From contig NC_134025.1 of the NCBI RefSeq assembly GCF_964204645.1, positions 13,330,001-13,394,000 on the forward strand: a stretch of 64,000 bases of DNA. Reading direction: 5' to 3'. The notes below the pieces were generated by a model, which made no database searches, was not told the DNA's origin, and worked only from the letters and a program-made list of their open reading frames with translations. Shown here one piece after another: positions 1-64,000 of the stretch; the first letter of the stretch is position 1, and every line of letters begins with the position of its first letter. The stretch is from Tubulanus polymorphus (Eukaryota; Animalia; Nemertea). The translations under genes and the position numbers were made by a program.

Positions 1-1409
1 TATGTGCATCACCGTCGTGGATCCGACCCTGGTGGTGAGGATTTTCAGAAAACGATGAAACAAAAAGACTTGGAATTCCGAGAAGCGGTCAATCAGGATA
101 TACAACATTATTTAAATAAATGTGCCAGTTCTGATGAAATGGAGCATTCTGGTTGTAGTCTCGCAGATGCTGGTTCCCAAAAATCCTTAACCGAGGAACC
201 TGTGACGAAAAAACCCAAAGTCCAGTCAGTGGCGAATGCTAAACCGTTGGCGATCAAATCCGATGGAGCTGCAAAATCTTACAAGCATAAATCGTCTACT
301 ACCAAGGGGAAATCTTCCAAGCCATCTCATCATTCCACTGGTGTTGTTTCTCCATCTGGCACCGATCGTAAAACGTTATCGACGGTACACAGATCAAAGA
401 CATCCCCTAGTAAGTCTGTAGTATCAATTGAAAAGAAAGCAGAATCAGATACAAAGAAGACTATTAATGACTGCGTAAGCAAGAAGCCTACTGGTCGAGG
501 CATTGGTAGGGGATCAAAAAGTCCATCTCCAGGAAGGGTGGTACCGTTTTGGGAAAGATTAAGCCCACCGAAAAAGGATCGGTCACCTTCAGTTGAAAGC
601 CCACAAAAGCCAAAAAAGCCACGAACAACTAAGCTACAACACGAAAATCTAAGAAAAGAACTCAAATCAACTGTTCCAATAGATGAATCTGTTGCCAAAA
701 AGGACCAAATGTCTACAAAAAATGAAACTAAATATTCCAAAGAACAATCTTCATCTGCATCTACTCAACCGAAGAAGAATGTGTCGGATGGTAATAAACT
801 AACTCTATCCAGGCAGCGCGCTAAAAGTTCCTCCTCACTTCCTTCAATCGTAAAAGAATTGCAACCGACTGATAAACTCCCGCGTAAGAAATGGGACCCG
901 CCAAAACCGATCAAAACTGTACGCCGCGAAGCATTAAAGGAAAGAGCCAAGAAGCTACTGAAAAAGGGAGATATACCAGTCGAAATTTATCTTCCTCCTA
1001 CTCGTTCCATTCCTGATAAATATAAATCTCATTCCACGGGGGATTTGGATGATGTTCGCACTGAATACTCGGGGGATGCACCCGTATTTTCTGACGATTC
1101 TTTGGATGCCGATAAACCACCAGTAGTTTCGCCATCAAATGAAGACAGATTAGGTTCCGATTCTGAAATGGTTGACAGTCTTGAACAGGAATATTTAAGA
1201 GTAGTAGTCGGTAATAAAAGTGATGATCAGTCGTTTTCTGAAGATTCGTTAGTGGCTGATACAGATAAAAAACTTAGCGGGCTCACAGTAGATACAAATA
1301 TCATCAGTAATGCTATTGGTGGTGCCAATGATGGGATTATAACCGGTGATGTTGTAACAAAGGAGGCGAAACTTCAACGCGTTGAAGACTTTTTACGACA
1401 CATGCCGCA
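1..1409 (+). CDS. STARD9: Internal coding exon (5' end outside window) of a STARD9-like gene; Ser/Lys/Pro-rich low-complexity region
   Basis: Open frame from position 1. Ends CA|gtaagt at 1409/1410 (phase 2); the ORF-track stop at 1411-1413 lies inside the donor site. Phase matches the next exon. Confidence 0.8.
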
Positions 1410-1828
1410 GTAAGTCTTTACAGTTTTGTTGTGATTTCGTATTTGTTACCGTATAGAAAGAAACTTAATTTCTATATAACTACCGGAATTTTACTCCCAT
1501 GGAGTTACTTCAGCAGTTCCTATTGATTGTGTTAATACCGAAGAATAAAATAGTTTAACTGGGAGAAAACCAATTTATTATGAGATCATGCACAACTTTC
1601 TGAACTGAAATAAACTTTTCCAGTCACAGACAAATACATACATGCGTACTTTACATTGGGACGTTATGCACACATTACTTCAAGATATAGCTTTGATATT
1701 CCAGCAAATTTGCGTAGATACGCTCTTATCTATTAGGCTGTTTATTTTTCCATAAGTGAAATTTAATCATTTACTACACAACTCTGCTCTGTCGACAATT
1801 CTTTATAAAAGCATGTCATTGTTTACAG

Positions 1829-1926
1829 TGGAAATGACGACACTTCTCGACGATCAAATCGAAAACACCGTCGCCTAGATCAGGGCGAAATCACAGAACA
1901 TTTCTCTGATGATTCACTCGGATCTG
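1829..1926 (+). CDS. STARD9: Internal coding exon (HGNDDTSRRSNRKHRRLDQGEITEHFSDDSLGS)
   Basis: Acceptor gtttacag|T, donor G|gtaagt. Phase 2 in and phase 1 out link exon 1-1409 to the giant exon. Repeats the FSDDSL motif of the previous exon. Confidence 0.8.
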
Positions 1927-2045
1927 GTAAGTGAAAATCATTTTTGCCTGTAAAATAACGCACGGTATACTATTCATATCTCAAGGTAGAATCTCGAAAG
2001 TTTCTTAATCTATATTGATAGTCTCAGCACTGCATTTCCACACGT

Positions 2046-4168
2046 TTTATCCCACTTAGGACTTTGGACTAATGCGTTCACTTTACTCCCGTTATTCCGT
2101 TCATCTATCTCTCCGTCCGTCTGCTGTTTGTCCATAGACATAATCTAGTTATTTATGAACGTTGTGAAAACGATCCAATGGGCTGTCTTGATATTGGGTC
2201 GGTGCATGTATCTATCCTATCACTATCGACACTTTTTACATATGTTTGGTGTTTTCAATGAAAATTTTGAAGACGCTTTGCTTAATTCCCTCGGGGTTTC
2301 ATACGTATATGTGTCTCACTGGTGCCCATCATGATGAGGAATTGGGTCTATCAGACATAGGTTGTTCGTCCTGTGACTTTTTAGCCCACTTGGGACTTTA
2401 GTCCCAGCGGGCTATTGCGTTCACTTTTCGTCCGTCCGTCCGTCCGTCCGTTCGTCCGTCCGTCCGTCCGTCCGTAGACGGAATCCAGTTATTTTGGGAA
2501 GTTTTGAAGACGCTTCAATGTAATGTCTTGATATTTGGGTTACACATGTATCTACCCTAGACATATCTTCAGTCCAAAAACTGGTCCTGTCAGAATCAAG
2601 ATGGCCGACTGGCAGGCATTGTTGTTCGCCTAAATCAACACTTTTTACACATTTTCGAACTTTTTGAGGGAAATTTTGAAGACGCTTTGATCAATTACCT
2701 TGATCTTTCGGATGTATGTGAATCCCCCAGGGTCCATCAGCATAACAAATATTGGGTCGATCGGACTCACGATGACCTATGACCTTTTTTAGTGTCCAAA
2801 AATGTCAATTTTGGCCCGAATTCTGAGTCCTGTAGTTCCTACTGGTTTGCCATTTCTCATTGCAATTTGTGATGGGTATTCTTTGAAAAGGGATGTTTTA
2901 TACCTGAGACAGGTATTTTTCATCAGCCAATTATGACGCAATTGGCGGCCATCTTGGTGTCATCAGTACTCATTCGTAGGTGGGAAAAAGTTTTTCCACA
3001 TTATATTGATACCTAAGCGTATTTTGTCACCACAATCAATTAGAAACTTGTAGCTCATAAAGTGTTCTATGATTGTGGTGAGTTTCAAGGTCATTGGTTT
3101 TTGTATATGGCCACCAGGGGGCGTTGAATAATACAATATCTTAGTATTTCTATATTATATTCGTATCAATGCATATTTTGTAACCACAATCAATTGCAAA
3201 GTTGTAGCTCATGACATCATCTATGATTGTGGCAAGTTTTAAGGCCATTAGTTATTCTATATGGTCATCAGGGGGCGTTGAATAGTAGAATAACTTAGTA
3301 TTTCCTTATTATATTGGTACCTAGGCATATTTTGTTACCATGATCAATTACAAAGTTATAGTTCGTGACATGTTCTTTGATTATGGTGAGTTTCAAGGTC
3401 ATTGGGTTTTGAATATGGTCACCAGGGGGCGTTGAATAGTAGATTAACTTAGTATTTCCATATTTAATTGGTAACGAGCCATATTTTGTTATCACAATCA
3501 ATTACAAAATCGTAGCATATGACATGTTCTATGATTGTGGTGAGTTTCAAGGTCATTGGTTTTTGTATATGGTCACCAGGGGGCGTTGAATATTGAAATT
3601 GTTATATTGTTGAGCATTTGGAACCTTTTCCCAAGTGGGCATGGTGTCCCTGGACCCCTAGTTTACCATTAAGGTGATTTTTGGCCTTAATTACGAGACT
3701 CGTCATGGTTTGCTATTTTACATTGAAATTCGTAATGACTGTACTTTGACAGGGGATCTTAAACATATCACACGGTTTTTACGATCGATCTATTCTTACT
3801 CAATTAGTGGCCTTCTTAGTCTCATTCGTAGATGTGAAGAAAATGGTTGAGGAAAATATGAACAGGTTTTGGCTTATACTTTCGATATTTAAGAATATCA
3901 TGGAATCAGGGTTATCCAGTTTTTTTGTTCTACCAACCAGGGGATTTAAATATAGAATTATATGACTGTTTCCAATTATATTGATATATATGAATATTTT
4001 GTAAACACATTTAATTGCAGAATTATTTCTCATGATATGTTATTTGATCAACCTCACCAGGGGGCGTTGAATATTGAAATTAGCTGACAGGCTAGTGTTT
4101 CACATAGTGGGCATTACTGAGGGTTTTTCACCAGGGGCGTTGGATAATGAATCCCTGGACCCCTAGTT
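2046..4168 (+). mobile_element. Older, diverged copy of the same HINE-like family, split by the 2381-3661 insertion
   Basis: 2046-2378 matches the element 5' part and 3663-4168 resumes the consensus, ending ccctggacccctag. Confidence 0.65.
2381..3661 (+). mobile_element. DINE-1/HINE-like non-autonomous Helentron element, full length
   Basis: Subterminal inverted repeats GCCCACTTGG / CCAAGTGGGC, 5' hairpin tgggactttagtccca, (CGTC)n tract, internal ~120-bp tandem subrepeats (caccagggggcgttgaata), 3' hairpin ggtgtccctggacccc+tag, T-rich insertion site. Closely similar copy at 52689-54004. Confidence 0.8.
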
Positions 4169-5149
4169 TTGTACTAGACTTGCCAATTGTAAAATCAGTT
4201 TTCATACAATTTGCCATACATAACATCTCGTAACGCGCCACGCTGACTCTTCCTATTGACATGCCCATCAGATGGACAATGCAGTCACATTTCTATTGAA
4301 AGAGCATGACATTGGTGACTCGAACCTGTATCAGCGGAGTCGGTTACCGTAGGCCTATGTCAAATGCCAAGGTCGCTGTGGAGCTACTTCTGGGTTTGAT
4401 TTCTTGCGTGATTCTCATTTCGAAATGATTTCTCTTTCATTTTCAGTGATTTTCCAATGAAATAGAAATTAAAAAACTACCTCCCGCATCTGAATAGAAT
4501 ATGTCAGGCGGATATTTTTATTGTTTCCCGCATCTTAAAAAGATTCAAACAGATCTTTTTATTTCTGCCTTTTTTTAAAAGAACATTTAAATAAAAACCG
4601 CCCGCCCTCGTCATGGTAAAAAACAATGTGATGAGAAACAAGGCATCTGTTTTTGGCCTAATGTAGCGCAGATTTCTAAGAATGCTTATTGTCTCATTTA
4701 AAAGGTATCAAACTCTTTGGCCTTAATCAGTACAAAACATTATATTTCTTATAATCACTACGCATGAGTAAATATCTAGGTTTCGCAAATCAAATTTAAC
4801 AGCAACGCAGTGGTTGCGGTATTCTCGGAGACGTCGGTTGATTGTTCCCTCTAGTGGGATGTTACAAATGTGTAGGGTTCAATTTTTGTGCGATTTTAGA
4901 TATTCCTCATCACAGCGGTGATTCTAGCCTGTATTATAGTCTGTTACTTTAACCCAATGAATGCTTATTGAATTGATTTGTCTTGATCGTTGATCAAAGC
5001 CCCCGCTTATTCCGGAAGCAGTTTATGGATACAGCTACGGAAGTGCTGGCAAACAACTTAACCTCAGATTCGAGAAGGTCCACTGGACAGGAGTCATTGA
5101 CGGGGGTTGGGTACAAAATACCCCATAGAAATTCAGAATACTCGATATT

Positions 5150-8100
5150 CTGTGTTACATCGCTGATAATTATGAGTTTGAGTTCAAGTTGTTGCGTTGC
5201 CGGGACAAGATATGGCATCTGTCAAACTGGGTGGAGGAAAAGTTTTTGTCTTTAAACTCATCATAATACCTTCCCCATGTTCACCCTATGACATTTCTGA
5301 GGATCATTAGTGGCGTGGGGTTTGACTTGGTGGAACTTTGTGAAATCTGGAGCGTTTTCGCACAGAACAGTTGGTTTGACTTCTGCTGACATCGTCGATG
5401 ATTGATATCTAGTATATGCTCGTACTAGTCACTTTCCTGTTTTAACTGGTGCTCGGAACTGTTCCGCTGGGGGAGCGAGGGTACATTCTCCGTTGCAGGT
5501 GCTTACGGTGATCTACATGTAGATGATTGGCATTTGGGGGTCCTTTAACATGATGGAGAAGCAACCAGAATTACTTGATGTATAGTTGCCAGTGATGAAA
5601 CTTGCACCCCAATGCTGGTTCATCGCTTGTCTGTCAATGTCCTTTTGGAGATGCGGATCACATATAGGTGGATCTAAATTATATATGCGGTCTTCCTAGG
5701 AAGCGATGTGAAATGGAGGTTTCAACGCAGGAATCCCATTCACTGTACAGCTAACTTGGTGATCGTTCAGATGTGTTCCTCCCGCATTCTTGAGATCGTT
5801 TGACTGTGAGGTGGGGGTTAACATGTTGGAGTATGGCATTGTAAAGTTTGTAGATGTAGCCTAACTTGGAGCCTATGTTGTTAAATCTCTTGTCGCTGGT
5901 CCATTTCTCGAGGGCCTCGTGGTCATGCTATAGGCGGCTGTCAATGAAGGATCGAATGTCTCTCTATATCAGACAGTCATCTGTGGACGAAGTCATAGGG
6001 TTTGACTGATATCGGCAGGTTGTTGATGTTGAACAAAAATAGGAGAGGCCCTTGAACTGTGCCCTGTCGACGTATGTTTCGTCTAATGTTTCACCTTCAA
6101 CAACGAGCTGAGCAAGGAATACACAGGCCTTTATTACTGTAATGTGCTAACTTTTCCTGAAGTTTGTGCGGTGTAAAAGGCTTTGCTGCTGAAGTCCGAG
6201 AAATCACTACGTCACATCAGTCTAGCATCCTTGTTTGTGAGTTCAGGAAGTCATGCGTGTAACTGCGTCTCACAAGAGTAACCTGAATGGAATCCGTTGA
6301 TTGCACTCGTTAGGATGTTGCGGGGATGCGGGTGTAATCTCAGATGGTGGTTGATGATATGTTCGCTACCTTGTAAGTGACTGAGATGATGAACGATATC
6401 GTGCAGTCATTTCCTGGTGAGCCTCCTTTCCTTTGCACACAGCTGTGTTTGCATTACGCCAATATGATGGTCACTAGCCAATCAGATGTTTAGTGTCAAC
6501 TGATGCTTAACAGATGTATGACCCAGGACCATATTGATATGTTGTCCGGTCCACAGCTTTTCTATTTGTTCCATTTTTTTCGAACGCCTTCAGTTTTTCA
6601 CTGTGGTCTTTGGTTTGTGCGGGTATTTACGGCCTGTTAATTTCTTGTGATGATCGGTCGCGGATATGAATTCTATTAACAGGAGTCTTGTCTAGTTTTT
6701 TGCATCACTCGATAGTCACGTGTCTTCGCGAAGAAGGACTACACCTGTGTTTTTGGTGTTTCAATCTTTTGTATTTTCAAACAATATTTGAATTCTTTAT
6801 TTTAGTCCTTCGTTGATTGCAGAGTTGACGTAGTCAGACTCGGCTTTCCTATTTATACGTCGACACTCTTCGACTTACTTTTTATTGTTTTTAATCTTAA
6901 TGAATTGAGCTGATAAAGTTGTTAGGTGGGAAAAAGTTTTTCGACATAATATTGATACTCATCATATTGTTTCCACAATCAATTAGAAAGTTGTAGCTCA
7001 TAACGTGTTCTATGATTTGGTGAGTTTCAAGGTCATTGGGGTCTGTATTATGGCCCACAGGGGGCGGTCAATTATACAATCACTTAGTATTTCTATATTA
7101 TATTTATACCTATGTATATTTTGTTACCACATTCAATTGCAAAGTTGTAGCTCATGACATCGACTATGATTGTCGTGAGTTTTAAAGACATTGGTTTTTC
7201 AATATGGTCCCCAGGGGGCGTTGAATAGTAGAATAACTTAGTATAACCTTATTGTATTGGTACCTAGGCATATTTTGTTACCATAATCGTTTGCAAAGTT
7301 GTAGTTCATGACATGTTCTATGATTGTGGTGAGTTTCAAGGTCATTGCTTTTTGTATATGGCCACCAGGGGGCATTGAATATTGAAATTGTTAGACTGTT
7401 GAGCATTTGAATCCACTTCCCAAGTGGGCATGGTGTCCCTGGACCCCTAGTTTTCTGTCTCAAAGGTTTGCGAATATTCTTTGTGAAACACGATGGACGG
7501 TGAGTAATTCCGGTCAGTAATTTAACGGTACGTGTTCCTTAACACAGCTGTGTAGGCTTGATTTAAAGTATTCTCATATCCCTAGGACATTTTGCTGTTC
7601 CAATGGTACGCCTGAGTGGCTTCAACTGATCATTGATTAAGCATTTGAAAGTCTGCTTTGTGATACTAGAAGTATTGCCGTCGTTTTTCTTTTTGTCGGT
7701 GTGGCTTGTTACCGGTATCAACATCGATGACTACCATCTGGTGATCTGAAAGACCCGGTACTGTGATTGAATGATTTTTGGTGAATATATGCTGCTGGGC
7801 TTCCGGGTGGTACTCCACCATTTTCCCAGTCTATTGATAACAAGATAGTTGAAGTTGCCTGGGAGGACGACAAACACGCATTGAGACTACGGGGTTCTAT
7901 GGTGGCTACCGTTTTTTGGGATCTGGTGTGGGTTTTCTGGTGTTTGATCTCCCTTCCATTGTTGTGAGGGTTCGGGCAGCTGGTTTTAAGGGACTGAAAA
8001 CAACGTTGGTGGAGGCGGAAACAACTGATGTTTCTGAGTGGTGCAAATAAGTTTGATTTCTTGAAATCATAGCGTTGGAATGTTAAACTATCACAGTTCA
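5150..8100 (-). mobile_element. Decayed non-LTR retrotransposon (CR1/L2-like reverse transcriptase remnant), boundaries approximate
   Basis: Minus-strand fragments resembling RT motifs: QGTVQGPLLFLFNINNLP (~6015-6067), DDCLIYRDI (~5955-5982), broken DFSKAF (~6175-6200), KAV.PDNI (~6535-6560). Many stops and frameshifts. Confidence 0.65.
6923..7450 (+). mobile_element. 5'-truncated HINE-like copy within the LINE remnant
   Basis: Subrepeat array plus 3' end ccaagtgggcatggtgtccctggacccctag, identical to the 3' end at 3631-3661. Confidence 0.8.
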
Positions 8101-10402
8101 CACTTTCGCATTTGTAGCAAATCTAGCATATGGTGTTTAATGGTGCTCGTAGTCATTGGTAGGCAGTTCAATAGGTCTTGTGACACCCAGGAAGAAAGAC
8201 ACTCTAAATATTTGGATGGATACATGAAAGCTGTGGGTACTGGAGTGTGTAATGGGTAGTGTAGTGCGATCTGTGTGCATTTGTGGCCAGCACACAGATC
8301 ACATTGTTCATTGGGGTTTGGTCCAGGACTCGCGAGATTTTCATCAACACGGAAGTAACGTGTAATAAATGATGACTTGAATTGCATGACTACCTTCCAC
8401 CCCTCATTATTGTTGGAAAACTAAACGTTCGGCACTGACTAAAAATTAGTAATAATATTTTAGAAATGGCCAGAATTTTAACTTAGGTGCTATCTCATTT
8501 TTATTTTACAATTGCGATTGGTATAATTTTTTTTAAAACGGCCGTTAAGGCTTCATGTTTCGTCTGCAATTCACTGCAAATAGTTACGCAACTACGCACA
8601 TTTCAGTGTTTTTGGCAGCTGTACACTCAATCGGCACCGTTCGTGACTAGCTTCACTGCGGAATTATCATTAATTAACATCGCCATATCACATCATCAAC
8701 TTATATTGTGCCTTAAAACCCTAACAGCCGAAATAATTGAAATGCACACACGATTTCTATCATTGAAAATTGAGAGAGTGGCCATGTTTGTGTTTGCTGC
8801 TTCGCGTAAATCCCGCACGGTGGCGCACCCGCGCGGAGTGGGGCCGATACGTCAAGTCGAGCAATGTTCACGCCCCTGTATTGCCAGGATACAGCCGCTT
8901 CACAACAACCACAAGGCATCATAATGCTCCTATGGTTTATGTGCCGATGAAATGCGAAAATTCTTTTATTACTGGCCAAACTTTCATCATTGAAACTCGG
9001 GGCTTGAAATCAAGCGCTGGCTTCCAGATGACAAGCTAAAACGCAATCTGGATAAATTTGAGGCCATTTGATATGGAACTGTTCTGGCTTTACGTTCTAA
9101 TCATGTAATGTTTGTTAACATCGGTGATAATCGTATAAAACTGCGCTAATTCGAAATATTGGGGTTATGTTCGATTATAAACTCGAAATGGTTGATCAAG
9201 TCACCAACATCATTCGCAAGACCTCATACCACCGTCGGGCTAATAGATAAATCCGGCGTCAGTTAACCACTGAGTCGACTTGACTGCTCATACGGTTGTT
9301 GATACTGTCGAGAATTGTTTATCGTAATTTGTGTCTAGCTCGGAAATGTGACCCTGGTAAAATGTGGTTGTCATTTTAGTGGACGACGAATTTTTCTTTC
9401 TCCTTGTTTAAGGATGGTTTATTTGGTCTCCTGATACCTATATCTTCCATTTTTCGTAGGTCTGGTGTTGCTTTATCTCGTTCTGTCGGTTTTTGCGTAT
9501 GTGAAGTCCAATGCGTGGAGTTTGGGGGCATTTTTGGCGGCTTGAAGTTGTTTCTGCTGCCCACGCGCTCTTTTTAATTAAATAAACCGTAGCTTACTTA
9601 CATGTATATTTATCATATCAAGCCTTTTTTATTGTGTTCATTATAGTCTTAATGTTGGACCTTCATCGGAAGACCCATACATCAAACTAACATAATATTC
9701 ATAATATCCCGCCCCATGAGAAAATGGGAAAGGACGAGCTTCATTTGAAGGAAAATAAACAATAGATGAAGTTGATTGATAAGGTCATTTTCAATATAAA
9801 TGACAGACGAAATTATAGTGGTTACAAATTGTTGGTAATTGAAACAAATTCTGCGAAAGGTTTTGCCAAAAAATCGCGAGATATCTTTGGAACAATATAT
9901 ATCCACAACTCGGAATTGTATGTAATTATATAGATCTGTACGTAAAGGGGGTTAATTGGTAAGAGCGGGATACTGAAATCAAGTCAGTATAGTACTAGTA
10001 GGTGAATTTCGTCGAAAATAAATTATGTTTGTTTGTGAAAGAAATATTCGTTGTCAATGTTGAACTGCTGCAAAGGTGGAGAGGGATTAAATGACGATTT
10101 CGAGGATTACCATCATATACCGTTAACACTTATTGATTATTGTGACTACAATATGCTCGAGTTATTAAGATCCTTGGACCTTTCGGAAAAATGGGCCGTC
10201 GCGTCACTTAACACATCAAAAAAGTTTCAAGATTGTTTGACCTGTCAAAGATTATTCAATCTGGACTTTTACTACGCGAAGCAAAAGTTCATTCAAATTA
10301 ACACTTTAAAATAATAGGTAAAGCTTTAATCTTTACGTTTTAGTGGCCACTGCTGCCTTGTTTGAACGATGTTTCATAATTATGATATATGTTTCTCCAC
10401 AG

Positions 10403-13400
10403 ATGGACAGCCAAAATCAAAAGGAAACTCTTGTCGCAGGAGAAAACCTCAAACTCGACCTGTTGATAACAAAGGGCTGAGGAGTTCAGATGAATATATC
10501 ATATCAACAGACAATGATAGCATTTATTCAGAAGATTCTATCAGTCCCAATGAAGACCGAGAGCACCAGATCAGAGCTCGCAGTGCATCTGCTGTTGTAG
10601 ACGGTGCTGTTGGCGGGATTGATATGGAAGCTTTTCCCCGCAGCGCATCGACAAATGCTGTGGACAATGCGCATGGTGACTTTCAAGGGAAAATGAAAGC
10701 TATCCCACCTGAAGAATCATTCCACCTGAGCTGGGATAGCGGTATTGGAACAATACAAAGAGGCCAGTCTGTAGCTGAAACGAATGTTTTTAGTGATGCA
10801 GAAACCTTATTAGGACCAGATGAAAATGATGCCGAGAGGTCGCTGAGAGATGTTGACGATTCCTTAAGATGTACCGCTCTAGAACAAACCGTCGTTAATC
10901 ACTGGTCATCTCTAGATTCTGCCGAAGCTGATGTGGTACGTCCTAGAATCGATGTAGAAGTCGGTGGAGTAGCCCTTCTGCCAGATGAATTGCGTGTAGT
11001 TATACCTACACGAAGACTACCAGAAAATGTGATTGTCACGGATACGGATGTTTGGAATAACACATCTAATGACAGAAATGCATCTCTTTTTGGATATTTG
11101 ACACCAGGAATAGAATCTAGTACAGCTGACATCGATTCCATTACACACGAAGGCATGTCAAATGATACCGTTGTAAGTGAAGGCACCTTCGTAATTGGTT
11201 ATCATCCCGATTATAATGATTGTGTACAGTTGAATAACAAACGGACCTTATCAGATCGGAAACGTGAGGATAGTAAAAGTACAGAACAAATTGACATTTC
11301 AGTACCTAAGGGTGAGAAAAAACAACGAGGGGCAAAATCTGAAGATGTTCATACTGGTGATGAGCATCTATCAGATGAATCCGATCTTGGAAACATTGAA
11401 CCTGACAGAGAAAGATACAGCGACGAGATGATAAGGTGCCAAATTGTACATTTCAAATGTCCCGATCCGTCGTCTCGACGGAATAAACGGGATCCTAATC
11501 GGGATGAAGAGCGGAGACGAGCATTGATCTTTTCAGACTTGTTGAACTTTAACATTCATGATAATTTTCACTCGGAATGTTTTAGTGCTGAAAGTTGGCC
11601 AGCTAATAATGAACAGGGTAGTGGCGAGGCGAGTCGAATACCAGATCTAATTGAAGGCCATAATACGTCTGTAGCTGTTTCGCATAGAATTATCAGTGAG
11701 CGATTATCAAGCGAAGAGCAACCTGGCACGCGAACATTGGATAGACTTGGCCGAGGGTCTCTTGAAGTGTGGTCGACCGATTATGATCATACTCCCGTAA
11801 TGGCCTGTCCGCCACAGCCAATACCCGTGACAGCTTCTCAGAAATTTTTTGATGCAATTACAGAAAGGCTGGATTCGAAGCCATCTAGACTAACATTAGG
11901 TATTACCAAAACCGAGATCTGGGAAGGGAATGGAACTGATGCTGATGACAAAATAGAAGTAACAATGACACCCCCAGGCCAGACATTAGAATCAAATCTT
12001 GTAGCCATTGATATACCATTGTCTTCTCGAAATTATGCGGTCACAGAGTTGTCTCTAGAAAGCCCTGAATTGATTACAATGCATCTGCTAGACCAGCAGG
12101 TCACGGGAAACAATACTGTCCTGTCAATCTCCGAGAATGATTCAGCTACGTCTCAGGACAGAGTCCAACAGGTTCCATGCCGTATTGAGACGTTCGCAAA
12201 TAATGTACATCACGCTGAGAAACAACATGCTACCACGGTTAGGGCAGATCTGCCTTCCCGAATCTGTCCAATATCTAAAGTGCCTTCAATTTTACCAGAA
12301 ACTGCTCCTATTTATAGTATACCCGGAAGCATTGTAACAAGGGAAGGCGTGCAAGTACCATCTACTGGCACTGAATATGCTCACAGTCAGATGAATGACA
12401 TTCTTAATGGACTAGAAATCGCTGCCGTTGAATTATGGTCAAATTATGACGATGGACACTTAACCACGGCTGGAAGCCAACCGGATACAGTTGATGCGCA
12501 TGAAAAAATGATCAGAAGACCAATGCTACTTCAGGTAACTGCCACAAATCGATGGAGTACCGATGGCCATGGAAATATTTTAAAAGGACCAATCGTAGAC
12601 GCGACTACTCATGGTGAGTCATTTACGGTGCCATTGGAGGCAATAATACAAGACATTTGGAAGACGGAAGTACCATTGGGTAAGACTGGTGATACAATGT
12701 GTAGGATGACATCCGAAAATAATAGATTAATCAAGGAGTGCTTAGACTATCTTGATTTCGCTCCATTAGAAACATGGGCCAACTCTGACCCTGATGCAAA
12801 AAGCCTGGTCTGTTTTGAACCACCAAATGACGTTCCTCCCATGCGCTACCAAAATGCAAAAAACCTTGCTGGACTTATTATGGCAGTTTGGGCCACAGAT
12901 GGCTTAGATGTAAAAGGAGAATCTAAGATTGAAGTTGAATATGCATCGGCATTTCACAATGGATCGGTATCACTTTCAAATAATTTCGGAGCAAAAATAT
13001 CAGTGACTGCAGAACCGAGATTCATTAGGCCTCAAACGCTACTTGAAGCAGTTGAAAATGATCTTTATGATGAAACTGCTAAAACATTTTTGGACCCAAG
13101 AACTGACGTCAAATATAATCTAGCGTCTGCCATAACTAGTGGTTTGATAGATGACGAAACTACAAAACTAGCTATTCCCAATGGCGGAAGATTATCCCTG
13201 AAAGATGCTATGACTGACGGACTCGTGGACTCGTGTTCCGGACAGGTATTAGATCAAATGACCGGCAGATTGATTTCTCTGCCAGTTGCTATTGAAAGGC
13301 GGATTGTTGTTTCTGATGTACGAATGAATGAAGACCAACGAGAATTCAAGGGCATGTCTACAGAAAAAATTGAAGAAAATAATGATTTGTCTGACGAAAA

Positions 13401-16400
13401 AAATGTGCCAAAAGGTTACATCCAAAGCAATAATTCTAGCACAACGAGTTTCAAATTACCTGATGTGATGAAAAGTGGAATATTGCGGAATGAATTTACC
13501 AATCCAAAAACAGGAAGGTTAGATGAAGCTATACAGGGTGGGACGATAGATGCTCAACATTTCAATATACTCCTGCCATCTGGGGATACAAATATATTAG
13601 ACATTGCACCTGCCACTGGGCAGGTAGATCCCAAAATGCGGCGAGTAACTGGCCGTGTGGCAGCTTCACACATACCTCTCATGCAAACTGCCACAACCGA
13701 TTTGCATGAAACGCGTTCGCCCATGGTTAATCTAAGCTATGAGGCAACAAGACATATGACTCCAGATAATGCCCATGATGATGCAAAATATGCTAGCATC
13801 ATTCAACCAAAATGTAGATCAACCGATGACATAAAACCTGTAGAAACAGATTTGATTGTTGATAACAACAAATTAACTCAAGAGAGTAAAAAGTTTGATT
13901 CTATGAAGAAAATGGATGTTGAGTGTATAATTAATCCACTAACTGATCAAGTAGGTAGAGATAAATTTGACTTTCCATTGCCAAAAAAACATTTTCTCGC
14001 AGAAGTTCATACAATCACTTTGCTCTTAGAAGAGCTCAGTACTTCACAACTTGAAATTTGGTCGAATACGGATGACTTTGATAGGCCATGCGATGCTTAC
14101 CAACCACCACTTTGTCACGAGCGAAAGGAAATCAAACGTTTTCATAACCCAGCACATCTTGAATCAATAACAATTCGACCTTGGAGTACTGATGGGTTAG
14201 GAACAGAGCATGGTGCTACTGAAATTGAGTACTTGTGTGGAGGAATTATTGGTTATGGAAAACTGGTTCCACCTGAGATACCAATTCCAGATGATGATTC
14301 CGCAAAATCTCAGAAAGTTAGGGCACAAACATGTTTAAAGAAAATCAAAATTTCAAATCGTCTTTGGAAGTCTGCCATCGATATCTGGACTAATCTGTCA
14401 GCAATTCCGAAACCTTTATCGGTTTCCCATCCTAGGAGAAAAATTGGCCCATGTCCAAATAAAGTTTTGTTAAAAAAACTAAGAATTTGCATCACCGATG
14501 AATGGCAAAATGATGGAATAGCAAATACAGAAATAACTATGGAGTCTCATTTTATATCCCCGAGTAAAAGAGGAATTTCATCTTGCCGAAGACGAAATAT
14601 TGACGACAGAGATATTGGGCCTGCAGACTACTTGCAGGGTAGTGAATCCGAATCCATATATGGACCTGATGGAAATATGGATATCTCAGCACAACTTAAT
14701 CATTCTATACAAAAAGGAGAATTTGATATTGCACCTATTGATTTATGGTCATCCGTACATCCAAGCGAACCAGTTTCCTATCATTCACCATCAAATGGTC
14801 AGCCATACAGTAAAAAGGCGTTGAAGAGATGGTTCACACTTATGTCTAAGCAGCTCCCTATTTGGCATACCGAGGGTTTAGATCATGGTTTTCATAAAGT
14901 GGAGATTGAATATGATACCCCTGACAGTTTTGGAAAGTACGTTTTGCCCTTGACAGACATTGATGTCACGGTGATGGACAGTTGCAAAAATTCTGATCCC
15001 AATGAATGTCAAAAAATATCATTTAAAAATGATGACTTAAACTTTAAACTCGCGCCCATTGATGTGTGGTGTACATCAATTCGGGATAAAGATCTCTCGG
15101 TAAATGTCCCCAATGGTTTAAGGAGGAAGACACGATCTTTCTCAAGACGAAGGCTGATGGAACGTTCGGCCAATGAAGTGTGGCATACTGATGGAATAGA
15201 CCGAGCGGATTATCTTTTTGAAGTAAGCTCTATAACTTCTTATGATAAGGGCACAGTAAAAGTGCACCAGCCGCGGTTGCATAGTATAGGAGAACGAGAT
15301 GAATGTTCGTCAAATATATATACATTGGATATGGTGAACCAGCCAGATAGTTTGATACTAAGTGCGTTGGTGGATCAAGGCTTGTTGATACCACCAGTGC
15401 CAGAAGATATAGCTGTCAAAGAAACTAAAGGAATAGCATGTGGTACACCGGTGAAAGAAGAAGAGAATGAAATAACCATGTTTTCAAAACATGCAGACTC
15501 TGTGGGTTTTGATTCACGCAATATACATGCTCATCAGGATATTCCAATGACTAAGGTAAGTAACATTTCACAATCATTAAACATTCGTATTAACGATCAG
15601 GTATTCAAGGCATCAGCTGGTAGCTTCGACGGTGAAGGTTCAACCAACTCCCATATTGAGAATATGCCTACATCAGTTCACTTAGCTGAAAATGATGATG
15701 TCCAGGAATTGAGCAGTCCGCAGGAAAGTGAACCAGGCGCAGTTAGTGACCTGACTTTCCTAGACGATAACAAGGCAGGTTCTAGTAGCATTTGTGCAAC
15801 TCTGCAAAAAGGTGATATGGGCAGAGAATTGTACGATGAATGTAAAGATATCATAATGAAAGATACCAGAGGGAAAATAATCACTGCACCGCATTATTTG
15901 ACTCAACAAGCTAATTTAGATAAAACAGCAGGAGAAACTGCCACACCAGAGCGTTCGAACGTATATGATTCAAAAAAACGATATGGCGTAAACCAGAAAG
16001 ACATCAGCGAAACATTATCGAATATGTCTGTACGCATGTCAAAATCTTGGAATGACATTTCCATGCTCAACGAAAACGATGTCAGTTCAAATGATTATGC
16101 AAAAAATGGAAAGCTGTTTGCAAACACACCTAAGGTGCATGGATGTACAGGTACACTTCCACCGATTTTTGAACTAAACAGTTTTACCGATGAAGACACA
16201 TTTGATCAATATGGTTCAAGAATGCATAGAAAATATACTCAATCAGATCCTGGTATCGACAACGCTGGAGTTAATATCCCGGAACGTTCATATTCAGAAA
16301 CAGATCTATATGCATTTGACAATTACCTTATGTTAAACGAGCTATCACAGTCATCTGATAGTATAATGTACATTTTCCTGGGTACGAGGTCTTCTACCAC

Positions 16401-19400
16401 AAAAAGCACCGATGATATATGTGATAACTTGGAAAATCAATTCGAAAAGTTGGGTGCCACGCCTACAACTAAGGAACATTCTGCATTTCCAAAGTCAGTT
16501 TTGAAGAGCAAGGATTCAACAGCCATTAAGATACTAACGGAAGTCAAAGGAGAAAGACCATCTGTATATCATCCAGGATTGGTAATGAGGAAAAGGAGAT
16601 TGGCCAAAAGCAAAAGGCCGAAGAGTTATCATTTTGATAGACGTATGATTCGAGATTTCGAGGGGGAAAATCACCACGAGGAACAGAGAAAATCATTTTA
16701 TGAACAAGACCTAGCTGCAACACCGGAATATGGAAGAAAAGGCAAGGAATGGACGCCTGCAACAGAAAGTGGAAAAGATCTAGCTGAGAAACAAAGATGT
16801 TCAATTGAGCAATCTTTAGATGTCGCTTCTGGTCAAGCAAACAAACATATATTTTCACTGTCGGGCGATGTTAACAATAGCGCTGTTTCATCCGATGTAA
16901 CGAAACTGGAGCCAATGATGTTGGAAGAAACTCTCGGCACATTCGTAGACCCGCAAACACGCAGCAAGATGAAACTCGCTGATGCGGTCGCCACTAGTTT
17001 GATTGACGGAACGTCGACTAAAGTAAAGACGCCGTCCGGAGGGTCGACAACACTTTCTCAAGCAATTTCTACCGGTATCGTCGATGGCCAATCAGGAAAG
17101 GGGTTTAGTCCATCGACCGGAAAACTGGTTGACTTGTCACAAGCCATTGACTCGGGAGTGGTGAGTACCTATTCGAAACCGAAGATGACGCTGAATGAAG
17201 CCGTTGAACGGGGTCTTTACGATAGTGATGACAATACAATCATCGACCCAAATACTGGTAGCAAAGTAAAATTACTATCGGCCATCTCCGACGGATTGAT
17301 CGACGCCACTTCGTCAGCGATAACTGCATCAGATGGCAGCGTCGTACAATTAAATCGAGCCCTTTCCGATGGTCTTGTCGACGCACACACTGGCAACGTT
17401 ATCGACGAAACTACAGGCAAATCCGTCGCACTGTCGGATGTTCTCACTAATAAACCGGCGACAGTTCCAAAAAACCTAAGTATCGAAGAAGCTATCGAGA
17501 TTGGTGTTTTCGACGCAAAAAGAAACGCATTTATCGATCCATTAACCGGAAAAGATATGACGCTAGCAGAGGCCGTACAACACGGATTGGTCAGCGCTGA
17601 AAGATCACACGTGAAAACATCTGATGGTGATTTCATGACCGTTGGCCGAGCTATTGCAACTGGTAGTATCGACGGCGAAACAGGAATTGTTAACGACCAA
17701 AAGACAGGCCAGGCAGTGTGCCTCGCTGAAGCTGTCTCCAAAGGATTGGTTAGCTCAGTCGAAGCGGTTGTTCCACCACTTAAATCGCTGACCGTCGACG
17801 AAGCAGTAAAAAGGGGTCTTTACGATGAAAAGACCAACACTTTCGTGGACCCCATCAACGGCAGTCGGATGAGTTTGGTTTCGGCTATTACCAGTGGGAA
17901 AATCGACGCGGAGGCGAGCAAAGTAAAAACGCTGACCGGAGACGTGTCACTCAATGAAGCTCTTTCATCCGGAATCGTAGATGCCACAACTGGAAAGGTT
18001 GCCGACCAAACTACCGGACAGATAATTTCACTGTCGGATGCTGTTAACAATGGCGCTGTTTCATCCGATGTTAGGCAACCGGAACCAATGACGTTGGATG
18101 AAGCGCTCGGCAAAGGTATTTACGATGCCAAATCGAACACAGTGATCGATCCAAACAGCGGAAATCGCTTGTCAATCATTGATGCGGTGAAAGAAGGAGT
18201 GATTGACGGAAAATTGAGTAAACTGAAACTGGCAACTGACAGCGATCGGGAAATAAGTCTTCAAGACGTCATTAACACAGGCATGATAGACCCCGATTCC
18301 GGTAAACTGATCGACCCTAACAGTGGACAAGTTATCGATGTCGAGCAAGCATTACAAACAGGCGCGAAACTAGCCGATACAACGCAAGTACGTGGAATTA
18401 CCATTGACGAAGCCATTTCTGCTGGATTGATGGACGGAAACACATTCGTAGATCCACAAACGGGCAGAAAGATGAACCTCGCTGATGCGGTCGCCACTGG
18501 TTTGATTGACGGAATGTCGAAAAAAGTAAAGACGCCGTCCGGAGGGTCGACAACACTTTCTCAAGCAATTTCTACCGGTATCGTCGATGGCTTATCAGGA
18601 AAGGTGTTTAGTCCATCGACCGGAAAACTGGTTGACTTGTCACAAGCCATTGACTCGGGAGTGGTGAGTACCTATTCGAAACCGAAGATGACGCTGAATG
18701 AAGCCATTGAACGGGGTCTTTACGATAGTGATGACAATACAATCATCGACCCAAATACTGGTAGCAAAGTAAAATTACTATCGGCCATCTCCGACGGAGT
18801 GATCGACGCCACCTCGTCAGCGATAACAGCTTCAGATGGCAGCGTCGTTCAATTAAATCGAGCCATTTCCGATGGTCTTGTCGACGCACACACTGGCAAC
18901 GTTATCGACGAAACTACAGGCAAATCCGTCGCGCTGTCGGATGTTCTCACTAATAAACCGGCGACAGTACCAAAAAACCTAAGTATCGAAGAAGCTATCG
19001 AGATTGGTGTTTTCGACGCAAAAAGAAACGCATTTATCGATCCATTAACCGGAAAAGATATGACGCTATCAGAGGCCGTACAACACGGATTGGTCAGCGC
19101 TGAAAGATCACACGTGAAAACATCTGATGGTGATTTCATGACCGTTGGCCGAGGTATTGCAACTGGTAGTATCGACGGCGAAACAGGAATTATTAACGAC
19201 CAAAAGACAGGCCAGGCAGTGTGCCTCGCTGAAGCTGTCTCCAAAGGATTGGTTAGCTCAGTCGAAGAGGATGTTCCACCACTTAAATCGCTGACCGTCG
19301 ACGAAGCAGTAAAAAGGGGTCTTTACGATGAAAAGACCAACACTTTCGTGGACCCCATCAACGGCAGTCGGATGAGTTTGGTTTCGGCTATTACCAGCGG

Positions 19401-22400
19401 GAAAATCGACGCGGAGGCGAGCAAAGTAAAAACGCTGACCGGAGACGTGTCACTCAATGAAGCTCTTTCATCCGGAATCGTAGATGCCACAACTGGAAAG
19501 GTTGCCGACCAAACTACCGGACAGATAATTTCACTGTCGGATGCTGTTAACAATGGCGCTGTTTCATCCGATGTTAGGCAACCGGAACCAATGACGTTGG
19601 ATGAAGCGCTCGGCAAAGGTATTTACGATGCCAAATCGAACACAGTGATCGATCCAAACAGCGGAAATCGCTTGTCAATCATTGATGCGGTGAAAGAGGG
19701 AGTGATTGACGGAAAATTGAGTAAACTGAAACTGGCAACTGACAGCGATCGGGAAATAAGTCTTCAAGACGTCATTAACACAGGCATGATAGACCCCGAT
19801 TCCGGTAAACTGATCGACCCTAACAGTGGACAAGTTATCGATGTCGAGCAAGCATTACAGACAGGCGCGAAACTAGCCGATACAATGCTGGTACGTGGAA
19901 TGACCATTGACGAAGCCATTTCTGCTGGATTGATGGACGGAAACACATTCGTAGACCCACAAACGGGCAGAAAGATGAACCTCGCTGATGCGGTCGCCAC
20001 TGGTTTGATTGCCGGAACGTCGACTAAAGTAAAGACGCCGTCCGGAGAGTCGACAACACTTTCTCAAGCAATTTCTGCCGGTATCGTTGATGGCCAATCA
20101 GGAAAGGTGTTTAGTCCATCGACCGGAAAACTGGTTGACTTGTCACAAGCCATTGACTCGGGAGTGGTGAGTACCTATTCGAAACCGAAGATGACGCTGA
20201 ATGAAGCCGTTGAACGGGGTCTTTACGATAGTGATGACAAAACGATCATCGACCCAAATACTGGTAGCAAAGTAAAATTACTATCGGCCATCTCCGACGG
20301 ATTGATCGACGCCACCTCGTCAGCGATAACTGCTTCAGATGGCAGCGTCGTTCAATTAAATCGAGCCATTTCCGATGGTCTTGTCGACGCACACACTGGC
20401 AACGTTATCGACGAAACTACAGGCAAATCCGTCGCGCTGTCGGATGTTCTCACTAATAAACCGGCGACAGTACCAAAAAACCTAAGTATCGAAGAAGCTA
20501 TCGAGATTGGTGTTTTCGACGCAAAAAGAAACGCATTTATCGATCCATTAACCGGAAAAGATATGACGCTAGCAGAGGCCGTACAACACGGATTGGTCAG
20601 CGCTGAAAGATCACACGTGAAAACATCTGATGGTGATTTCATGACCGTTGGCCGAGCTATTGCAACTGGTAGTATCGACGGCGAAACAGGAATTATTAAC
20701 GACCAAAAGACAGGCCAGGCAGTGTGCCTCGCTGAAGCTGTCTCCAAAGGATTGGTTAGCTCAGTCGAAGAGGATGTTCCACCACTTAAATCGCTGACTG
20801 TCGACGAAGCAGTAAAAAGGGGTCTTTACGATGAAAAGACCAACACTTTCGTGGACCCCATCAACGGCAGTCGGATGAGTTTGGTTTCGGCTATTACCAG
20901 CGGGAAAATCGACGCGGAGGCGAGCAAAGTAAAAACGCTGACCGGAGACGTGTCACTCAATGAAGCTCTTTCATCCGGAATCGTAGATGCCACAACTGGA
21001 AAGGTTGCCGACCAAACTACCGGACAGATAATTTCACTGTCGGATGCTGTTAACAATGGCGCTGTTTCATCCGATGTTAGGCAACCTGAACCAATGACGT
21101 TGGATGAAGCGCTCGGCAAAGGTATTTACGATGCCAAATCGAACACAGTGATCGATCCAAACAGCGGAAATCGCTTGTCAATCATTGATGCGGTGAAAGA
21201 AGGAGTGATTGACGGAAAATTGAGTAAACTGAAACTGGCAACTGACAGCGATCGGGAAATAAGTCTTCAAGACGTCATTAACACAGGCATGATAGACCCC
21301 GATTCCGGTAAACTGATCGACCCTAACAGTGGACAAGTTATCGATGTCGAGCAAGCATTACAGACAGGCGCGAAACTAGCCGATACAATGCCAGTACGTG
21401 GAATGACCATTGACGAAGCCATTTCTGCTGGATTGATGGACGGAAACACATTCGTAGACCCACAAACGGGCAGAAAGATGAACCTCGCTGATGCGGTCGC
21501 CACTGGTTTGATTGACGGAGCGTCGACTAAAGTAAAGACGCCGTCCGGAGAGTCGACAACACTTTCTCAAGCAATTTCTGCCGGTATCGTTGATGGCCAA
21601 TCAGGAAAGGTGTTTAGTCCATCGACCGGAAAACTGGTTGACTTGTCACAAGCCATTGACTCGGGAGTGGTGAGTACCTATTCGAAACCGAAGATGACGC
21701 TGAATGAAGCCGTTGAACGGGGTCTTTACGATAGTGATGACAATACAATCATCGACCCAAATACTGGTAGCAAAGTAAAATTACTATCGGCCATCTCCGA
21801 CGGAGTGATCGACGCCACCTCGTCAGCGATAACTGCTTCAGATGGCAGCGTCGTTCAATTAAATCGAGCCATTTCCGATGGTCTTGTCGACGCACACACT
21901 GGCAACGTTATCGACGAAACTACAGGCAAATCCGTCGCGCTGTCGGATGTTCTCACTAATAAACCGGCGACAGTACCAAAAAACCTAAGTATCGAAGAAG
22001 CTATCGAGATTGGTGTTTTCGACGCAAAAAGAAACGCATTTATCGATCCATTAACCGGAAAAGATATGACGCTAGCAGAGGCCGTACAACACGGATTGGT
22101 CAGCGCTGAAAGATCACACGTGAAAACATCTGATGGTGATTTCATGACCGTTGGCCGAGCTATTGCAACTGGTATTATCGACGGCGAAACAGGAATTATT
22201 AACGACCAAAAGACAGGCCAGGCAGTGTGCCTCGCTGAAGCTGTCTCCAAAGGATTGGTTAGCTCAGTCGAAGAGGATGTTCCACCACTTAAATCGCTGA
22301 CTGTCGACAAAGCAGTAAAAAGGGGTCTTTACGATGAAAAGACCAACACTTTCGTGGACCCCATCAACGGCAGTCGGATGAGTTTGGTTTCGGCTATTAC

Positions 22401-25400
22401 CAGCGGGAAAATCGACGCGGAGGCGAGCAAAGTAAAAACGCTGACCGGAGACGTGTCACTCAATGAAGCTCTTTCATCCGGAATCGTAGATGCCACAACT
22501 GGAAAGGTTGCCGACCAAACTACCGGACAGATAATTTCACTGTCGGATGCTGTTAACAATGGCGCTGTTTCATCCGATGTTAGGCAACCTGAACCAATGA
22601 CGTTGGATGAAGCGCTCGGCAAAGGTATTTACGATGCCAAATCGAACACAGTGATCGATCCAAACAGCGGAAATCGCTTGTCAATCATTGATGCGGTGAA
22701 AGAGGGAGTGATTGACGGAAAATTGAGTAAACTGAAACTGGCAACTGACAGCGATCGGGAAATAAGTCTTCAAGACGTCATTAACACAGGCATGATAGAC
22801 CCCGATTCCGGTAAACTGATCGACCCTAACAGTGGACAAGTTATCGATGTCGAGCAAGCATTACAGACAGGCGCGAAACTAGCCGATACAATGCCAGTAC
22901 GTGGAATGACCATTGACGAAGCCATTTCTGCTGGATTGATGGACGGAAACACATTCGTAGACCCACAAACGGGCAGAAAGATGAACCTCGCTGATGCGGT
23001 CGCCACTGGTTTGATTGCCGGAACGTCGACTAAAGTAAAGACGCCGTCCGGAGAGTCGACAACACTTTCTCAAGCAATTTCTGCCGGTATCGTTGATGGC
23101 CAATCAGGAAAGCTGTTTAGTCCATCGACCGGAAAACTGGTTGACTTGTCACAAGCCATTGACTCGGGAGTGGTGAGTACCTATTCGAAACCGAAGATGA
23201 CGCTGAATGAAACCGTTGAACGGGGTCTTTACGATAGTGATGACAATACAATCATCGACCCAAATACTGGTAGCAAAGTAAAATTACTATCGGCCATCTC
23301 CGACGGAGTGATCGACGCCACCTCGTCAGCGATAACTGCTTCAGATGGCAGCGTCGTTCAATTAAATCGAGCCATTTCCGATGGTCTTGTCGACGCACAC
23401 ACTGGCAACGTTATCGACGAAACTACAGGCAAATCCGTCGCGCTGTCGGATGTTCTCACTAATAAACCGGCGACAGTACCAAAAAACCTAAGTATCGAAG
23501 AAGCTATCGAGATCGGTGTTTTCGACGCAAAAAGAAACGCATTTATCTATCCATTAACCGGAAAAGATATGACGCTAGCAGAGGCCGTACAACACGGATT
23601 GGTCAGCGCTGAAAGATCACACGTGAAAACATCTGATGGTGATTTCATGACCGTTGGCCGAGCTATTGCAACTGGTAGTATCGACGGCGAAACAGGAATT
23701 ATTAACGACCAAAAGACAGGCCAGGCAGTGTGCCTCGCTGAAGCTGTCTCCAAAGGATTGGTTAGCTCAGTCGAAGAGGATGTTCCACCACTTAAATCGC
23801 TGACTGTCGACGAAGCAGTAAAAAGGGGTCTTTACGATGAAAAGACCAACACTTTCGTGGACCCCATCAACGGCAGTCGGATGAGTTTGGTTTCGCCTAT
23901 TACCAGCGGGAAAATCGACGCGGAGGCGAGCAAAGTAAAAACGCTGACCGGAGACGTGTCACTCAATGAAGCTCTTTCATCCGGAATCGTAGATGCCACA
24001 ACTGGAAAGGTTGCCGACCAAACTACCGGACAGATAATTTCACTGTCGGATGCTGTTAACAATGGCGCTGTTTCATCCGATGTTAGGCAACCGGAACCAA
24101 TGACGTTGGATGAAGCGCTCGGCAAAGGTATTTACGATGCCAAATCAAACACAGTGATCGATCCAAACAGCGGAAATCGCTTGTCAATCATTGATGCGGT
24201 GAAAGAGGGAGTGATTGGCGGAAAATTGAGTAAACTGAAACTGGCAACTGACAGCGATCGGGAAATAAGTCTTCAAGACGTCATTAACACAGGCATGATA
24301 GACCCCGATTCCGGTAAACTGATCGACCCTAACAGTGGACAAGTTATCGATGTCGAGCAAGCATTACAGACAGGCGCGAAACTAGCCGATACAATGCCAG
24401 TACGTGGAATGACCATTGACGAAGCCATTTCTGCTGGATTGATGGACGGAAACACATTCGTAGACCCACAAACGGGCAGAAAGATGAACCTCGCTGATGC
24501 GGTCGCCACTGGTTTGATTGACGGAACGTCGACTAAAGTAAAGACGCCGTCCGGAGAGTCGACAACACTTTCTCAAGCAATTTCTGCCGGTATCGTTGAT
24601 GGCCAATCAGGAAAGCTGTTTAGTCCATCGACCGGAAAACTGGTTGACTTGTCACAAGCCATTGACTCGGGAGTGGTGAGTACCTATTCGAAACCGAAGA
24701 TGACGCTGAATGAAGCCGTTGAACGGGGTCTTTACGATAGTGATGACAAAACGATCATCGACCCAAATACTGGTAGCAAAGTAAAATTACTATCGGCCAT
24801 CTCCGACGGATTGATCGACGCCACCTCGTCAGCGATAACTGCTTCAGATGGCAGCGTCGTTCAATTAAATCGAGCCATTTCCGATGGTCTTGTCGACGCA
24901 CACACTGGCAACGTTATCGACGAAACTACAGGCAAATCCGTCGCGCTGTCGGATGTTCTCACTAATAAACCGGCGACAGTACCAAAAAACCTAAGTATCG
25001 AAGAAGCTATCGAGATCGGTGTTTTCGACGCAAAAAGAAACGCATTTATCGATCCATTAACCGGAAAAGATATGACGCTAGCAGAGGCCGTACAACACGG
25101 ATTGGTCAGCGCTGAAAGATCACACGTGAAAACATCTGATGGTGATTTCATGACCGTTGGCCGAGCTATTGCAACTGGTAGTATCGACGGCGAAACAGGA
25201 ATTATTAACGACCAAAAGACAGGCCAGGCAGTGTGCCTCGCTGAAGCTGTCTCCAAAGGATTGGTTAGCTCAGTCGAAGAGGATGTTCCACCACTTAAAT
25301 CGCTGACTGTCGACGAAGCAGTAAAAAGGGGTCTTTACGATGAAAAGACCAACACTTTCGTGGACCCCATCAACGGCAGTCGGATGAGTTTGGTTTCGGC

Positions 25401-28400
25401 TATTACCAGCGGGAAAATCGACGCGGAGGCGAGCAAAGTAAAAACGCTGACCGGAGACGTGTCACTCAATGAAGCTCTTTCATCCGGAATCGTAGATGCC
25501 ACAACTGGAAAGGTTGCCGACCAAACTACCGGACAGATAATTTCACTGTCGGATGCTGTTAACAATGGCGCTGTTTCATCCGATGTTAGGCAACCTGAAC
25601 CAATGACGTTGGATGAAGCGCTCGGCAAAGGTATTTACGATGCCAAATCGAACACAGTGATCGATCCAAACAGCGGAAATCGCTTGTCAATCATTGATGC
25701 GGTGAAAGAAGGAGTGATTGACGGAAAATTGAGTAAACTGAAACTGGCAACTGACAGCGATCGGGAAATAAGTCTTCAAGACGTCATTAACACAGGCATG
25801 ATAGACCCCGATTCCGGTAAACTGATCGACCCTAACAGTGGACAAGTTATCGATGTCGAGCAAGCATTACAGACAGGCGCGAAACTAGCCGATACAATGC
25901 CAGTACGTGGAATGACCATTGACGAAGCCATTTCTGCTGGATTGATGGACGGAAACACATTCGTAGACCCACAAACGGGCAGAAAGATGAACCTCGCTGA
26001 TGCGGTCGCCACTGGTTTGATTGACGGAGCGTCGACTAAAGTAAAGACGCCGTCCGGAGAGTCGACAACACTTTCTCAAGCAATTTCTGCCGGTATCGTT
26101 GATGGCCAATCAGGAAAGGTGTTTAGTCCATCGACCGGAAAACTGGTTGACTTGTCACAAGCCATTGACTCGGGAGTGGTGAGTACCTATTCGAAACCGA
26201 AGATGACGCTGAATGAAGCCGTTGAACGGGGTCTTTACGATAGTGATGACAAAACGATCATCGACCCAAATACTGGTAGCAAAGTAAAATTACTATCGGC
26301 CATCTCCGACGGATTGATCGACGCCACCTCGTCAGCGATAACTGCTTCAGATGGCAGCGTCGTTCAATTAAATCGAGCCATTTCCGATGGTCTTGTCGAC
26401 GCACACACTGGCAACGTTATCGACGAAACTACAGGCAAATCCGTCGCGCTGTCGGATGTTCTCACTAATAAACCGGCGACAGTACCAAAAAACCTAAGTA
26501 TCGAAGAAGCTATCGAGATCGGTGTTTTCGACGCAAAAAGAAACGCATTTATCGATCCATTAACCGGAAAAGATATGACGCTAGCAGAGGCCGTACAACA
26601 CGGATTGGTCAGCGCTGAAAGATCACACGTGAAAACATCTGATGGTGATTTCATGACCGTTGGCCGAGCTATTGCAACTGGTAGTATCGACGGCGAAACA
26701 GGAATTATTAACGACCAAAAGACAGGCCAGGCAGTGTGCCTCGCTGAAGCTGTCTCCAAAGGATTGGTTAGCTCAGTCGAAGAGGATGTTCCACCACTTA
26801 AATCGCTGACTGTCGACGAAGCAGTAAAAAGGGGTCTTTACGATGAAAAGACCAACACTTTCGTGGACCCCATCAACGGCAGTCGGATGAGTTTGGTTTC
26901 GGCTATTACCAGCGGGAAAATCGACGCGGAGGCGAGCAAAGTAAAAACGCTGACCGGAGACGTGTCACTCAATGAAGCTCTTTCATCCGGAATCGTAGAT
27001 GCCACAACTGGAAAGGTTGCCGACCAAACTACCGGACAGATAATTTCACTGTCGGATGCTGTTAACAATGGCGCTGTTTCATCCGATGTTAGGCAACCTG
27101 AACCAATGACGTTGGATGAAGCGCTCGGCAAAGGTATTTACGATGCCAAATCGAACACAGTGATCGATCCAAACAGCGGAAATCGCTTGTCAATCATTGA
27201 TGCGGTGAAAGAAGGAGTGATTGACGGAAAATTGAGTAAACTGAAACTGGCAACTGACAGCGATCGGGAAATAAGTCTTCAAGACGTCATTAACACAGGC
27301 ATGATAGACCCCGATTCCGGTAAACTGATCGACCCTAACAGTGGACAAGTTATCGATGTCGAGCAAGCATTACAGACAGGCGCGAAACTAGCCGATACAA
27401 TGCCAGTACGTGGAATGACCATTGACGAAGCCATTTCTGCTGGATTGATGGACGGAAACACATTCGTAGACCCACAAACGGGCAGAAAGATAAACCTCGC
27501 TGATGCCGTCGCCACTGGTTTGATTGACGGAGCGTCGACTAAAGTAAAGACGCCGTCCGGAGAGTCGACAACACTTTCTCAAGCAATTTCTGCCGGTATC
27601 GTTGATGGCCAATCAGGAAAGGTGTTTAGTCCATCGACCGGAAAACTGGTTGACTTGTCACAAGCCATTGACTCGGGAGTGGTGAGTACCTATTCGAAAC
27701 CGAAGATGACGCTGAATGAAGCCGTTGAACGGGGTCTTTACGATAGTGATGACAAAACGATCATCGACCCAAATACTGGTAGCAAAGTAAAATTACTATC
27801 GGCCATCTCCGACGGATTGATCGACGCCACCTCGTCAGCGATAACTGCTTCAGATGGCAGCGTCGTTCAATTAAATCGAGCCATTTCCGATGGTCTTGTC
27901 GACGCACACACTGGCAACGTTATCGACGAAACTACAGGCAAATCCGTCGCGCTGTCGGATGTTCTCACTAATAAACCGGCGACAGTACCAAAAAACCTAA
28001 GTATCGAAGAAGCTATCGAGATCGGTGTTTTCGACGCAAAAAGAAACGCATTTATCGATCCATTAACCGGAAAAGATATGACGCTAGCAGAGGCCGTACA
28101 ACACGGATTGGTCAGCGCTGAAAGATCACACGTGAAAACATCTGATGGTGATTTCATGACCGTTGGCCGAGCTATTGCAACTGGTAGTATCGACGGCGAA
28201 ACAGGAATTATTAACGACCAAAAGACAGGCCAGGCAGTGTGCCTCGCTGAAGCTGTCTCCAAAGGATTGGTTAGCTCAGTCGAAGAGGATGTTCCACCAC
28301 TTAAATCGCTGACTGTCGACGAAGCAGTAAAAAGGGGTCTTTACGATGAAAAGACCAACACTTTCGTGGACCCCATCAACGGCAGTCGGATGAGTTTGGT

Positions 28401-31400
28401 TTCGGCTATTACCAGCGGGAAAATCGACGCGGAGGCGAGCAAAGTAAAAACGCTGACCGGAGACGTGTCACTCAATGAAGCTCTTTCATCCGGAATCGTA
28501 GATGCCACAACTGGAAAGGTTGCCGACCAAACTACCGGACAGATAATTTCACTGTCGGATGCTGTTAACAATGGCGCTGTTTCATCCGATGTTAGGCAAC
28601 CTGAACCAATGACGTTGGATGAAGCGCTCGGCAAAGGTATTTACGATGCCAAATCGAACACAGTGATCGATCCAAACAGCGGAAATCGCTTGTCAATCAT
28701 TGATGCGGTGAAAGAAGGAGTGATTGACGGAAAATTGAGTAAACTGAAACTGGCAACTGACAGCGATCGGGAAATAAGTCTTCAAGACGTCATTAACACA
28801 GGCATGATAGACCCCGATTCCGGTAAACTGATCGACCCTAACAGTGGACAAGTTATCGATGTCGAGCAAGCATTACAGACAGGCGCGAAACTAGCCGATA
28901 CAATGCCAGTACGTGGAATGACCATTGACGAAGCCATTTCTGCTGGATTGATGGACGGAAACACATTCGTAGACCCACAAACGGGCAGAAAGATGAACCT
29001 CGCTGATGCGGTCGCCACTGGTTTGATTGACGGAGCGTCGACTAAAGTAAAGACGCCGTCCGGAGAGTCGACAACACTTTCTCAAGCAATTTCTGCCGGT
29101 ATCGTTGATGGCCAATCAGGAAAGGTGTTTAGTCCATCGACCGGAAAACTGGTTGACTTGTCACAAGCCATTGACTCGGGAGTGGTGAGTACCTATTCGA
29201 AACCGAAGATGACGCTGAATGAAGCCGTTGAACGGGGTCTTTACGATAGTGATGACAATACAATCATCGACCCAAATACTGGTAGCAAAGTAAAATTACT
29301 ATCGGCCATCTCCGACGGAGTGATCGACGCCACCTCGTCAGCGATAACTGCTTCAGATGGCAGCGTCGTTCAATTAAATCGAGCCATTTCCGATGGTCTT
29401 GTCGACGCACACACTGGCAACGTTATCGACGAAACTACAGGCAAATCCGTCGCGCTGTCGGATGTTCTCACTAATAAACCGGCGACAGTACCAAAAAACC
29501 TAAGTATCGAAGAAGCTATCGAGATTGGTGTTTTCGACGCAAAAAGAAACGCATTTATCGATCCATTAACCGGAAAAGATATGACGCTAGCAGAGGCCGT
29601 ACAACACGGATTGGTCAGCGCTGAAAGATCACACGTGAAAACATCTGATGGTGATTTCATGACCGTTGGCCGAGCTATTGCAACTGGTAGTATCGACGGC
29701 GAAACAGGAATTATTAACGACCAAAAGACAGGCCAGGCAGTGTGCCTCGCTGAAGCTGTCTCCAAAGGATTGGTTAGCTCAGTCGAAGAGGATGTTCCAC
29801 CACTTAAATCGCTGACTGTCGACGAAGCAGTAAAAAGGGGTCTTTACGATGAAAAGACCAACACTTTCGTGGACCCCATCAACGGCAGTCGGATGAGTTT
29901 GGTTTCGGCTATTACCAGCGGGAAAATCGACGCGGAGGCGAGCAAAGTAAAAACGCTGACCGGAGACGTGTCACTCAATGAAGCTCTTTCATCCGGAATC
30001 GTAGATGCCACAACTGGAAAGGTTGCCGACCAAACTACCGGACAGATAATTTCACTGTCGGATGCTGTTAATAATGGCGCTGTTTCATCCGATGTTAGGC
30101 AACCTGAACCAATGACGTTGGATGAAGCGCTCGGCAAAGGTATTTACGATGCCAAATCGAACACAGTGATCGATCCAAACAGCGGAAATCGCTTGTCAAT
30201 CATTGATGCGGTGAAAGAGGGAGTGATTGACGGAAAATTGAGTAAACTGAAACTGGCAACTGACAGCGATCGGGAAATAAGTCTTCAAGACGTCATTAAC
30301 ACAGGCATGATAGACCCCGATTCCGGTAAACTGATCGACCCTAACAGTGGACAAGTTATCGATGTCGAGCAAGCATTACAGACAGGCGCGAAACTAGCCG
30401 ATACAATGCCAGTACGTGGAATGACCATTGACGAAGCCATTTCTGCTGGATTGATGGACGGAAACACATTCGTAGACCCACAAACGGGCAGAAAGATGAA
30501 CCTCGCTGATGCGGTCGCCACTGGTTTGATTGCCGGAACGTCGACTAAAGTAAAGACGCCGTCCGGAGAGTCGACAACACTTTCTCAAGCAATTTCTGCC
30601 GGTATCGTTGATGGCCAATCAGGAAAGCTGTTTAGTCCATCGACCGGAAAACTGGTTGACTTGTCACAAGCCATTGACTCGGGAGTGGTGAGTACCTATT
30701 CGAAACCGAAGATGACGCTGAATGAAGCCGTTGAACGGGGTCTTTACGATAGTGATGACAATACAATCATCGACCCAAATACTGGTAGCAAAGTAAAATT
30801 ACTATCGGCCATCTCCGACGGAGTGATCGACGCCACCTCGTCAGCGATAACTGCTTCAGATGGCAGCGTCGTTCAATTAAATCGAGCCATTTCCGATGGT
30901 CTTGTCGACGCACACACTGGCAACGTTATCGACGAAACTACAGGCAAATCCGTCGCGCTGTCGGATGTTCTCACTAATAAACCGGCGACAGTACCAAAAA
31001 ACCTAAGTATCGAAGAAGCTATCGAGATCGGTGTTTTCGACGCAAAAAGAAACGCATTTATCTATCCATTAACCGGAAAAGATATGACGCTAGCAGAGGC
31101 CGTACAACACGGATTGGTCAGCGCTGAAAGATCACACGTGAAAACATCTGATGGTGATTTCATGACCGTTGGCCGAGCTATTGCAACTGGTAGTATCGAC
31201 GGCGAAACAGGAATTATTAACGACCAAAAGACAGGCCAGGCAGTGTGCCTCGCTGAAGCTGTCTCCAAAGGATTGGTTAGCTCAGTCGAAGAGGATGTTC
31301 CACCACTTAAATCGCTGACTGTCGACGAAGCAGTAAAAAGGGGTCTTTACGATGAAAAGACCAACACTTTCGTGGACCCCATCAACGGCAGTCGGATGAG

Positions 31401-34400
31401 TTTGGTTTCGGCTATTACCAGCGGGAAAATCGACGCGGAGGCGAGCAAAGTAAAAACGCTGACCGGAGACGTGTCACTCAATGAAGCTCTTTCATCCGGA
31501 ATCGTAGATGCCACAACTGGAAAGGTTGCCGACCAAACTACCGGACAGATAATTTCACTGTCGGATGCTGTTAACAATGGCGCTGTTTCATCCGATGTTA
31601 GGCAACCGGAACCAATGACGTTGGATGAAGCGCTCGGCAAAGGTATTTACGATGCCAAATCAAACACAGTGATCGATCCAAACAGCGGAAATCGCTTGTC
31701 AATCATTGATGCGGTGAAAGAGGGAGTGATTGACGGAAAATTGAGTAAACTGAAACTGGCAACTGACAGCGATCGGGAAATAAGTCTTCAAGACGTCATT
31801 AACACAGGCATGATAGACCCCGATTCCGGTAAACTGATCGACCCTAACAGTGGACAAGTTATCGATGTCGAGCAAGCATTACAGACAGGCGCGAAACTAG
31901 CCGATACAATGCCAGTACGTGGAATGACCATTGACGAAGCCATTTCTGCTGGATTGATGGACGGAAACACATTCGTAGACCCACAAACGGGCAGAAAGAT
32001 GAACCTCGCTGATGCGGTCGCCACTGGTTTGATTGACGGAACGTCGACTAAAGTAAAGACGCCGTCCGGAGAGTCGACAACACTTTCTCAAGCAATTTCT
32101 GCCGGTATCGTTGATGGCCAATCAGGAAAGCTGTTTAGTCCATCGACCGGAAAACTGGTTGACTTGTCACAAGCCATTGACTCGGGAGTGGTGAGTACCT
32201 ATTCGAAACCGAAGATGACGCTGAATGAAGCCGTTGAACGGGGTCTTTACGATAGTGATGACAATACAATAATCGACCCGAATACTGGTAGCAATGTAAA
32301 ATTACTATCGGCCATCTCCGACGGAGTGATCGACGCCACCTCGTCAGCGATAACTGCTTCAGATGGCAGCGTCGTTCAATTAAATCGAGCCATTTCCGAT
32401 GGTCTTGTCGACGCACACACTGGCAACGTTATCGACGAAACTACAGGCAAATCCGTCGCGCTGTCGGATGTTCTCACTAATAAACCGGCGACAGTACCAA
32501 AAAACCTAAGTATCGAAGAAGCTATCGAGATTGGTGTTTTCGACGCAAAAAGAAACGCATTTATCGATCCATTAACCGGAAAAGATATGACGCTAGCAGA
32601 GGCCGTACAACACGGATTGGTCAGCGCTGAAAGATCACACGTGAAAACATCTGATGGTGATTTCATGACCGTTGGCCGAGCTATTGCAACTGGTAGTATC
32701 GACGGCGAAACAGGAATTATTAACGACCAAAAGACAGGCCAGGCAGTGTGCCTCGCTGAAGCTGTCTCCAAAGGATTGGTTAGCTCAGTCGAAGAGGATG
32801 TTCCACCACTTAAATCGCTGACCGTCGACGAAGCAGTAAAAAGCGGTCTTTACGATGAAAAGACCAACACTTTCGTGGACCCCATCAACGGCAGTCGGAT
32901 GAGTTTGGTTTCGGCTATTACCAGCGGGAAAATCGACGCGGAGGCGAGCAAAGTAAAAACGCTGACCGGAGACGTGTCACTCAATGAAGCTCTTTCATCC
33001 GGAATCGTAGATGCCACAACTGGAAAGGTTGCCGACCAAACTACCGGACAGATAATTTCACTGTCGGATGCTGTTAACAATGGCGCTGTTTCATCCGATG
33101 TTAGGCAACCGGAACCAATGACGTTGGATGAAGCGCTCGGCAAAGGTATTTACGATGCCAAATCGAACACAGTGATCGATCCAAACAGCGGAAATCGCTT
33201 GTCAATCATTGATGCGGTGAAAGAGGGAGTGATTGACGGAAAATTGAGTAAACTGAAACTGGCAACTGACAGCGATCGGGAAATAAGTCTTCAAGACGTC
33301 ATTAACACAGGCATGATAGACCCCGATTCCGGTAAACTGATCGACCCTAACAGTGGACAAGTTATCGATGTCGAGCAAGCATTACAGACAGGCGCGAAAC
33401 TAGCCGTTACAATGCCAGTACGTGGAATGACCATTGACGAAGCCATTTCTGCTGGATTGATGAACGGAAACACATTCGTAGACCCACAAACGGGCAGAAA
33501 GATGAACCTCGCTGATGCGGTCGCCACTGGTTTGATTGACGGAACATCGACTAAAGTAAAGACGCCGTCCGGAGAGTCGACAACACTTTCTCAAGCAATT
33601 TCTGCCGGTATCGTTGATGGCCAATCAGGAAAGGTGTTTAGTCCATCGACCGGAAAACTGGTTGACTTGTCACAAGCCATTGACTCGGGAGTGGTGAGTA
33701 CCTATTCGAAACCGAAGATGACGCTGAATGAAGCCGTTGAACGGGGTTTTTTCGATAGTGATGACAATACAATCATCGACCCAAATACTGGTAGCAAAGT
33801 AAAATTACTATCGGCCATCTCCGACGGATTGATCGACGCCACCTCGTCAGCGATAACTGCTTCAGATGGCAGCGCCGTTCAATTAAATCAAGCCATTTCC
33901 GATGGTCTTGTCGACGCACACACTGGCAACGTTATCGACGAAACTACAGGCAAATCCGTCGCGCTGTCGGATGTTCTCACTAATAAACCGGCGACAGTAC
34001 CAAAAAACCTAAGTATCGAAGAAGCTATCGAGATTGGTGTTTTCGACGCAAAAAGAAACGCATTTATCGATCCATTAACCGGAAAAGATATGACGCTAGC
34101 AGAGGCCGTACAACACGGATTGGTCAGCGCGGAAAGATCACACGTGAAAACATCTGATGGTGATTTTATGACCGTTGGCCGAGCTATTGCAACTGGTAGT
34201 ATCGACGGCGAAACAGGAATTGTTAACGACCAAAAGACAGGCCAAGCAGTGTGCCTCGATGAAGCTGTCTCCAAAGGATTGGTTAGCTCAGTCGAAGCGG
34301 TTGTTCCACCACTTAAATCGCTGACCGTCGACGAAGCAGTAAAAAGGGGTCTTTACGATGAAAAGACCAACACTTTCGTGGACCCCATCAACGGCAGTCG

Positions 34401-37400
34401 GATGAGTTTGGTTTCGGCTATTACCAGCGGGAAAATCGACGCGGAGGCGAGCAAAGTAAAAACGCTGACCGGAGACGTGTCACTCAATGAAGCTCTTTCA
34501 TCCGGAATCGTAGATGCCACAACTGGAAAGGTTGCCGACCAAACTACCGGACAGATAATTTCACTGTCGGATGCTGTTAACAATGGCGCTGTTTCATCCG
34601 ATGTTAGGCAACCGGAACCAATGACGTTGGATGAAGCGCTCGGCAAAGGTATTTACGATGCCAAATCGAACACAGTGATCGATCCAAACAGCGGAAATCG
34701 CTTGTCAATCATTGATGCGGTGAAAGAGGGAGTGATTGACGGAAAATTGAGTAAACTGAAACTGGCAACTGACAGCGATCGGGAAATAAGTCTTCAAGAC
34801 GTCATTAACACAGGCATGATAGACCCCGATTCCGGTAAACTGATCGACCCTAACAGTGGACAAGTTATCGATGTCGAGCAAGCATTACAGACAGGCGCGA
34901 AACTAGCCGTTACAATGCCAGTACGTGGAATGACCATTGACGAAGCCATTTCTGCTGGATTGATGAACGGAAACACATTCGTAGACCCACAAACGGGCAG
35001 AAAGATGAACCTCGCTGATGCGGTCGCCACTGGTTTGATTGACGGAACATCGACTAAAGTAAAGACGCCGTCCGGAGAGTCGACAACACTTTCTCAAGCA
35101 ATTTCTGCCGGTATCGTTGATGGCCAATCAGGAAAGGTGTTTAGTCCATCGACCGGAAAACTGGTTGACTTGTCACAAGCCATTGACTCGGGAGTGGTGA
35201 GTACCTATTCGAAACCGAAGATGACGCTGAATGAAGCCGTTGAACGGGTTTTTTTCGATAGTGATGACAATACAATCATCGACCCAAATACTGGTAGCAA
35301 AGTAAAATTACTATCGGCCATCTCCGACGGATTGATCGACGCCACCTCGTCAGCGATAACTGCTTCAGATGGCAGCGCCGTTCAATTAAATCAAGCCATT
35401 TCCGATGGTCTTGTCGACGCACACACTGGCAACGTTATCGACGAAACTACAGGCAAATCCGTCGCGCTGTCGGATGTTCTCACTAATAAACCGGCGACAG
35501 TACCAAAAAACCTAAGTATCGAAGAAGCTATCGAGATTGGTGTTTTCGACGCAAAAAGAAACGCATTTATCGATCCATTAACCGGAAAAGATATGACGCT
35601 AGCAGAGGCCGTACAACACGGATTGGTCAGCGCGGAAAGATCACACGTGAAAACATCTGATGGTGATTTTATGACCGTTGGCCGAGCTATTGCAACTGGT
35701 AGTATCGACGGCGAAACAGGAACTGTTAACGACCAAAAGACAGGCCAAGCAGTGTGCCTCGATGAAGCTGTCTCCAAAGGATTGGTTAGCTCAGTCGAAG
35801 CGGTTGTTCCACCACTTAAATCGCTGACCGTCGACGAAGCAGTAAAAAGGGGTCTTTACGATGAAAAGACCAACACTTTCGTGGACCCCATCAACGGCAG
35901 TCGGATGAGTTTGGTTTCGGCTATTACCAGCGGGAAAATCGACGCGGAGGCGAGCAAAGTAAAAACGCTGACCGGAGACGTGTCACTCAATGAAGCTCTT
36001 TCATCCGGAATCGTAGATGCCACAACTGGAAAGGTTGCCGACCAAACTACCGGACAGATAATTTCACTGTCGGATGCTGTTAACAATGGCGCTGTTTCAT
36101 CCGATGTTAGGCAACCGGAACCAATGACGTTGGATGAAGCGCTCGGCAAAGGTATTTACGATGCCAAATCGAACACAGTGATCGATCCAAACAGCGGAAA
36201 TCGCTTGTCAATCATTGATGCGGTGAAAGAGGGAGTGATTGACGGAAAATTGAGTAAACTGAAACTGGCAACTGACAATGATCGGGAAATAAGTCTTCAA
36301 GACGTCATTAACACAGGCACGATAGACCCCGATGCCGGTAAACTGATCGACCCTAACAGTGGACAAGTTATCGATGTCGAGCAAGCATTACAGACAGGCG
36401 CGAAACTAGCCGATACAACGCAAGTACGTGGAATGACCATTGACGAAGCCATTTCTGCTGGATTGATGGACGGAAACACATTCGCAGACCCACAAACGGG
36501 CAGAAAGATGAACCTCGCTGATGCGGTCGACACTGGTTTGATTGACGGAACGTCGACTAAAGTAAAGACGCCGTCCGGAGAGTCGACAACACTTTCTCAA
36601 GCAATTTCTACCGGTATCGTTGATGGCCAATCAGGAAAGGTGTTTAGTCCATCGACCGGAAAACTGGTTGACTTGTCACAAGCCATTGACTCGGGAGTGG
36701 TGAGTACCTATTCGAAACCGAAGATGACGCTGAATGAAGCCGTTGAACGGGGTCTTTACGATAGTGATGACAATACAATCATCGACCCAAATACTGGTAG
36801 CAAAGTAAAATTACTATCGGCCATCTCCGACGGATTGATCGACGCCAACTCGTCAGCGATAACTGCTTCAGATGGCAGCGCCGTTCAATTAAATCAAGCC
36901 ATTTCCGATGGTCTTGTCGACGCACACACTGGCAACGTTATCGACGAAACTACAGGCAAATCCGTCGCGCTGTCGGATGTTCTCACTAATAAACCGGCGA
37001 CAGTACCAAAAAACCTAAGTATCGAAGAAGCTATCGAGATTGGTGTTTTCGACGCAAAAAGAAACGCATTTATCGATCCATTAACCGGAAAAGATATGAC
37101 GCTAGCAGAGGCCGTACAACACGGATTGGTCAGCGCGGAAAGATCACACGTGAAAACATCTGATGGTGATTTTATGACCGTTGGCCGAGCTATTGCAACT
37201 GGTAGTATCGACGGCGAAACAGGAATTGTTAACGACCAAAAGACAGGCCAAGCAGTGTGCCTCGATGAAGCTGTCTCCAAAGGATTGGTTAGCTCAGTCG
37301 AAGCGGTTGTTCCACCACTTAAATCGCTGACCGTCGACGAAGCAGTAAAAAGGGGTCTTTACGATGAAAAGACCAACACTTTCGTGGACCCCATCAACGG

Positions 37401-40400
37401 CAGTCGGATGAGTTTGGTTTCGGCTATTACCAGCGGGAAAATCGACGCGGAGGCGAGCAAAGTAAAAACGCTGACCGGAGACGTGTCACTCAATGAAGCT
37501 CTTTCATCCGGAATCGTAGATGCCACAACTGGAAAGGTTGCCGACCAAACTACCGGACAGATAATTTCACTGTCGGATGCTGTTAACAATGGCGCTGTTT
37601 CATCCGATGTTAGGCAACCGGAACCAATGACGTTGGATGAAGCGCCCGGCAAAGGTATTTACGATGCCAAATCGAACACAGTGATCGATCCAAACAGCGG
37701 AAATCGCTTGTCAATCATTGATGCGGTGAAAGAGGGAGTGATTGACGGAAAATTGAGTAAACTGAAACTGGCAACTGACAGCGATCGGGAAATAAGTCTT
37801 CAAGACGTCATTAACACAGGCATGATAGACCCCGATTCCGGTAAACTGATCGACCCTAACAGTGGACAAGTTATCGATGTCGAGCAAGCATTACAGACAG
37901 GCGCGAAACTAGCCGATACAATGCCAGTACGTGGAATGACCATTGACGAAGCCATTTCTGCTGGATTGATGGACGGAAACACATTCGCAGACCCACAAAC
38001 GGGCAGAAAGATGAACCTCGCTGATGCGGTCGACACTGGTTTGATTGACGGAACGTCGACTAAAGTAAAGACGCCGTCCGGAGAGTCGACAACACTTTCT
38101 CAAGCAATTTCTACCGGTATCGTTGATGGCCAATCAGGAAAGGTGTTTAGTCCATCGACCGGAAAACTGGTTGACTTGTCACAAGCCATTGACTCGGGAG
38201 TGGTGAGTACCTATTCGAAACCGAAGATGACGCTGAATGAAGCCGTTGAACGGGGTCTTTACGATAGTGATGACAATACAATCATCGACCCAAATACTGG
38301 TAGCAAAGTAAAATTACTGTCGGCCATCTCCGACGGAGTGATCGACGCCAACTCGTCAGCGATAACTGCTTCAGATGGCAGCGTCGTTCAATTAAATCGA
38401 GCCATTTCCGATGGTCTTGTCGACGCACACACTGGCAACGTTATCGACGAAACTACAGGCAAATCCGTCGCACTGTCGGATGTTCTCACTAATAAACCGG
38501 CGACAGTACCAAAAAACCTAAGTATCGAAGAAGCTATCGAGATTGGCGTTTTCGACGCAAAAAGAAACGCATTTATCTATCCATTAACCGGAAAAGATAT
38601 GACGCTAGCAGAGGCCGTACAACACGGATTGGTCAGCGCTGAAAGATCACACGTGAAAACATCTGATGGTGATTTCATGACCGTTGGCCGAGCTATTGCA
38701 ACTGGTAGTATCGACGGCGAAACAGGAATTATTAACGACCAAAAGACAGGCCAGGCAGTGTGCCTCGCTGAAGCTGTCTCCAAAGGATTGGTTAGCTCAG
38801 TCGAAGAGGATGTTCCACCACTTAAATCGCTGACCGTCGACGAAGCAGTAAAAAGGGGTCTTTACGATGAAAAGACCAACACTTTCGTGGACCCCATCAA
38901 CGGCAGTCGGATGAGTTTGGTTTCGGCTATTACCAGCGGGAAAATCGACGCGGAGGCGAGCAAAGTAAAAACGCTGACCGGAGACGTGTCACTCAATGAA
39001 GCTCTTTCATCCGGAATCGTAGATGCCACAACTGGAAAGGTTGCCGACCAAACTACCGGACAGATAATTTCACTGTCGGATGCTGTTAACAATGGCGCTG
39101 TTTCATCCGATGTTAGGCAACCGGAACCAATGACGTTGGATGAAGCGCTCGGCAAAGGTATTTACGATGCCAAATCGAACACAGTGATCGATCCAAACAG
39201 CGGAAATCGCTTGTCAATCATTGATGCGGTGAAAGAGGGAGTGATTGACGGAAAATTGAGTAAACTGAAACTGGCAACTGACAGCAATCGGGAAATAAGT
39301 CTTCAAGACGTCATTAACACAGGCACGATAGACCCCGATTCCGGTAAACTGATCGACCCTAACAGTGGACAAGTTATCGATGTCGAGCAAGCATTACAGA
39401 CAGGCGCGAAACTAGCCGATACAATGCCAGTACGTGGAATGACCATTGACGAAGCCATTTCTGCTGGATTGATGGACGGAAACACATTCGTAGACCCACA
39501 AACGGGCAGAAAGATGAACCTCGCTGATGCGGTCGCCACTGGTTTGATTGCCGGAACGTCGACTAAAGTAAAGACGCCGTCCGGAGAGTCGACAACACTT
39601 TCTCAAGCAATTTCTGCCGGTATCGTTGATGGCCAATCAGGAAAGGTGTTTAGTCCATCGACCGGAAAACTGGTTGACTTGTCACAAGCCATTGACTCGG
39701 GAGTGGTGAGTACCTATTCGAAACCGAAGATGACGCTGAATGAAGCCGTTGAACGGGGTCTTTACGATAGTGATGACAATACAATCATCGACCCAAATAC
39801 TGGTAGCAAAGTAAAATTACTATCGGCCATCTCCGACGGAGTGATCGACGCCACCTCGTCAGCGATTACTGCTTCAGATGGCAGCGTCGTTCAATTAAAT
39901 CGAGCCATTTCCGATGGTCTTGTCGACGCACACACTGGCAACGTTATCGACGAAACTACAGGCAAATCCGTCGCGCTGTCGGATGTTCTCACTAATAAAC
40001 CGGCGACAGTACCAAAAAACCTAAGTATCGAAGAAGCTATCGAGATTGGTGTTTTCGACGCAAAAAGAAACGCATTTATCTATCCATTAACCGGAAAAGA
40101 TATGACGCTAGCAGAGGCCGTACAACACGGATTGGTCAGCGCTGAAAGATCACACGTGAAAACATCTGATGGTGATTTCATGACCGTTGGCCGAGCTATT
40201 GCAACTGGTAGTATCGACGGCGAAACAGGAATTATTAACGACCAAAAGACAGGCCAGGCAGTGTGCCTCGCTGAAGCTGTCTCCAAAGGATTGGTTAGCT
40301 CAGTCGAAGAGGATGTTCCACCACTTAAATCGCTGACCGTCGACGAAGCAGTAAAAAGGGGTCTTTACGATGAAAAGACCAACACTTTCGTGGACCCCAT

Positions 40401-43400
40401 CAACGGCAGTCGGATGAGTTTGGTTTCGGCTATTACCAGCGGGAAAATCGACGCGGAGGCGAGCAAAGTAAAAACGCTGACCGGAGACGTGTCACTCAAT
40501 GAAGCTCTTTCATCCGGAATCGTAGATGCCACAACTGGAAAGGTTGCCGACCAAACTACCGGACAGATAATTTCACTGTCGGATGCTGTTAACAATGGCG
40601 CTGTTTCATCCGATGTTAGGCAACCTGAACCAATGACGTTGGATGAAGCGCTCGGCAAAGGTATTTACAATGCCAAATCGAACACAGTGATCGATCCAAA
40701 CAGCGGATATCGCTTGTCAATCATTGATGCGGTGAAAGAAGGAGTGATTGACGGAAAATTGAGTAAACTGAAACTGGCAACTGACAATGATCGGGAAATA
40801 AGTCTTCAAGACGTCATTAACACAGGCACGATAGACCCCGATGCCGGTAAACTGATCGACCCTAACAGTGGACAAGTTATCGATGTCGAGCAAGCGTTAC
40901 AGACAGGCGCGAAACTAGCCGATACAACGCAAGTACGTGGAATGACCATTGACGAAGCCATTTCTGCTGGATTGATGGACGGAAACACATTCGTAGACCC
41001 ACAAACGGGCAGCAAGATGAACCTCGCTGATGCGGTCGCCACTGGTTTGATTGACGGAACGTCGACTAAAGTAAAGACGCCGTCCGGAGAGTCGACAACA
41101 CTTTCTCAAGCAATTTCTGCCGGTATCTTTGATGGCCAATCAGGAAAGGTGTTTAGTCCATCGACCGGAAAACTGGTTGACTTGTCACAAGCCATTGACT
41201 CGGGAGTGGTGAGTACCTATTCGAAACCGAAGATGACGCTGAATGAAGCCGTTGAACGGGGTCTTTACGATAGTGATGACAATACAATCATCGACCCAAA
41301 TACTGGTAGCAAAGTAAAATTACTATCGGCCATCTCCGACGGAGTGATCGACGCCACCTCGTCAGCGATAACTGCTTCAGATGGCAGCGTCGTTCAATTA
41401 AATCGAGCCATTTCCGATGGTCTTGTCGACGCACACACTGGCAACGTTATCGACGAAACTACAGGCAAATCCGTCGCGCTGTCGGATGTTCTCACTAATA
41501 AACCGGCGACAGTACCAAAAAACCTAAATATCGAAGAAGCTATCAAGATTGGTGTTTTCGACGCCAAAAGAAACGCATTTATCGATCCATTAACCGGAAA
41601 AGATATGACGCTAGCAGAGGCCGTACAACACGGATTGGTCAGCGCTGAAAGATCACACGTGAAAACATCTGATGGTGATTTTATGACCGTTGGCCGAGCT
41701 ATTGCAACTGGTAGTATCGACGGCGAAACAGGAATTGTTAACGACCAAAAGACAGGCCAAGCAGTGTGCCTCGATGAAGCTGTCTCCAAAGGATTGGTTA
41801 GCTCAGTCGAAGCGGTTGTTCCACCACTTAAATCGCTGACCGTCGACGAAGCAGTAAAAAGGGGTCTTTACGATGAAAAGACCAACACTTTCGTGGACCC
41901 CATCAACGGCAGTCGGATGAGTTTGGTTTCGGCTATTACCAGCGGGAAAACCGACGCGGAGGCGAGCAAAGTAAAAACGCTGGCCGGAGACGTGTCACTC
42001 AATGAAGCTCTTTCATCCGGAATCGTAGATGCCACAACTGGAAAGGTTGCCGACCAAACAACCAGACAGATAATTTCACTGTCGGATGCTGTTAACAATG
42101 GCGCTTTTTCATCCGATGTTAGGCAACCTGAACCAATGACGTTGGATGAAGCGCTCGGCAAAGGTATTTACGATGCCAAATCGAACACAGTGATCGATCC
42201 AAACAGCGGAAATCGCTTGTCAATCATTGATGCGGTGAAAGAGGGAGTGATTGACGGAAAATTGAGTAAACTGAAACTGACAACTGACAGCGATCGGGAA
42301 ATAAGTCTTCAAGACGTCATTAACACAGGCATGATAGACCCCGATTCCGGTAAACTGATCGACCCTAACAGTGGACAAGTTATCGATGTCGAGCAAGTAT
42401 TACAGACAGGCGCGAAACTAGCCGATACAACGCCAGTACGTAAATTGACCATTGACGAAGCCATTTCTGCTGGATTGATGGACGGAAACACATTCGTAGA
42501 CCCACAAACGGGCAGAAAGATGAACCTCGCTGATGCGGTCGACACTGGTTTGATTGACGGAACATCGACTAAAGTAAAGACGCCGTCCGGAGAGTCGACA
42601 ACACTTTCTCAAGCAATTTCTGCCGGTATCGTTGATGGCCAATCAGGAAAGGTGTTTAGTCCATCGACCGGAAAACTGGTTGACTTGTCACAAGCCATTG
42701 ACTCGGGAGTGGAGAGTACCTATTCGAAACTGAAGATGACGCTGAATGAAGCCGTTGAACGGGGTCTTTACGATAGTGATGACAATACAATCATCGACCC
42801 AAATACTGGTAGCAAAGTAAAATTACTATCGGCCATCTCCGACGGAGTGATCGACGCCACCTCGTCAGCGATAACTGCTTCAGATGGCAGCGTCGTTCAA
42901 TTAAATCGAGTCATTTCCGATGGTCTTGTCGACGCACACACTGGCAACGTTATCGACGAAACTACAGGCAAATCCGTCGCGCTGTCGGATGTTCTCACTA
43001 ATAAACCGGCGACAGTACCAAAAAACTTAAGTATCGAAGAAGCTATCGAGATTGGTGTTTTCGACGCAAAAAGAAACGCATTTATCGATCCATTAACCGG
43101 AAAAGATATGACGCTAGCAGAGGCCGTACAACACGGATTGGTCAGCGCTGAAAGATCACTCGTGAAAACATCTGATGCTGATTTCATGACCGTTGGCCGA
43201 GCTATTGCAACTGGTAGTAACGACGGCGAAACAGGAATTGTTAACGACCAAAAGACAGGCCAAGCAGTGTGCCTCGATGAAGCTGTCTCCAAAGGATTGG
43301 TTAGCTCAGTCGAAGCGGTTGTTCCACCACTTAAATCGCTGACCGTCGACGAAGCAGTAAAAAGGGGTCCTTACGATGAAAAAACCAACACTTTCGTAGA

Positions 43401-46400
43401 CCCCATCAACGGCAGTCGGATGAGTTTGGTTTCGGCTGTTACCAGCGGGAAAATCGACGCGGAGGCAACCAAAGTAAAAACGCTGACCGGAGACGTGTCA
43501 CTCAATGAAGCTCTTTCATCCGAAATCGTAGATGCCACAACTGGAAAGGTTGCAGACCAAACTACCGGACAGGTAATTTCACTGTCGGATGCTGTTAACA
43601 ATGACCCTGTTTCATCCGATGTTAGGCAACCGGAACCAATGACGTTGGATGAAGCGCTCGGCAAAGGTATTTACGATGCCAAATCGAACACAGTGATCGA
43701 TCCAAACAGCGGATATCGCTTGTCAATCATTGATGCGGTGAAAGAAAGAGTGATTGACGGAAAATTGAGTAAACTGAAACTAGCAACTGACAGCGATCGG
43801 GAAATAAGTCTTCAAGACGTCATTAACACAGGCATGATAGACCCCGATTCCGGTAAACTGATCGACCCTGATAGTGGACAAGTTATCGATGTCGAGCAAG
43901 CATTACAGACAGGCGCGAAACTAGCCGATACAATGCCAGTACGTGGAATGACCATTGACGAAGCCATTTCTGCTGGATTGATGGACGAAAACACATTCGT
44001 AGATCCACAAACGGGCAGCACGATAAACCTCGCTGATGCGGTCACCACTGGTTTGATTGACGGAACGTCGACTAAATTAAAGACGCCGTCCGGAGGGTCG
44101 ACAACACTTTCTCAAGCAATTTCTACCGGTATCGTCGATGGCCAGTCAGGAAAGGTGTTTAGTCCATCGACCGGAAAACTGGTTGACTTGTCACAAGCCA
44201 TTGACTCGGGAGTGGTGAGTACCTATTCGAAACCGAAGATGACGCTGAATGAAGCCGTTGAACGGGGTCTTTACGATAGTGATGACAATACGATCATCGA
44301 CCCAAATACTGGTAGCAAAGTAAAATTACTATCGGCCATCTCCGACGGATTGATCGACGCCACCTCGTCAGCGATAACTGCTTCAGATGGCAGCGTCGTA
44401 CAATTAAATCGAGCCCTTTCCGATGGTCTTGTCGACGCACACACTGGCAACGTTGTCGACGAAACTACAGGCAAATCCGTCGCACTGTCGGATGTTCTCA
44501 CTAATAAACCGGCGACAGTACCAAAAAACCTAAGCATCGAAGAAGCTATCGAGATTGGTGTTTTCGACGCAAAAAGAAACGCTTTTATCGATCCATTAAC
44601 CGGAAAAGATATGACGCTAGCAGAGGCCGTAAAACACGGATTGGTCAGCGCTGAAAGATCACACGTGAAAACATCTGATGGTGATTTCATGACCGTTGGC
44701 CGAGCTATTGCAACTGGTAGTATCGACGGCGAAACAGGAATTATTTACGACCAAAAGACAGGCCAAGCAGTGTGCCTCGCTGAAGCTGTCTCCAAAGGAT
44801 TGGTTAGATCGGTCGAGGCGGTTGTTCCACCACTTAAATCGCTGACCGTCGACGAAGCAGTAAAAAGGGGTCTTTACGATGAAAAGACCAACACTTTCGT
44901 AGACCCCATCAACGGCAGTCGGATGAGTTTGGTTTCGGCTATTACCAGCGGTAAAATCGACGCGGAGGCGAGCAAAGTAAAAACGCTGACCGGAGACGTG
45001 TCACTCAATGAAGCTCTTTCATCCGGAATCGTAGATGCCACAACTGGAAAATTTGCCGACCAAACTACCGGACAGATAATTTCACTGTCGGATGCTGTTA
45101 ACAATGACCCTGTTTCATCCGATGTTAGGCAACCGAAACCAATGACGTTGGATGAAGCGCTCGGCAAAGGTATTTACGATGCCAAATCGAACGCAGTGAT
45201 CGATCCAAACAGCGGAAATCGCTTGTCAATCATTGATGCGGTGAAAGAAGGAGTGATTGACGGAAAATTGAGTAAACTGAAACTGGCAACTGACAGCGAT
45301 CGGGAAATAAGTATTCAAGACGTCATTAACACAGGCATGATAGACCCCGATTCCGGTAAACTGATCGACCCTGATAGTGGACAAGTTATCGATGTCGAGC
45401 AAGCATTACAGACAGGCGCGAAACTAGCCGATACAATGCCAGTACGTGGAATGACCATTGACGAAGCCATTTCTGCCGGATTGATGGACGAAAACACATT
45501 CGTAGATCCACAAACGGGCAGCAAGATAAACCTCGCTGATGCGGTCACCACTGGTTTGATTGACGGAACGTCGACTAAATTAAAGACGCCGTCCGGAGGG
45601 TCGACAACACTTTCTCAAGCAATTTCTACCGGTATCGTCGATGGCCAGTCAGGAAAGGTGTTTAGTCCATCGACCGGAAAACTGGTTGACTTGTCACTAG
45701 CCATTGACTCGGGAGTGGTGAGTACCTATTCGAAACCGAAAATGACGCTGAATGAAGCCGTTGAACGGGGTCTTTACGATAGTGATGACAATACGATCAT
45801 CGACCCAAATACTGGTAGCAAAGTAAAATTACTATCGGCCATCTCCGACGGATTGATCGACGCCACCTCGTCAGCGATAACTGCTTCAGATGGCAGCGTC
45901 GTACAATTAAATCGAGCCCTTTCCGATGGTCTTGTCGACGCACACACTGGCAACGTTATCGACGAAACTACAGGCAAATCCGTCGCACTGTCGGATGTTC
46001 TCACTAATAAACCGGCGACAGTACCAAAAAACCTAAGCATCGAAGAAGCTATCGAGATTGGTGTTTTCGACGCAAAAAGAAACGCATTTATCGATCCATT
46101 AACCGGAAAAGATATGACGCTAGCAGAGGCCGTAAAACACGGATTGGTCAGCGCTGAAAGATCACACGTGAAAACATCTGATGGTGATTTCATGACCGTT
46201 GGCCGAGCTATTGCAACTGGTAGTATCGACGGCGAAACAGGAATTATTAACGACCAAAAGACAGGCCAAGCAGTGTGCCTCGCTGAAGCTGTCTCCAAAG
46301 GATTGGTTAGATCGGTCGAGGCGGTTGTTCCACCACTTAAATCGCTGACCGTCGACGAAGCAGTAAAAAGGGGTCTTTACGATAAAAAGACCAACACTTT

Positions 46401-49400
46401 CGTAGACCCCATCAACGGCAGTCGGATGAGTTTGGTTTCGGCTATTACCAGCGGTAAAATCGACGCGGAGGCGAGCAAAGTAAAAACGCTGACCGGAGAC
46501 GTGTCACTCAATGAAGCTCTTTCATCCGGAATCGTAGATGCCACAACTGGAAAGGTTGCCGACCAAACTACCGGACAGATAATTTCACTGTCGGATGCTG
46601 TTAACAATGACCCTGTTTCATCCGATGTTAGGCAACCGAAACCAATGACGTTGGATGAAGCGCTCGGCAAAGGTATTTACGATGCCAAATCGAACGCAGT
46701 GATCGATCCAAACAGTGGAAATCGCTTGTCAATCATTGATGCGGTGAAAGAAGGAGTGATTGACGGAAAATTGAGTAAACTGAAACTGGCAACTGACAGC
46801 GATCGGGAAATAAGTCTTCAAGACGTCATTAACACAGGCATGATAGACCCCGATTCCGGTAAACTGATCGACCCTAACAGTGGACAAGTTAACGATGTCG
46901 AGCAAGCATTACAAACAGGCGCAAAACTTGCCGATACAATGCAAGTACGTGAAATTACCATTGACGAAGCCATTTCTGCTGGATTGATGGACGAAAACAC
47001 ATTCGTAGATCCACAAACGGGCAGCAAGATGAACCTCGCTGATGCGGTCGCCATTGGTTTGATTGACGGAACGTCGACAAAAGTAAAGACACCGTCCGGA
47101 GGGTCGACAACACTTTCTCAAGCAATTTCTACCGGTATCGTCGATGGCCAATCAGGAAAGGTGTTTAGTCCATTGACCGGAAAACTGGTTGACCTGTCAA
47201 AAGCCATTGACTCGGGAGTGGTGAGTATCTATTCGAAACCGAAGATGTCGCTGAATGAAGCCGTTGAACGGGGTCTTTACGATAGTGATGACAATACGAT
47301 CATCGACCCAAATACTGGTAGCAAAGTAAAATTACTATCGGCCATCTCCGACGGATTGATCGACGCCACCTCGTCAGCGATAACTGCTTCAGATGGCAGC
47401 GTCGTACAATTAAATCGAGCCCTTTCCGATGGTCTTGTCGACGCACACACTGGCAACGTTATCGACGAAACTACAGGCAAATCCGTCGCACTGTCGGATG
47501 TTCTCACTAATAAACCGACGACAGTACCAAAAAACCTAAGCATCGAAGAAGCTATCGAGATTGGTGTTTTCGACGCAAAAAGAAACGCATTTATCGATCC
47601 ATTAACCGGAAAAGATATGACGCTAGCAGAGGCCGTACAACACGGATTGGTCAGCGCTGAAAGATCACTCGTGAAAACATCTGATGGTGATTTCATGACC
47701 GTTGGCCGAGCTATTGCAACTGGTAGTATCGACGGCGAAACAGGAATTTTTAACGACCAAAAGACAGGCCAGGCAGTGTGCCTCGCTGAAGCTGTCTCCA
47801 TAGGATTGGTTAGCTCAGTCGAAGCGGTTGTTCCACCACTTAAATCGCTGACCGTCGACGAAGCAGTAAAAAGGGGTCTTTACGATGAAAAGACCAACAC
47901 TTTCGTGGACCCCATCGACGGCAGTCGGATGAGTTTGCTTTCGGCTATAACCAGCGGTAAAATCGACGCGGAGGCGAGCAAAGTAAAAACGCTGACCGGA
48001 GACGTGTCACTCAATGAAGCTCTTTCATCCGGAATCGTAGATGCCACAACTGGAAAGGTTGCCGACCAAACTACCGGACAGATAATTTCACTGTCGGATG
48101 CTGTTAACAATGGCGCTGTTTCATCCGATGTTAGGCAACCGGAACCAATGACGTTGGATGAAGCGCTCGGCAAAGGTATTTACGATACCAAATCGAACAC
48201 AGTGATCGATCCAAACAGCGGATATCGCTTGTCAATCATTGATGCGGTGAAAGAAAGAGTGATTGACGGAAAATTGAGTAAACTGAAACTAGCAACTGAC
48301 TGCGATCGGGAAATAAGTCTTCAAGACGTCATTAACACAGGCATGATAGACCCCGATTCCGGTAAACTGATCGACCCTGATAGTGGACAAGTTATCGATG
48401 TCGAGCAAGCATTACAGACAGGCGCGAAACTAGCCGATACAATGCCAGTACGTGGAATGACCATTGACGAAGCCATTTCTGCCGGATTGATGGACGAAAA
48501 CACATTCGTAGATCCACAAACGGGCAGCAAGATAAACCTCGCTGATGCGGTCACCACTGGTTTGATTGACGGAACGTCGACTAAATTAAAGACGCCGTCC
48601 GGAGGGTCGACAACACTTTCTCAAGCAATTTCTACCGGTATCGTCGATGGCCAATCAGGAAAGGTGTTTAGTCCATCGACCGGAAAACTGGTTGACTTGT
48701 CACAAGCCATTGACTCGGGAGTGGTGAGTACCTATTCGAAACCGAAGATGACGCTGAATGAAGCCGTTGAACGGGGTCTTTACGATAGTGATGACAATAC
48801 GATCATCGACCCAAATACTGGTAGCAAAGTAAAATTACTATCGGCCATCTCCGACGGATTGATCGACGCCACCTCGTCAGCGATAACTGCTTCAGATGGC
48901 AGCGTCGTACACCTAAATCGAGCCCTTTGCCATGGTCTTGTCGACGCACACACTGGCAACGTTATCGACGAAACTACAGGCAAATCCGTCGCGCTGTCGG
49001 ATGTTCTCACTAATAAACCGGCGACAGTACCAAAAAACCTAAGCATCGAAGAAGCTATCGAGATTGGTGTTTTCGACGCAAAAAGAAACGCATTTATCGA
49101 TCCATTAACCGGAAAAGATATGACGCTAGCAGAGGCCGTACAACACGGATTGGTCAGCGCTGAAAGATCACACGTGAAAACATCTGATGGTGATTTCATG
49201 ACCGTTGGCCGAGCTATTGCAACTGGTAGTATCGACGGCGAAACAGGAATTATTAACGACCAAAAGACAGGCCAAGCAGTGTGCCTCGCTGAAGCTGTCT
49301 CCAAAGGATTGGTTAGATCGGTCGAGGCGGTTGTTCCACCACTTAAATCGCTGACCGTCGACGAAGCATTAAAAAGGGGTCTTTACGATGAAAAGACCAA

Positions 49401-52400
49401 CACTTTCGTAGACCCCATCAACGGCAGTCGGATGAGTTTGGTTTCGGCTATTACCAGTGATAATCTCGACGCGAAGGCGGGCAAAGTAAAAACGCTGACC
49501 GGAGACGTGTCACTCAATGAAGCCCTTTCATCCGGAATCGTAGATGCCACAACTGGAAAGGTTGTCGACCAAACAAAGTTATCTACATCCTTATCTGAAC
49601 CGCATTTCATTACGAATTTTCACCGTGATGGCTCTACTCAGACGGATAGCATTACTCTATTGCCTCTTGTTTCTGACTACATTTCTTTGAAGGAATGTAA
49701 TGATATTGCTGTTCAAACATTTTGTACTGATACTGTATTGGGTCCCTTCTTCGAGGACAAAAACCTCATTGTAACGAGTGATCCTTCGCCCCTTTCCTTA
49801 CGAGGCAATCGGGAACAGTGCGAACAATACCATTATGTCCTGCAAAAAGATACTTTAATTACAAATCTTATCGACGATGCAACCCAAACTGATTTCTCTT
49901 ATACAGATAGCTCGGACGAAAGTGATTTCTTCGATGACGATGAATATGGAAACATTTGTGAAGGATTTAAATTCGAGAACACCAAACTTCAGAATATTGG
50001 TATACAAGCGGATTCGGCATCTACACAAACATTTTCTGTTGACATTAATGCCGCACTTACCAACGATGAAGTCGAAGATTGTGCTCAGGCATACAATCTT
50101 TCTTTGAAAACGGCTTTACGAGAACATAAGCCGGATGAGAATAATGATGGATGTATTGAATTGAGAGCTTATTCCCTTTCGTCTCTTGGCGATTCAGGAA
50201 TGTCTAGTTCTTTTGTGACATCTCATTCTGATATTTCTCGTTCCTCACAGCTGTCTACTTATGACATTAAAGTTAACCCATCAGTCCATCCCCCTTTAAT
50301 TCTGAGTCCCGTTGCTGAAAAGAAAAATGCGCTGGTTTCAGCGAAAAACGCCGCGATGTCTAATGCTGATTGGGGATCATCACATATGACTCCTAATATG
50401 ATGCACTCACTTTCCGAGAGTTCTCCCGAAAATGCGTCCAATGTGGCCATTCTACCTGAAGAAATCATTGCTTCATCTGAATTGACAAAATGTCGTAGCG
50501 AACCAGCATGTGAAAGATCTTGTTCTAAGGAAAAAGTGATAGGAGCTGAGAATTCTTACATATTGCCTGAATACACAGAGAAGACATCTGACGTGGCAGT
50601 GGAAGTATTCATTGAGACGCCGAAAATGTTTCCAGTTGCTACACAGACTGATTTCAATATTGATCCTATTGAATCTCATAATTCCCAAGACGAACTGTGC
50701 GAATCACTAAGTGGTGTCACACGAACAGATGTCAATACGTATATAAAAGATCGTATTCGCGATTCTCACGGGGATTTGTCAGAGTTGGTTCTACTTCCTC
50801 CTGAATATCTTAACGTTGTTGATATCGATGAACTTCTTGGAATGTTAGACGACGACGAATATAATGATAGCCACATTGAAACTCCTGAAATCATGCATGT
50901 TATGTCAATGCCTGACTTGAATGACCTTGATGACGTTGCTGGATTCAAAATAAATCTGACTAATGATCAAAGACCTACTAAGTCGGCCACAATGATTCAA
51001 AAAAGAAAGAAGATTTACTGTGATCTAGATATTCCCAACTATAAATTTGGAGTTGATGGGTTTGACGAACTTAAGGCTGAGCATCGAAGGATGTTAGATT
51101 TATTGAAGAAAACTGAGGCGGACCACCAAATTATGAAAGACAAGCGTGATCAAATTCGTTCGTCACATTCCACGCAACAAAGAACCGATGATGCAGTATC
51201 GCCATCGACGCCATTGTCAAGTTCCAGTAGTCCCGATTCGGTGATACTGTCAGAGAAGTATACTCCACAGAACAGGAATTTCCATATGAAACAAGAACTA
51301 ACCAATGCATTTAGAAAGCCCGATTGTGCAACGGACATTAGACGGACTAATGGATCGTATGAACTCTACAGTGAACATACACGTAATGACACTTATACGA
51401 CGAGCTTCACTGATGGACAGGAAGGTCAACAGCGACAAAGTTGGGAAAACCAAACGTATCCTATTGGAAAAACAGATTTAAATGATGCAGAATCAAACAC
51501 GTCGATGTCTCGAAGATTTAAAACGGTTATGGGTCACATAGAAAGGTCTTCAGATTACCAAAAGAAGCAAAGTACTGGACTGAAAACAGGCATGAACATA
51601 ACATCGAGTGAGCGAACTAGAGAATGGACGAATTATCTTCCCTCTGATAGTTTGTCAATCAAAACTGACAACCAAAAGTTACACGATATGACCAGTAACT
51701 TGGAAGCGGTTTACACCAACCAAAGGAGCAACAATTTTAGTATTGCGGATGGAGTCCCAAGCAACGCTGATGATGTTTGTCAAAATGACCTAGACCAGCA
51801 AGAGGAATTGACTTCAACAAAATCAGAGGCAGATGAAAATATATATGCTAGTCTAGCAAGAAGGTTAATGGAAAGTAAGCAGGCTGATACTAATTTGGGT
51901 ATGGATGATACTATGAGCACGTATGCAGATGACTGCACCCAAACTGGCGATCCTAACGTTGGTTTAGATGAATCAATTGAGACTGATTCAGCAATCCAAA
52001 ACCAGCTGGATAAACTCGTGCAAGAACGGACGCATATAATTGAGTTACTAGGGCATGATTACGCTCCGTCGCGAGTATGGACTGAACTGGTTGAGGCCCA
52101 GTTGAATTATGGCATTGGACAGACCGATTCTTTACTGGAAAGCTTAGACCAATGTGTTGATTTTGATCCTAATTTACTTAGTGGTCGACGAGCACGTACG
52201 GAAGACAATCTTCATATCATTACTAGATCATACCTGTTCGATTATCGACAACGATTAGAAAATTCCAAGAAAGATATTGAAGATCAAATTCAATCATTGG
52301 AGCGAATGAAAAAGAAGAAGCACAAACGGCCATCATTCAATCCTATGAAACTGCGCAGACAACTGCAGTTTGAAGCATTTAAATTAGAAAGAACTCGAAA

Positions 52401-52676
52401 TCAAGTAGTTGAACAAGCAAAAGGGCGAATATTCAATGCACGCATTCGCAGTCACACGTCAACTCCTAGAAGTGATGAATGCGATGATCTGTCAACGACA
52501 ACAGACTCGTTGCATTCAAGGCACGATAGATTTATGAGGCCCCACAACCACGTTGAGTATCTTGTTAACCTTAGACGTTCTCTCGTAGCATCAAGTTTGG
52601 AAAAAGAAAAACCTCAAAGACCTTCACCCAACCAAGGAAACTTAACACCCAAGCGTACTAGCAACAGTCTTGAAAG
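10403..52676 (+). CDS. STARD9: Giant 42,274-bp coding exon: unique N-part, ~32.6-kb plectin-like repeat array, acidic/coiled-coil C-part
   Basis: Lies within the uninterrupted ORF 10369-52707. Acceptor gtttctccacag|AT (phase 1, G+AT=Asp) and donor AG|gtatat (phase 2). ELVEAQLNYGIGQTDSLL (~52084-52137) and HVEYLVNLRRSLV resemble, from memory, conserved blocks in the STARD9 tail. Confidence 0.85.
13030..13310 (+). repeat. Solitary diverged plectin-like module upstream of the array
   Basis: TLLEAVENDLYDETAKTFLDPRTDVKYNLASAITSGLID...LSLKDAMTDGLVDSCSGQVLDQMTGRLISLPVAIERRIV follows the same four-motif pattern as the array modules. Confidence 0.8.
16939..49575 (+). repeat. Coding tandem array, 1503-bp unit (501 aa), ~21.7 copies, plectin/plakin-repeat-like
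   Basis: The same landmark recurs at 17820, 19323, 20826 ... 49383 (22 times, exactly 1503 apart). The motif L-x-E-A-[IV]-x-x-G-L-[YI]-D...D-P-x-[TS]-G is typical of plectin repeats. Confidence 0.95.
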
Positions 52677-52688
52677 GTATATACTTTT

Positions 52689-54004
52689 TAACCCACTTGG
52701 GACTTAAGTCCCAGCGGGCTATTGCGTTAACTTTTCGTCGGTCCGTCCGTCCGTCCGTCCGTCCGTCCGTCCGTCCGTCCGTCCGTCCGTCCGTCCGTCC
52801 GTCCGTCCGTCCGTCCGTCCGTCCGTCCGTCCGTCCGTCCGTCCGTCCGTCCGTCCGTAGACGGAATCCAGTTATTTTGGGGAGTTTTGAAGACGCTTCA
52901 AGGTAATGTCTTGATATTTGGTTTATACATGTATCTACCCTAGACACATCTTCAGCCCCAAAACTGGCCCTGTCTGAATCAAGATGGCCGACTGGCAGCC
53001 ATCGTTGTTCGCCAAAATCAGCACTTTTTTACACGTTTTTCAACGGGAAATTTTGAAGACGCCTTGATCAATTTCCTTGATCTTTTGTATATATTTGAAC
53101 CATCCAAGGCCCATCAGCATAACAAAAATTGGGTCGATCGGACTCAAGATGGTCGTCCTAGAACCTTTTAAGTGCCCAAAATGTCAATTTCGGCCCGAAT
53201 TCTGAGTCCTGTAGCTTCCTACTGGTTTGCCATTTCTCATTGCAATTGCTAATGGTTATTCTCTGGAAAGGGAAATTTTATATATGAGACAGATATTTTT
53301 GATCAGCCAATTATGACGCAATTGGCGGCCATCTTGGTGTCATCAGTACTCATTCGTAGGTGGGAAAAAGTTTTTCGACATTATATTGATACCTAAGCAT
53401 ATTTTGTTACAACAATGAATTAGAAAGTTGTAGCTTATAACGTGTTCTTTGATTGTGGTGAGTTTCGAGTTCATTGGTTTTGTATATGGCTACCAGGGGG
53501 CGTTGAATAATACAATATCTTAGTATTTCTATATTATATTTGTACCAGTACATATTTTGTTACCACAATCAATTGCAAAGTTATAGCTCATGATTGTGGT
53601 GAGTTTTAAGGAAATTAGTTATTCTATATGGTCACCAGGGGGCGTTGAATAGTAGAATAACCTAGTATTTCCTTATTAAATTTGTACGGAGGCATATTTT
53701 GTTACCATGATCAATGGCAAAGTTGTAGTTCATGACATGTTCTATGATACTGGTGAGTTACAAGGTTATTTGGTTTTGAATATGGTCACCAGGAGGAGTT
53801 GAATAGTAGAATAACTTCTAGGCATATTTTGCTATCACAATCAATTACAAAATTGTAGTTGCTGACATGTTCTATGACTGTGGTGATGTTCAAGGTGATT
53901 GGGTTTTGTATATGGTCACCAGTGGGCGTTGAATATTGAAATTGTTAGATTGTTGAGTATTTGAAACCACTTCCAAAGTGGGCATGGTGTCCGTGGACCC
54001 CTAG
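52689..54004 (+). mobile_element. HINE-like element, full length, ~12 bp inside the intron after the giant exon
   Basis: Same termini, hairpins and subrepeats as 2381-3661, with a longer (CGTC)n tract at ~52741-52858. Confidence 0.82.
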
Positions 54005-54083
54005 TTGGATTTAGAATGCCATTGAAATATTGAAAGTTGAATTTTCCTTCCGTCATTGACCCTAATCTTGTTCATTATTGTAG

Positions 54084-54311
54084 ATCACGCGATTGGGAAC
54101 TAGACTCGTCTATAACAGACTTTTCATTTGGAGACATATCAAACGTCTCGTCACTTCATGATGAACCTATGCGGGTCCTTGAAGCTTGCCAGCGGCAACG
54201 CCTCCAAAGCCAGGCTCAAATTACGGAAGCAAGGGAAAAACTTCGTGACCTGCCACCAGTACTCAGATACAAACGGACGAAAGAAAAATCAAAGTCAGCC
54301 CATTCTTTAAG
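54084..54311 (+). CDS. STARD9: Internal exon, probable coiled coil (LEACQRQRLQSQAQITEAREKLR)
   Basis: Acceptor ttattgtag|A, donor AG|gtgagg. Phase 2 in and out; open frame. Confidence 0.8.
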
Positions 54312-54364
54312 GTGAGGCCTCAATCAAAAGGTCTATTAGATTTCTAATAGAGTTACATCATTTT

Positions 54365-55036
54365 CAGCCCTATTGGGACTTAGTCCCAGTAGGCTATAGG
54401 GTTCACTTTTTGTCCGCTAGCCGTCCGTTCGTTCGTCCCACCCACTAGAATCCAGTTTTTGTTGGGAAGTTTTGAAGATACTTCAATGGATTGTCTTGAT
54501 ATTTGGTCAGTGCATGTATCTTATCCTAGAAATAAAATATCTGCAGAATGTGAATCTTAAACACCGAACAGGTGAACCATTGTGTAGGATAATCTGGCGG
54601 TTGGACGAGGCTTGTCCGTGGGGATCCCATCTCTTTGTGGGTATTGTTATGGGAACATTGGTTTGATGTGCTTGCATTTCATCACGACGCTACGTTTTGT
54701 TTTCAAATCGACGACCTCGCCACCTTAACTGAGTGGCAGTGACTGCACGATTCAAGTTAGCCTATTGAGCTACCTGCGCGTTGGGTACGTTGAATCGTTG
54801 AGTCGTTGAGCCTCGATTCTGGGTTAACTGTTGATCATTGCCAACTACTTCTCCTTTACCTCCTTATCTTTTGGACATTATTTAATCAGCTCCATTTTCC
54901 ATATCATTAGGCAGTGGTTAACCACTTGGCCCATGGACAAGTATTTCCTTTCGCCACTAGGGGGCGTGAATATTGAAATCGTTAGATTGTTTGGCATTTC
55001 AAACTAATTTCCAAGGGGCATGGTATCCCTGGACTC
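54365..55036 (+). mobile_element. Degenerate HINE-like copy (5' end and 3' end recognisable, middle unrelated)
   Basis: tgggacttagtccca hairpin and ccgtccgt at 54374-54440; 3' end ccaaggggcatggtatccctggac at ~55011-55034. Confidence 0.6.
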
Positions 55037-55073
55037 ACGTGGCCATATAGATCTAACTCTGATCTTTGTGTAG

Positions 55074-55173
55074 GGACAGCCGGAGATTAGAGGAGGAAAA
55101 CTATCATCATCGTCACCGATTTAATACTTCTACTCAGGAATTACGATACGCACGTCCACAAGCATTAGAACAG
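55074..55173 (+). CDS. STARD9: Internal exon (DSRRLEEENYHHRHRFNTSTQELRYARPQALEQ)
   Basis: Acceptor ctttgtgtag|G, donor CAG|gtactt. Phase 2 in, phase 0 out. Confidence 0.7.
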
Positions 55174-55932
55174 GTACTTGCATGATTTTAAGATCATCTC
55201 CAAACTCGTTGCATTTGCATCCATCTTTATAGATCTTGGGCATTTGATCTCGGAAAATTATGATTCTTGCATTTGACGGAATATGGCTTTCACGGCTATA
55301 TCATCCTATAATAATACTCAACGTGATACGTATATACTAAATGTTTTACAATTTTCTATTAGTTACGCATAGCATCGAGTGATACAACTTCTGTAAGTCT
55401 CTCGTGTCTATATATTTCAAAACCATAGTTCTTAAATCTTATCTATCTCAATATACAGGCCCGTAGCTAGATTATTCAAAAGCTAGTCAAGACCTAGCCA
55501 ACATGGCAAAGAGTGCGAGTGTCCTTTTTGAAACAGCGCACATATTTTGCCCTTTCGAAGTAGGCCTTTTTCTGAAATAATTGTTACAGGCGAATCTTTG
55601 AAAAAGATTCTTGGAAAGGAGCCCTCAACTCCCACTGGCTACGGGCATGATGTATTTCCGGTGTTGGAATTTTCTTTATTTAATATAGTGGCTTTGTATA
55701 TATACAGCACTCTAAAATGAAATTAGTTCAAACAAATACAAAACACCATTTCTTTATTCAGGTACATCACATTCTTGGTGTATTTATGTCAATTAGACAT
55801 ACATTCTTTGACAGAAATTCTTACAGTCTTTGATAGAAACATTTGAACCATATTGTAGTACCTTATGTTGATTGGACTACATTACGTTACGACAAGATGC
55901 ATGATCTAAAAGTTTTGTTTTCATACTCTTAG

Positions 55933-56006
55933 GTCATAGATAGCGAGATAGATGCGTTACGAAAAAATCATGAAAATGAAGCCTTAGGAAGGTCGTCATA
56001 CAGGAG
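55933..56006 (+). CDS. STARD9: Internal exon ([24 protein letters not shown])
   Basis: Acceptor actcttag|GTC, donor AG|gtattc. Phase 0 in, phase 2 out. Confidence 0.7.
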
Positions 56007-56016
56007 GTATTCTGAC

Positions 56017-56430
<414 letters not shown>

Positions 56431-56433
56431 ACC

Positions 56434-56478
56434 GTCAAGAGATGCAGCCTCTAGACGGTTTTCCCCTGGTGATCGGAA

Positions 56479-56571
<93 letters not shown>

Positions 56572-56618
56572 AGTTCCGATCACCAGGGGAAAACCGTCTA
56601 GAGGCTGCATCTCTTGAC
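56434..56618. repeat. Perfect 49-bp inverted repeat flanking a (TA)n spacer
   Basis: gtcaagagatgcagcctctagacggttttcccctggtgatcggaactta (56434-56482) is the reverse complement of 56570-56618. Confidence 0.95.
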
Positions 56619-58000
56619 CAATTTTTCAAACTCTGTACACATGTTGTCGACTATCAACGCCTACCGACTCCTACCGACGCAACTGAGAGCAACCGCGATC
56701 GCACCCCAGCTTATGTCGACATGTCGACAGCTTATGTCCGATTCGCAGCAACTGAGGCCGACTAGCGGGATATGAGATCCACCCAGTTGCTTTCCTGCTT
56801 ATGTCGGTTGCGATTACTAGCAACTGCCACGGCTCAAATGGTCACGTGATAAGCACTTTGAGAATAAATTTGAAATTATTAGGAAATATATTTCTATTAG
56901 AAAAGCTATTTCTTTAAGACTTTGATCTTTCTGATTCTGTTTTGAATACAACGTGCTAGCGACATATATAAAGATGGCCGCTCACACCATAATTCTACGA
57001 ATTTCGTTTCTAGATCTTCGGTCCAGTTCTCTGCCGTGCTGAAGGTTTGGTTTACGTTTTGAACTACTTGAATTTGAAGTTTATGACTAATTACGAATGA
57101 CGCTAACTAGCGGTGATAATTTGCACTATGTATATGCGGTCTCTCATTGCCTGGAACCCCTGCGCTCAGTTCCGTCGCGTCGCAGATGAGCTTATGTCGG
57201 CTGCGATCGAAAGCAACTGCCCGCCTACCGTAGGCCGGAGTAGAACATGGGCAACTAGCCGGATACGGCTTGCGACGAGTCGGTAGGCGTCGGGTTGCCG
57301 TCGCAAGCCGGCTTATGTTGAACCGATTGAGGAGCAACTGGCGGCCTACGAGAGGCTAATCGGCGATAAACCCAGTTGCGTCGGTAGGCGTCGCGTTGCT
57401 TTTCGACATAAGCCAGCCTTTATGGAAATACGATATTTCCAATGCATTCACCCCAAACCCAGTAACTTCATAAGTGGCGATGAATTTTCGACCGGGGATA
57501 TTCCAGGCTTTGTCTCATTCTAGTTCGTTCATATTCGTCTCCCACAAAATTCGATTTCGAAAGCTTTGCTGACAAAAATGTAACATTCTGTCTGAACGCG
57601 TAGATCTCTGAATTGGACTTCCCTTCGAAATAACCTCCCAGAAAATTACCGTGACAAAACCGCCTGGAATGTGGGAATCGTCATGCGTAAATAGTCCATT
57701 CCCTCCATTCCTACAAACTTCACCCAACGACCTCAAACATAGGATGGCTCCGAGGATATTTAGATTAGGGTAGCATCCATTTTGGTAACATTTTGCACTT
57801 ACTCCAGTTTAAAAATATCAGCTTCGAATCCCCGGCAATGGTTATTTCAATTTCTACTTTTTACCTTAAGTAAAGGTGCAGGTATCCAAATCCTGTTAAC
57901 GCCGCTTTGCAGCTATTCTTTTCTTTTGTAATTTTGTTTTCATTTCCTGTCATCATTTTCTTCACGGTTTTTCTCACCTTTAAAATGGGTTTTCTTTCAG

Positions 58001-58263
58001 TCACCACTACCGACGCAGTACCACCGACTATCTGACACCATTTTCGTCCACCTTTGGACATTCACTTCACCGCACATTCGATGGAAGCGAACGAGATATT
58101 TACACTTTGGGCTTGAATAGTCTTAGTCGGAGTACCTACGCGTTGGCATCAAGCATCAGTCGACCACCATCAGAATACAGAAGTAATAGTAGTGCACGAA
58201 ATGGAAACCACCCATTGCCCAAAATAATGGACTCGGGCAATATTTTCCGTGCTAAAAGCCTAG
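58001..58263 (+). CDS. STARD9: Internal exon (HHYRRSTTDYLTPF...RAKSL); frame continues to a stop at 58380-58382 if the donor is not used
   Basis: Strong acceptor ttttctttcag|T (phase 2). Candidate donor CTAG|gtgacc (phase 1) fits the exon at 60288. Confidence 0.6.
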
Positions 58264-59319
58264 GTGACCTAGATCCTTATGTGGTTGCCACGAAATTTGC
58301 GTACAGTCGTCCAATAAATGCGGAAATGATTAAAAGACGCCTTGAGCAAAGATATCGCTTCGATCCTGGCAGCGAAATTTAATCGGAATATAACACATTC
58401 ACCAAAATTTGTTCCTGTACGATGTGCAAACGTTTTAATTTTTTTTTCTGATTTGCAAATACGAATAACTAATGGCTTATAATCTACGTGGATTGTTCTA
58501 CCGGATTTTCCTTTTCTTTTTGAAATACCGCTATTCCCTTATCATTGAACTGTGAACCGAAAAACTTTGTAAAATGTATAGCGTGCGTGACCTTAATTCA
58601 TATAAGTGATAAAAAATTTCGTTTAAATGCGTAATTCTAAGAACTCTTTGAACGGAATAACTGACAATAATACCTGACGATGGAAAACAAAGAATTCCTG
58701 TGAAACGGATATTATTTGCAATACCGTTAACTGATTCCACGTAAAAGGATCCATGCCACTTGAAAACGATGGAGCTTAATATACAGGCGTTGACGGTTGA
58801 TATACCAGGCATAAATGTGAGTTTGATTTATCGTTTTTCGATTTAATGTGAATGTTATGAAATTAATACAGATAGATCTGCTCTGTACTGCGCTGTGTTA
58901 TAGGGCAGGGGTACATTGTAATAATCAACAGGTAGAATTACTCTCAGAAACATATCACATATTTCGAGACATTTTGATAATTGTATATTGTATTCAGGAA
59001 GTGCAAATATACGAACAGGAATTGACAGATATAGGAAAAAAAGGTGGTAGTTTCCACGTAAGGAGTATGAAGCATGAACAATGTATCATACGTATGGAGC
59101 ATCATTTAACTAATTTTCTTTTGTGCAATCATTCATTGCTTTAAGAATACTTTTGGTACTTGTCCCATGCTTTTCTAAAAGTCTATATGATTCTTAGCCC
59201 CGATGACGATCATTTTTATGTTGTATAGCGTATATATGTAAATACATGTAATTTTCACCATTGCCATAAGACACATTTCTTTACATGGAATAGGGGTTAC
59301 CCAGCTTTTTTCTCCAAAC

Positions 59320-59912
59320 TAGGAGGGGGAATATTGAATCACATACAATTTTTCCATTTGTATTGGTAGCTAGGCATATTTTGTTACCATCAGGAGGTGG
59401 TATTCATCTGTGGGTGTTGAAATGCGGTATTACATGGTATTTATCCGTATGGTTTGGTACTTAAACATGTTTAGTTGCCTAAGTTTTTTCTCACCAAAAG
59501 GAGTTAAATTTTGGATTGTATACAATTGTTTATGATTATAATAATATATTGGTACCTAAGCATATTTCGTTTTTCATATTTTGTTGCCAAAAATCAATTG
59601 CAGAGTTGTTGTTCATGACATGCTCTATGATAATGGCGAGTTTCAGTCGTTAGTTCCAGTTGAAAACACCAGGGGGCGTTGAATAGCGAAATAATATTGC
59701 ATTTATTACATACATATTGGTACATATTTTCATACATAATTTGTGACGACAATCAATTGCAAAATTCTAGGTCTTGACAAGGTTCTCTGCTTCGTGCCGA
59801 GTTTCAAGCGCATTGATTGCTGTATTTGTTCATTAGGGGGTGGGGTGTTAATATTGAAATTGTCAGATTGTTAAGCATTTCACCAAGAGGGCATGGTGTC
59901 CCTGGACCCCTA
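59320..59912 (+). mobile_element. Diverged 3' part of HINE-like element
   Basis: Degenerate subrepeats (caccagggggcgttgaata at ~59667) and end gggcatggtgtccctggaccccta. Confidence 0.7.
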
Positions 59913-60287
59913 TTTGTCTATACGTATCTTAACATTGATTTAACTCAAAATTCAGAAATCAAGTCTTAGTCAGGTCTAGACGTCTCATTTTCATTCATGA
60001 CTAAGCATGAATTTAGATATCTAGAATTTATGTAAGCACATCGTGTGGTGGGGCTATAGATCTTAAAGTTCACGGTCGTAAACACTTGACACTGAAAGTA
60101 CTGCGATATTATCAAACTGTTTTTGTACATATCCGGTCTTCCGACTAGGTCACTTTACAGCACTTGCTTATTGATATTCATGGGTTATATCATATTCATA
60201 ACAACAAAAGCACTGCATGTAGACAGCACTGGTCTCATTGGCATTAAAGTCAACGCACAACCAACGGGAAATAACATTTCATTTTAG

Positions 60288-60577
60288 ACATTCGTGATTA
60301 TCCGTCGAATTTTCTACGACATTTTCAGAGTTTTCCCGTGGTAGAAAATTTGTTTTCCTTGGATGGATTTCCGTGGACTAGACACGACGAATCCCTATTA
60401 ATCTCCACCGGATGTTCGGTGGATTATGATCGTAGTGAAAAAATGTTATCGAGTACGATGGACGTAGGGGACAACGAAACTGATAGCGACTACGTATCCC
60501 AACATTCGACTTTAGAATCTTCTTTAACAAGTTCATTCGTTTCTACAATGACGGACGATACTGATTATCTCTCAATG
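60288..60577 (+). CDS. STARD9: Internal exon, Ser/Asp-rich linker before START domain
   Basis: Acceptor catttcattttag|AC (phase 1), donor ATG|gtaagc. Overlaps ORF 60338-60607. An alternative acceptor at 60328/60329 is possible. Confidence 0.6.
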
Positions 60578-60778
60578 GTAAGCATATTGATTAAAATCTA
60601 CTTATGACTATACGTGAAGTGCTGCTCAGAAGTGAGCATGGGTAACGACGCGAATTATCAAAAGTAAAAAATAAAACGATAGTCTGATTGGAGTTGTAGT
60701 TGTTCCAATCCAATGTAGTAACAAGTCGTAGTCAATCCAATGCTTTAATGTAGTAGCGATATTTGTTTGTTTATTCAG

Positions 60779-60830
60779 CTTGGATCTGTCGAAACCTGTA
60801 TTTCGGAATATATGGTTCAAGAACCTATTG
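60779..60830 (+). CDS. STARD9: Small internal exon (LGSVETCISEYMVQEPI)
   Basis: Acceptor tttgtttattcag|CTT, donor G|gtgagt. Phase 0 in, phase 1 out; needed to keep frame. Confidence 0.7.
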
Positions 60831-60929
60831 GTGAGTGCGGTTGCTAATTGTTGGCCGTAGTGTTTTTAACACTTCACTGTTATCCAACTTTTGTCACTAT
60901 TATCTCAATTTTCATTCTCTTTTACCCAG

Positions 60930-60991
60930 TAAATAATAAGATCCACTATCAAACAATAGGAAATCAAGCAGCGGCAGATCTCTTAGCACAA
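60930..60991 (+). CDS. STARD9: Exon encoding the likely first helix of the START domain (NNKIHYQTIGNQAAADLLAQ)
   Basis: Acceptor ctcttttacccag|TA, donor CAA|gtaagt. Phase 1 in, phase 0 out. Confidence 0.7.
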
Positions 60992-61383
60992 GTAAGTAAG
61001 AAGACTTATATATGTGACACAGTTGTTACCATGAGAATTGTTTCAATCCTTAAAAAAGTACAAATACAACAACGGCCCTTTTTGATTCATTTTAAGCTGC
61101 TGCAGATTCGAAGAACCTATGTTAATTAGAGTAACATCATAATTCATTATATATTAGGCAATGAATATCGTATATGCCTAGGGAAAATGCCCAAGGCTAC
61201 TCCGTGGTAATTAAATGATAGAATGCCACAAATTGATTAAAATTGTATGATATTCCCTCTTTAACTCCTTTTATTCATTGGATTCGAAACATCAGATTTT
61301 GTTTTGGATCATGTCGAAACTTGTCTGTTTGTTTCTTAGGAGGATGGACGTAAGTATGAATGTTGTTGTGATTTCTAATTTAG

Positions 61384-61608
61384 GTTCATTCAATTAGAGA
61401 TTACGATCTAGAAAAACCAAATCCGAAATGGAGTATGGGCAATTGGAGATACTTCTATACAGACAATGAAGTGACCGTATTTCAAACTCGTAAAAAAGAA
61501 CGCGTGTGTAAAATCGCGGGTGTTGGCATAATCAAAGCGAACATTGACTTTGTTTACGATATTGTCAGGGATCCTTTTCGAAGATATCAATATGACAGCA
61601 TGGCAAAG
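61384..61608 (+). CDS. STARD9: START domain exon (GNWRYFYTDNEVTVF...GVGIIKANIDFVYDIVRDPFRRYQYDSMAK)
   Basis: Acceptor aattttag|GTT, donor AAG|gttagt. W...G.G.I...R..YD pattern typical of START domains. Confidence 0.88.
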
Positions 61609-61951
61609 GTTAGTTTTTTGGGGATGCCTATGGACATCGACGTCCAACTGTGGTAGCTACTGTGATTTCCAACTGTGATTTCTTTATACGGGGAATTTTA
61701 TTGTCTCACCACGAGAACTAACTTCTCACGTGTGGGAAAAACCTTAGAAAAACTTCCGAAAAAAAATAAACATTTATCTCGTGCGTCAGATAAAAGATGA
61801 TTATCATCCGACAGTAAAACGGAATTTTTTGTCAAAAGCAACAAAACTATAGAAATATTTTAGGTTTGGTCTCGTATACTTTTGTACCTGTTCACAGGTT
61901 TACTTGAAAATCATTTCTATATTCGTTGTCTGTGTCATCTTATGTTTGTAG

Positions 61952-62074
61952 AAAATGCGCGTCGTTGAACACGTAAATAATACGACTCGGGTGATACACA
62001 TATTAATGGAGACCACTCGCTGTCTATTGAAACAAGCACGAGATTTCTGCTACGTTTCTACTGAGCGAATCGAG
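61952..62074 (+). CDS. STARD9: START domain exon (KMRVVEHVNNTTRVIHILMETTRCLLKQARDFCYVSTERIE)
   Basis: Acceptor tgtttgtag|AAA, donor GAG|gtatga. Contains the hallmark RDF motif in a CLLKQARDFC context. Confidence 0.9.
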
Positions 62075-62256
62075 GTATGACACATTATCTTGATCGTATT
62101 GTTTACAGTTTTTGCACTTATTAGAATTGTTTGAAGACGTTTCGATCAGTTGTTTTGATGAGTGGCATGTTATGTCGCGGCTTTTTTAAAGCTGACGGGC
62201 GTTACAACCGGTGGGTAAAAACAACTAATACATACAATAAAATATGGCTGATACCT

Positions 62257-62950
62257 TTTTAGCCCACTCGGGACTGTTCTTCTGTCCGTCCGTAGACAGA
62301 ATCCAATAATGCTTCAACTGATTATCTTGATATTTGGTTTATAAATACATCTACCCTTAAACATCTGGGGCCCAAAAGATGGACCGAACGGATTCAAGAT
62401 GGTTGAAGAAGTTTTGAAGACGCTTTGGTCAAATTTCTCGATGTTTCGTATGTGCATGTATCTCCCTATGGCCTTCGAAAGGAAATTGTGTCTATTGGAT
62501 AGAAGATGGCCGTAGTGACATTTTTGGTGACTAAAAAGGTCATTCTTGGCTTCAATTCCGATACCTGTAGATTACTCAATGGTTCGCCATTTTTTTATCA
62601 AAATTCATGATGGTTATACTTTGACAAAGGATCTTTAACATATCAGGACGGTTTATTGATCAATTGATATTTACGCATTTAGCGGACATCTTTAAAATTC
62701 TCTTAAATCCTCACACATAGTGCAAAATTGTATCTCATGACATGCTGTATGGTTATGGTGAGTTTCGTGGTCATTGATTTCTGTTGATTTTCACCCGGAG
62801 CATTAAATATTAGAATGTATATTTTTCAACTACAATCTATCACAAGATTTTAGCTCATTGCATGTTCTTTCATGGGACGTTGAATATAGAAATTGTTGAA
62901 TTTTAATCAAGTAATTTCATCGAGTGAGCGTGGTCTCCTTCGACACTAGT
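62257..62950 (+). mobile_element. Diverged, internally deleted HINE-like copy within a START-domain intron
   Basis: Starts ttttagcccactcgggac, has gtccgtccgtagac and ttttgaagacgctttg, ends gagtgagcgtggtctccttcgacactag. Confidence 0.7.
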
Positions 62951-62983
62951 TTCATATCAGGTAACCATTTTTATCATTTCTAG

Positions 62984-63064
62984 GATGGCGGAGTACATGT
63001 AGTAGCTGGCAGATCTGTTGAACATGCTAATTGCCTTCCGTCTGAAAAAATACCCAGACTAAAG
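62984..63064 (+). CDS. STARD9: START domain exon (DGGVHVVAGRSVEHANCLPSEKIPRLK)
   Basis: Acceptor catttctag|GAT, donor AAG|gtatat. SV.H...P.....R motif of START. Confidence 0.88.
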
Positions 63065-63141
63065 GTATATTAAACTCTTGTCCAGCCTGTTGAAAATAGA
63101 ACTCATTCGATAACATGTTTTATTTATTCTTATTATTGTAG

Positions 63142-63216
63142 GCACATGCCAGTGGTTTTGTACTTGAACCATGCAAAGGAAATCCACGAAAAACAAAAGT
63201 TATCTATTTGCTGCAG
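63142..63216 (+). CDS. STARD9: START domain exon (AHASGFVLEPCKGNPRKTKVIYLLQ)
   Basis: Acceptor ttattgtag|GCA, donor CAG|gtaatg. SGFVLEP...TKVIY pattern. Confidence 0.9.
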
Positions 63217-63313
63217 GTAATGACTTTTTGAAATAATACTGGTTCAATCATGGCACCGTCGACTTTGAGACTTGTGAAGTTCAGTTGAAAAGTGTTTTTA
63301 TCTTATCTTTCAG

Positions 63314-63412
63314 GTTGACCTGGGAGATTTGCCGGAAACTATAGTAAAACTAGTTCTCAAGAAACAACCAATGGCAATTTCACGGCTCAGGAACCTAATC
63401 GAGAAAATCTGA
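63314..63412 (+). CDS. STARD9: Terminal exon, START C-terminal helix (VDLGDLPETIVKLVLKKQPMAISRLRNLIEKI*)
   Basis: Acceptor tatctttcag|GTT, stop TGA at 63410-63412. QVDLG.LP...KKQP.AI.RL recalls the STARD9 C-terminus. Confidence 0.9.
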   Translation, partial: VDLGDLPETIVKLVLKKQPMAISRLRNLIEKI

Positions 63413-63735
63413 TGTGTAACGCATACATAACAAACCTTTCAAACAGACGGTGCATAGATGATACCAATACATCGTGCAATTTCAAACTACCTGAATATAT
63501 TTCCCGACAAGACCACCAAATATTCGTCTCCGAAATGTGAGATGGCATTTTCGTGTGACTCATAAGTCTTGGAAATATATACGACTACACCCACTACCCA
63601 ACTCTGTATGATTGCTTGTACCAAAGATGGTAATGTGCATGTTAAATTTGATAAGCAGTACTCCCCTCATTGCTTTCTGATAAGTACGCCCCTGAAAAAA
63701 AAAGATAACTACGCCACAATCTTAGTTTATGAGAG

Positions 63736-63741
63736 AATAAA
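63736..63741 (+). promoter_or_regulatory. Candidate polyadenylation signal AATAAA
   Basis: Canonical hexamer ~325 bp after the stop codon; no transcript evidence. Confidence 0.3.
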
Positions 63742-64000
63742 CAATATCGTGTATGGGCCTAAGATTGTGGAATACCTTTAATCGACCTCTTGTGTTTGCC
63801 CCTGGTTCGTTGATAACCTCGAAAGTCTGTTGATTTTTGAAAGAAACACATTCATTAAGTAGAACATATTCAAAGTCCTTAAAAATAAGCGCCGAGTTCC
63901 GCAGTTGTTATTGTAAATTTTAAGCGCCAATATTGATGACGTAGTGCGCTTCGACACGCGCAGTTCCTCTTGAACTTGTTATCAATATCTGAGTGAAAAC

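Follow-up and report, generated by a model that had tools for sequence, protein, structure and literature searches.

We analyzed a 64,000-nt window of the ribbon worm Tubulanus polymorphus and found that it holds the 3' part of a likely KIF16A-type kinesin-3 gene. Starting at position 1, GT-AG exons could be joined without a change of frame up to the stop codon at 63410-63412, which gave a spliced model of 15,150 aa. The features of the window, all on the plus strand, were as follows.

1..1409 (+): internal kinesin-3 (KIF16A-type) exon that runs off the window edge, with 469 aa of low-complexity tail and a GT donor
1829..1926 (+): small AG/GT exon, in frame, with the first half of the N-anchor motif; the orthologue motif profile spans the junction
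10403..52676 (+): giant exon of 42,274 nt in one frame, both ends of which match orthologues
10403..10560 (+): N-anchor motif, a basic stretch plus an acidic serine-rich stretch, common to KIF16A orthologues
11746..15260 (+): unnamed ∼70-aa two-tryptophan motif in seven scattered copies (leave-one-out profile E, 1.5e-9 to 0.025)
13024..13323 (+): plakin-type module isolated from the array and diverged in sequence (Pfam Plectin, 36.5 bits; 26 to 46% identical to array modules)
16924..49597 (+): tandem array of 21.7 copies of 1503 nt (501 aa), with 109 plakin-type modules
51964..52620 (+): C-anchor, a conserved helical/coiled-coil region of KIF16A/STARD9, located by profile search
54084..54311 (+): exon with the second conserved coiled-coil motif (E, 1.3e-7; top of all six-frame pieces)
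55074..55173 (+): probable small exon, in frame with its neighbors, with a weak acceptor score
55933..56006 (+): small exon whose short motif recurs in the Lamellibrachia, Lingula, and Batillaria orthologues
58001..58382 (+): likely terminal kinesin exon, with a conserved terminal motif at ∼58300-58350 and a stop at 58380-58382
58769..58816 (+): first coding exon (ATG) of what is most likely a separate START gene, identical in 16/16 residues to the start of XP_074648391.1, with a GT donor
60329-60577, 60779-60830, 60930-60991, 61384-61608, 61952-62074, 62984-63064, 63142-63216, 63314-63412 (+): remaining START-gene exons, identical to XP_074648391.1 in 321/321 residues across all of them

An earlier note on this DNA had proposed a phase-consistent chain of exons. 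The in-frame joining stood, but the chain had missed the exons at 55074-55173 and 55933-56006 and the first START exon at 58769-58816. Its junction 1926/10403 is supported by the spanning motif, which scored 36.1 bits when spliced compared with 27.5 bits for the exon alone, and its exon 54084-54311 is supported by the orthologue coiled-coil motif. The exon at the window edge matched no Pfam family and weakly resembled the Lottia orthologue in the part before its N-anchor (E, 0.006). No kinesin motor or FHA domain was found in the window by tblastn, and the motor and FHA domain are therefore inferred from orthologues. Pfam and tblastn searches of the 64-kb window also returned no CH, spectrin, SH3, plakin, or GAS2 domain.

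The identity of the host gene rests on the two anchors at the ends of the giant exon, which bear out the earlier assignment to a KIF16A/STARD9 orthologue. Of 79 long orthologue records, 24 matched the N-anchor profile (E of 3e-13 on the spliced model), and the C-anchor profile had 107 matches in a set of 1.84 billion representatives, some of them named STARD9 proteins. Four mollusc records with the C-anchor carry kinesin and FHA domains, 1,100 to 2,300 aa upstream of the N-anchor. The N-anchor, C-anchor, and second coiled coil of the worm gene occur in KIF16A/STARD9 order, and several orthologues have both anchors within one open reading frame (ORF), as the giant exon does. The distance from anchor to anchor was 1,620 to 5,459 aa in 23 records, compared with 13,871 aa here and 2,980 aa once the array is removed. 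Because the anchors match module-free orthologues and the tail without the array is of normal length, the array is best read as an insertion in a kinesin-3 tail. With the missing N terminus added, the protein would be longer than 15,000 aa, as had been proposed.

Plakin modules were found in none of 147 KIF16A/STARD9 records, so the array looks lineage specific, as the earlier note had suggested. No search returned a protein longer than 6,957 aa, and larger array-bearing orthologues may therefore be missing from the libraries. Orthologues from Ylistrum (XP_060080344.1), Pinctada (KAK3094106.1), Saccostrea (XP_062569884.1), Potamilus (KAK3608656.1), Lingula (XP_013386503.1), and Owenia (CAH1792277.1) have the same N-anchor, C-anchor, terminal motif, and repeat-prone giant exon and lack a START domain. 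In contrast to the worm gene, these mollusc, annelid, and brachiopod orthologues have no plakin modules; their arrays consist of short unrelated repeats, and their anchors lie far closer together. Repeat arrays of their own, with periods of 11 to 103 aa, occurred in 21 of the 79 long records (13 representatives and 8 cluster mates), which suggests that the KIF16A giant tail exon takes up repeats readily. The two-tryptophan motif was found as weak single copies in bivalve orthologues.

The giant exon lies in a single plus-strand ORF (10366-52704) of 14,113 stop-free codons, whereas 153 to 804 stops interrupt each of the five remaining frames across the array. The array is 10,891 aa long, and each 501-aa unit comprises five modules of 97 to 104 aa apiece. 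On the spliced model, the module profile had 111 matches, made up of 109 in the array, the isolated module, and one weak partial match. One 501-aa unit scored 150.2 bits on Pfam Plectin (PF00681) and a single module 50.3 bits, against a cutoff of 20.5, although the best stretches span just 17 to 25 of the 39 profile positions. These counts agree closely with the earlier description of ∼110 plectin-like modules in a ∼10,900-aa array, and the repeats are of the plakin family by sequence.

The modules are of the ∼100-aa, four-quarter type found in invertebrate spectraplakins (Shot/dystonin). In 29 invertebrate-type proteins, 246 of 435 module-profile matches covered at least 80 positions, compared with 0 of 75 in 32 vertebrate-type plakin records. 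The proteins with this module type include Mytilus DST and a protein with CH, spectrin, and SH3 domains, and the same ∼100-aa module is found at 26 to 41% identity in invertebrate spectraplakins (Drosophila Shot-PH, Mytilus DST; P0002-P0030). In a module tree from which six near-duplicate proteins were left out, five of the six window modules grouped together (support, 0.94), with m1 outside that clade. The Shot repeat region is described as one large exon of diverged copies, encoding ∼3,000 aa between the plakin domain and the spectrin rod (10.1101/122010), whereas the worm array lies in a kinesin tail and consists of 10,891 aa in 22 near-identical blocks.

The predicted fold (pLDDT, 86.8; pTM, 0.72) has four quarters per module with a period of 24 to 27 aa and one helix per hairpin. 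Canonical plakin repeat domains (PRDs; desmoplakin 1lm5/1lm7/5dzz, envoplakin 4qmd, plectin 2n03) were the top sequence matches (E, 3e-6 to 0.01) and ranked first in Foldseek, and they have the hairpin-helix motif in common with the worm module; no Foldseek match reached an E of ≤0.001 for either predicted model. The canonical domain is described as having 38-aa repeats with two helices, 4.5 repeats per domain, and a basic filament-binding groove (PMC4782060). The worm module, by contrast, is predicted to have ∼25-aa quarters with one helix, and the 501-aa unit is acidic (44 K+R versus 71 D+E; pI 4.5), a net charge that leaves room for a local basic patch. PRD chains aligned to the predicted models with a TM score of at most 0.26 and no match of Z ≥ 2, and a wide structural search with the single module also returned no Z ≥ 2 match to solved structures. 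The models thus indicate that the modules are not canonical plakin repeat domains, which have one hairpin and two helices in each 38-aa repeat. Since the modules are of the spectraplakin type, acidic, and predicted to adopt a fold with no solved match, canonical filament binding is unsupported, and so is the binding to intermediate filaments that the earlier note had put forward. Among the functional options in that note, a very long spacer fits best.

The array units differ from one another by 2 to 140 nt, none are identical, and variants are held in common in blocks. Copies are 96 to 99.9% alike, with a longest exact repeat of 1,666 nt, and the five modules within a unit are mutually 29 to 46% identical. 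We compared 169 single-base variants with neutral expectation, leaving out 17 multi-base variants. No stops were seen where 5.1 were expected (P = 0.004), and there were no indels in 32.7 kb. Amino acid changes were near neutral (113 observed, 119 expected), with a small excess of synonymous changes (56 versus 44; P = 0.02). The preserved reading frame suggests that the giant exon is translated.

The 3' end of the kinesin gene bears on whether the array and the START domain are part of one protein. Among 16 named invertebrate orthologues, the terminal motif forms the end of 7 and is missing from the other 9. Because our regular expression for this motif was written after seeing the window, a profile built from orthologues only is the fair test; it ranked the window piece best of 2,390 six-frame pieces, with a modest E of 0.0067. 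The START gene's first exon begins 387 nt past the kinesin stop, and RefSeq annotates a separate 337-aa protein in T. polymorphus (XP_074648391.1) in which exon 58769-58816 is spliced to 60329. This protein scored 66 bits on Pfam START. Against a vertebrate STARD9 profile the last exons reached 99 bits, and scores of 76 to 97 bits to vertebrate STARD9, compared with 33 to 38 bits to STARD1/5/6, indicate a STARD9-type domain. Single START exons had no significant Pfam or PDB match, and one gave a weak START lead in Atlas. Two in-frame routes lead into the START exons, 58263-60288 and 55173-60329. The junction 58263/60288 was the sole link between array and START in the earlier model, and it is unconfirmed: it removes the conserved terminal motif although it is in frame, its donor has the lowest score (2.9, compared with 3.4 to 9.4 for 14 other donors), and a separate START first exon is annotated. 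The acceptor at 60288 scores normally (5.4). The START domain was found in none of the 16 named invertebrate orthologues, the four motor-bearing ones among them. The linker motif that precedes START in vertebrates had no match in the N terminus of the START gene. Most likely, then, the START exons form a separate gene and the kinesin ends without START, and at the level of the RefSeq model and orthologue C termini this contradicts the plakin-START chimera originally proposed.

Vertebrate STARD9 is described as a motor and FHA domain followed by a disordered tail and a START domain, located at pericentriolar material (PMC12692329). The vertebrate STARD9/KIF16A proteins (XP_057881496.1, XP_015206425.2, XP_043929476.1) have the same C-anchor, second coiled coil, and START subtype downstream; however, they are 4,400 to 5,050 aa long, with START fused and without plakin modules, whereas the worm tail is about three times longer and its START domain is annotated separately.

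The account that we favor, with modest confidence, is that a kinesin-3 tail exon has captured and amplified spectraplakin-type modules that serve as a long beaded spacer, with START in a separate gene. The array sits between two KIF16A-specific anchors in one exon. An invertebrate spectraplakin (Shot/dystonin)-type module would have been captured into this exon and then diverged to at least six variants, and the five-module block has the pattern of a ∼22-fold amplification, presumably by unequal crossing-over. The giant exon would be translated, each ∼100-aa module is predicted to fold independently into a small domain built from four quarters, each a hairpin plus a helix, and the protein would end at 58382 without START, at a length of about 16,100 to 17,300 aa. 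The least certain step is that the array may work as length, a spacer or tether between the presumed motor and the C-terminal coiled coils, more than as a filament-binding surface.

The same gene structure would also suit a multivalent binding surface that ties the kinesin to adherens junctions, membranes, or filaments, as in the Shot region. Invertebrate spectraplakins have this type of module, the Shot repeat region localizes to adherens junctions even though intermediate filaments are absent (10.1101/122010), epiplakin sets a precedent for a function that depends on repeat number (PMC8782857), and the modules keep their frame and are predicted to fold, unlike a plain low-complexity linker. 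We nevertheless regard this role as unlikely: the unit is acidic (pI 4.5) where canonical domains use a basic groove (PMC4782060), it has no structural match to those domains, amino acid variation between copies is near neutral, and orthologues put unrelated repeats in the same place. An improbable variation on the gene model is that RefSeq split one gene and that the main or a substantial isoform runs from motor through array to START, as in vertebrate STARD9. A START gene with its own ATG exon and donor (58769-58816; XP_074648391.1), a terminal motif and stop that lie after 58263, the weakest donor scored at that site, the absence of START from all 16 named invertebrate records (four of them with a motor), and the unmatched vertebrate linker motif all weigh against it, even though in-frame joins exist, acceptor 60288 is normal (5.4), the order of vertebrate STARD9 is matched by a STARD9-type START that follows immediately on the same strand, and several invertebrate records are partial or single-exon and unable to show START.

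We think it quite improbable that the array is without a role, as a recent expansion that is tolerated and close to neutral, as part of an exon that is seldom used, or as a copy number inflated in assembly. Missense changes are near neutral and the synonymous excess is small (56 versus 44; P = 0.02), the copies are 96 to 99.9% alike, and the exon expands elsewhere with unrelated repeats. Against this, 32.7 kb hold no stops or indels (stops, P = 0.004), the five modules are old (29 to 46% identical) yet keep their fold pattern, and no units are identical, with the longest exact repeat at 1,666 nt. Long-read assembly can resolve repeats of such length. The giant exon also carries the conserved anchors and is therefore unlikely to be optional. 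A mis-assembly, or a real rearrangement, that put part of a spectraplakin inside the kinesin locus would account for the spectraplakin type of the repeats, but it is highly implausible: both boundaries are in frame with KIF16A, the flanks sum to a normal tail length, a related module lies 3.6 kb upstream in unique sequence, CH, spectrin, and SH3 domains were not found in the window, and the spectraplakin repeat regions compared are internally far more diverged than the array.

Plakin-type repeats have been described in plakins and spectraplakins, and our literature search returned no paper that reports them in a kinesin; the sections of PMC4300403 and PMC9145010 that it covered held nothing on a plakin-type array in kinesin architecture. 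Epiplakin (EPPK1) is likewise a single-exon tandem array of plakin-type repeats with copy number variation (PMC8782857), but all of its repeat domains are canonical and it binds keratins, whereas the worm protein has noncanonical modules inside a kinesin orthologue. If translated, the worm gene would encode a motor of 16,000 to 17,000 residues with two-thirds of its tail made of captured cytolinker modules, and it would plainly illustrate how a folded domain can pass from one cytoskeletal family to another and then multiply, as in epiplakin. A bolder composite, which we hold doubtful when all its parts are taken jointly, is that this ∼1.7- to 1.8-MDa kinesin-3, with its 109-fold amplified spectraplakin module of unsolved fold, would be the first motor-bearing plakin-type cytolinker, bridging about half a micrometer between microtubules and junctions or filaments, and that the adjacent START gene would represent the unfused state ancestral to vertebrate STARD9. 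The search found no paper on a fusion or fission origin of the START domain of vertebrate STARD9. The array supplies a clean ∼100-aa module, common to Shot-type regions and with an unmatched predicted fold, that can be expressed and solved. With invertebrate KIF16A orthologues that end without START and, in the worm, a STARD9-type START gene 387 nt downstream, the STARD9 fusion (or a loss by fission) becomes directly testable.

On the forward strand, positions 10366-52704 form a single very long open frame of 14,113 codons, in which one giant exon (10403-52676) carries a tandem array of plakin-type modules. Comparing the frame with itself at an offset of 501 residues placed the array at 16924-49597 (10,891 aa), equivalent to 21.7 units of 1503 nt, and each unit holds five modules of 97 to 104 aa. 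A module profile searched against the spliced model gave 111 matches: 109 in the array, one weak partial match, and one isolated module.

near 13024-13323, + strand, isolated plakin-type module (module profile match)

The array and ORF counts of an earlier note on this DNA were correct, including a joinable frame of >15,000 aa: a continuous frame of 15,150 aa can be built from GT-AG exons between base 1 and a stop at 63410-63412. Its description of the repeats as plectin-like was also borne out, with one unit reaching 150 bits on Pfam Plectin and having desmoplakin, plectin, and envoplakin as its best solved structures by sequence. Upstream of the array (11746-15260), a ∼70-aa motif containing two tryptophans occurs seven times in the exon. 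It has no name and no Pfam match; weak single copies occur in three bivalve orthologues (P0085, P0089, and P0082).

The 21 full units differed pairwise by 2 to 140 nt, with no identical pair and no indels, and the longest exact repeat was 1,666 nt. Variants were shared in blocks by both adjacent and far-apart units, a pattern that unequal crossing-over would produce. Excluding 17 multi-base codon variants, the 169 distinct single-base variants comprised 56 synonymous and 113 missense changes and no nonsense change, compared with 44, 119, and 5.1 expected if the same mutation spectrum were placed randomly (P = 0.004 for the absence of stops; P = 0.02 for the excess of synonymous variants). With no nonsense variants and missense variants near random expectation, the array frame has been kept while its amino acids drift almost freely. 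The array is unlikely to be an artifact, and the exact copy number is as given by the assembly.

The host gene most likely encodes a KIF16A-type kinesin-3. A profile of the 3' end of the exon (C-anchor; 51964-52620 aligned to P0001, its first protein match) matched 107 proteins among 1.84 billion representatives, and the named ones among the 30 matches looked up were vertebrate STARD9 or came from lophotrochozoans and rotifers. Kinesin and FHA domains were present in four mollusc records. The motif at the 5' end of the exon (N-anchor), which crosses the junction 1926/10403 in the window, occurred in 24 of the 79 long orthologue records. The distance between anchors was 1,620 to 5,459 aa in the 23 records with both and 13,871 aa in the window, or 2,980 aa once the array is subtracted. 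None of the 147 orthologue records had a plakin-type module, although the longest protein returned had only 6,957 aa; the form is apparently lineage-specific, as the earlier note had proposed. Unrelated tandem arrays with periods of 11 to 103 aa were present in 21 of the 79 long records. Array-bearing records include P0063, P0067, P0068, P0071, P0080, P0088, P0089, and P0098, with unrelated repeats in the same exon. Given both anchors, a normal span without the array, and unrelated repeats in this exon of other records, we interpret the array as inserted into a tail exon prone to repeats, which these sequence comparisons mark as a hot spot for repeat expansion.

No kinesin motor was found within the window, in agreement with the earlier note. 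The N-anchor lies at residue 1,703 to 2,902 in motor-bearing orthologues versus residue 486 in the window model, so 1,200 to 2,400 residues are likely missing upstream of the window. With START as a separate gene, the kinesin product encoded within the window would have 14,854 aa (1.57 MDa) and end at the stop 58380-58382; the complete protein would have about 16,100 to 17,300 aa. The sole other named nemertean match, Lineus longissimus XP_064623703.1 (P0159), matched the C-anchor weakly and has no module, START domain, or terminal motif. Its model may be incomplete, or the protein may be a paralogue or an orthologue that has diverged.

The earlier note had also joined the array to a START domain in one chimeric protein through the junction 58263/60288, a proposal that was not upheld. 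When the START exons were searched, they proved identical at 321 of 321 residues to XP_074648391.1, a Tubulanus polymorphus protein of 337 aa that RefSeq treats as the product of a separate gene.

58769-58816, + strand, first exon of XP_074648391.1 (ATG and first 16 residues, spliced to 60329)

This ATG is on the same strand, 387 nt beyond the kinesin stop. START was absent from all 16 named invertebrate orthologues, several of them partial, and occurred in 23 of the 147 records, every named one among them vertebrate; seven of the 16 close with a short terminal motif in common and a stop. A profile made solely from these seven ranked the stretch directly before the stop 58380-58382, which lies 3' of donor 58263, top among 2,390 six-frame window pieces (E = 0.0067). 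A fused kinesin-array-START isoform is less likely: in-frame splice routes exist and the acceptor at 60288 scores normally, but donor 58263 scored lowest (2.9 versus 3.4 to 9.4 for 14 others) and the START exons have their own RefSeq model. Judged by bit scores, the domain is of STARD9 type: it reached 99 bits with a profile of vertebrate STARD9, and 76 to 97 bits against STARD9 versus 33 to 38 against STARD1, 5, and 6. The RefSeq label for the gene (58769-63412) is STARD6-like, though its scores are far nearer STARD9. This stand-alone gene may represent the condition of vertebrate STARD9 before fusion, or else the outcome of a split.

The best relatives of the unit were invertebrate-type plakin repeat proteins (22 to 33% identity over the unit), one of them Mytilus DST and another carrying CH, spectrin, and SH3 domains. 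The entire ∼100-aa module was spanned (≥80 positions) by 246 of 435 matches in 29 invertebrate-type proteins versus 0 of 75 in 32 vertebrate-type records. A four-quarter module of this length is general across invertebrate spectraplakin-type repeat regions (P0002 to P0030). A 198-module tree grouped five of the six window modules together (support, 0.94), which suggests a single capture followed by local divergence; m1 fell outside this group. AlphaFold2 predicted a single module confidently (pLDDT, 86.8; pTM, 0.72) as four ∼25-aa quarters, each one hairpin and one short helix; in a three-module model (82.5; 0.54), relative placement was loose. The canonical plakin repeat, in contrast, is 38 aa long and has two helices, and each domain contains 4.5 such repeats (PMC4782060). 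Foldseek ranked desmoplakin, periplakin, and envoplakin highest (TM at most 0.26), with nothing at E ≤ 0.001, and VIA-align gave no Z ≥ 2 match in 202 or 48,161 chains. The modeled fold thus lacks a match among solved chains, which is no proof of a new fold.

The simplest reading of the array is a beaded spacer. A module captured from a spectraplakin exon into the kinesin tail exon would have been recently amplified and translated, placing 109 small domains between a presumed N-terminal motor and C-terminal coiled coils, at the spot where other lineages carry other repeats. At an assumed 4 to 5 nm per domain, it would extend about 0.4 to 0.55 μm. The main rival is a binding role resembling that of the Shot repeat region. 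That region, about 3,000 aa encoded by a single exon, localizes to adherens junctions and is believed to lack intermediate-filament binding (10.1101/122010). The window unit is acidic (44 K+R, 71 D+E; pI 4.5); canonical domains bind vimentin through a basic groove (PMC4782060). Vertebrate STARD9 stabilizes pericentriolar material (PMC12692329).

We found no paper on STARD9 with plectin repeats, plakin repeats in nemerteans, STARD9 orthologues without START, or STARD9 gene fusion, in searches with thin coverage of subscription journals; broader searches returned none on a plakin-array kinesin architecture. Epiplakin, a plakin array that lies in one exon and varies in copy number (PMC8782857), offers a precedent. 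The gene is a known kinesin in a real, apparently lineage-specific variant form.

The introns hold a satellite-like repeat of 130 to 154 nt (2989-3592, 6967-7381, and 53690-53935, plus scattered copies). It follows (CGTC)n runs at 2429-2475 and 52736-52858, an arrangement that suggests a composite interspersed element. A (TA)n tract of about 550 nt (56019-56568) is broken by a short segment, an inverted copy of which lies immediately downstream.

Follow-up and report, generated by a model that had tools for sequence, protein, structure and literature searches.

A predicted 42-kb internal coding exon in Tubulanus polymorphus that very likely owes its size to a plectin-type repeat array

How does a single internal coding exon come to occupy more than 42 kb, and is an exon of that size kept whole in the mRNA? 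We addressed these questions at a locus of the nemertean Tubulanus polymorphus, a ribbon worm (GCF_964204645.1 NC_134025.1:13330001-13394000) by analysing a stretch of 64,000 nucleotides, referred to below as the window, whose features are collected in Table 1 with positions counted from its first letter. An ORF scan of the window identified a run in frame +1 that is stop-free from 10366 to 52707 (14,114 codons including the stop), and the exon lying within it, 14,091 codons plus one nucleotide, has AG before it and GT after it. The remaining five frames contain 153–803 stops within the tandem array alone, and in 50 shuffles of the exon the longest open run reached 200 codons (mean 129), bearing out the original prediction, made from the DNA alone, of an exon with no stop over its full length. 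The product computed from the translation is acidic and has a mass of about 1.48 MDa, and the whole protein of the gene would exceed 1.5 million daltons. Without the array the exon would measure 9,651 nt. We regard the 42-kb internal coding exon and its array as almost certainly real.

Table 1. Features of the window (predicted unless evidence is named)
Feature	Position	Strand	Description
Upstream coding exon	1..1409	+	Open at left window edge; Lys/Ser/Pro-rich; phase 2 out; ORF 1-1413, GT donor, in-frame join; predicted
98-nt coding exon before giant exon	1829..1926	+	Phase 2 in, 1 out; AG/GT ends and frame; predicted
Giant internal coding exon	10403..52676	+	42,274 nt; donor spliced in X4; same-phase ortholog in L001
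5' non-array part	10403..16953	+	6.55 kb, ~2,180 aa, low-complexity; degenerate paired-tryptophan repeat
Lone ~100-aa plectin-type module	13024..13330	+	27-44% identical to array modules; Pfam PF00681 E 2.8e-9
Tandem array	16954..49576	+	32,623 nt; 21.7 x 1,503 nt (501 aa), five ~100-aa modules per block
3' non-array part	49577..52676	+	3.1 kb, ~1,030 aa; X1 DNA contig gap-free and spliced X4 contig
81-nt in-frame stretch absent from X4 contig	50681..50761	+	4-nt microhomology, non-canonical ends
Conserved helical block	51979..52608	+	Common to P0038 and L001, 30-32% identity
Next exon	54084..54311	+	Phase 2 in; acceptor used in X4 contig
Predicted exon	55074..55173	+	Phase 2 in, 0 out
Predicted exon	55467..55559	+	Phase 0/0
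Predicted exon, doubtful use	55933..56006	+	Phase 2 out, mismatched to 60329 acceptor
Nine exons of NCBI model XP_074648391.1	58769..63412	+	337 aa, START domain; 3' end of giant gene or separate gene

AHNAK is a familiar giant coding exon of about half this size or less. The original prediction made the same comparison with MUC16 and titin, and for these it holds: in PMC3467050, the human internal coding exons include MUC16 exon 3 at >21 kb and titin at >17 kb. The giant exon shares with them the status of a large internal coding exon, is about twice the size of MUC16 exon 3, and encodes predicted folded cytoplasmic modules as opposed to mucin repeats. If included whole, it would be twice the largest human case in PMC3467050 and would probe the limits of exon definition. 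Literature searches listed nothing published about the exon or its gene, and no self match was present among database proteins of 5,500–17,500 aa or 30–5,499 aa; since all 36 long matches are shorter than 8,000 aa, the protein collection may lack longer chains. The locus is an annotation blind spot, as database searches yielded no protein from the giant exon. What is new here is the size of the exon, the traceable origin of that size and the presumed non-plakin host of the repeats.

Joined to its two flanking exons, the giant exon is entered in phase 1 and left in phase 2. An in-silico transcript without it has a junction at residue 502 followed by a stop at residue 509, within 7 codons, so the expectation that skipping would shift the frame was correct. 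Credible splice sites had been proposed for both ends. Five sequencing runs (X1–X5) were available, none of them recorded as RNA: X1–X3 cover introns and are DNA-like, X4 is taken as RNA from its splice only, and X5, guessed to be RNA (2015), had no relevant coverage and no inference was drawn from it. In X4, a 6,490-nt contig spans 49535-52676 and then passes into the exon at 54084, which it matches at 29 of 30 letters, a 1,407-nt GT-AG intron having been removed, which demonstrates use of the donor at 52676; this contig extends 3,429 nt past the donor. The corresponding X1 contig runs on into the intron, and neither X1 nor X2 contains such a splice. The acceptor at 10403 is a prediction, credible because it allows an in-frame join and because an orthologous exon is found in the stretch L001 from another marine animal, described below.

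An array of near-identical units invites the suspicion of an assembly expansion from far fewer copies, all the more as no read or contig, of DNA or RNA, spans the array and the run sharing most with the assembly, X1, may be its own sample. The 1,503-nt period is constant over the 21.7 copies, with no indel among units. The 21 full units all differ from one another: in 210 pairwise comparisons no two were identical, with differences at 2–56 positions (mean 1.9%), and 95 of the 165 variants are private to one unit. Divergence is graded: the mean difference rises from 19.8 for neighbouring units to 40–46 for units 15–20 apart, and the end units are the most diverged. Closest neighbours and most diverged ends are the pattern expected of unequal crossing-over. 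X1 contig depth is 436–512 in the array and 29.7–32.9 outside, a ratio of about 14–17 that is not a copy number as such and comes from contigs none of which spans the array, and sharing of 31-mers predicts 16.0–16.6-fold depth. Because the units are never identical and the depth ratio matches expectation, expansion by the assembler is very improbable. Both non-array parts are covered gap-free by X1 contigs, one of which (10167-17026) differs from the assembly at 12 letters without a gap.

The exon had been proposed to be either constitutive or trimmed by internal, exitron-type splicing, with RNA as the check. Contigs of X4 splice the donor and reach into the array, where they carry inner-unit alleles and a unit-to-unit junction; none of them spans it. 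Depth in X4 is 42–150 in the collapsed array and 151 for the 3' contig, although any given word recurs in about 16 copies. A 3' bias of 0.25–0.35 per kb with full inclusion would explain this low depth, and partial exclusion fits it equally. For the words of 13000-18500, the share present in X4 (0.24) is close to that expected from the array portion of this stretch by itself, and it was not used as evidence.

If the exon were real but an internal splice usually took the array out, giving a common protein of some 3,500–4,500 aa and a minor giant form, the low per-copy depth would be accounted for. With a crude matrix built from 14–15 sites, in-frame pairs that would drop the array are 15555 with 50251, and 12613 with 49907 or 51929; the donor at 15555 has a perfect consensus, and the acceptors at 49907, 50251 and 51929 are all in frame. 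Yet the major X4 contig crosses these acceptors unbroken into the array, no array-removing split occurs among the loose ends of X4 contigs listed for 48100-52735 (contigs drop rare forms), and inner-unit alleles are present in X4. Among the 165 array variants there are no stops, against 3.8–5.7 expected (P 0.003–0.02), so selection keeps the frame of the array open, and no shorter annotated form was found among 7,986 scored proteins below 5,500 aa, a weak point. The same matrix found no acceptor of at least 5 bits in the array, whereas the intron upstream of the exon has 4.4 per kb; it is a weak instrument, since the true acceptor at 10403 scores -1.6 when left out. Routine removal of the array is therefore unlikely, and of the two alternatives originally proposed constitutive inclusion is the better supported, with exitron splicing receiving no support from the X4 contig over 48100-52735. 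The giant exon would then keep its ancestral ends around an array that offers no strong internal acceptor, and we consider it likely that the main mRNA retains the array.

The 6,490-nt X4 contig lacks 81 nt in frame (27 codons), a stretch that an X2 DNA contig from the same sample retains. No GT-AG or AT-AC ends are found at any of the five equivalent cuts. Given these non-canonical ends, the 4-nt microhomology and the X2 contig, the gap reflects either an allele with a deletion or a jump during reverse transcription rather than an exitron; jumps of this kind are described in PMC8240250. As separate observations, the consensus donor at 15555 is phase 0 and lies 1.4 kb before the array, and most blocks within 16954-49576 contain the hexamers AATAAA and ATTAAA, which thus reappear every 1,503 nt and might cause premature polyadenylation.

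What does the array encode? It amounts to about 10,900 aa, each module of about 100 aa consisting of two hairpin-helix motifs of about 50 aa. The five modules of a block are 29–43% identical (four of the five compared) and retain D-P and Gly positions; with a profile built from the four compared modules, the exon yields 110 modules in total, including the lone copy. Two blocks match Pfam Plectin (PF00681) at E 3.4e-83 and 273.6 bits, and the lone module scores 37.1 bits (cut-off 20.5). A phmmer search matched the array to desmoplakin. The closest proteins, 36 matches among 1,963 candidates at 25–29% identity, are of invertebrate spectraplakin type as judged by their Pfam domains, and the spacing of about 100 aa is also present in their repeat regions. 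The best match to a block, P0002, is a 7,866-aa spectraplakin-type protein of Paralvinella with a C-terminal run of modules spaced at about 100 aa.

A single module is predicted with pLDDT 85 and pTM 0.71 as hairpins alternating with short helices, as in the plectin repeat; for three modules the pTM is 0.40, which leaves their relative placing undefined. The leading Foldseek matches are desmoplakin, envoplakin and periplakin, though they are weak (best E 2.8e-4, TM 0.12). With VIA-align, none of 48,161 chains reached Z >= 2 against one module, which is not evidence of a new fold, and three modules found one unrelated chain (Z 2.0) among 126. By profile and domain matches, then, the modules are plectin-type repeats. 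According to PMC3352950, the vertebrate plakin repeat domain consists of 4.5 tandem 38-residue repeats, and invertebrate plectin repeats are without this grouping. The period of about 100 aa with two motifs of about 50 aa rules out the vertebrate layout.

We traced the origin of the exon's size through the conserved block near its 3' end, which matches P0038 at 32% identity. Scanning 593 candidate stretches with an alignment of this block recovered at least one relative, L001, with a 7,780-nt exon that is likewise phase 1 in and phase 2 out. The first 60 aa of the two exons align with a score of 57 against 29 ± 5.9 for shuffled sequences (none of 300 shuffles reaches it), and the end block matches at E 1.6e-19. 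Searches of the L001 exon found no plectin module, and nothing in it reaches a Pfam cut-off. Measured between two anchors that both exons have in common, chosen post hoc from the alignment, L001 has 758 aa and the giant exon 719 aa plus the array. Elsewhere the block attracted no Pfam family at cut-off, no usable ESM Atlas match and no named relative in word-indexed protein searches; NCBIfam returned nothing above cut-off, and the ESM Atlas search with P0001 gave generic START clusters only.

The shared phases imply that a large, frame-shifting exon is ancestral, so that the phase asymmetry first noted for the giant exon is real without being specific to the giant form. The array is very probably a gain in this lineage, a polarity that depends on one full relative and, for the 3' block, on P0038. 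An ancestral exon of 8–10 kb encoding a disordered stalk has thus likely gained a plectin-type tandem array. In the course we envisage, a module of about 100 aa of the invertebrate spectraplakin type would have entered the exon, its lone copy persisting at 13024-13330; duplication long ago would have produced the five diverged modules, and the five-module block would then have been amplified recently by unequal crossing-over, leaving units 1.9% apart. The original prediction was right about the size of the exon, and recognised neither the plectin-type nature of the repeats nor that the size reflects an array inside an exon that was large to begin with. With its 7.8-kb ortholog, which has matching ends and no repeats, the giant exon forms a natural before-and-after pair.

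Constraint on the amino-acid sequence of the array is weak: pN/pS is 0.65 (p 0.012) uncorrected and 0.74–0.83 (p 0.07–0.27) with transition bias, and 99 of 501 residue positions vary among units. In the 5' part, 10 of the 11 differences seen in X1 change a residue and none creates a stop. Since 1,503 is divisible by three, gain or loss of whole blocks preserves the frame. It is possible, although we lean against it, that the array expanded in frame almost neutrally and that its copy number is functionless, with only stops and frameshifts purged because they cost the C-terminus; such an account agrees with ours on anatomy and differs on function. The corrected pN/pS not clearly below 1, the variable residue positions and an ortholog that lacks the array all suit it, whereas the conservation of the D-P and Gly positions among old modules at 29–43% identity, the confident predicted fold of one module and the presumed cost of adding 33 kb to the mRNA speak for a functional array. 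The product would carry a stalk with some 110 small folded modules, as beads on a string, between a likely N-terminal kinesin motor and a C-terminal, lipid-binding START domain. By analogy with epiplakin and Shot, the array would most likely serve as a multivalent intermediate-filament tether or a long spacer; that its modules bind filaments is, on this analogy, a tentative suggestion.

The analogy has limits in both cases. Epiplakin (EPPK1), according to PMC8782857, carries plakin-type repeats in one long exon, with a repeat number that varies among species and probably within them. The likeness lies in plakin-type repeats encoded by a single long exon; the difference is that EPPK1 has about 5,000 aa, consists of plakin repeat domains only and has its entire coding sequence in one exon, whereas the array here has 10,900 aa in modules of about 100 aa within an internal exon with unrelated flanks. 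With 3,200 aa lying outside the array and with spliced neighbours, the giant exon is not an epiplakin. Drosophila Shot-PH, according to 10.1101/122010, contains about 3,000 aa with some 40 plectin repeats in a single internal exon. Repeats of the invertebrate type in one internal exon are common to both, and the best sequence matches are at 25–32% identity, but the exon of Shot is included only in some isoforms and lies between the plakin and spectrin domains. The giant exon shifts the frame if skipped, and its array is 3.6 times longer and built of near-identical units. A spectraplakin would carry a spectrin rod, EF-hands and a GAS2 domain after the repeats, and none of these turned up in 49603-52674, the exon at 54084 or the START exons. 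In the way it works, the giant exon comes closest to the repeat regions that epiplakin and Shot each encode in one exon, but it belongs to neither.

The identity of the host gene turns on the exons 8–11 kb downstream, which encode a START domain (Pfam E 2.9e-18) whose closest relatives of known structure are StAR, STARD5 and STARD6. STARD9, a kinesin-3, has a single very large exon for its middle, and the conserved block 51979-52608 may resemble STARD9. According to PMC10203878 and PMC12692329, human STARD9 has 4,700 aa with a kinesin motor, an FHA domain, many disordered regions and a C-terminal START. A very long disordered middle and a C-terminal START would be common to both genes (PMC10203878, PMC12692329, 10.64898/2026.09.25.754437); the human protein, by contrast, is limited to 4,700 aa, plectin repeats are not mentioned in the passages cited, and in the giant gene the START join is putative. 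No kinesin or FHA domain was found within the 64-kb window, and the upstream exon at its left edge matches no Pfam family. Aside from the lone module, the non-array parts match no Pfam family at cut-off; they are Ser/Asp-rich and form a long domain-free middle that is not specific to STARD9.

NCBI instead annotates the START exons as a stand-alone 337-aa protein (XP_074648391.1) with its own ATG at 58769 and no isoform suffix, to which a downstream exon has a 100% match. The giant exon's gene might accordingly end near 56–58 kb, with nothing STARD9-like about it and START in a separate neighbour. Besides the NCBI model, the predicted exon 55933-56006 is out of frame with 60329, and L001 shows no START in 2.3 kb downstream, a distance too short to weigh much. 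No credible phase-2-in, phase-0-out exon was found between 56570 and 60329. Against a separate gene, the phase-0 donors at 55173 and 55559 both join 60329 in frame, X4 has 3,429 nt past the donor when nearby exons supply 495 nt, and a terminal exon at 55933 would run into a 550-nt TA run. The length of the X4 contig past the donor would fit a START join followed by a long 3' UTR. Four of the six exon routes tried from 54084 to START are in frame and use 1,294–1,456 nt. A hand model with the acceptor at 60436 and lacking exon 60779-60830 was rejected, as the NCBI model fits better there, and for that reason the 15,023-aa protein we derived represents one possible route only. On balance a separate START gene appears rather unlikely.

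We therefore favour, with some reserve, a STARD9-like host, an assignment made from sequence features; we do not file the giant gene as a member of STARD9, because the motor would lie to the left of the window. Taken as a whole, the explanation we judge best, and consider somewhat more probable than its alternatives together, is an ancestral 8–10 kb exon that gained an array and is probably whole in the mRNA of a likely STARD9-like gene. A bolder version, which we advance tentatively, is that a STARD9-type kinesin captured a spectraplakin module and carries about 110 copies of it in one unskippable 42-kb exon, which would yield a motor-cytolinker-lipid-carrier chimera of >15,000 residues from an mRNA of >45 kb. 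The domain combination would be new, with plectin-type repeats sitting in a gene other than a plakin, one that probably encodes a kinesin-START protein.

Several further features of the window deserve mention. An older, degenerate repeat of a paired-tryptophan motif occupies 11770-15200 in about seven copies, and the L001 exon has a few similar motifs. Between the giant exon's gene and START, 56019-56620 contains the 550-nt TA run, which includes an inverted repeat (about 50 nt, around 56432-56617), and next to it come some 800 nt of insertion-like sequence; together these may disturb annotation across the interval. An interspersed element of very high copy number, which contains internal repeats of 154 nt as well as a (CGTC)n run, is present at 2380-3660, 6940-7450 and 52685-54005, with decayed copies near 59300-59910 and 62260-62950, and its X1 depth rises to about 326,000 compared with about 32 for single-copy sequence. 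One of its copies begins 9 nt past the donor of the giant exon.

Follow-up and report, generated by a model that had tools for sequence, protein, structure and literature searches.

The window analysed here is a 64,000-nucleotide stretch of the nemertean Tubulanus polymorphus genome (contig NC_134025.1, positions 13,330,001 to 13,394,000); all coordinates refer to it, and all features described lie on its forward (+) strand. It contains a giant open frame at 10366-52707 (14,113 codons from stop to stop) that is probably one internal exon, with a candidate acceptor AG at 10401-10402 and a candidate donor after 52676. The frame holds seven tryptophan units between 11746 and 15228, a DSI-x-[YF]-[VI]-F motif at 16357-16377 (an orthology landmark present in relatives P0004 and P0005 and in 14 of 20 loci), a plectin-repeat array at 16915-49590, six QT motifs found by regular expression at 49627-51945, which we take to be of the LC8-binding type, and, close to its end, a conserved helical block with an EAQLNY-x-IGQTD core at 51970-52317 that served to find relatives. 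The array comprises about 22 (~21.7) units of 501 aa, its first 1011 aa match Pfam PF00681 with 277.6 bits (cut-off 20.5), and no tryptophan occurs in its ~10,900 residues. Neighbouring array units are 93-100% identical (the last, partial unit 70%), which by sequence marks the array as recent and homogenised, and read depth across the array start is ~15-28x single copy. The next exon, 54084-54311, matches the reading frame left by the candidate donor at 52676 and gives weak blastp matches (E 0.03-0.55) to the sequence beyond the conserved block at relatives' loci L011, L017, L012, L008 and L002.

Further downstream, five 3' exons (61384-61608, 61952-62074, 62984-63064, 63142-63216 and 63314-63412) form an open frame of 200 codons to a stop, with GT-AG borders and a START-like product. 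Three of their four joints, of RNA type, are present in one contig of run X8, and runs X6 and X7 contained nothing matching these exons. When the five exons were searched singly against Pfam START, one matched at E 0.2 (11.5 bits against a cut-off of 22); the match covers profile positions 149-169 and the matching exon begins at residue 144 of the 200-codon spliced frame, the offset expected, while PDB searches with three single 3' exons gave no START match. Since these spliced exons are START-like, the gene probably encodes a STARD9/KIF16A-type kinesin, of which the window would cover the giant exon and the 3' exons, the motor region lying upstream. We presume that the 3' exons match human STARD9 more closely. 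ORF 1-1410 has no Pfam match; an FHA domain after the motor would be expected upstream of the window. The available text of two papers describes STARD9 as a kinesin followed by an FHA domain, ~4700 aa and a C-terminal START domain (PMC10203878, PMC3383713), and the very long low-complexity middle is a shared feature, to which the START-like last domain may add another, but the protein here has at least 14,000 residues rather than ~4700 and carries a plectin-repeat array and seven tryptophan units. Against an invertebrate assignment, the accessible part of PMC3383713 states that STARD9 is conserved in vertebrates only. No STARD9-middle sequence is given in the accessible parts of PMC4300403, PMC9252791, PMC2867816 or the supplement of PMC10203878. 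A previous, sequence-only reading of this DNA was made without this gene context, the START-like 3' exons.

That reading had reported seven tryptophan pairs, each with an upstream half A and a downstream half B, and all seven are found where it placed them, in one frame of the giant ORF. The units occupy 11746-11967 (W469 at nt 11770 and W519 at nt 11920, 50 residues apart), 12412-12600 (W691, nt 12436, and W730, nt 12553; spacing 39), 12751-12936 (W804, nt 12775, and W842, nt 12889; 38), 14035-14229 (W1232, nt 14059, and W1273, nt 14182; 41), 14362-14550 (W1341, nt 14386, and W1380, nt 14503; 39), 14722-14910 (W1461, nt 14746, and W1500, nt 14863; 39) and 15043-15228 (W1568, nt 15067, and W1606, nt 15181; 38), distances that are shorter, and less scattered, than the ~45-55 aa previously given from A to B. 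An [IV]E[VI]EY tail had been ascribed to part B generally; it is clear in copies 3, 4 and 6 and not in the others. The seven units are not an assembly artefact, since a single contig of run X1 spans 10167-17026 gaplessly, with 12 letters different. Between copies 3 and 4 there are two plectin-like relics, as had been noticed: relic 1 (13024-13308, aa ~887-981) is 30-40% identical to the array unit (blastp E 7e-15 to 3e-21), and relic 2 (13447-13629, aa ~1028-1088, limits approximate) is more decayed and falls within blastp alignments to the array unit; the relic region gives 27.2 bits with PF00681, above the cut-off of 20.5.

The repeat is recognisable by profile. An HMM built from any six copies gave the seventh 14.8-36.6 bits, a score equalled in 0 of 2000 shuffles in each of the seven such tests, and a regular expression derived post hoc from the copies matched the sequence exactly seven times (none of 5000 shuffles had as many as two matches). 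The self-similarity that had been read from the region is thus seen by profiles, but a plain blastp self-comparison of the region showed no internal repeat. At the DNA level the copies are indeed dissimilar (self-blastn matches are all 26 bases or shorter, with E of at least 0.13), codon-aligned identity among them being 33-45% and protein identity 14-27%. With positive profile tests and DNA similarity gone, the repeat is old and conserved at the protein level alone, as had been proposed.

Both halves of a unit follow the same 11-residue motif, [LMF]-x5-[DE]-hydrophobic-W-x-[TNS], each in its own version. Among the 14 sites in the window, Leu, Phe or Met is found eight residues before the tryptophan (W-8) in all 14, Thr, Asn or Ser at W+2 in 13 and Asp or Glu at W-2 in 10, whereas only 3 of the 13 other tryptophans of the ORF have Leu, Phe or Met at W-8. 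A profile trained on A sites ranks B sites over other tryptophan sites (p 0.002; p 0.012 for the reverse test), and hhalign aligns A with B at E 3e-4, part of which is due to the shared tryptophan. A Gly at W(B)+4 is invariant (7/7) and a Pro recurs near W(A)+14; apart from this one Pro, the middle 25 residues of the unit are unalignable, with no alternating conserved core and a net charge of 0 to +7. An additional, unpaired copy of the motif that had escaped notice is centred on W765 (12634-12669); its 14.0 bits are the next best score below the 14 training sites, and the best of 279 other tryptophan sites in relatives reaches 8.6. Two weak motif-like sites, W180 and W230 (10879-11064, spacing 50), score 7.5 and 6.7 bits, within chance range, and gave no match to the unit HMM; they are possibly a decayed eighth unit.

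The relatives' exons are 2604-6957 codons long and have the same landmarks. Of the three relatives in which the exon start is covered, two, P0004 (6957 aa) and L009 (2604 aa), have one pair of the motif each, close to where the giant exon begins. Using a joint profile that was trained solely on the sites of the window analysed here, but whose column range (-8 to +3) was picked after the relatives had been inspected, the top two sites were W104 and W171 in P0004 (0 and 0 of 500 shuffles as high) and W233 and W170 in L009 (0 and 13 of 500); the A profile alone had already found the relatives' pair (0 and 2 of 300 shuffles). These pairs are spaced 63-67 residues apart, within low-complexity sequence and without the Gly tail, and the unit that most resembles them is unit 1. 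The third relative, P0005, has no motif pair, and none of 16 further relatives scored, all 5'-incomplete, had a significant joint-motif site. The unit HMM, run against six frames of the 20 loci, gave a best E of 0.13 and nothing inside the giant ORFs. Relatives load the giant exon with unrelated repeats of their own, such as an 11-residue array in P0004, so expansion is a habit of this exon. The presence of one pair in two related genes makes it likely that the motif is a putative protein-docking site multiplied in this lineage. These comparisons suggest that a motif pair was inherited and then amplified to seven units here, and that the units are not a free-standing new domain.

The earlier statement that the repeat belongs to no known family holds, in that Pfam, the PDB, the Atlas and 1.84 billion proteins offered no convincing match. 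Pfam returned only plectin in the repeat region at E up to 1; a PDB sequence search with the seven-copy profile gave one match, at a chance-level E of 0.39; copies 5-7 had no usable match in the Atlas, where the conserved block scored no higher than 0.83; a word search for copies 4-7, limited to proteins 780-2225 aa long, accepted 0 of 3732 candidates; and a metagenome scan with a two-row alignment found no match. Neither of two matches from a profile search of the 1.84 billion representatives, in which a single-copy relative would score below threshold, was upheld: P0002 is a TPR-type repeat protein, and P0003 has a W-x-x-DGLDE repeat that aligns to profile positions 47-64 only. Several known elements are likewise short tryptophan-centred patterns (WW, PD40/WD40, LIR and W-acidic motifs), and the B half resembles W-S-x-D-G. 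A WW domain has two tryptophans ~20-22 residues apart and a central aromatic pair, but the spacing here is 38-50, with no conserved central aromatics and no Pfam match; a WD40/PD40 propeller requires a ~40-residue period, but B is followed by the next A after 68-390 residues, and Pfam and the PDB gave no match. The LIR/AIM pattern W-x-x-[ILV] is found in 2 of 14 window sites, the kinesin light chain W-acidic pattern (Asp or Glu directly after the tryptophan) in 1 of 14, and both in 0 of 4 sites of the relatives. PLK1-site and calcineurin/SUMO-type patterns suit some copies only and were rejected, Asn being common at W+2. No such repeat is described in the titles and abstract openings of the papers found on STARD9 in connection with plectin repeats, a giant exon, invertebrates or LC8.

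We favour, with moderate confidence, the reading that the units form a multivalent, fold-on-binding putative docking array, similar to the BRC repeats, in the long stalk of this probable STARD9/KIF16A-type kinesin. Conservation limited to two 11-residue patches per unit, FoldIndex values near zero (-0.15 to +0.09), and spacers between units of 68-390 aa as against a within-unit spacing of 38-41 in six of seven copies count for it; the slightly richer content of order-promoting residues (0.31, against 0.26-0.27 in the flanks) and the lack of a pair in P0005 count against it, as does a hint of weak constraint from the between-sample differences listed for the non-array exon, 11 of 12 of which replace a residue. 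Each A+B unit might instead be a small autonomous domain (strand A followed by a loop or helix that varies, a strand bearing the second tryptophan, a T-D-G turn and a closing strand, all packed around a core of the two tryptophans and two W-8 residues), which we consider doubtful. The constancy of the 38-41 spacing although the DNA is saturated, the invariant Gly and recurrent Pro, a strand-like tail in three copies, and the strands that AlphaFold predicts in copy 6 (residues 47-51 and 67-71), at low confidence, would suit such a fold; the wider, Gly-less pairs of the relatives, the unpaired copy at W765 and the coreless middle of varying net charge would not. Structure predictions had pLDDT values of 48 (seven-row alignment) and 31 (four units, single sequence), and with such shallow input are weak evidence. 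The "new small domain" of the sequence-only reading is unsupported as stated: its middle is unalignable, its halves are the same short motif, and relatives have a lone pair.

It is quite improbable that an old tandem expansion of the ancestral pair left these units behind and that they are now decaying, with one pair or none still used. The low identity of the copies, the visible decay of the two adjoining plectin-like inserts and the many replacement differences that the exon tolerates would agree with decay. However, tryptophan is the residue most readily lost by mutation under drift, and all 14 sites have retained it, along with W-8 and W+2, through the loss of DNA similarity and several-fold changes in spacer length. 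The relics between copies 3 and 4 might also suggest that the units arrived with plectin repeats from a plakin or spectraplakin exon and are plakin linker remains, the more so as, in the accessible part of PMC2173965, the plakin repeats of spectraplakins (Shot, MACF1b) likewise lie on a single large exon; this origin is very unlikely, since the array is free of tryptophan, the unit HMM retrieved no plakin among the 1.84 billion representatives, and the motif's presence in array-free P0004 and L009 largely refutes it. Spectraplakin giant exons do share the many plectin/plakin repeats in one large exon, but here the flanks are START-like exons and a block shared with array-free relatives instead of spectrin repeats, and the array is apparently recent and homogenised. 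Least credible is that an FHA domain, which might belong to this very protein, binds the B half as a phospho-threonine ligand, so that the array regulates the motor: the FHA ligand consensus is T-x-x-[LI], and T-[DE]-G-[LI] occurs in four of seven B halves, but it is missing from the other three, W+2 is Asn and not Thr in 5 of 14 sites, and the relatives lack the G-[LI] tail. That STARD9 has an FHA domain, as the available text of PMC3383713 reports, would fit this last idea.

Under the favoured docking-array reading, an ancestral pair would have given rise to copy 1 (spacing 50) and then to a unit shortened to 38-41 whose second half reads W-x-T-[DE]-G-[LI]. This unit would have multiplied to seven, with two early plectin-like inserts among the copies, and the recent 501-aa array would have grown downstream only afterwards. 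Each motif alone would be unstructured and would dock as a short strand on a globular partner, anchored by the tryptophan and the hydrophobic residue at W-8, while Thr, Asn or Ser at W+2 would cap a turn; the constant spacing (38-41) could let one unit reach two sites or a dimeric partner, and seven units would raise avidity. BRC repeats sit in one large exon, and they too are several old, diverged two-module repeats. According to the accessible text of PMC2800230 and 10.1101/2022.01.25.477309, BRCA2 has eight, with FxxA and LFDE modules that dock on a partner; here, in contrast, there is no Pfam match, both modules are versions of one tryptophan motif ~39 residues apart, and the seven-copy alignment has no FxxA or LFDE columns. 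Multivalent LC8 arrays of the ASCIZ type, as described in the available part of PMC5963919, similarly have many short motifs in a disordered chain, and QT motifs also occur later in this giant exon, but the tryptophan motif lacks a QT core.

The long STARD9 middle has few mapped interaction sites: in the accessible text of the papers concerned, STARD9 targeting and partners are listed as open questions (PMC3383713) and a dileucine signal is the only one named (PMC10203878). Seven-fold natural amplification brings to light a motif that can hardly be seen in a lone pair, and it gives a testable peptide. It also makes visible the transition from a motif pair to a fixed-spacing repeat, in a giant exon where different animals have taken up unrelated repeats. 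At present the impact of this is modest. A more far-reaching claim, which we think unlikely, is that STARD9/KIF16A-type kinesins have an ancient, so far undescribed docking element in the [LMF]-x7-W pair, which was elaborated here into a new ~65-residue tryptophan module, multiplied seven times and joined within one exon by captured plakin repeats, in a kinesin-plakin hybrid of >14,000 residues. If true, such a hybrid would tie a motor, and a START domain that binds lipid, to anchors at filaments or junctions.

The whole repeat falls within a single reading frame, open from stop to stop over 14,113 codons (window 10366–52707, + strand) and probably one internal exon, and 14 of the 27 tryptophans in this giant frame make up seven units in which two Trp-centred halves, A and B, alternate strictly (aa 469/519, 691/730, 804/842, 1232/1273, 1341/1380, 1461/1500 and 1568/1606 along the frame). 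The seven bipartite copies of the sequence-only reading are confirmed, as are the two plectin-like relics that it had placed between copies 3 and 4. The W-to-W spacing inside units is nearly fixed (50, 39, 38, 41, 39, 39 and 38 for copies 1–7), whereas the gap to the next unit ranges from 68 to 390. HMMs built from six copies gave the held-out seventh 14.8–36.6 bits (each copy in turn), and 0/2000 shuffles reached the score in each of the seven tests, so the proposed self-similarity holds. The copies are 14–27% identical at the protein level with no blastn similarity, in agreement with the view that the repeat is old and kept as protein. One gapless contig of sequencing run X1 spans 10167–17026, and the repeat region is therefore not an assembly artefact.

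Relatives were found with the conserved helical block near the giant-exon end (51970–52317, + strand) as query, which returned the proteins P0001, P0004 and P0005 and 20 loci. A second landmark, DSI-x-[YF]-[VI]-F (window 16357–16377), is present in 14 of the 20 loci and in P0004 and P0005, and is kept more widely than the Trp motif. The A+B unit was found in none of these proteins and loci; the giant-exon start is covered in P0004, P0005 and locus L009 only, the remaining loci being 5'-cut or short-exon. In L011, L012, L016 and L017 the conserved block lies within frames of 82–143 codons, so some relatives have no giant exon there. P0004 has, in place of a plectin array or an A+B unit, its own unrelated tandem array of 11-residue units in the giant exon (aa ~3290–5150, nearly 1900 residues).

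A part-A profile trained on the window placed its top two sites close to the exon start in both P0004 (W104, W171) and L009 (W233, W170), with the top site matched by 0/300 and 2/300 shuffles, respectively. When sites are lined up on the Trp, W-8 is L/F/M at 14/14 window and 4/4 relative sites, W+2 is T/N/S at 13/14 and 4/4, and W-2 is D/E at 10/14 and 3/4. With a joint profile built from all 14 sites of the window, its column range picked after the relatives were seen, P0004 W104 and W171 scored 20.3 and 12.9 bits and L009 W233 and W170 scored 18.0 and 8.5 bits; the best of the 279 remaining Trp sites in relatives scored 8.6 bits. Shuffles reached the top site in 0/500 cases in either sequence, and the second site in 0/500 (P0004) and 13/500 (L009). 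No significant joint-profile site occurs in 17 of the 19 scored relatives (P0005 included; the 16 others are all 5'-cut). From these shared columns and scores, both halves emerge as variants of a single short motif, of which the window holds an extra unpaired copy at W765. Ancestrally there seems to have been just one pair, spaced 63–67 residues. Copy 1, with its spacing of 50, is nearest to this state, and copies 2–7 have in common that they are spaced more tightly and end in W-x-T-[DE]-G.

The suspicion that the repeat belongs to no assignable known family was borne out in Pfam (plectin repeats alone matched), PDB sequences (a single match, at chance level), Atlas (nothing usable) and 1.84 billion representatives. 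In the last, a seven-copy profile, which a single-unit protein would escape, had two matches with E no higher than 0.001, and these were rejected as unrelated repeat proteins with scores summed from weak partial matches. One false match, P0003 (1131 aa), has many W-x-x-DGLDE repeats followed by a peptidase-like C-terminal part. WW, WD40/PD40, LIR and W-acidic readings were also tried, and each pattern fails its test. As far as database and literature searches reach, the motif repeat is undescribed, but it is of a familiar kind, in which motif repeats are scattered along a giant exon.

Beyond the giant frame, five small exons (61384–63412) joined by GT-AG introns give an open frame of 200 codons that runs to a stop. 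A contig from run X8 reproduces three of their four joints exactly, which shows this 3' end to be transcribed and spliced. Pfam START weakly matches one of these exons (E 0.2), and the match sits where a complete START domain would place it; the resemblance of the 3' exons to the human STARD9/KIF16A protein is presumably closer. The giant exon appears to be joined to these exons, judging by frame-compatible splice sites and by a following exon that weakly resembles sequence in relatives. PMC10203878 and PMC3383713 describe STARD9/KIF16A as a giant low-complexity middle and then START, and the window gene would likewise run from such a middle to a START-like 3' end; it is probably STARD9-type, and its motor and FHA domains would lie beyond the window. 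Between the Trp units and the conserved block lie ~21.7 near-identical plectin units of 501 residues (16915–49590) and six QT motifs of LC8-binding type (49627–51945). QT clusters also precede the block in P0004 (aa 5700–6600) and P0005 (aa 5650–5680). The relatives examined have no plectin array, suggesting that it was captured from a plakin gene and recently homogenised.

The giant exon starts (10420–10545) with a cluster of basic residues, followed by SSD[DE]Y and acidic YSEDS/YSDED, resembling the L009 and P0005 starts. Upstream, a basic, low-complexity frame of 470 codons that runs off the 5' edge (1–1413), with no Pfam match and no counterpart in relatives, is probably another exon. Its obvious donor is out of frame with the giant exon's candidate acceptor, so the gene model may lack one intervening exon. 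High-copy intronic elements (2378–3600, 6967–7450 and 52736–53940; CGTC microsatellite, 154-bp subrepeats) have depths thousands of times single copy, and at 56019–56568 and 56434–56620 a 550-base TA microsatellite is broken by a ~45-base segment that recurs inverted just downstream.

What might the units do? We consider it fairly probable, by analogy, that they form a multivalent putative docking array acting like BRC repeats: each motif would fold on binding with its Trp as anchor, and the partner would be globular or dimeric. BRC repeats have two modules per repeat, according to PMC2800230, and the Trp unit would likewise be a two-module docking repeat. Several features fit a fold-on-binding motif: conservation confined to short Trp-anchored patches, spacers that vary, the unpaired copy and a FoldIndex near zero in the units. 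The fixed spacing, invariant Gly and strand-like tail would favour a small folded domain in each unit, which we regard as unlikely; AlphaFold models of units were of low confidence (pLDDT 48 and 31).

Neutral decay is a doubtful explanation to which we give little credence, as the Trp is kept at 14/14 sites, although 11 of the 12 between-sample differences listed for this exon part change a residue; one of these falls in a unit linker and none in motif columns. Derivation of the units from a plakin is unlikely because the motif is older than the plectin array. Two things make the Trp repeat worth attention: it hints at a putative docking site within the middle of STARD9-type proteins, a part that is poorly mapped, and it belongs to an unusually large kinesin-like gene with apparently captured plectin repeats.

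Follow-up and report, generated by a model that had tools for sequence, protein, structure and literature searches.

A tandem array of near-identical units of plectin-type modules within a predicted 42-kb exon of a likely STARD9-related gene in the nemertean Tubulanus polymorphus

The window that we analyzed, a stretch of 64,000 nt of the Tubulanus polymorphus genome, is dominated by a plus-strand frame of 14,113 codons without a stop (10366-52707, from the open-reading-frame list of the window), which contains a predicted giant coding exon of 42,274 nt (10403..52676, + strand) delimited by a pyrimidine-rich AG acceptor and a GT donor with matching phases. Upstream of it lie a predicted small exon (1829..1926, +) that leads from phase 2 to phase 1 between AG and GT sites with matching phases, and a coding exon (1..1409, +) with a 470-aa open frame and a phase-2 GT donor that is open at the 5' edge of the window. 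The latter is rich in Lys, Ser, and Pro, matches no Pfam family and would belong with the giant exon judging from splice phases only. Downstream follow a predicted exon carrying the next STARD9-like motif in order (54084..54311, +; weak HMM match of 8.8 bits, E 0.07, and phases) and the predicted terminal exon, in which the giant gene ends with TAA (58001..58382, +; phases and stop). One contig of the spliced run X8 begins at 57999, with its 50 leading letters unaligned, and a joint at 10751-17020 in X3 was rejected as an intron on account of its AA..CT ends. A START-domain gene with its own first exon (58769..63412, +; RefSeq XP_074648391.1) lies on the same strand, 6 kb downstream of the giant exon.

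Inside the giant exon, positions 16938..49575 (+) form a tandem array of 21.7 units of 1,503 bp, each corresponding to 501 aa or five modules (A-E), which adds up to ~109 modules including two partial ones. The dominant self-offset of 15-mers is 1503 (25,876 matches) or multiples thereof, and identity at lag 1503 is 0.96-1.00 across 17001-48000 and 0.23-0.38 elsewhere. The 20 complete units share a mean identity of 98.1%, with 2-59 of 1503 bases differing and no indels. An earlier sequence-only reading had described a satellite-like repeat inside protein code with 22 units at 16939..49575; the stop-free frame and the self-comparison of the DNA that it had proposed bear out the repeat, while the count falls short of a full 22 and the start moves to 16938. 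Tandem Repeats Finder, whose longest period is 500, did not report the array, and reverse-strand frames of 154-200 aa that repeat with the unit were attributed to shadowing by the coding strand. In raw reads of run X5, which stems from another sample of another study and of which 12% was read, depth is 222 on one unit and 7.7 on the unique flanks (a ratio of ~29; Logan contig depths were excluded as copy numbers), and 25 reads cross the head-to-tail joint of units. The array is therefore not an assembly artefact, and read depth suggests that its copy number differs in another individual (~29 compared to 21.7).

A representative unit (25915..27417, +) comprises module A at 25915-26205, B at 26206-26496, C at 26497-26808, D at 26809-27108, and E at 27109-27417, with lengths of 97, 97, 104, 100, and 103 aa. 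The five module starts named in the sequence-only reading (MTIDEAISAG and the others) recur at steps of 501 aa or multiples of this. Each module carries four hairpin-helix motifs, as had been claimed and as holds overall, with a degenerate fourth motif in modules B and E. The helix motifs follow each other in steps of ~27, 26, and 27 aa and then a shorter one of 17-24 aa to the next module (mean 25 aa), and a BLOSUM autocorrelation peaks at lags 27, 99, 103, and 200 (-0.14 to -0.27), compared to a best value of -0.40 for 30 shuffles sampled at every fifth lag. All three levels of the proposed hierarchy of motif, ~100-aa module, and 501-aa unit are thus supported. A failure of the modules to align would have spoken against this hierarchy; modules A-E are mutually alignable at 28-47% identity. 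At third codon positions, identity falls to 25-43%, close to saturation. The contrast of 28-47% among modules with 98.1% among units supports the suggestion of an old divergence of modules followed by a recent amplification of the pentamer.

Traces of this history are found outside the array as well as within it. Further upstream in the giant exon lie a solitary diverged module, Z (13036..13335, +), with 27-46% identity to modules A-E, and a second, degenerate one (13489..13704, +; module HMM E 1.7e-6). Directly joined to the body of the first module A is a 78-bp remnant of the end of module D and the start of module E (16860..16937, +), in which 64 of 78 bases fall on the D/E diagonal before the match moves to the A diagonal from 16938. 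This remnant, just 5' of the start given in the sequence-only reading, reads as the scar of an inter-module recombination that fused E to A. Among units, 154 sites vary in mosaic patterns, and all four gametes occur at 531 of 2,080 informative site pairs, which thus fail the four-gamete test. The 156 distinct changes include neither stops, of which ~4 would be expected, nor indels.

Plakins and spectraplakins are known to contain plectin repeats. One unit scores 161 bits against the Pfam plectin repeat (PF00681; cut-off 20.5), with a best stretch that spans only positions 12-34 of the 39 in the profile, consistent with the earlier remark that the ~25-aa period is shorter than the canonical 38-aa repeat; Pfam matches to RAMA and ATP-gua_PtransN were below cut-off and discarded. 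Five of six PDB sequence matches are plakin repeat domains, and the informative named matches of the unit are all Shot/DST/MACF-like, with an identity to Shot-like proteins of only 23-34%. An HMM of the window's modules finds full-length modules in 55 of 55 homology-search matches, and runs of modules at 97-103-aa spacing occur in P0001, P0002, P0004, P0005, P0013, P0022, and others. The suggested profile comparison with invertebrate Shot/dystonin has thus recovered full ~100-aa modules in Shot/DST/MACF-like proteins, and the peculiarity that the sequence-only reading implied for the ~25/100-aa organization does not hold. Since the ~100-aa module is also present in invertebrate Shot/dystonin-like proteins, it must be old, and by sequence we assign it to their ~100-aa, four-motif type of plectin repeat. 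A quick module tree leaves 78 of 141 forks open, has no starred branch that unites a window module with one of Shot, and does not indicate the donor of the modules. Exact internal 20-mer repeats exist in two of 62 module-bearing proteins and long-period ones in none of them. In alignment A1, rotated units fell into register and no depth was gained.

The canonical plakin repeat of 38 aa is described in one structural study as a hairpin followed by two antiparallel helices (PMC4782060). The unit does not fit this 38-aa repeat, given its steps of ~27/26/27/17-24 aa with one helix per predicted motif, and the second helix is absent in the AlphaFold model of module D (pLDDT 77.5, pTM 0.60), which shows four hairpin-helix motifs in a separate bead. 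Nor is the canonical ~190-aa globule of 4.5 repeats matched by this predicted bead with its four motifs in ~95 aa. In the model of the unit 25915-27417 (pTM 0.33), confidence dips at residues 91-100, 181-190, 291-300, and 391-400, so that predicted domain boundaries follow the 100-aa period, as the proposed hierarchy had anticipated, and modules are predicted to fold separately with flexible linkers between them. Plakin repeat domains fill the six best Foldseek rows, yet with TM scores of 0.23-0.25, rmsd of 11-15 Å, and E values of at least 0.01; in the comparison with desmoplakin repeat domains that had been suggested, the likeness extends to the local hairpin-helix motif and not to the overall fold (TM 0.24). 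When the predicted module (pLDDT 77.5) was compared with 48,161 solved chains, no match reached Z≥2.

STARD9 is a kinesin-3 type, lysosome-moving motor with an FHA and a C-terminal START domain. The end of the giant exon carries a STARD9-type tail motif and predicted coiled coil (51886..52467, core 52003-52146, +), which was detected by tblastn, HMM, and pairwise comparison and which we defined from 23 proteins; it is not a Pfam family as far as we found. In tblastn, this end is matched by 22 of 149 START-search proteins, including 20 of the 23 longest, and an HMM trained on proteins picked by a regular expression drawn from these same tblastn matches finds it at E 1.1e-10, while none of 200 shuffles was reported at E≤10. 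The pairwise match to frog STARD9 reaches E 5e-8, though the similarity is short (~70 aa at 25-40% identity) and coiled-coil-like. Two weaker STARD9-type motifs come after the tail motif in the same order as in STARD9 proteins, and those tail-matching proteins that bear a name are STARD9 (with a kinesin domain in 4 of 10 scanned). No kinesin or FHA domain is found within the 64-kb window, beyond whose 5' edge the gene continues; the models of some deuterostome STARD9-like proteins also come without this head. Pfam searches of this window found no CH, plakin, spectrin, EF-hand, or GAS2 domain in the flanks of the frame or in 12 candidate frames, so that the Shot/dystonin exon invoked in the sequence-only reading does not stand as the host, which is likely a nemertean relative of STARD9 and not a plakin gene on this sequence evidence. 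The modules are found in none of 48 STARD9-like proteins (a mostly deuterostome set that includes isoforms), and the STARD9 motif in none of 61 module-bearing proteins. For the C-terminal region of the giant frame, a word-based homology search passed none of 944 candidates and the ESM Atlas gave no usable match; both searches are evidently insensitive, as they overlooked the STARD9 match that was later reached via the START gene.

The START gene is transcribed across its own first exon, and one X8 contig has three of its GT-AG introns spliced. Runs X7 and X6 gave no contigs on 56700-64000, and no contig bridges the exon at 58001 and the START exons, with coverage too thin to be informative. 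A run search listed no RNA data set for 49300-52700, a result that has no bearing on expression. The START query retrieved 714 matches, and in 22 of the proteins, 3,500-6,500 aa long, START is C-terminal; the epiplakin P0187 had entered this search through a spurious repeated match and was excluded from the STARD9 set and the START tree. Single START exons found nothing in Pfam and only chance matches in the PDB. In a FastTree phylogeny, nemertean START falls inside a broad STARD9-related group and outside the deuterostome STARD9 clade. START is annotated as a separate gene in both Tubulanus and Lineus, and the modelled giant gene ends at its stop at 58382. The START gene is likely the detached C-terminal domain of STARD9.

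Taken together, we favor, at a probability of roughly 60%, a coding array in a predicted 42-kb exon of a likely nemertean STARD9 gene, with ~109 predicted beads that likely serve as an acidic spacer or tether. In the distant past, a module from a Shot-type exon would have entered the middle exon of STARD9 and given rise to the diverged modules Z and A-E, and the pentamer would then have been multiplied by unequal crossing-over and gene conversion in an epiplakin-like manner, as the mosaic variants and the E/A scar suggest. Each module is predicted to fold alone as four hairpin-helix motifs, with flexible linkers, and the chain of beads may separate the N-terminal part from the coiled coil of the tail by several hundred nanometres (our estimate, with each bead taken as 3-4 nm) and may present many identical low-affinity binding sites. 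More tentatively, and with somewhat less than even confidence, we propose that a STARD9-type kinesin captured a cytoskeleton-binding module of spectraplakins and amplified it to ~110 copies in a single 42-kb exon, with a resulting motor tail of >1.5 MDa whose length varies between individuals, that START was split off as a gene of its own, and that the module has an unsolved four-hairpin-helix fold, of which the plakin-repeat region of invertebrate Shot would in reality also be built.

A nearly neutral expansion, in which unequal crossing-over enlarged a length-tolerant STARD9 middle exon under selection for an open frame only, shares this history and differs solely in the present function. 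It would fit the weak excess of synonymous changes among units (51 of 156; p 0.10 after ts/tv correction, not significant; pN/pS 0.66), the presence of conserved Gly and Asp positions among those changed between units, the range of 3,500 to 6,500 aa among STARD9-like proteins, and the different copy number suggested by read depth in another individual. We nonetheless consider it unlikely, given 32.6 kb without stop or indel and a hydrophobic/Gly pattern that modules A-E have kept despite saturated third positions, which points to selection at the protein level before the amplification. A role as an epiplakin-like multivalent binder of intermediate filaments, which would anchor the protein together with its cargo in the filament network, could be read from the plectin-family motif, the plakin domains among the best Foldseek rows, and a genetic architecture like that of EPPK1 (PMC9563781, PMC8782857), but appears quite improbable with such poor structural matches, a model without the canonical second helix, and a net charge of -27 summed over the whole unit 25915-27417, where filament binding needs a basic groove according to PMC4782060.

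That the exon is instead a recently amplified plakin-repeat exon of a spectraplakin (Shot/dystonin/MACF) is very hard to reconcile with an end that matches STARD9, flanks and candidate frames devoid of the spectraplakin domains searched for, only 23-34% identity to Shot-like proteins, and no pairing on a starred branch, even though all informative named matches of the unit are of this kind and Drosophila shot has a plakin-repeat exon of 10.5 kb (PMC2173965). Equally implausible, extreme as an internal exon of 42 kb is, are an array removed from the mature mRNA by internal splicing or created by assembly, since in independent reads the depth points to many copies and junctions are crossed, variable sites form mosaics among units, the frame continues without a stop to either side of the array, and an untranslated array should have gathered ~4 stops and some indels, of which none occurs.

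Our literature search found no report of a STARD9 with plectin repeats. If the preferred reading is true, the length-tolerant giant exon of a STARD9-type gene has taken up plectin repeats that were then massively amplified, which would make it a clear example of domain capture. The array would also be an independent parallel, several times larger, to the intragenic copy-number variation of epiplakin. The clean spacing defines the repeat unit as ~100 aa with four motifs, for which there is a predicted model without solved counterpart; Roper and Brown (PMC2173965) left open how the short, helix-2-deficient repeats of Shot fold. The locus could also serve to study how so long an exon (42 kb) is defined and translated.

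Like STARD9 proteins (vertebrate and deuterostome models P0131, P0125, P0087, P0113), of which a lysosomal dileucine signal is described in PMC10203878, the giant gene has a long middle region of poor conservation with a tail motif near its end, then further motifs in the same order, and is followed by a related START. Unlike them, its middle region measures at least 14,000 aa rather than 3,000-5,000 aa, ~110 plectin-type modules are present compared to none in the 48 proteins, and START apparently forms a separate gene in Tubulanus and Lineus. With invertebrate spectraplakins (Drosophila Shot and DST/MACF-like proteins of Mytilus, Portunus/Scylla, and Cryptotermes) it shares repeats of hairpin and first helix only, the ~100-aa four-motif spacing of several homologues and, for Shot (PMC2173965), the location of repeats in one large exon, whereas modules of spectraplakins are all old and diverged and lie between plakin and spectrin domains. 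Vertebrate plakin repeat domains (desmoplakin 1LM5/1LM7/5DZZ, envoplakin 4QMD, periplakin 4Q28, plectin 2N03) resemble the modules in the local hairpin-helix motif and differ in a fold that is not superposable on the predicted one (TM ~0.24), in their second helix and in a basic groove, the units here having an acidic net charge. EPPK1, according to PMC9563781 and PMC8782857, is a single exon with a variable number of near-identical C-terminal domains, and salmon epiplakin P0187 has exact repeats of 318/326 aa. Both thus hold plectin-family repeats in one coding exon, as near-identical domains in tandem whose number varies or, for the array described here, appears to vary. EPPK1 consists of 9-17 canonical domains of 4.5 x 38 aa and nothing else, while the unrelated gene described here combines ~109 non-canonical modules of 4 x ~25 aa with 3,200 aa of the giant frame that lie outside the repeats and with flanking exons, and its relation to epiplakin is one of analogy, not orthology.

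A single plus-strand frame remains free of stops for 14,113 codons (10366-52707) and contains a repeat with a period of exactly 1,503 bp (lag identity 0.96-1.00 at 17001-48000 versus 0.23-0.38 elsewhere). The array extends from 16938 to ~49575 and thus holds 21.7 units rather than the 22 claimed by the sequence-only reading, which had otherwise described its hierarchy and module make-up correctly. The 20 complete units differ by 2-59 bases (mean identity 98.1%) with no indels, and similarity is highest among the central-left units, while the 3' units are most diverged. Each 501-aa unit comprises five modules, A to E, of 97, 97, 104, 100, and 103 aa that align to one another at 28-47% identity (just 25-43% at third codon positions), each with four helix motifs at steps of ~27, 26, and 27 aa, the fourth being degenerate in B and E. 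The array is also present in an independent individual: when raw reads of another sample from a different study (X5; ~12% of the run read) were mapped on 7400-18440, a region with a single unit, the unit (three bins) reached a depth of 222 and the 20 unique bins 7.7 (ratio ~29), and 25 reads crossed the head-to-tail joint of units. The difference between 22 and 29 copies may reflect polymorphism, GC bias (48% versus 40%), or under-assembly.

One unit scores 161 bits against Pfam Plectin (cut-off 20.5; best stretch at profile positions 12-34 of 39), and plakin repeat domains made up five of six matches in a PDB sequence search. A homologue search covering proteins 878-2,505 aa in length yielded 55 matches at 23-34% identity, all with PF00681 and including Mytilus DST, a Brachionus MACF-like protein, and a crab protein whose cluster contains a MACF1 model. 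An HMM of the window modules detected complete modules in every one of the 55 homologues, in several at regular 97-103-aa steps, so that the ~100-aa module is an old unit of the invertebrate spectraplakin repeat region and was not invented by the array. The array stands out by its homogenisation: exact internal 20-mer repeats occur in two of 62 comparison proteins, none at long period. The window's six modules (A to E and Z, a solitary diverged module at 13036-13335) are mostly each other's best matches and cluster on a module tree (3 changes versus 5.9 when shuffled, 0/500) that resolves no donor. Module D, predicted from an alignment of these six, forms four short helices with hairpins (pLDDT 77.5, pTM 0.60), and the whole unit, predicted from 20 sequences, forms five beads with confidence dropping at the linkers (pTM 0.33), so that domain borders would follow the 100-aa period as initially suggested. 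In the proposed comparison with desmoplakin-type repeat domains, the local motif is shared, while the overall packing is predicted to differ: the six best Foldseek rows are desmoplakin, periplakin, and envoplakin at E of at least 0.01, TM 0.23-0.25, and rmsd 11-15 Å. A wide structure search gave none of 48,161 chains at Z of at least 2, though an absent match is no proof of a new fold.

The host gene was modelled on the plus strand with exons 1-1409 and 1829-1926 and a giant exon of 42,274 nt (10403-52676), all with splice sites in matching phases, followed by phase-matched exons 54084-54311 and 58001-58382. The checked translation of the last three exons has a single, terminal stop. RNA support is confined to the introns of the downstream START gene and to a single contig from the spliced run X8, which has 50 unaligned letters and starts at the acceptor predicted for 58001. 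Pfam matched no plakin, spectrin, CH, or GAS2 domain in the flanks of the array frame within the window. Outside the array, the N-terminal portion of the giant exon carries ~17 occurrences of a degenerate Trp-centred motif (10900-15270; hydrophobic-W-S/T-x-D-G, often followed by I-E-x-E-Y-like residues), which has no match in Pfam and might represent a second and older repeat family. Elsewhere, introns contain tandem repeats of 154/130 bp (2989-3592, 6967-7381, and 53690-53935) that belong to a dispersed high-copy family with related pieces near 59400-59900 and 62700, and a high-copy element at 8187-8857 (X5 depth 2,000-3,000, many loose ends) is likely a short transposon. Two copies of a dispersed element with a (CGTC)n microsatellite occupy 2377-2780 and 52690-53180, the latter starting directly behind the giant exon's donor and supplying the frame's apparent stop, and ~550 bp of (TA)n at 56019-56568 are broken by a short duplicated segment.

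Exons downstream of the giant gene (58769-63412) are identical to XP_074648391.1, a 337-aa START protein of Tubulanus polymorphus that begins at its own ATG (58769) and whose own first exon is covered by one X8 contig; 386 bp (58382-58769) separate it from the giant gene's stop. An exhaustive search with this protein gave 714 matches, and 23 of the 149 listed (self excluded) exceed 3,400 aa. Of those listed, 22 showed a further match to the final 200 codons of the giant exon, 20 of them belonging to the long ones. A tail profile built solely from 23 such proteins matches the modelled tail at E 1.1e-10, whereas 0/200 shuffles reached E<=10. It also places two weaker motifs in order, the first at the end of the giant exon and the second within exon 54084-54311. 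Direct homology searches with the giant frame's C-terminal region (word-based; ESM Atlas) found no match. Of ten proteins whose names were looked up, six bear the name STARD9 and a seventh does so via a cluster member; hemichordate, amphioxus, and sea urchin models are unnamed. START was present in all ten STARD9-like proteins scanned and a kinesin domain in four. STARD9 is described as a lysosomal kinesin of 4,700 aa that carries FHA and START domains (PMC10203878). Because the tail motifs occur together with a related START domain next to them, we consider the host gene a STARD9 orthologue with a probability of roughly 75-80%, judged on tail and START, with the motor head beyond the window.

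Against this reading stand the empty direct searches with the tail and the position of START, which is annotated as an apparently separate gene in both nemerteans, T. polymorphus and Lineus longissimus (a stand-alone model of 314-352 aa); this may reflect either STARD9 fission in nemerteans or an ancestral unfused state. Also against it, a FastTree of 142 START domains (the query and the 141 of 148 matches that were long enough) puts both nemertean sequences in a broad STARD9-containing group (support 96), with neither of them inside the deuterostome STARD9 clade. Three to five START domains of a STARD9-related type stand in tandem in four mostly unnamed proteins (P0064, P0076, P0088, and P0134). 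The module profile matched none of 48 STARD9-like proteins (mostly deuterostome, isoforms included) and the tail profile none of 61 module-bearing proteins (best E 0.59-0.65); a full-text search found no paper joining STARD9 with plectin repeats and the literature searched no description of the locus (most subscription literature not covered). Enlarged STARD9-like models exist in Diadema setosum (P0156; 6,453 aa) and Lampetra planeri (P0238; 6,594 aa), the former with an exact internal repeat of 99-aa period without match to the plectin module, and the STARD9 middle exon may generally be prone to repeat growth.

Most likely, STARD9's long middle exon would have acquired a Shot-type module, which spread there and, under protein-level selection, diverged to give Z and A to E, before unequal exchange multiplied and mixed the pentamer. 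The four-gamete test (2,080 informative site pairs, 531 incompatible) and the array's 5' border, where the start of module E is fused to the body of module A, would fit unequal crossing-over and gene conversion. Since amplification, the frame has been kept open, as none of 156 distinct substitutions among units is a stop where ~4 were expected, while the synonymous excess, which would point to constraint on residues, is weak (51 observed versus 43 expected, p 0.10). As a putative function, we favour a long acidic bead chain that would hold the tail coiled coil at a distance from the protein's N-terminal part and might bind a partner multivalently; the main rival is near-neutral growth in a tolerant linker.

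Canonical plakin repeat domains are described as binding filaments via a basic groove (PMC4782060), whereas the array unit is acidic with a net charge of -27. Shot, as characterised in the account of its repeats by Roper and Brown (PMC2173965), has an exon of 10,497 nt with 33 repeats, which retain the hairpin and first helix, have lost the second, and probably do not form the 4.5-repeat globule; these hairpin/first-helix-type repeats agree with the array modules. Epiplakin, portrayed as a single-exon gene whose 9-17 domains result from variable numbers of nearly identical copies (PMC9563781, PMC8782857), resembles the array in genetic behaviour, as Shot does in sharing the module, but the gene studied here belongs to neither family and is probably a STARD9.
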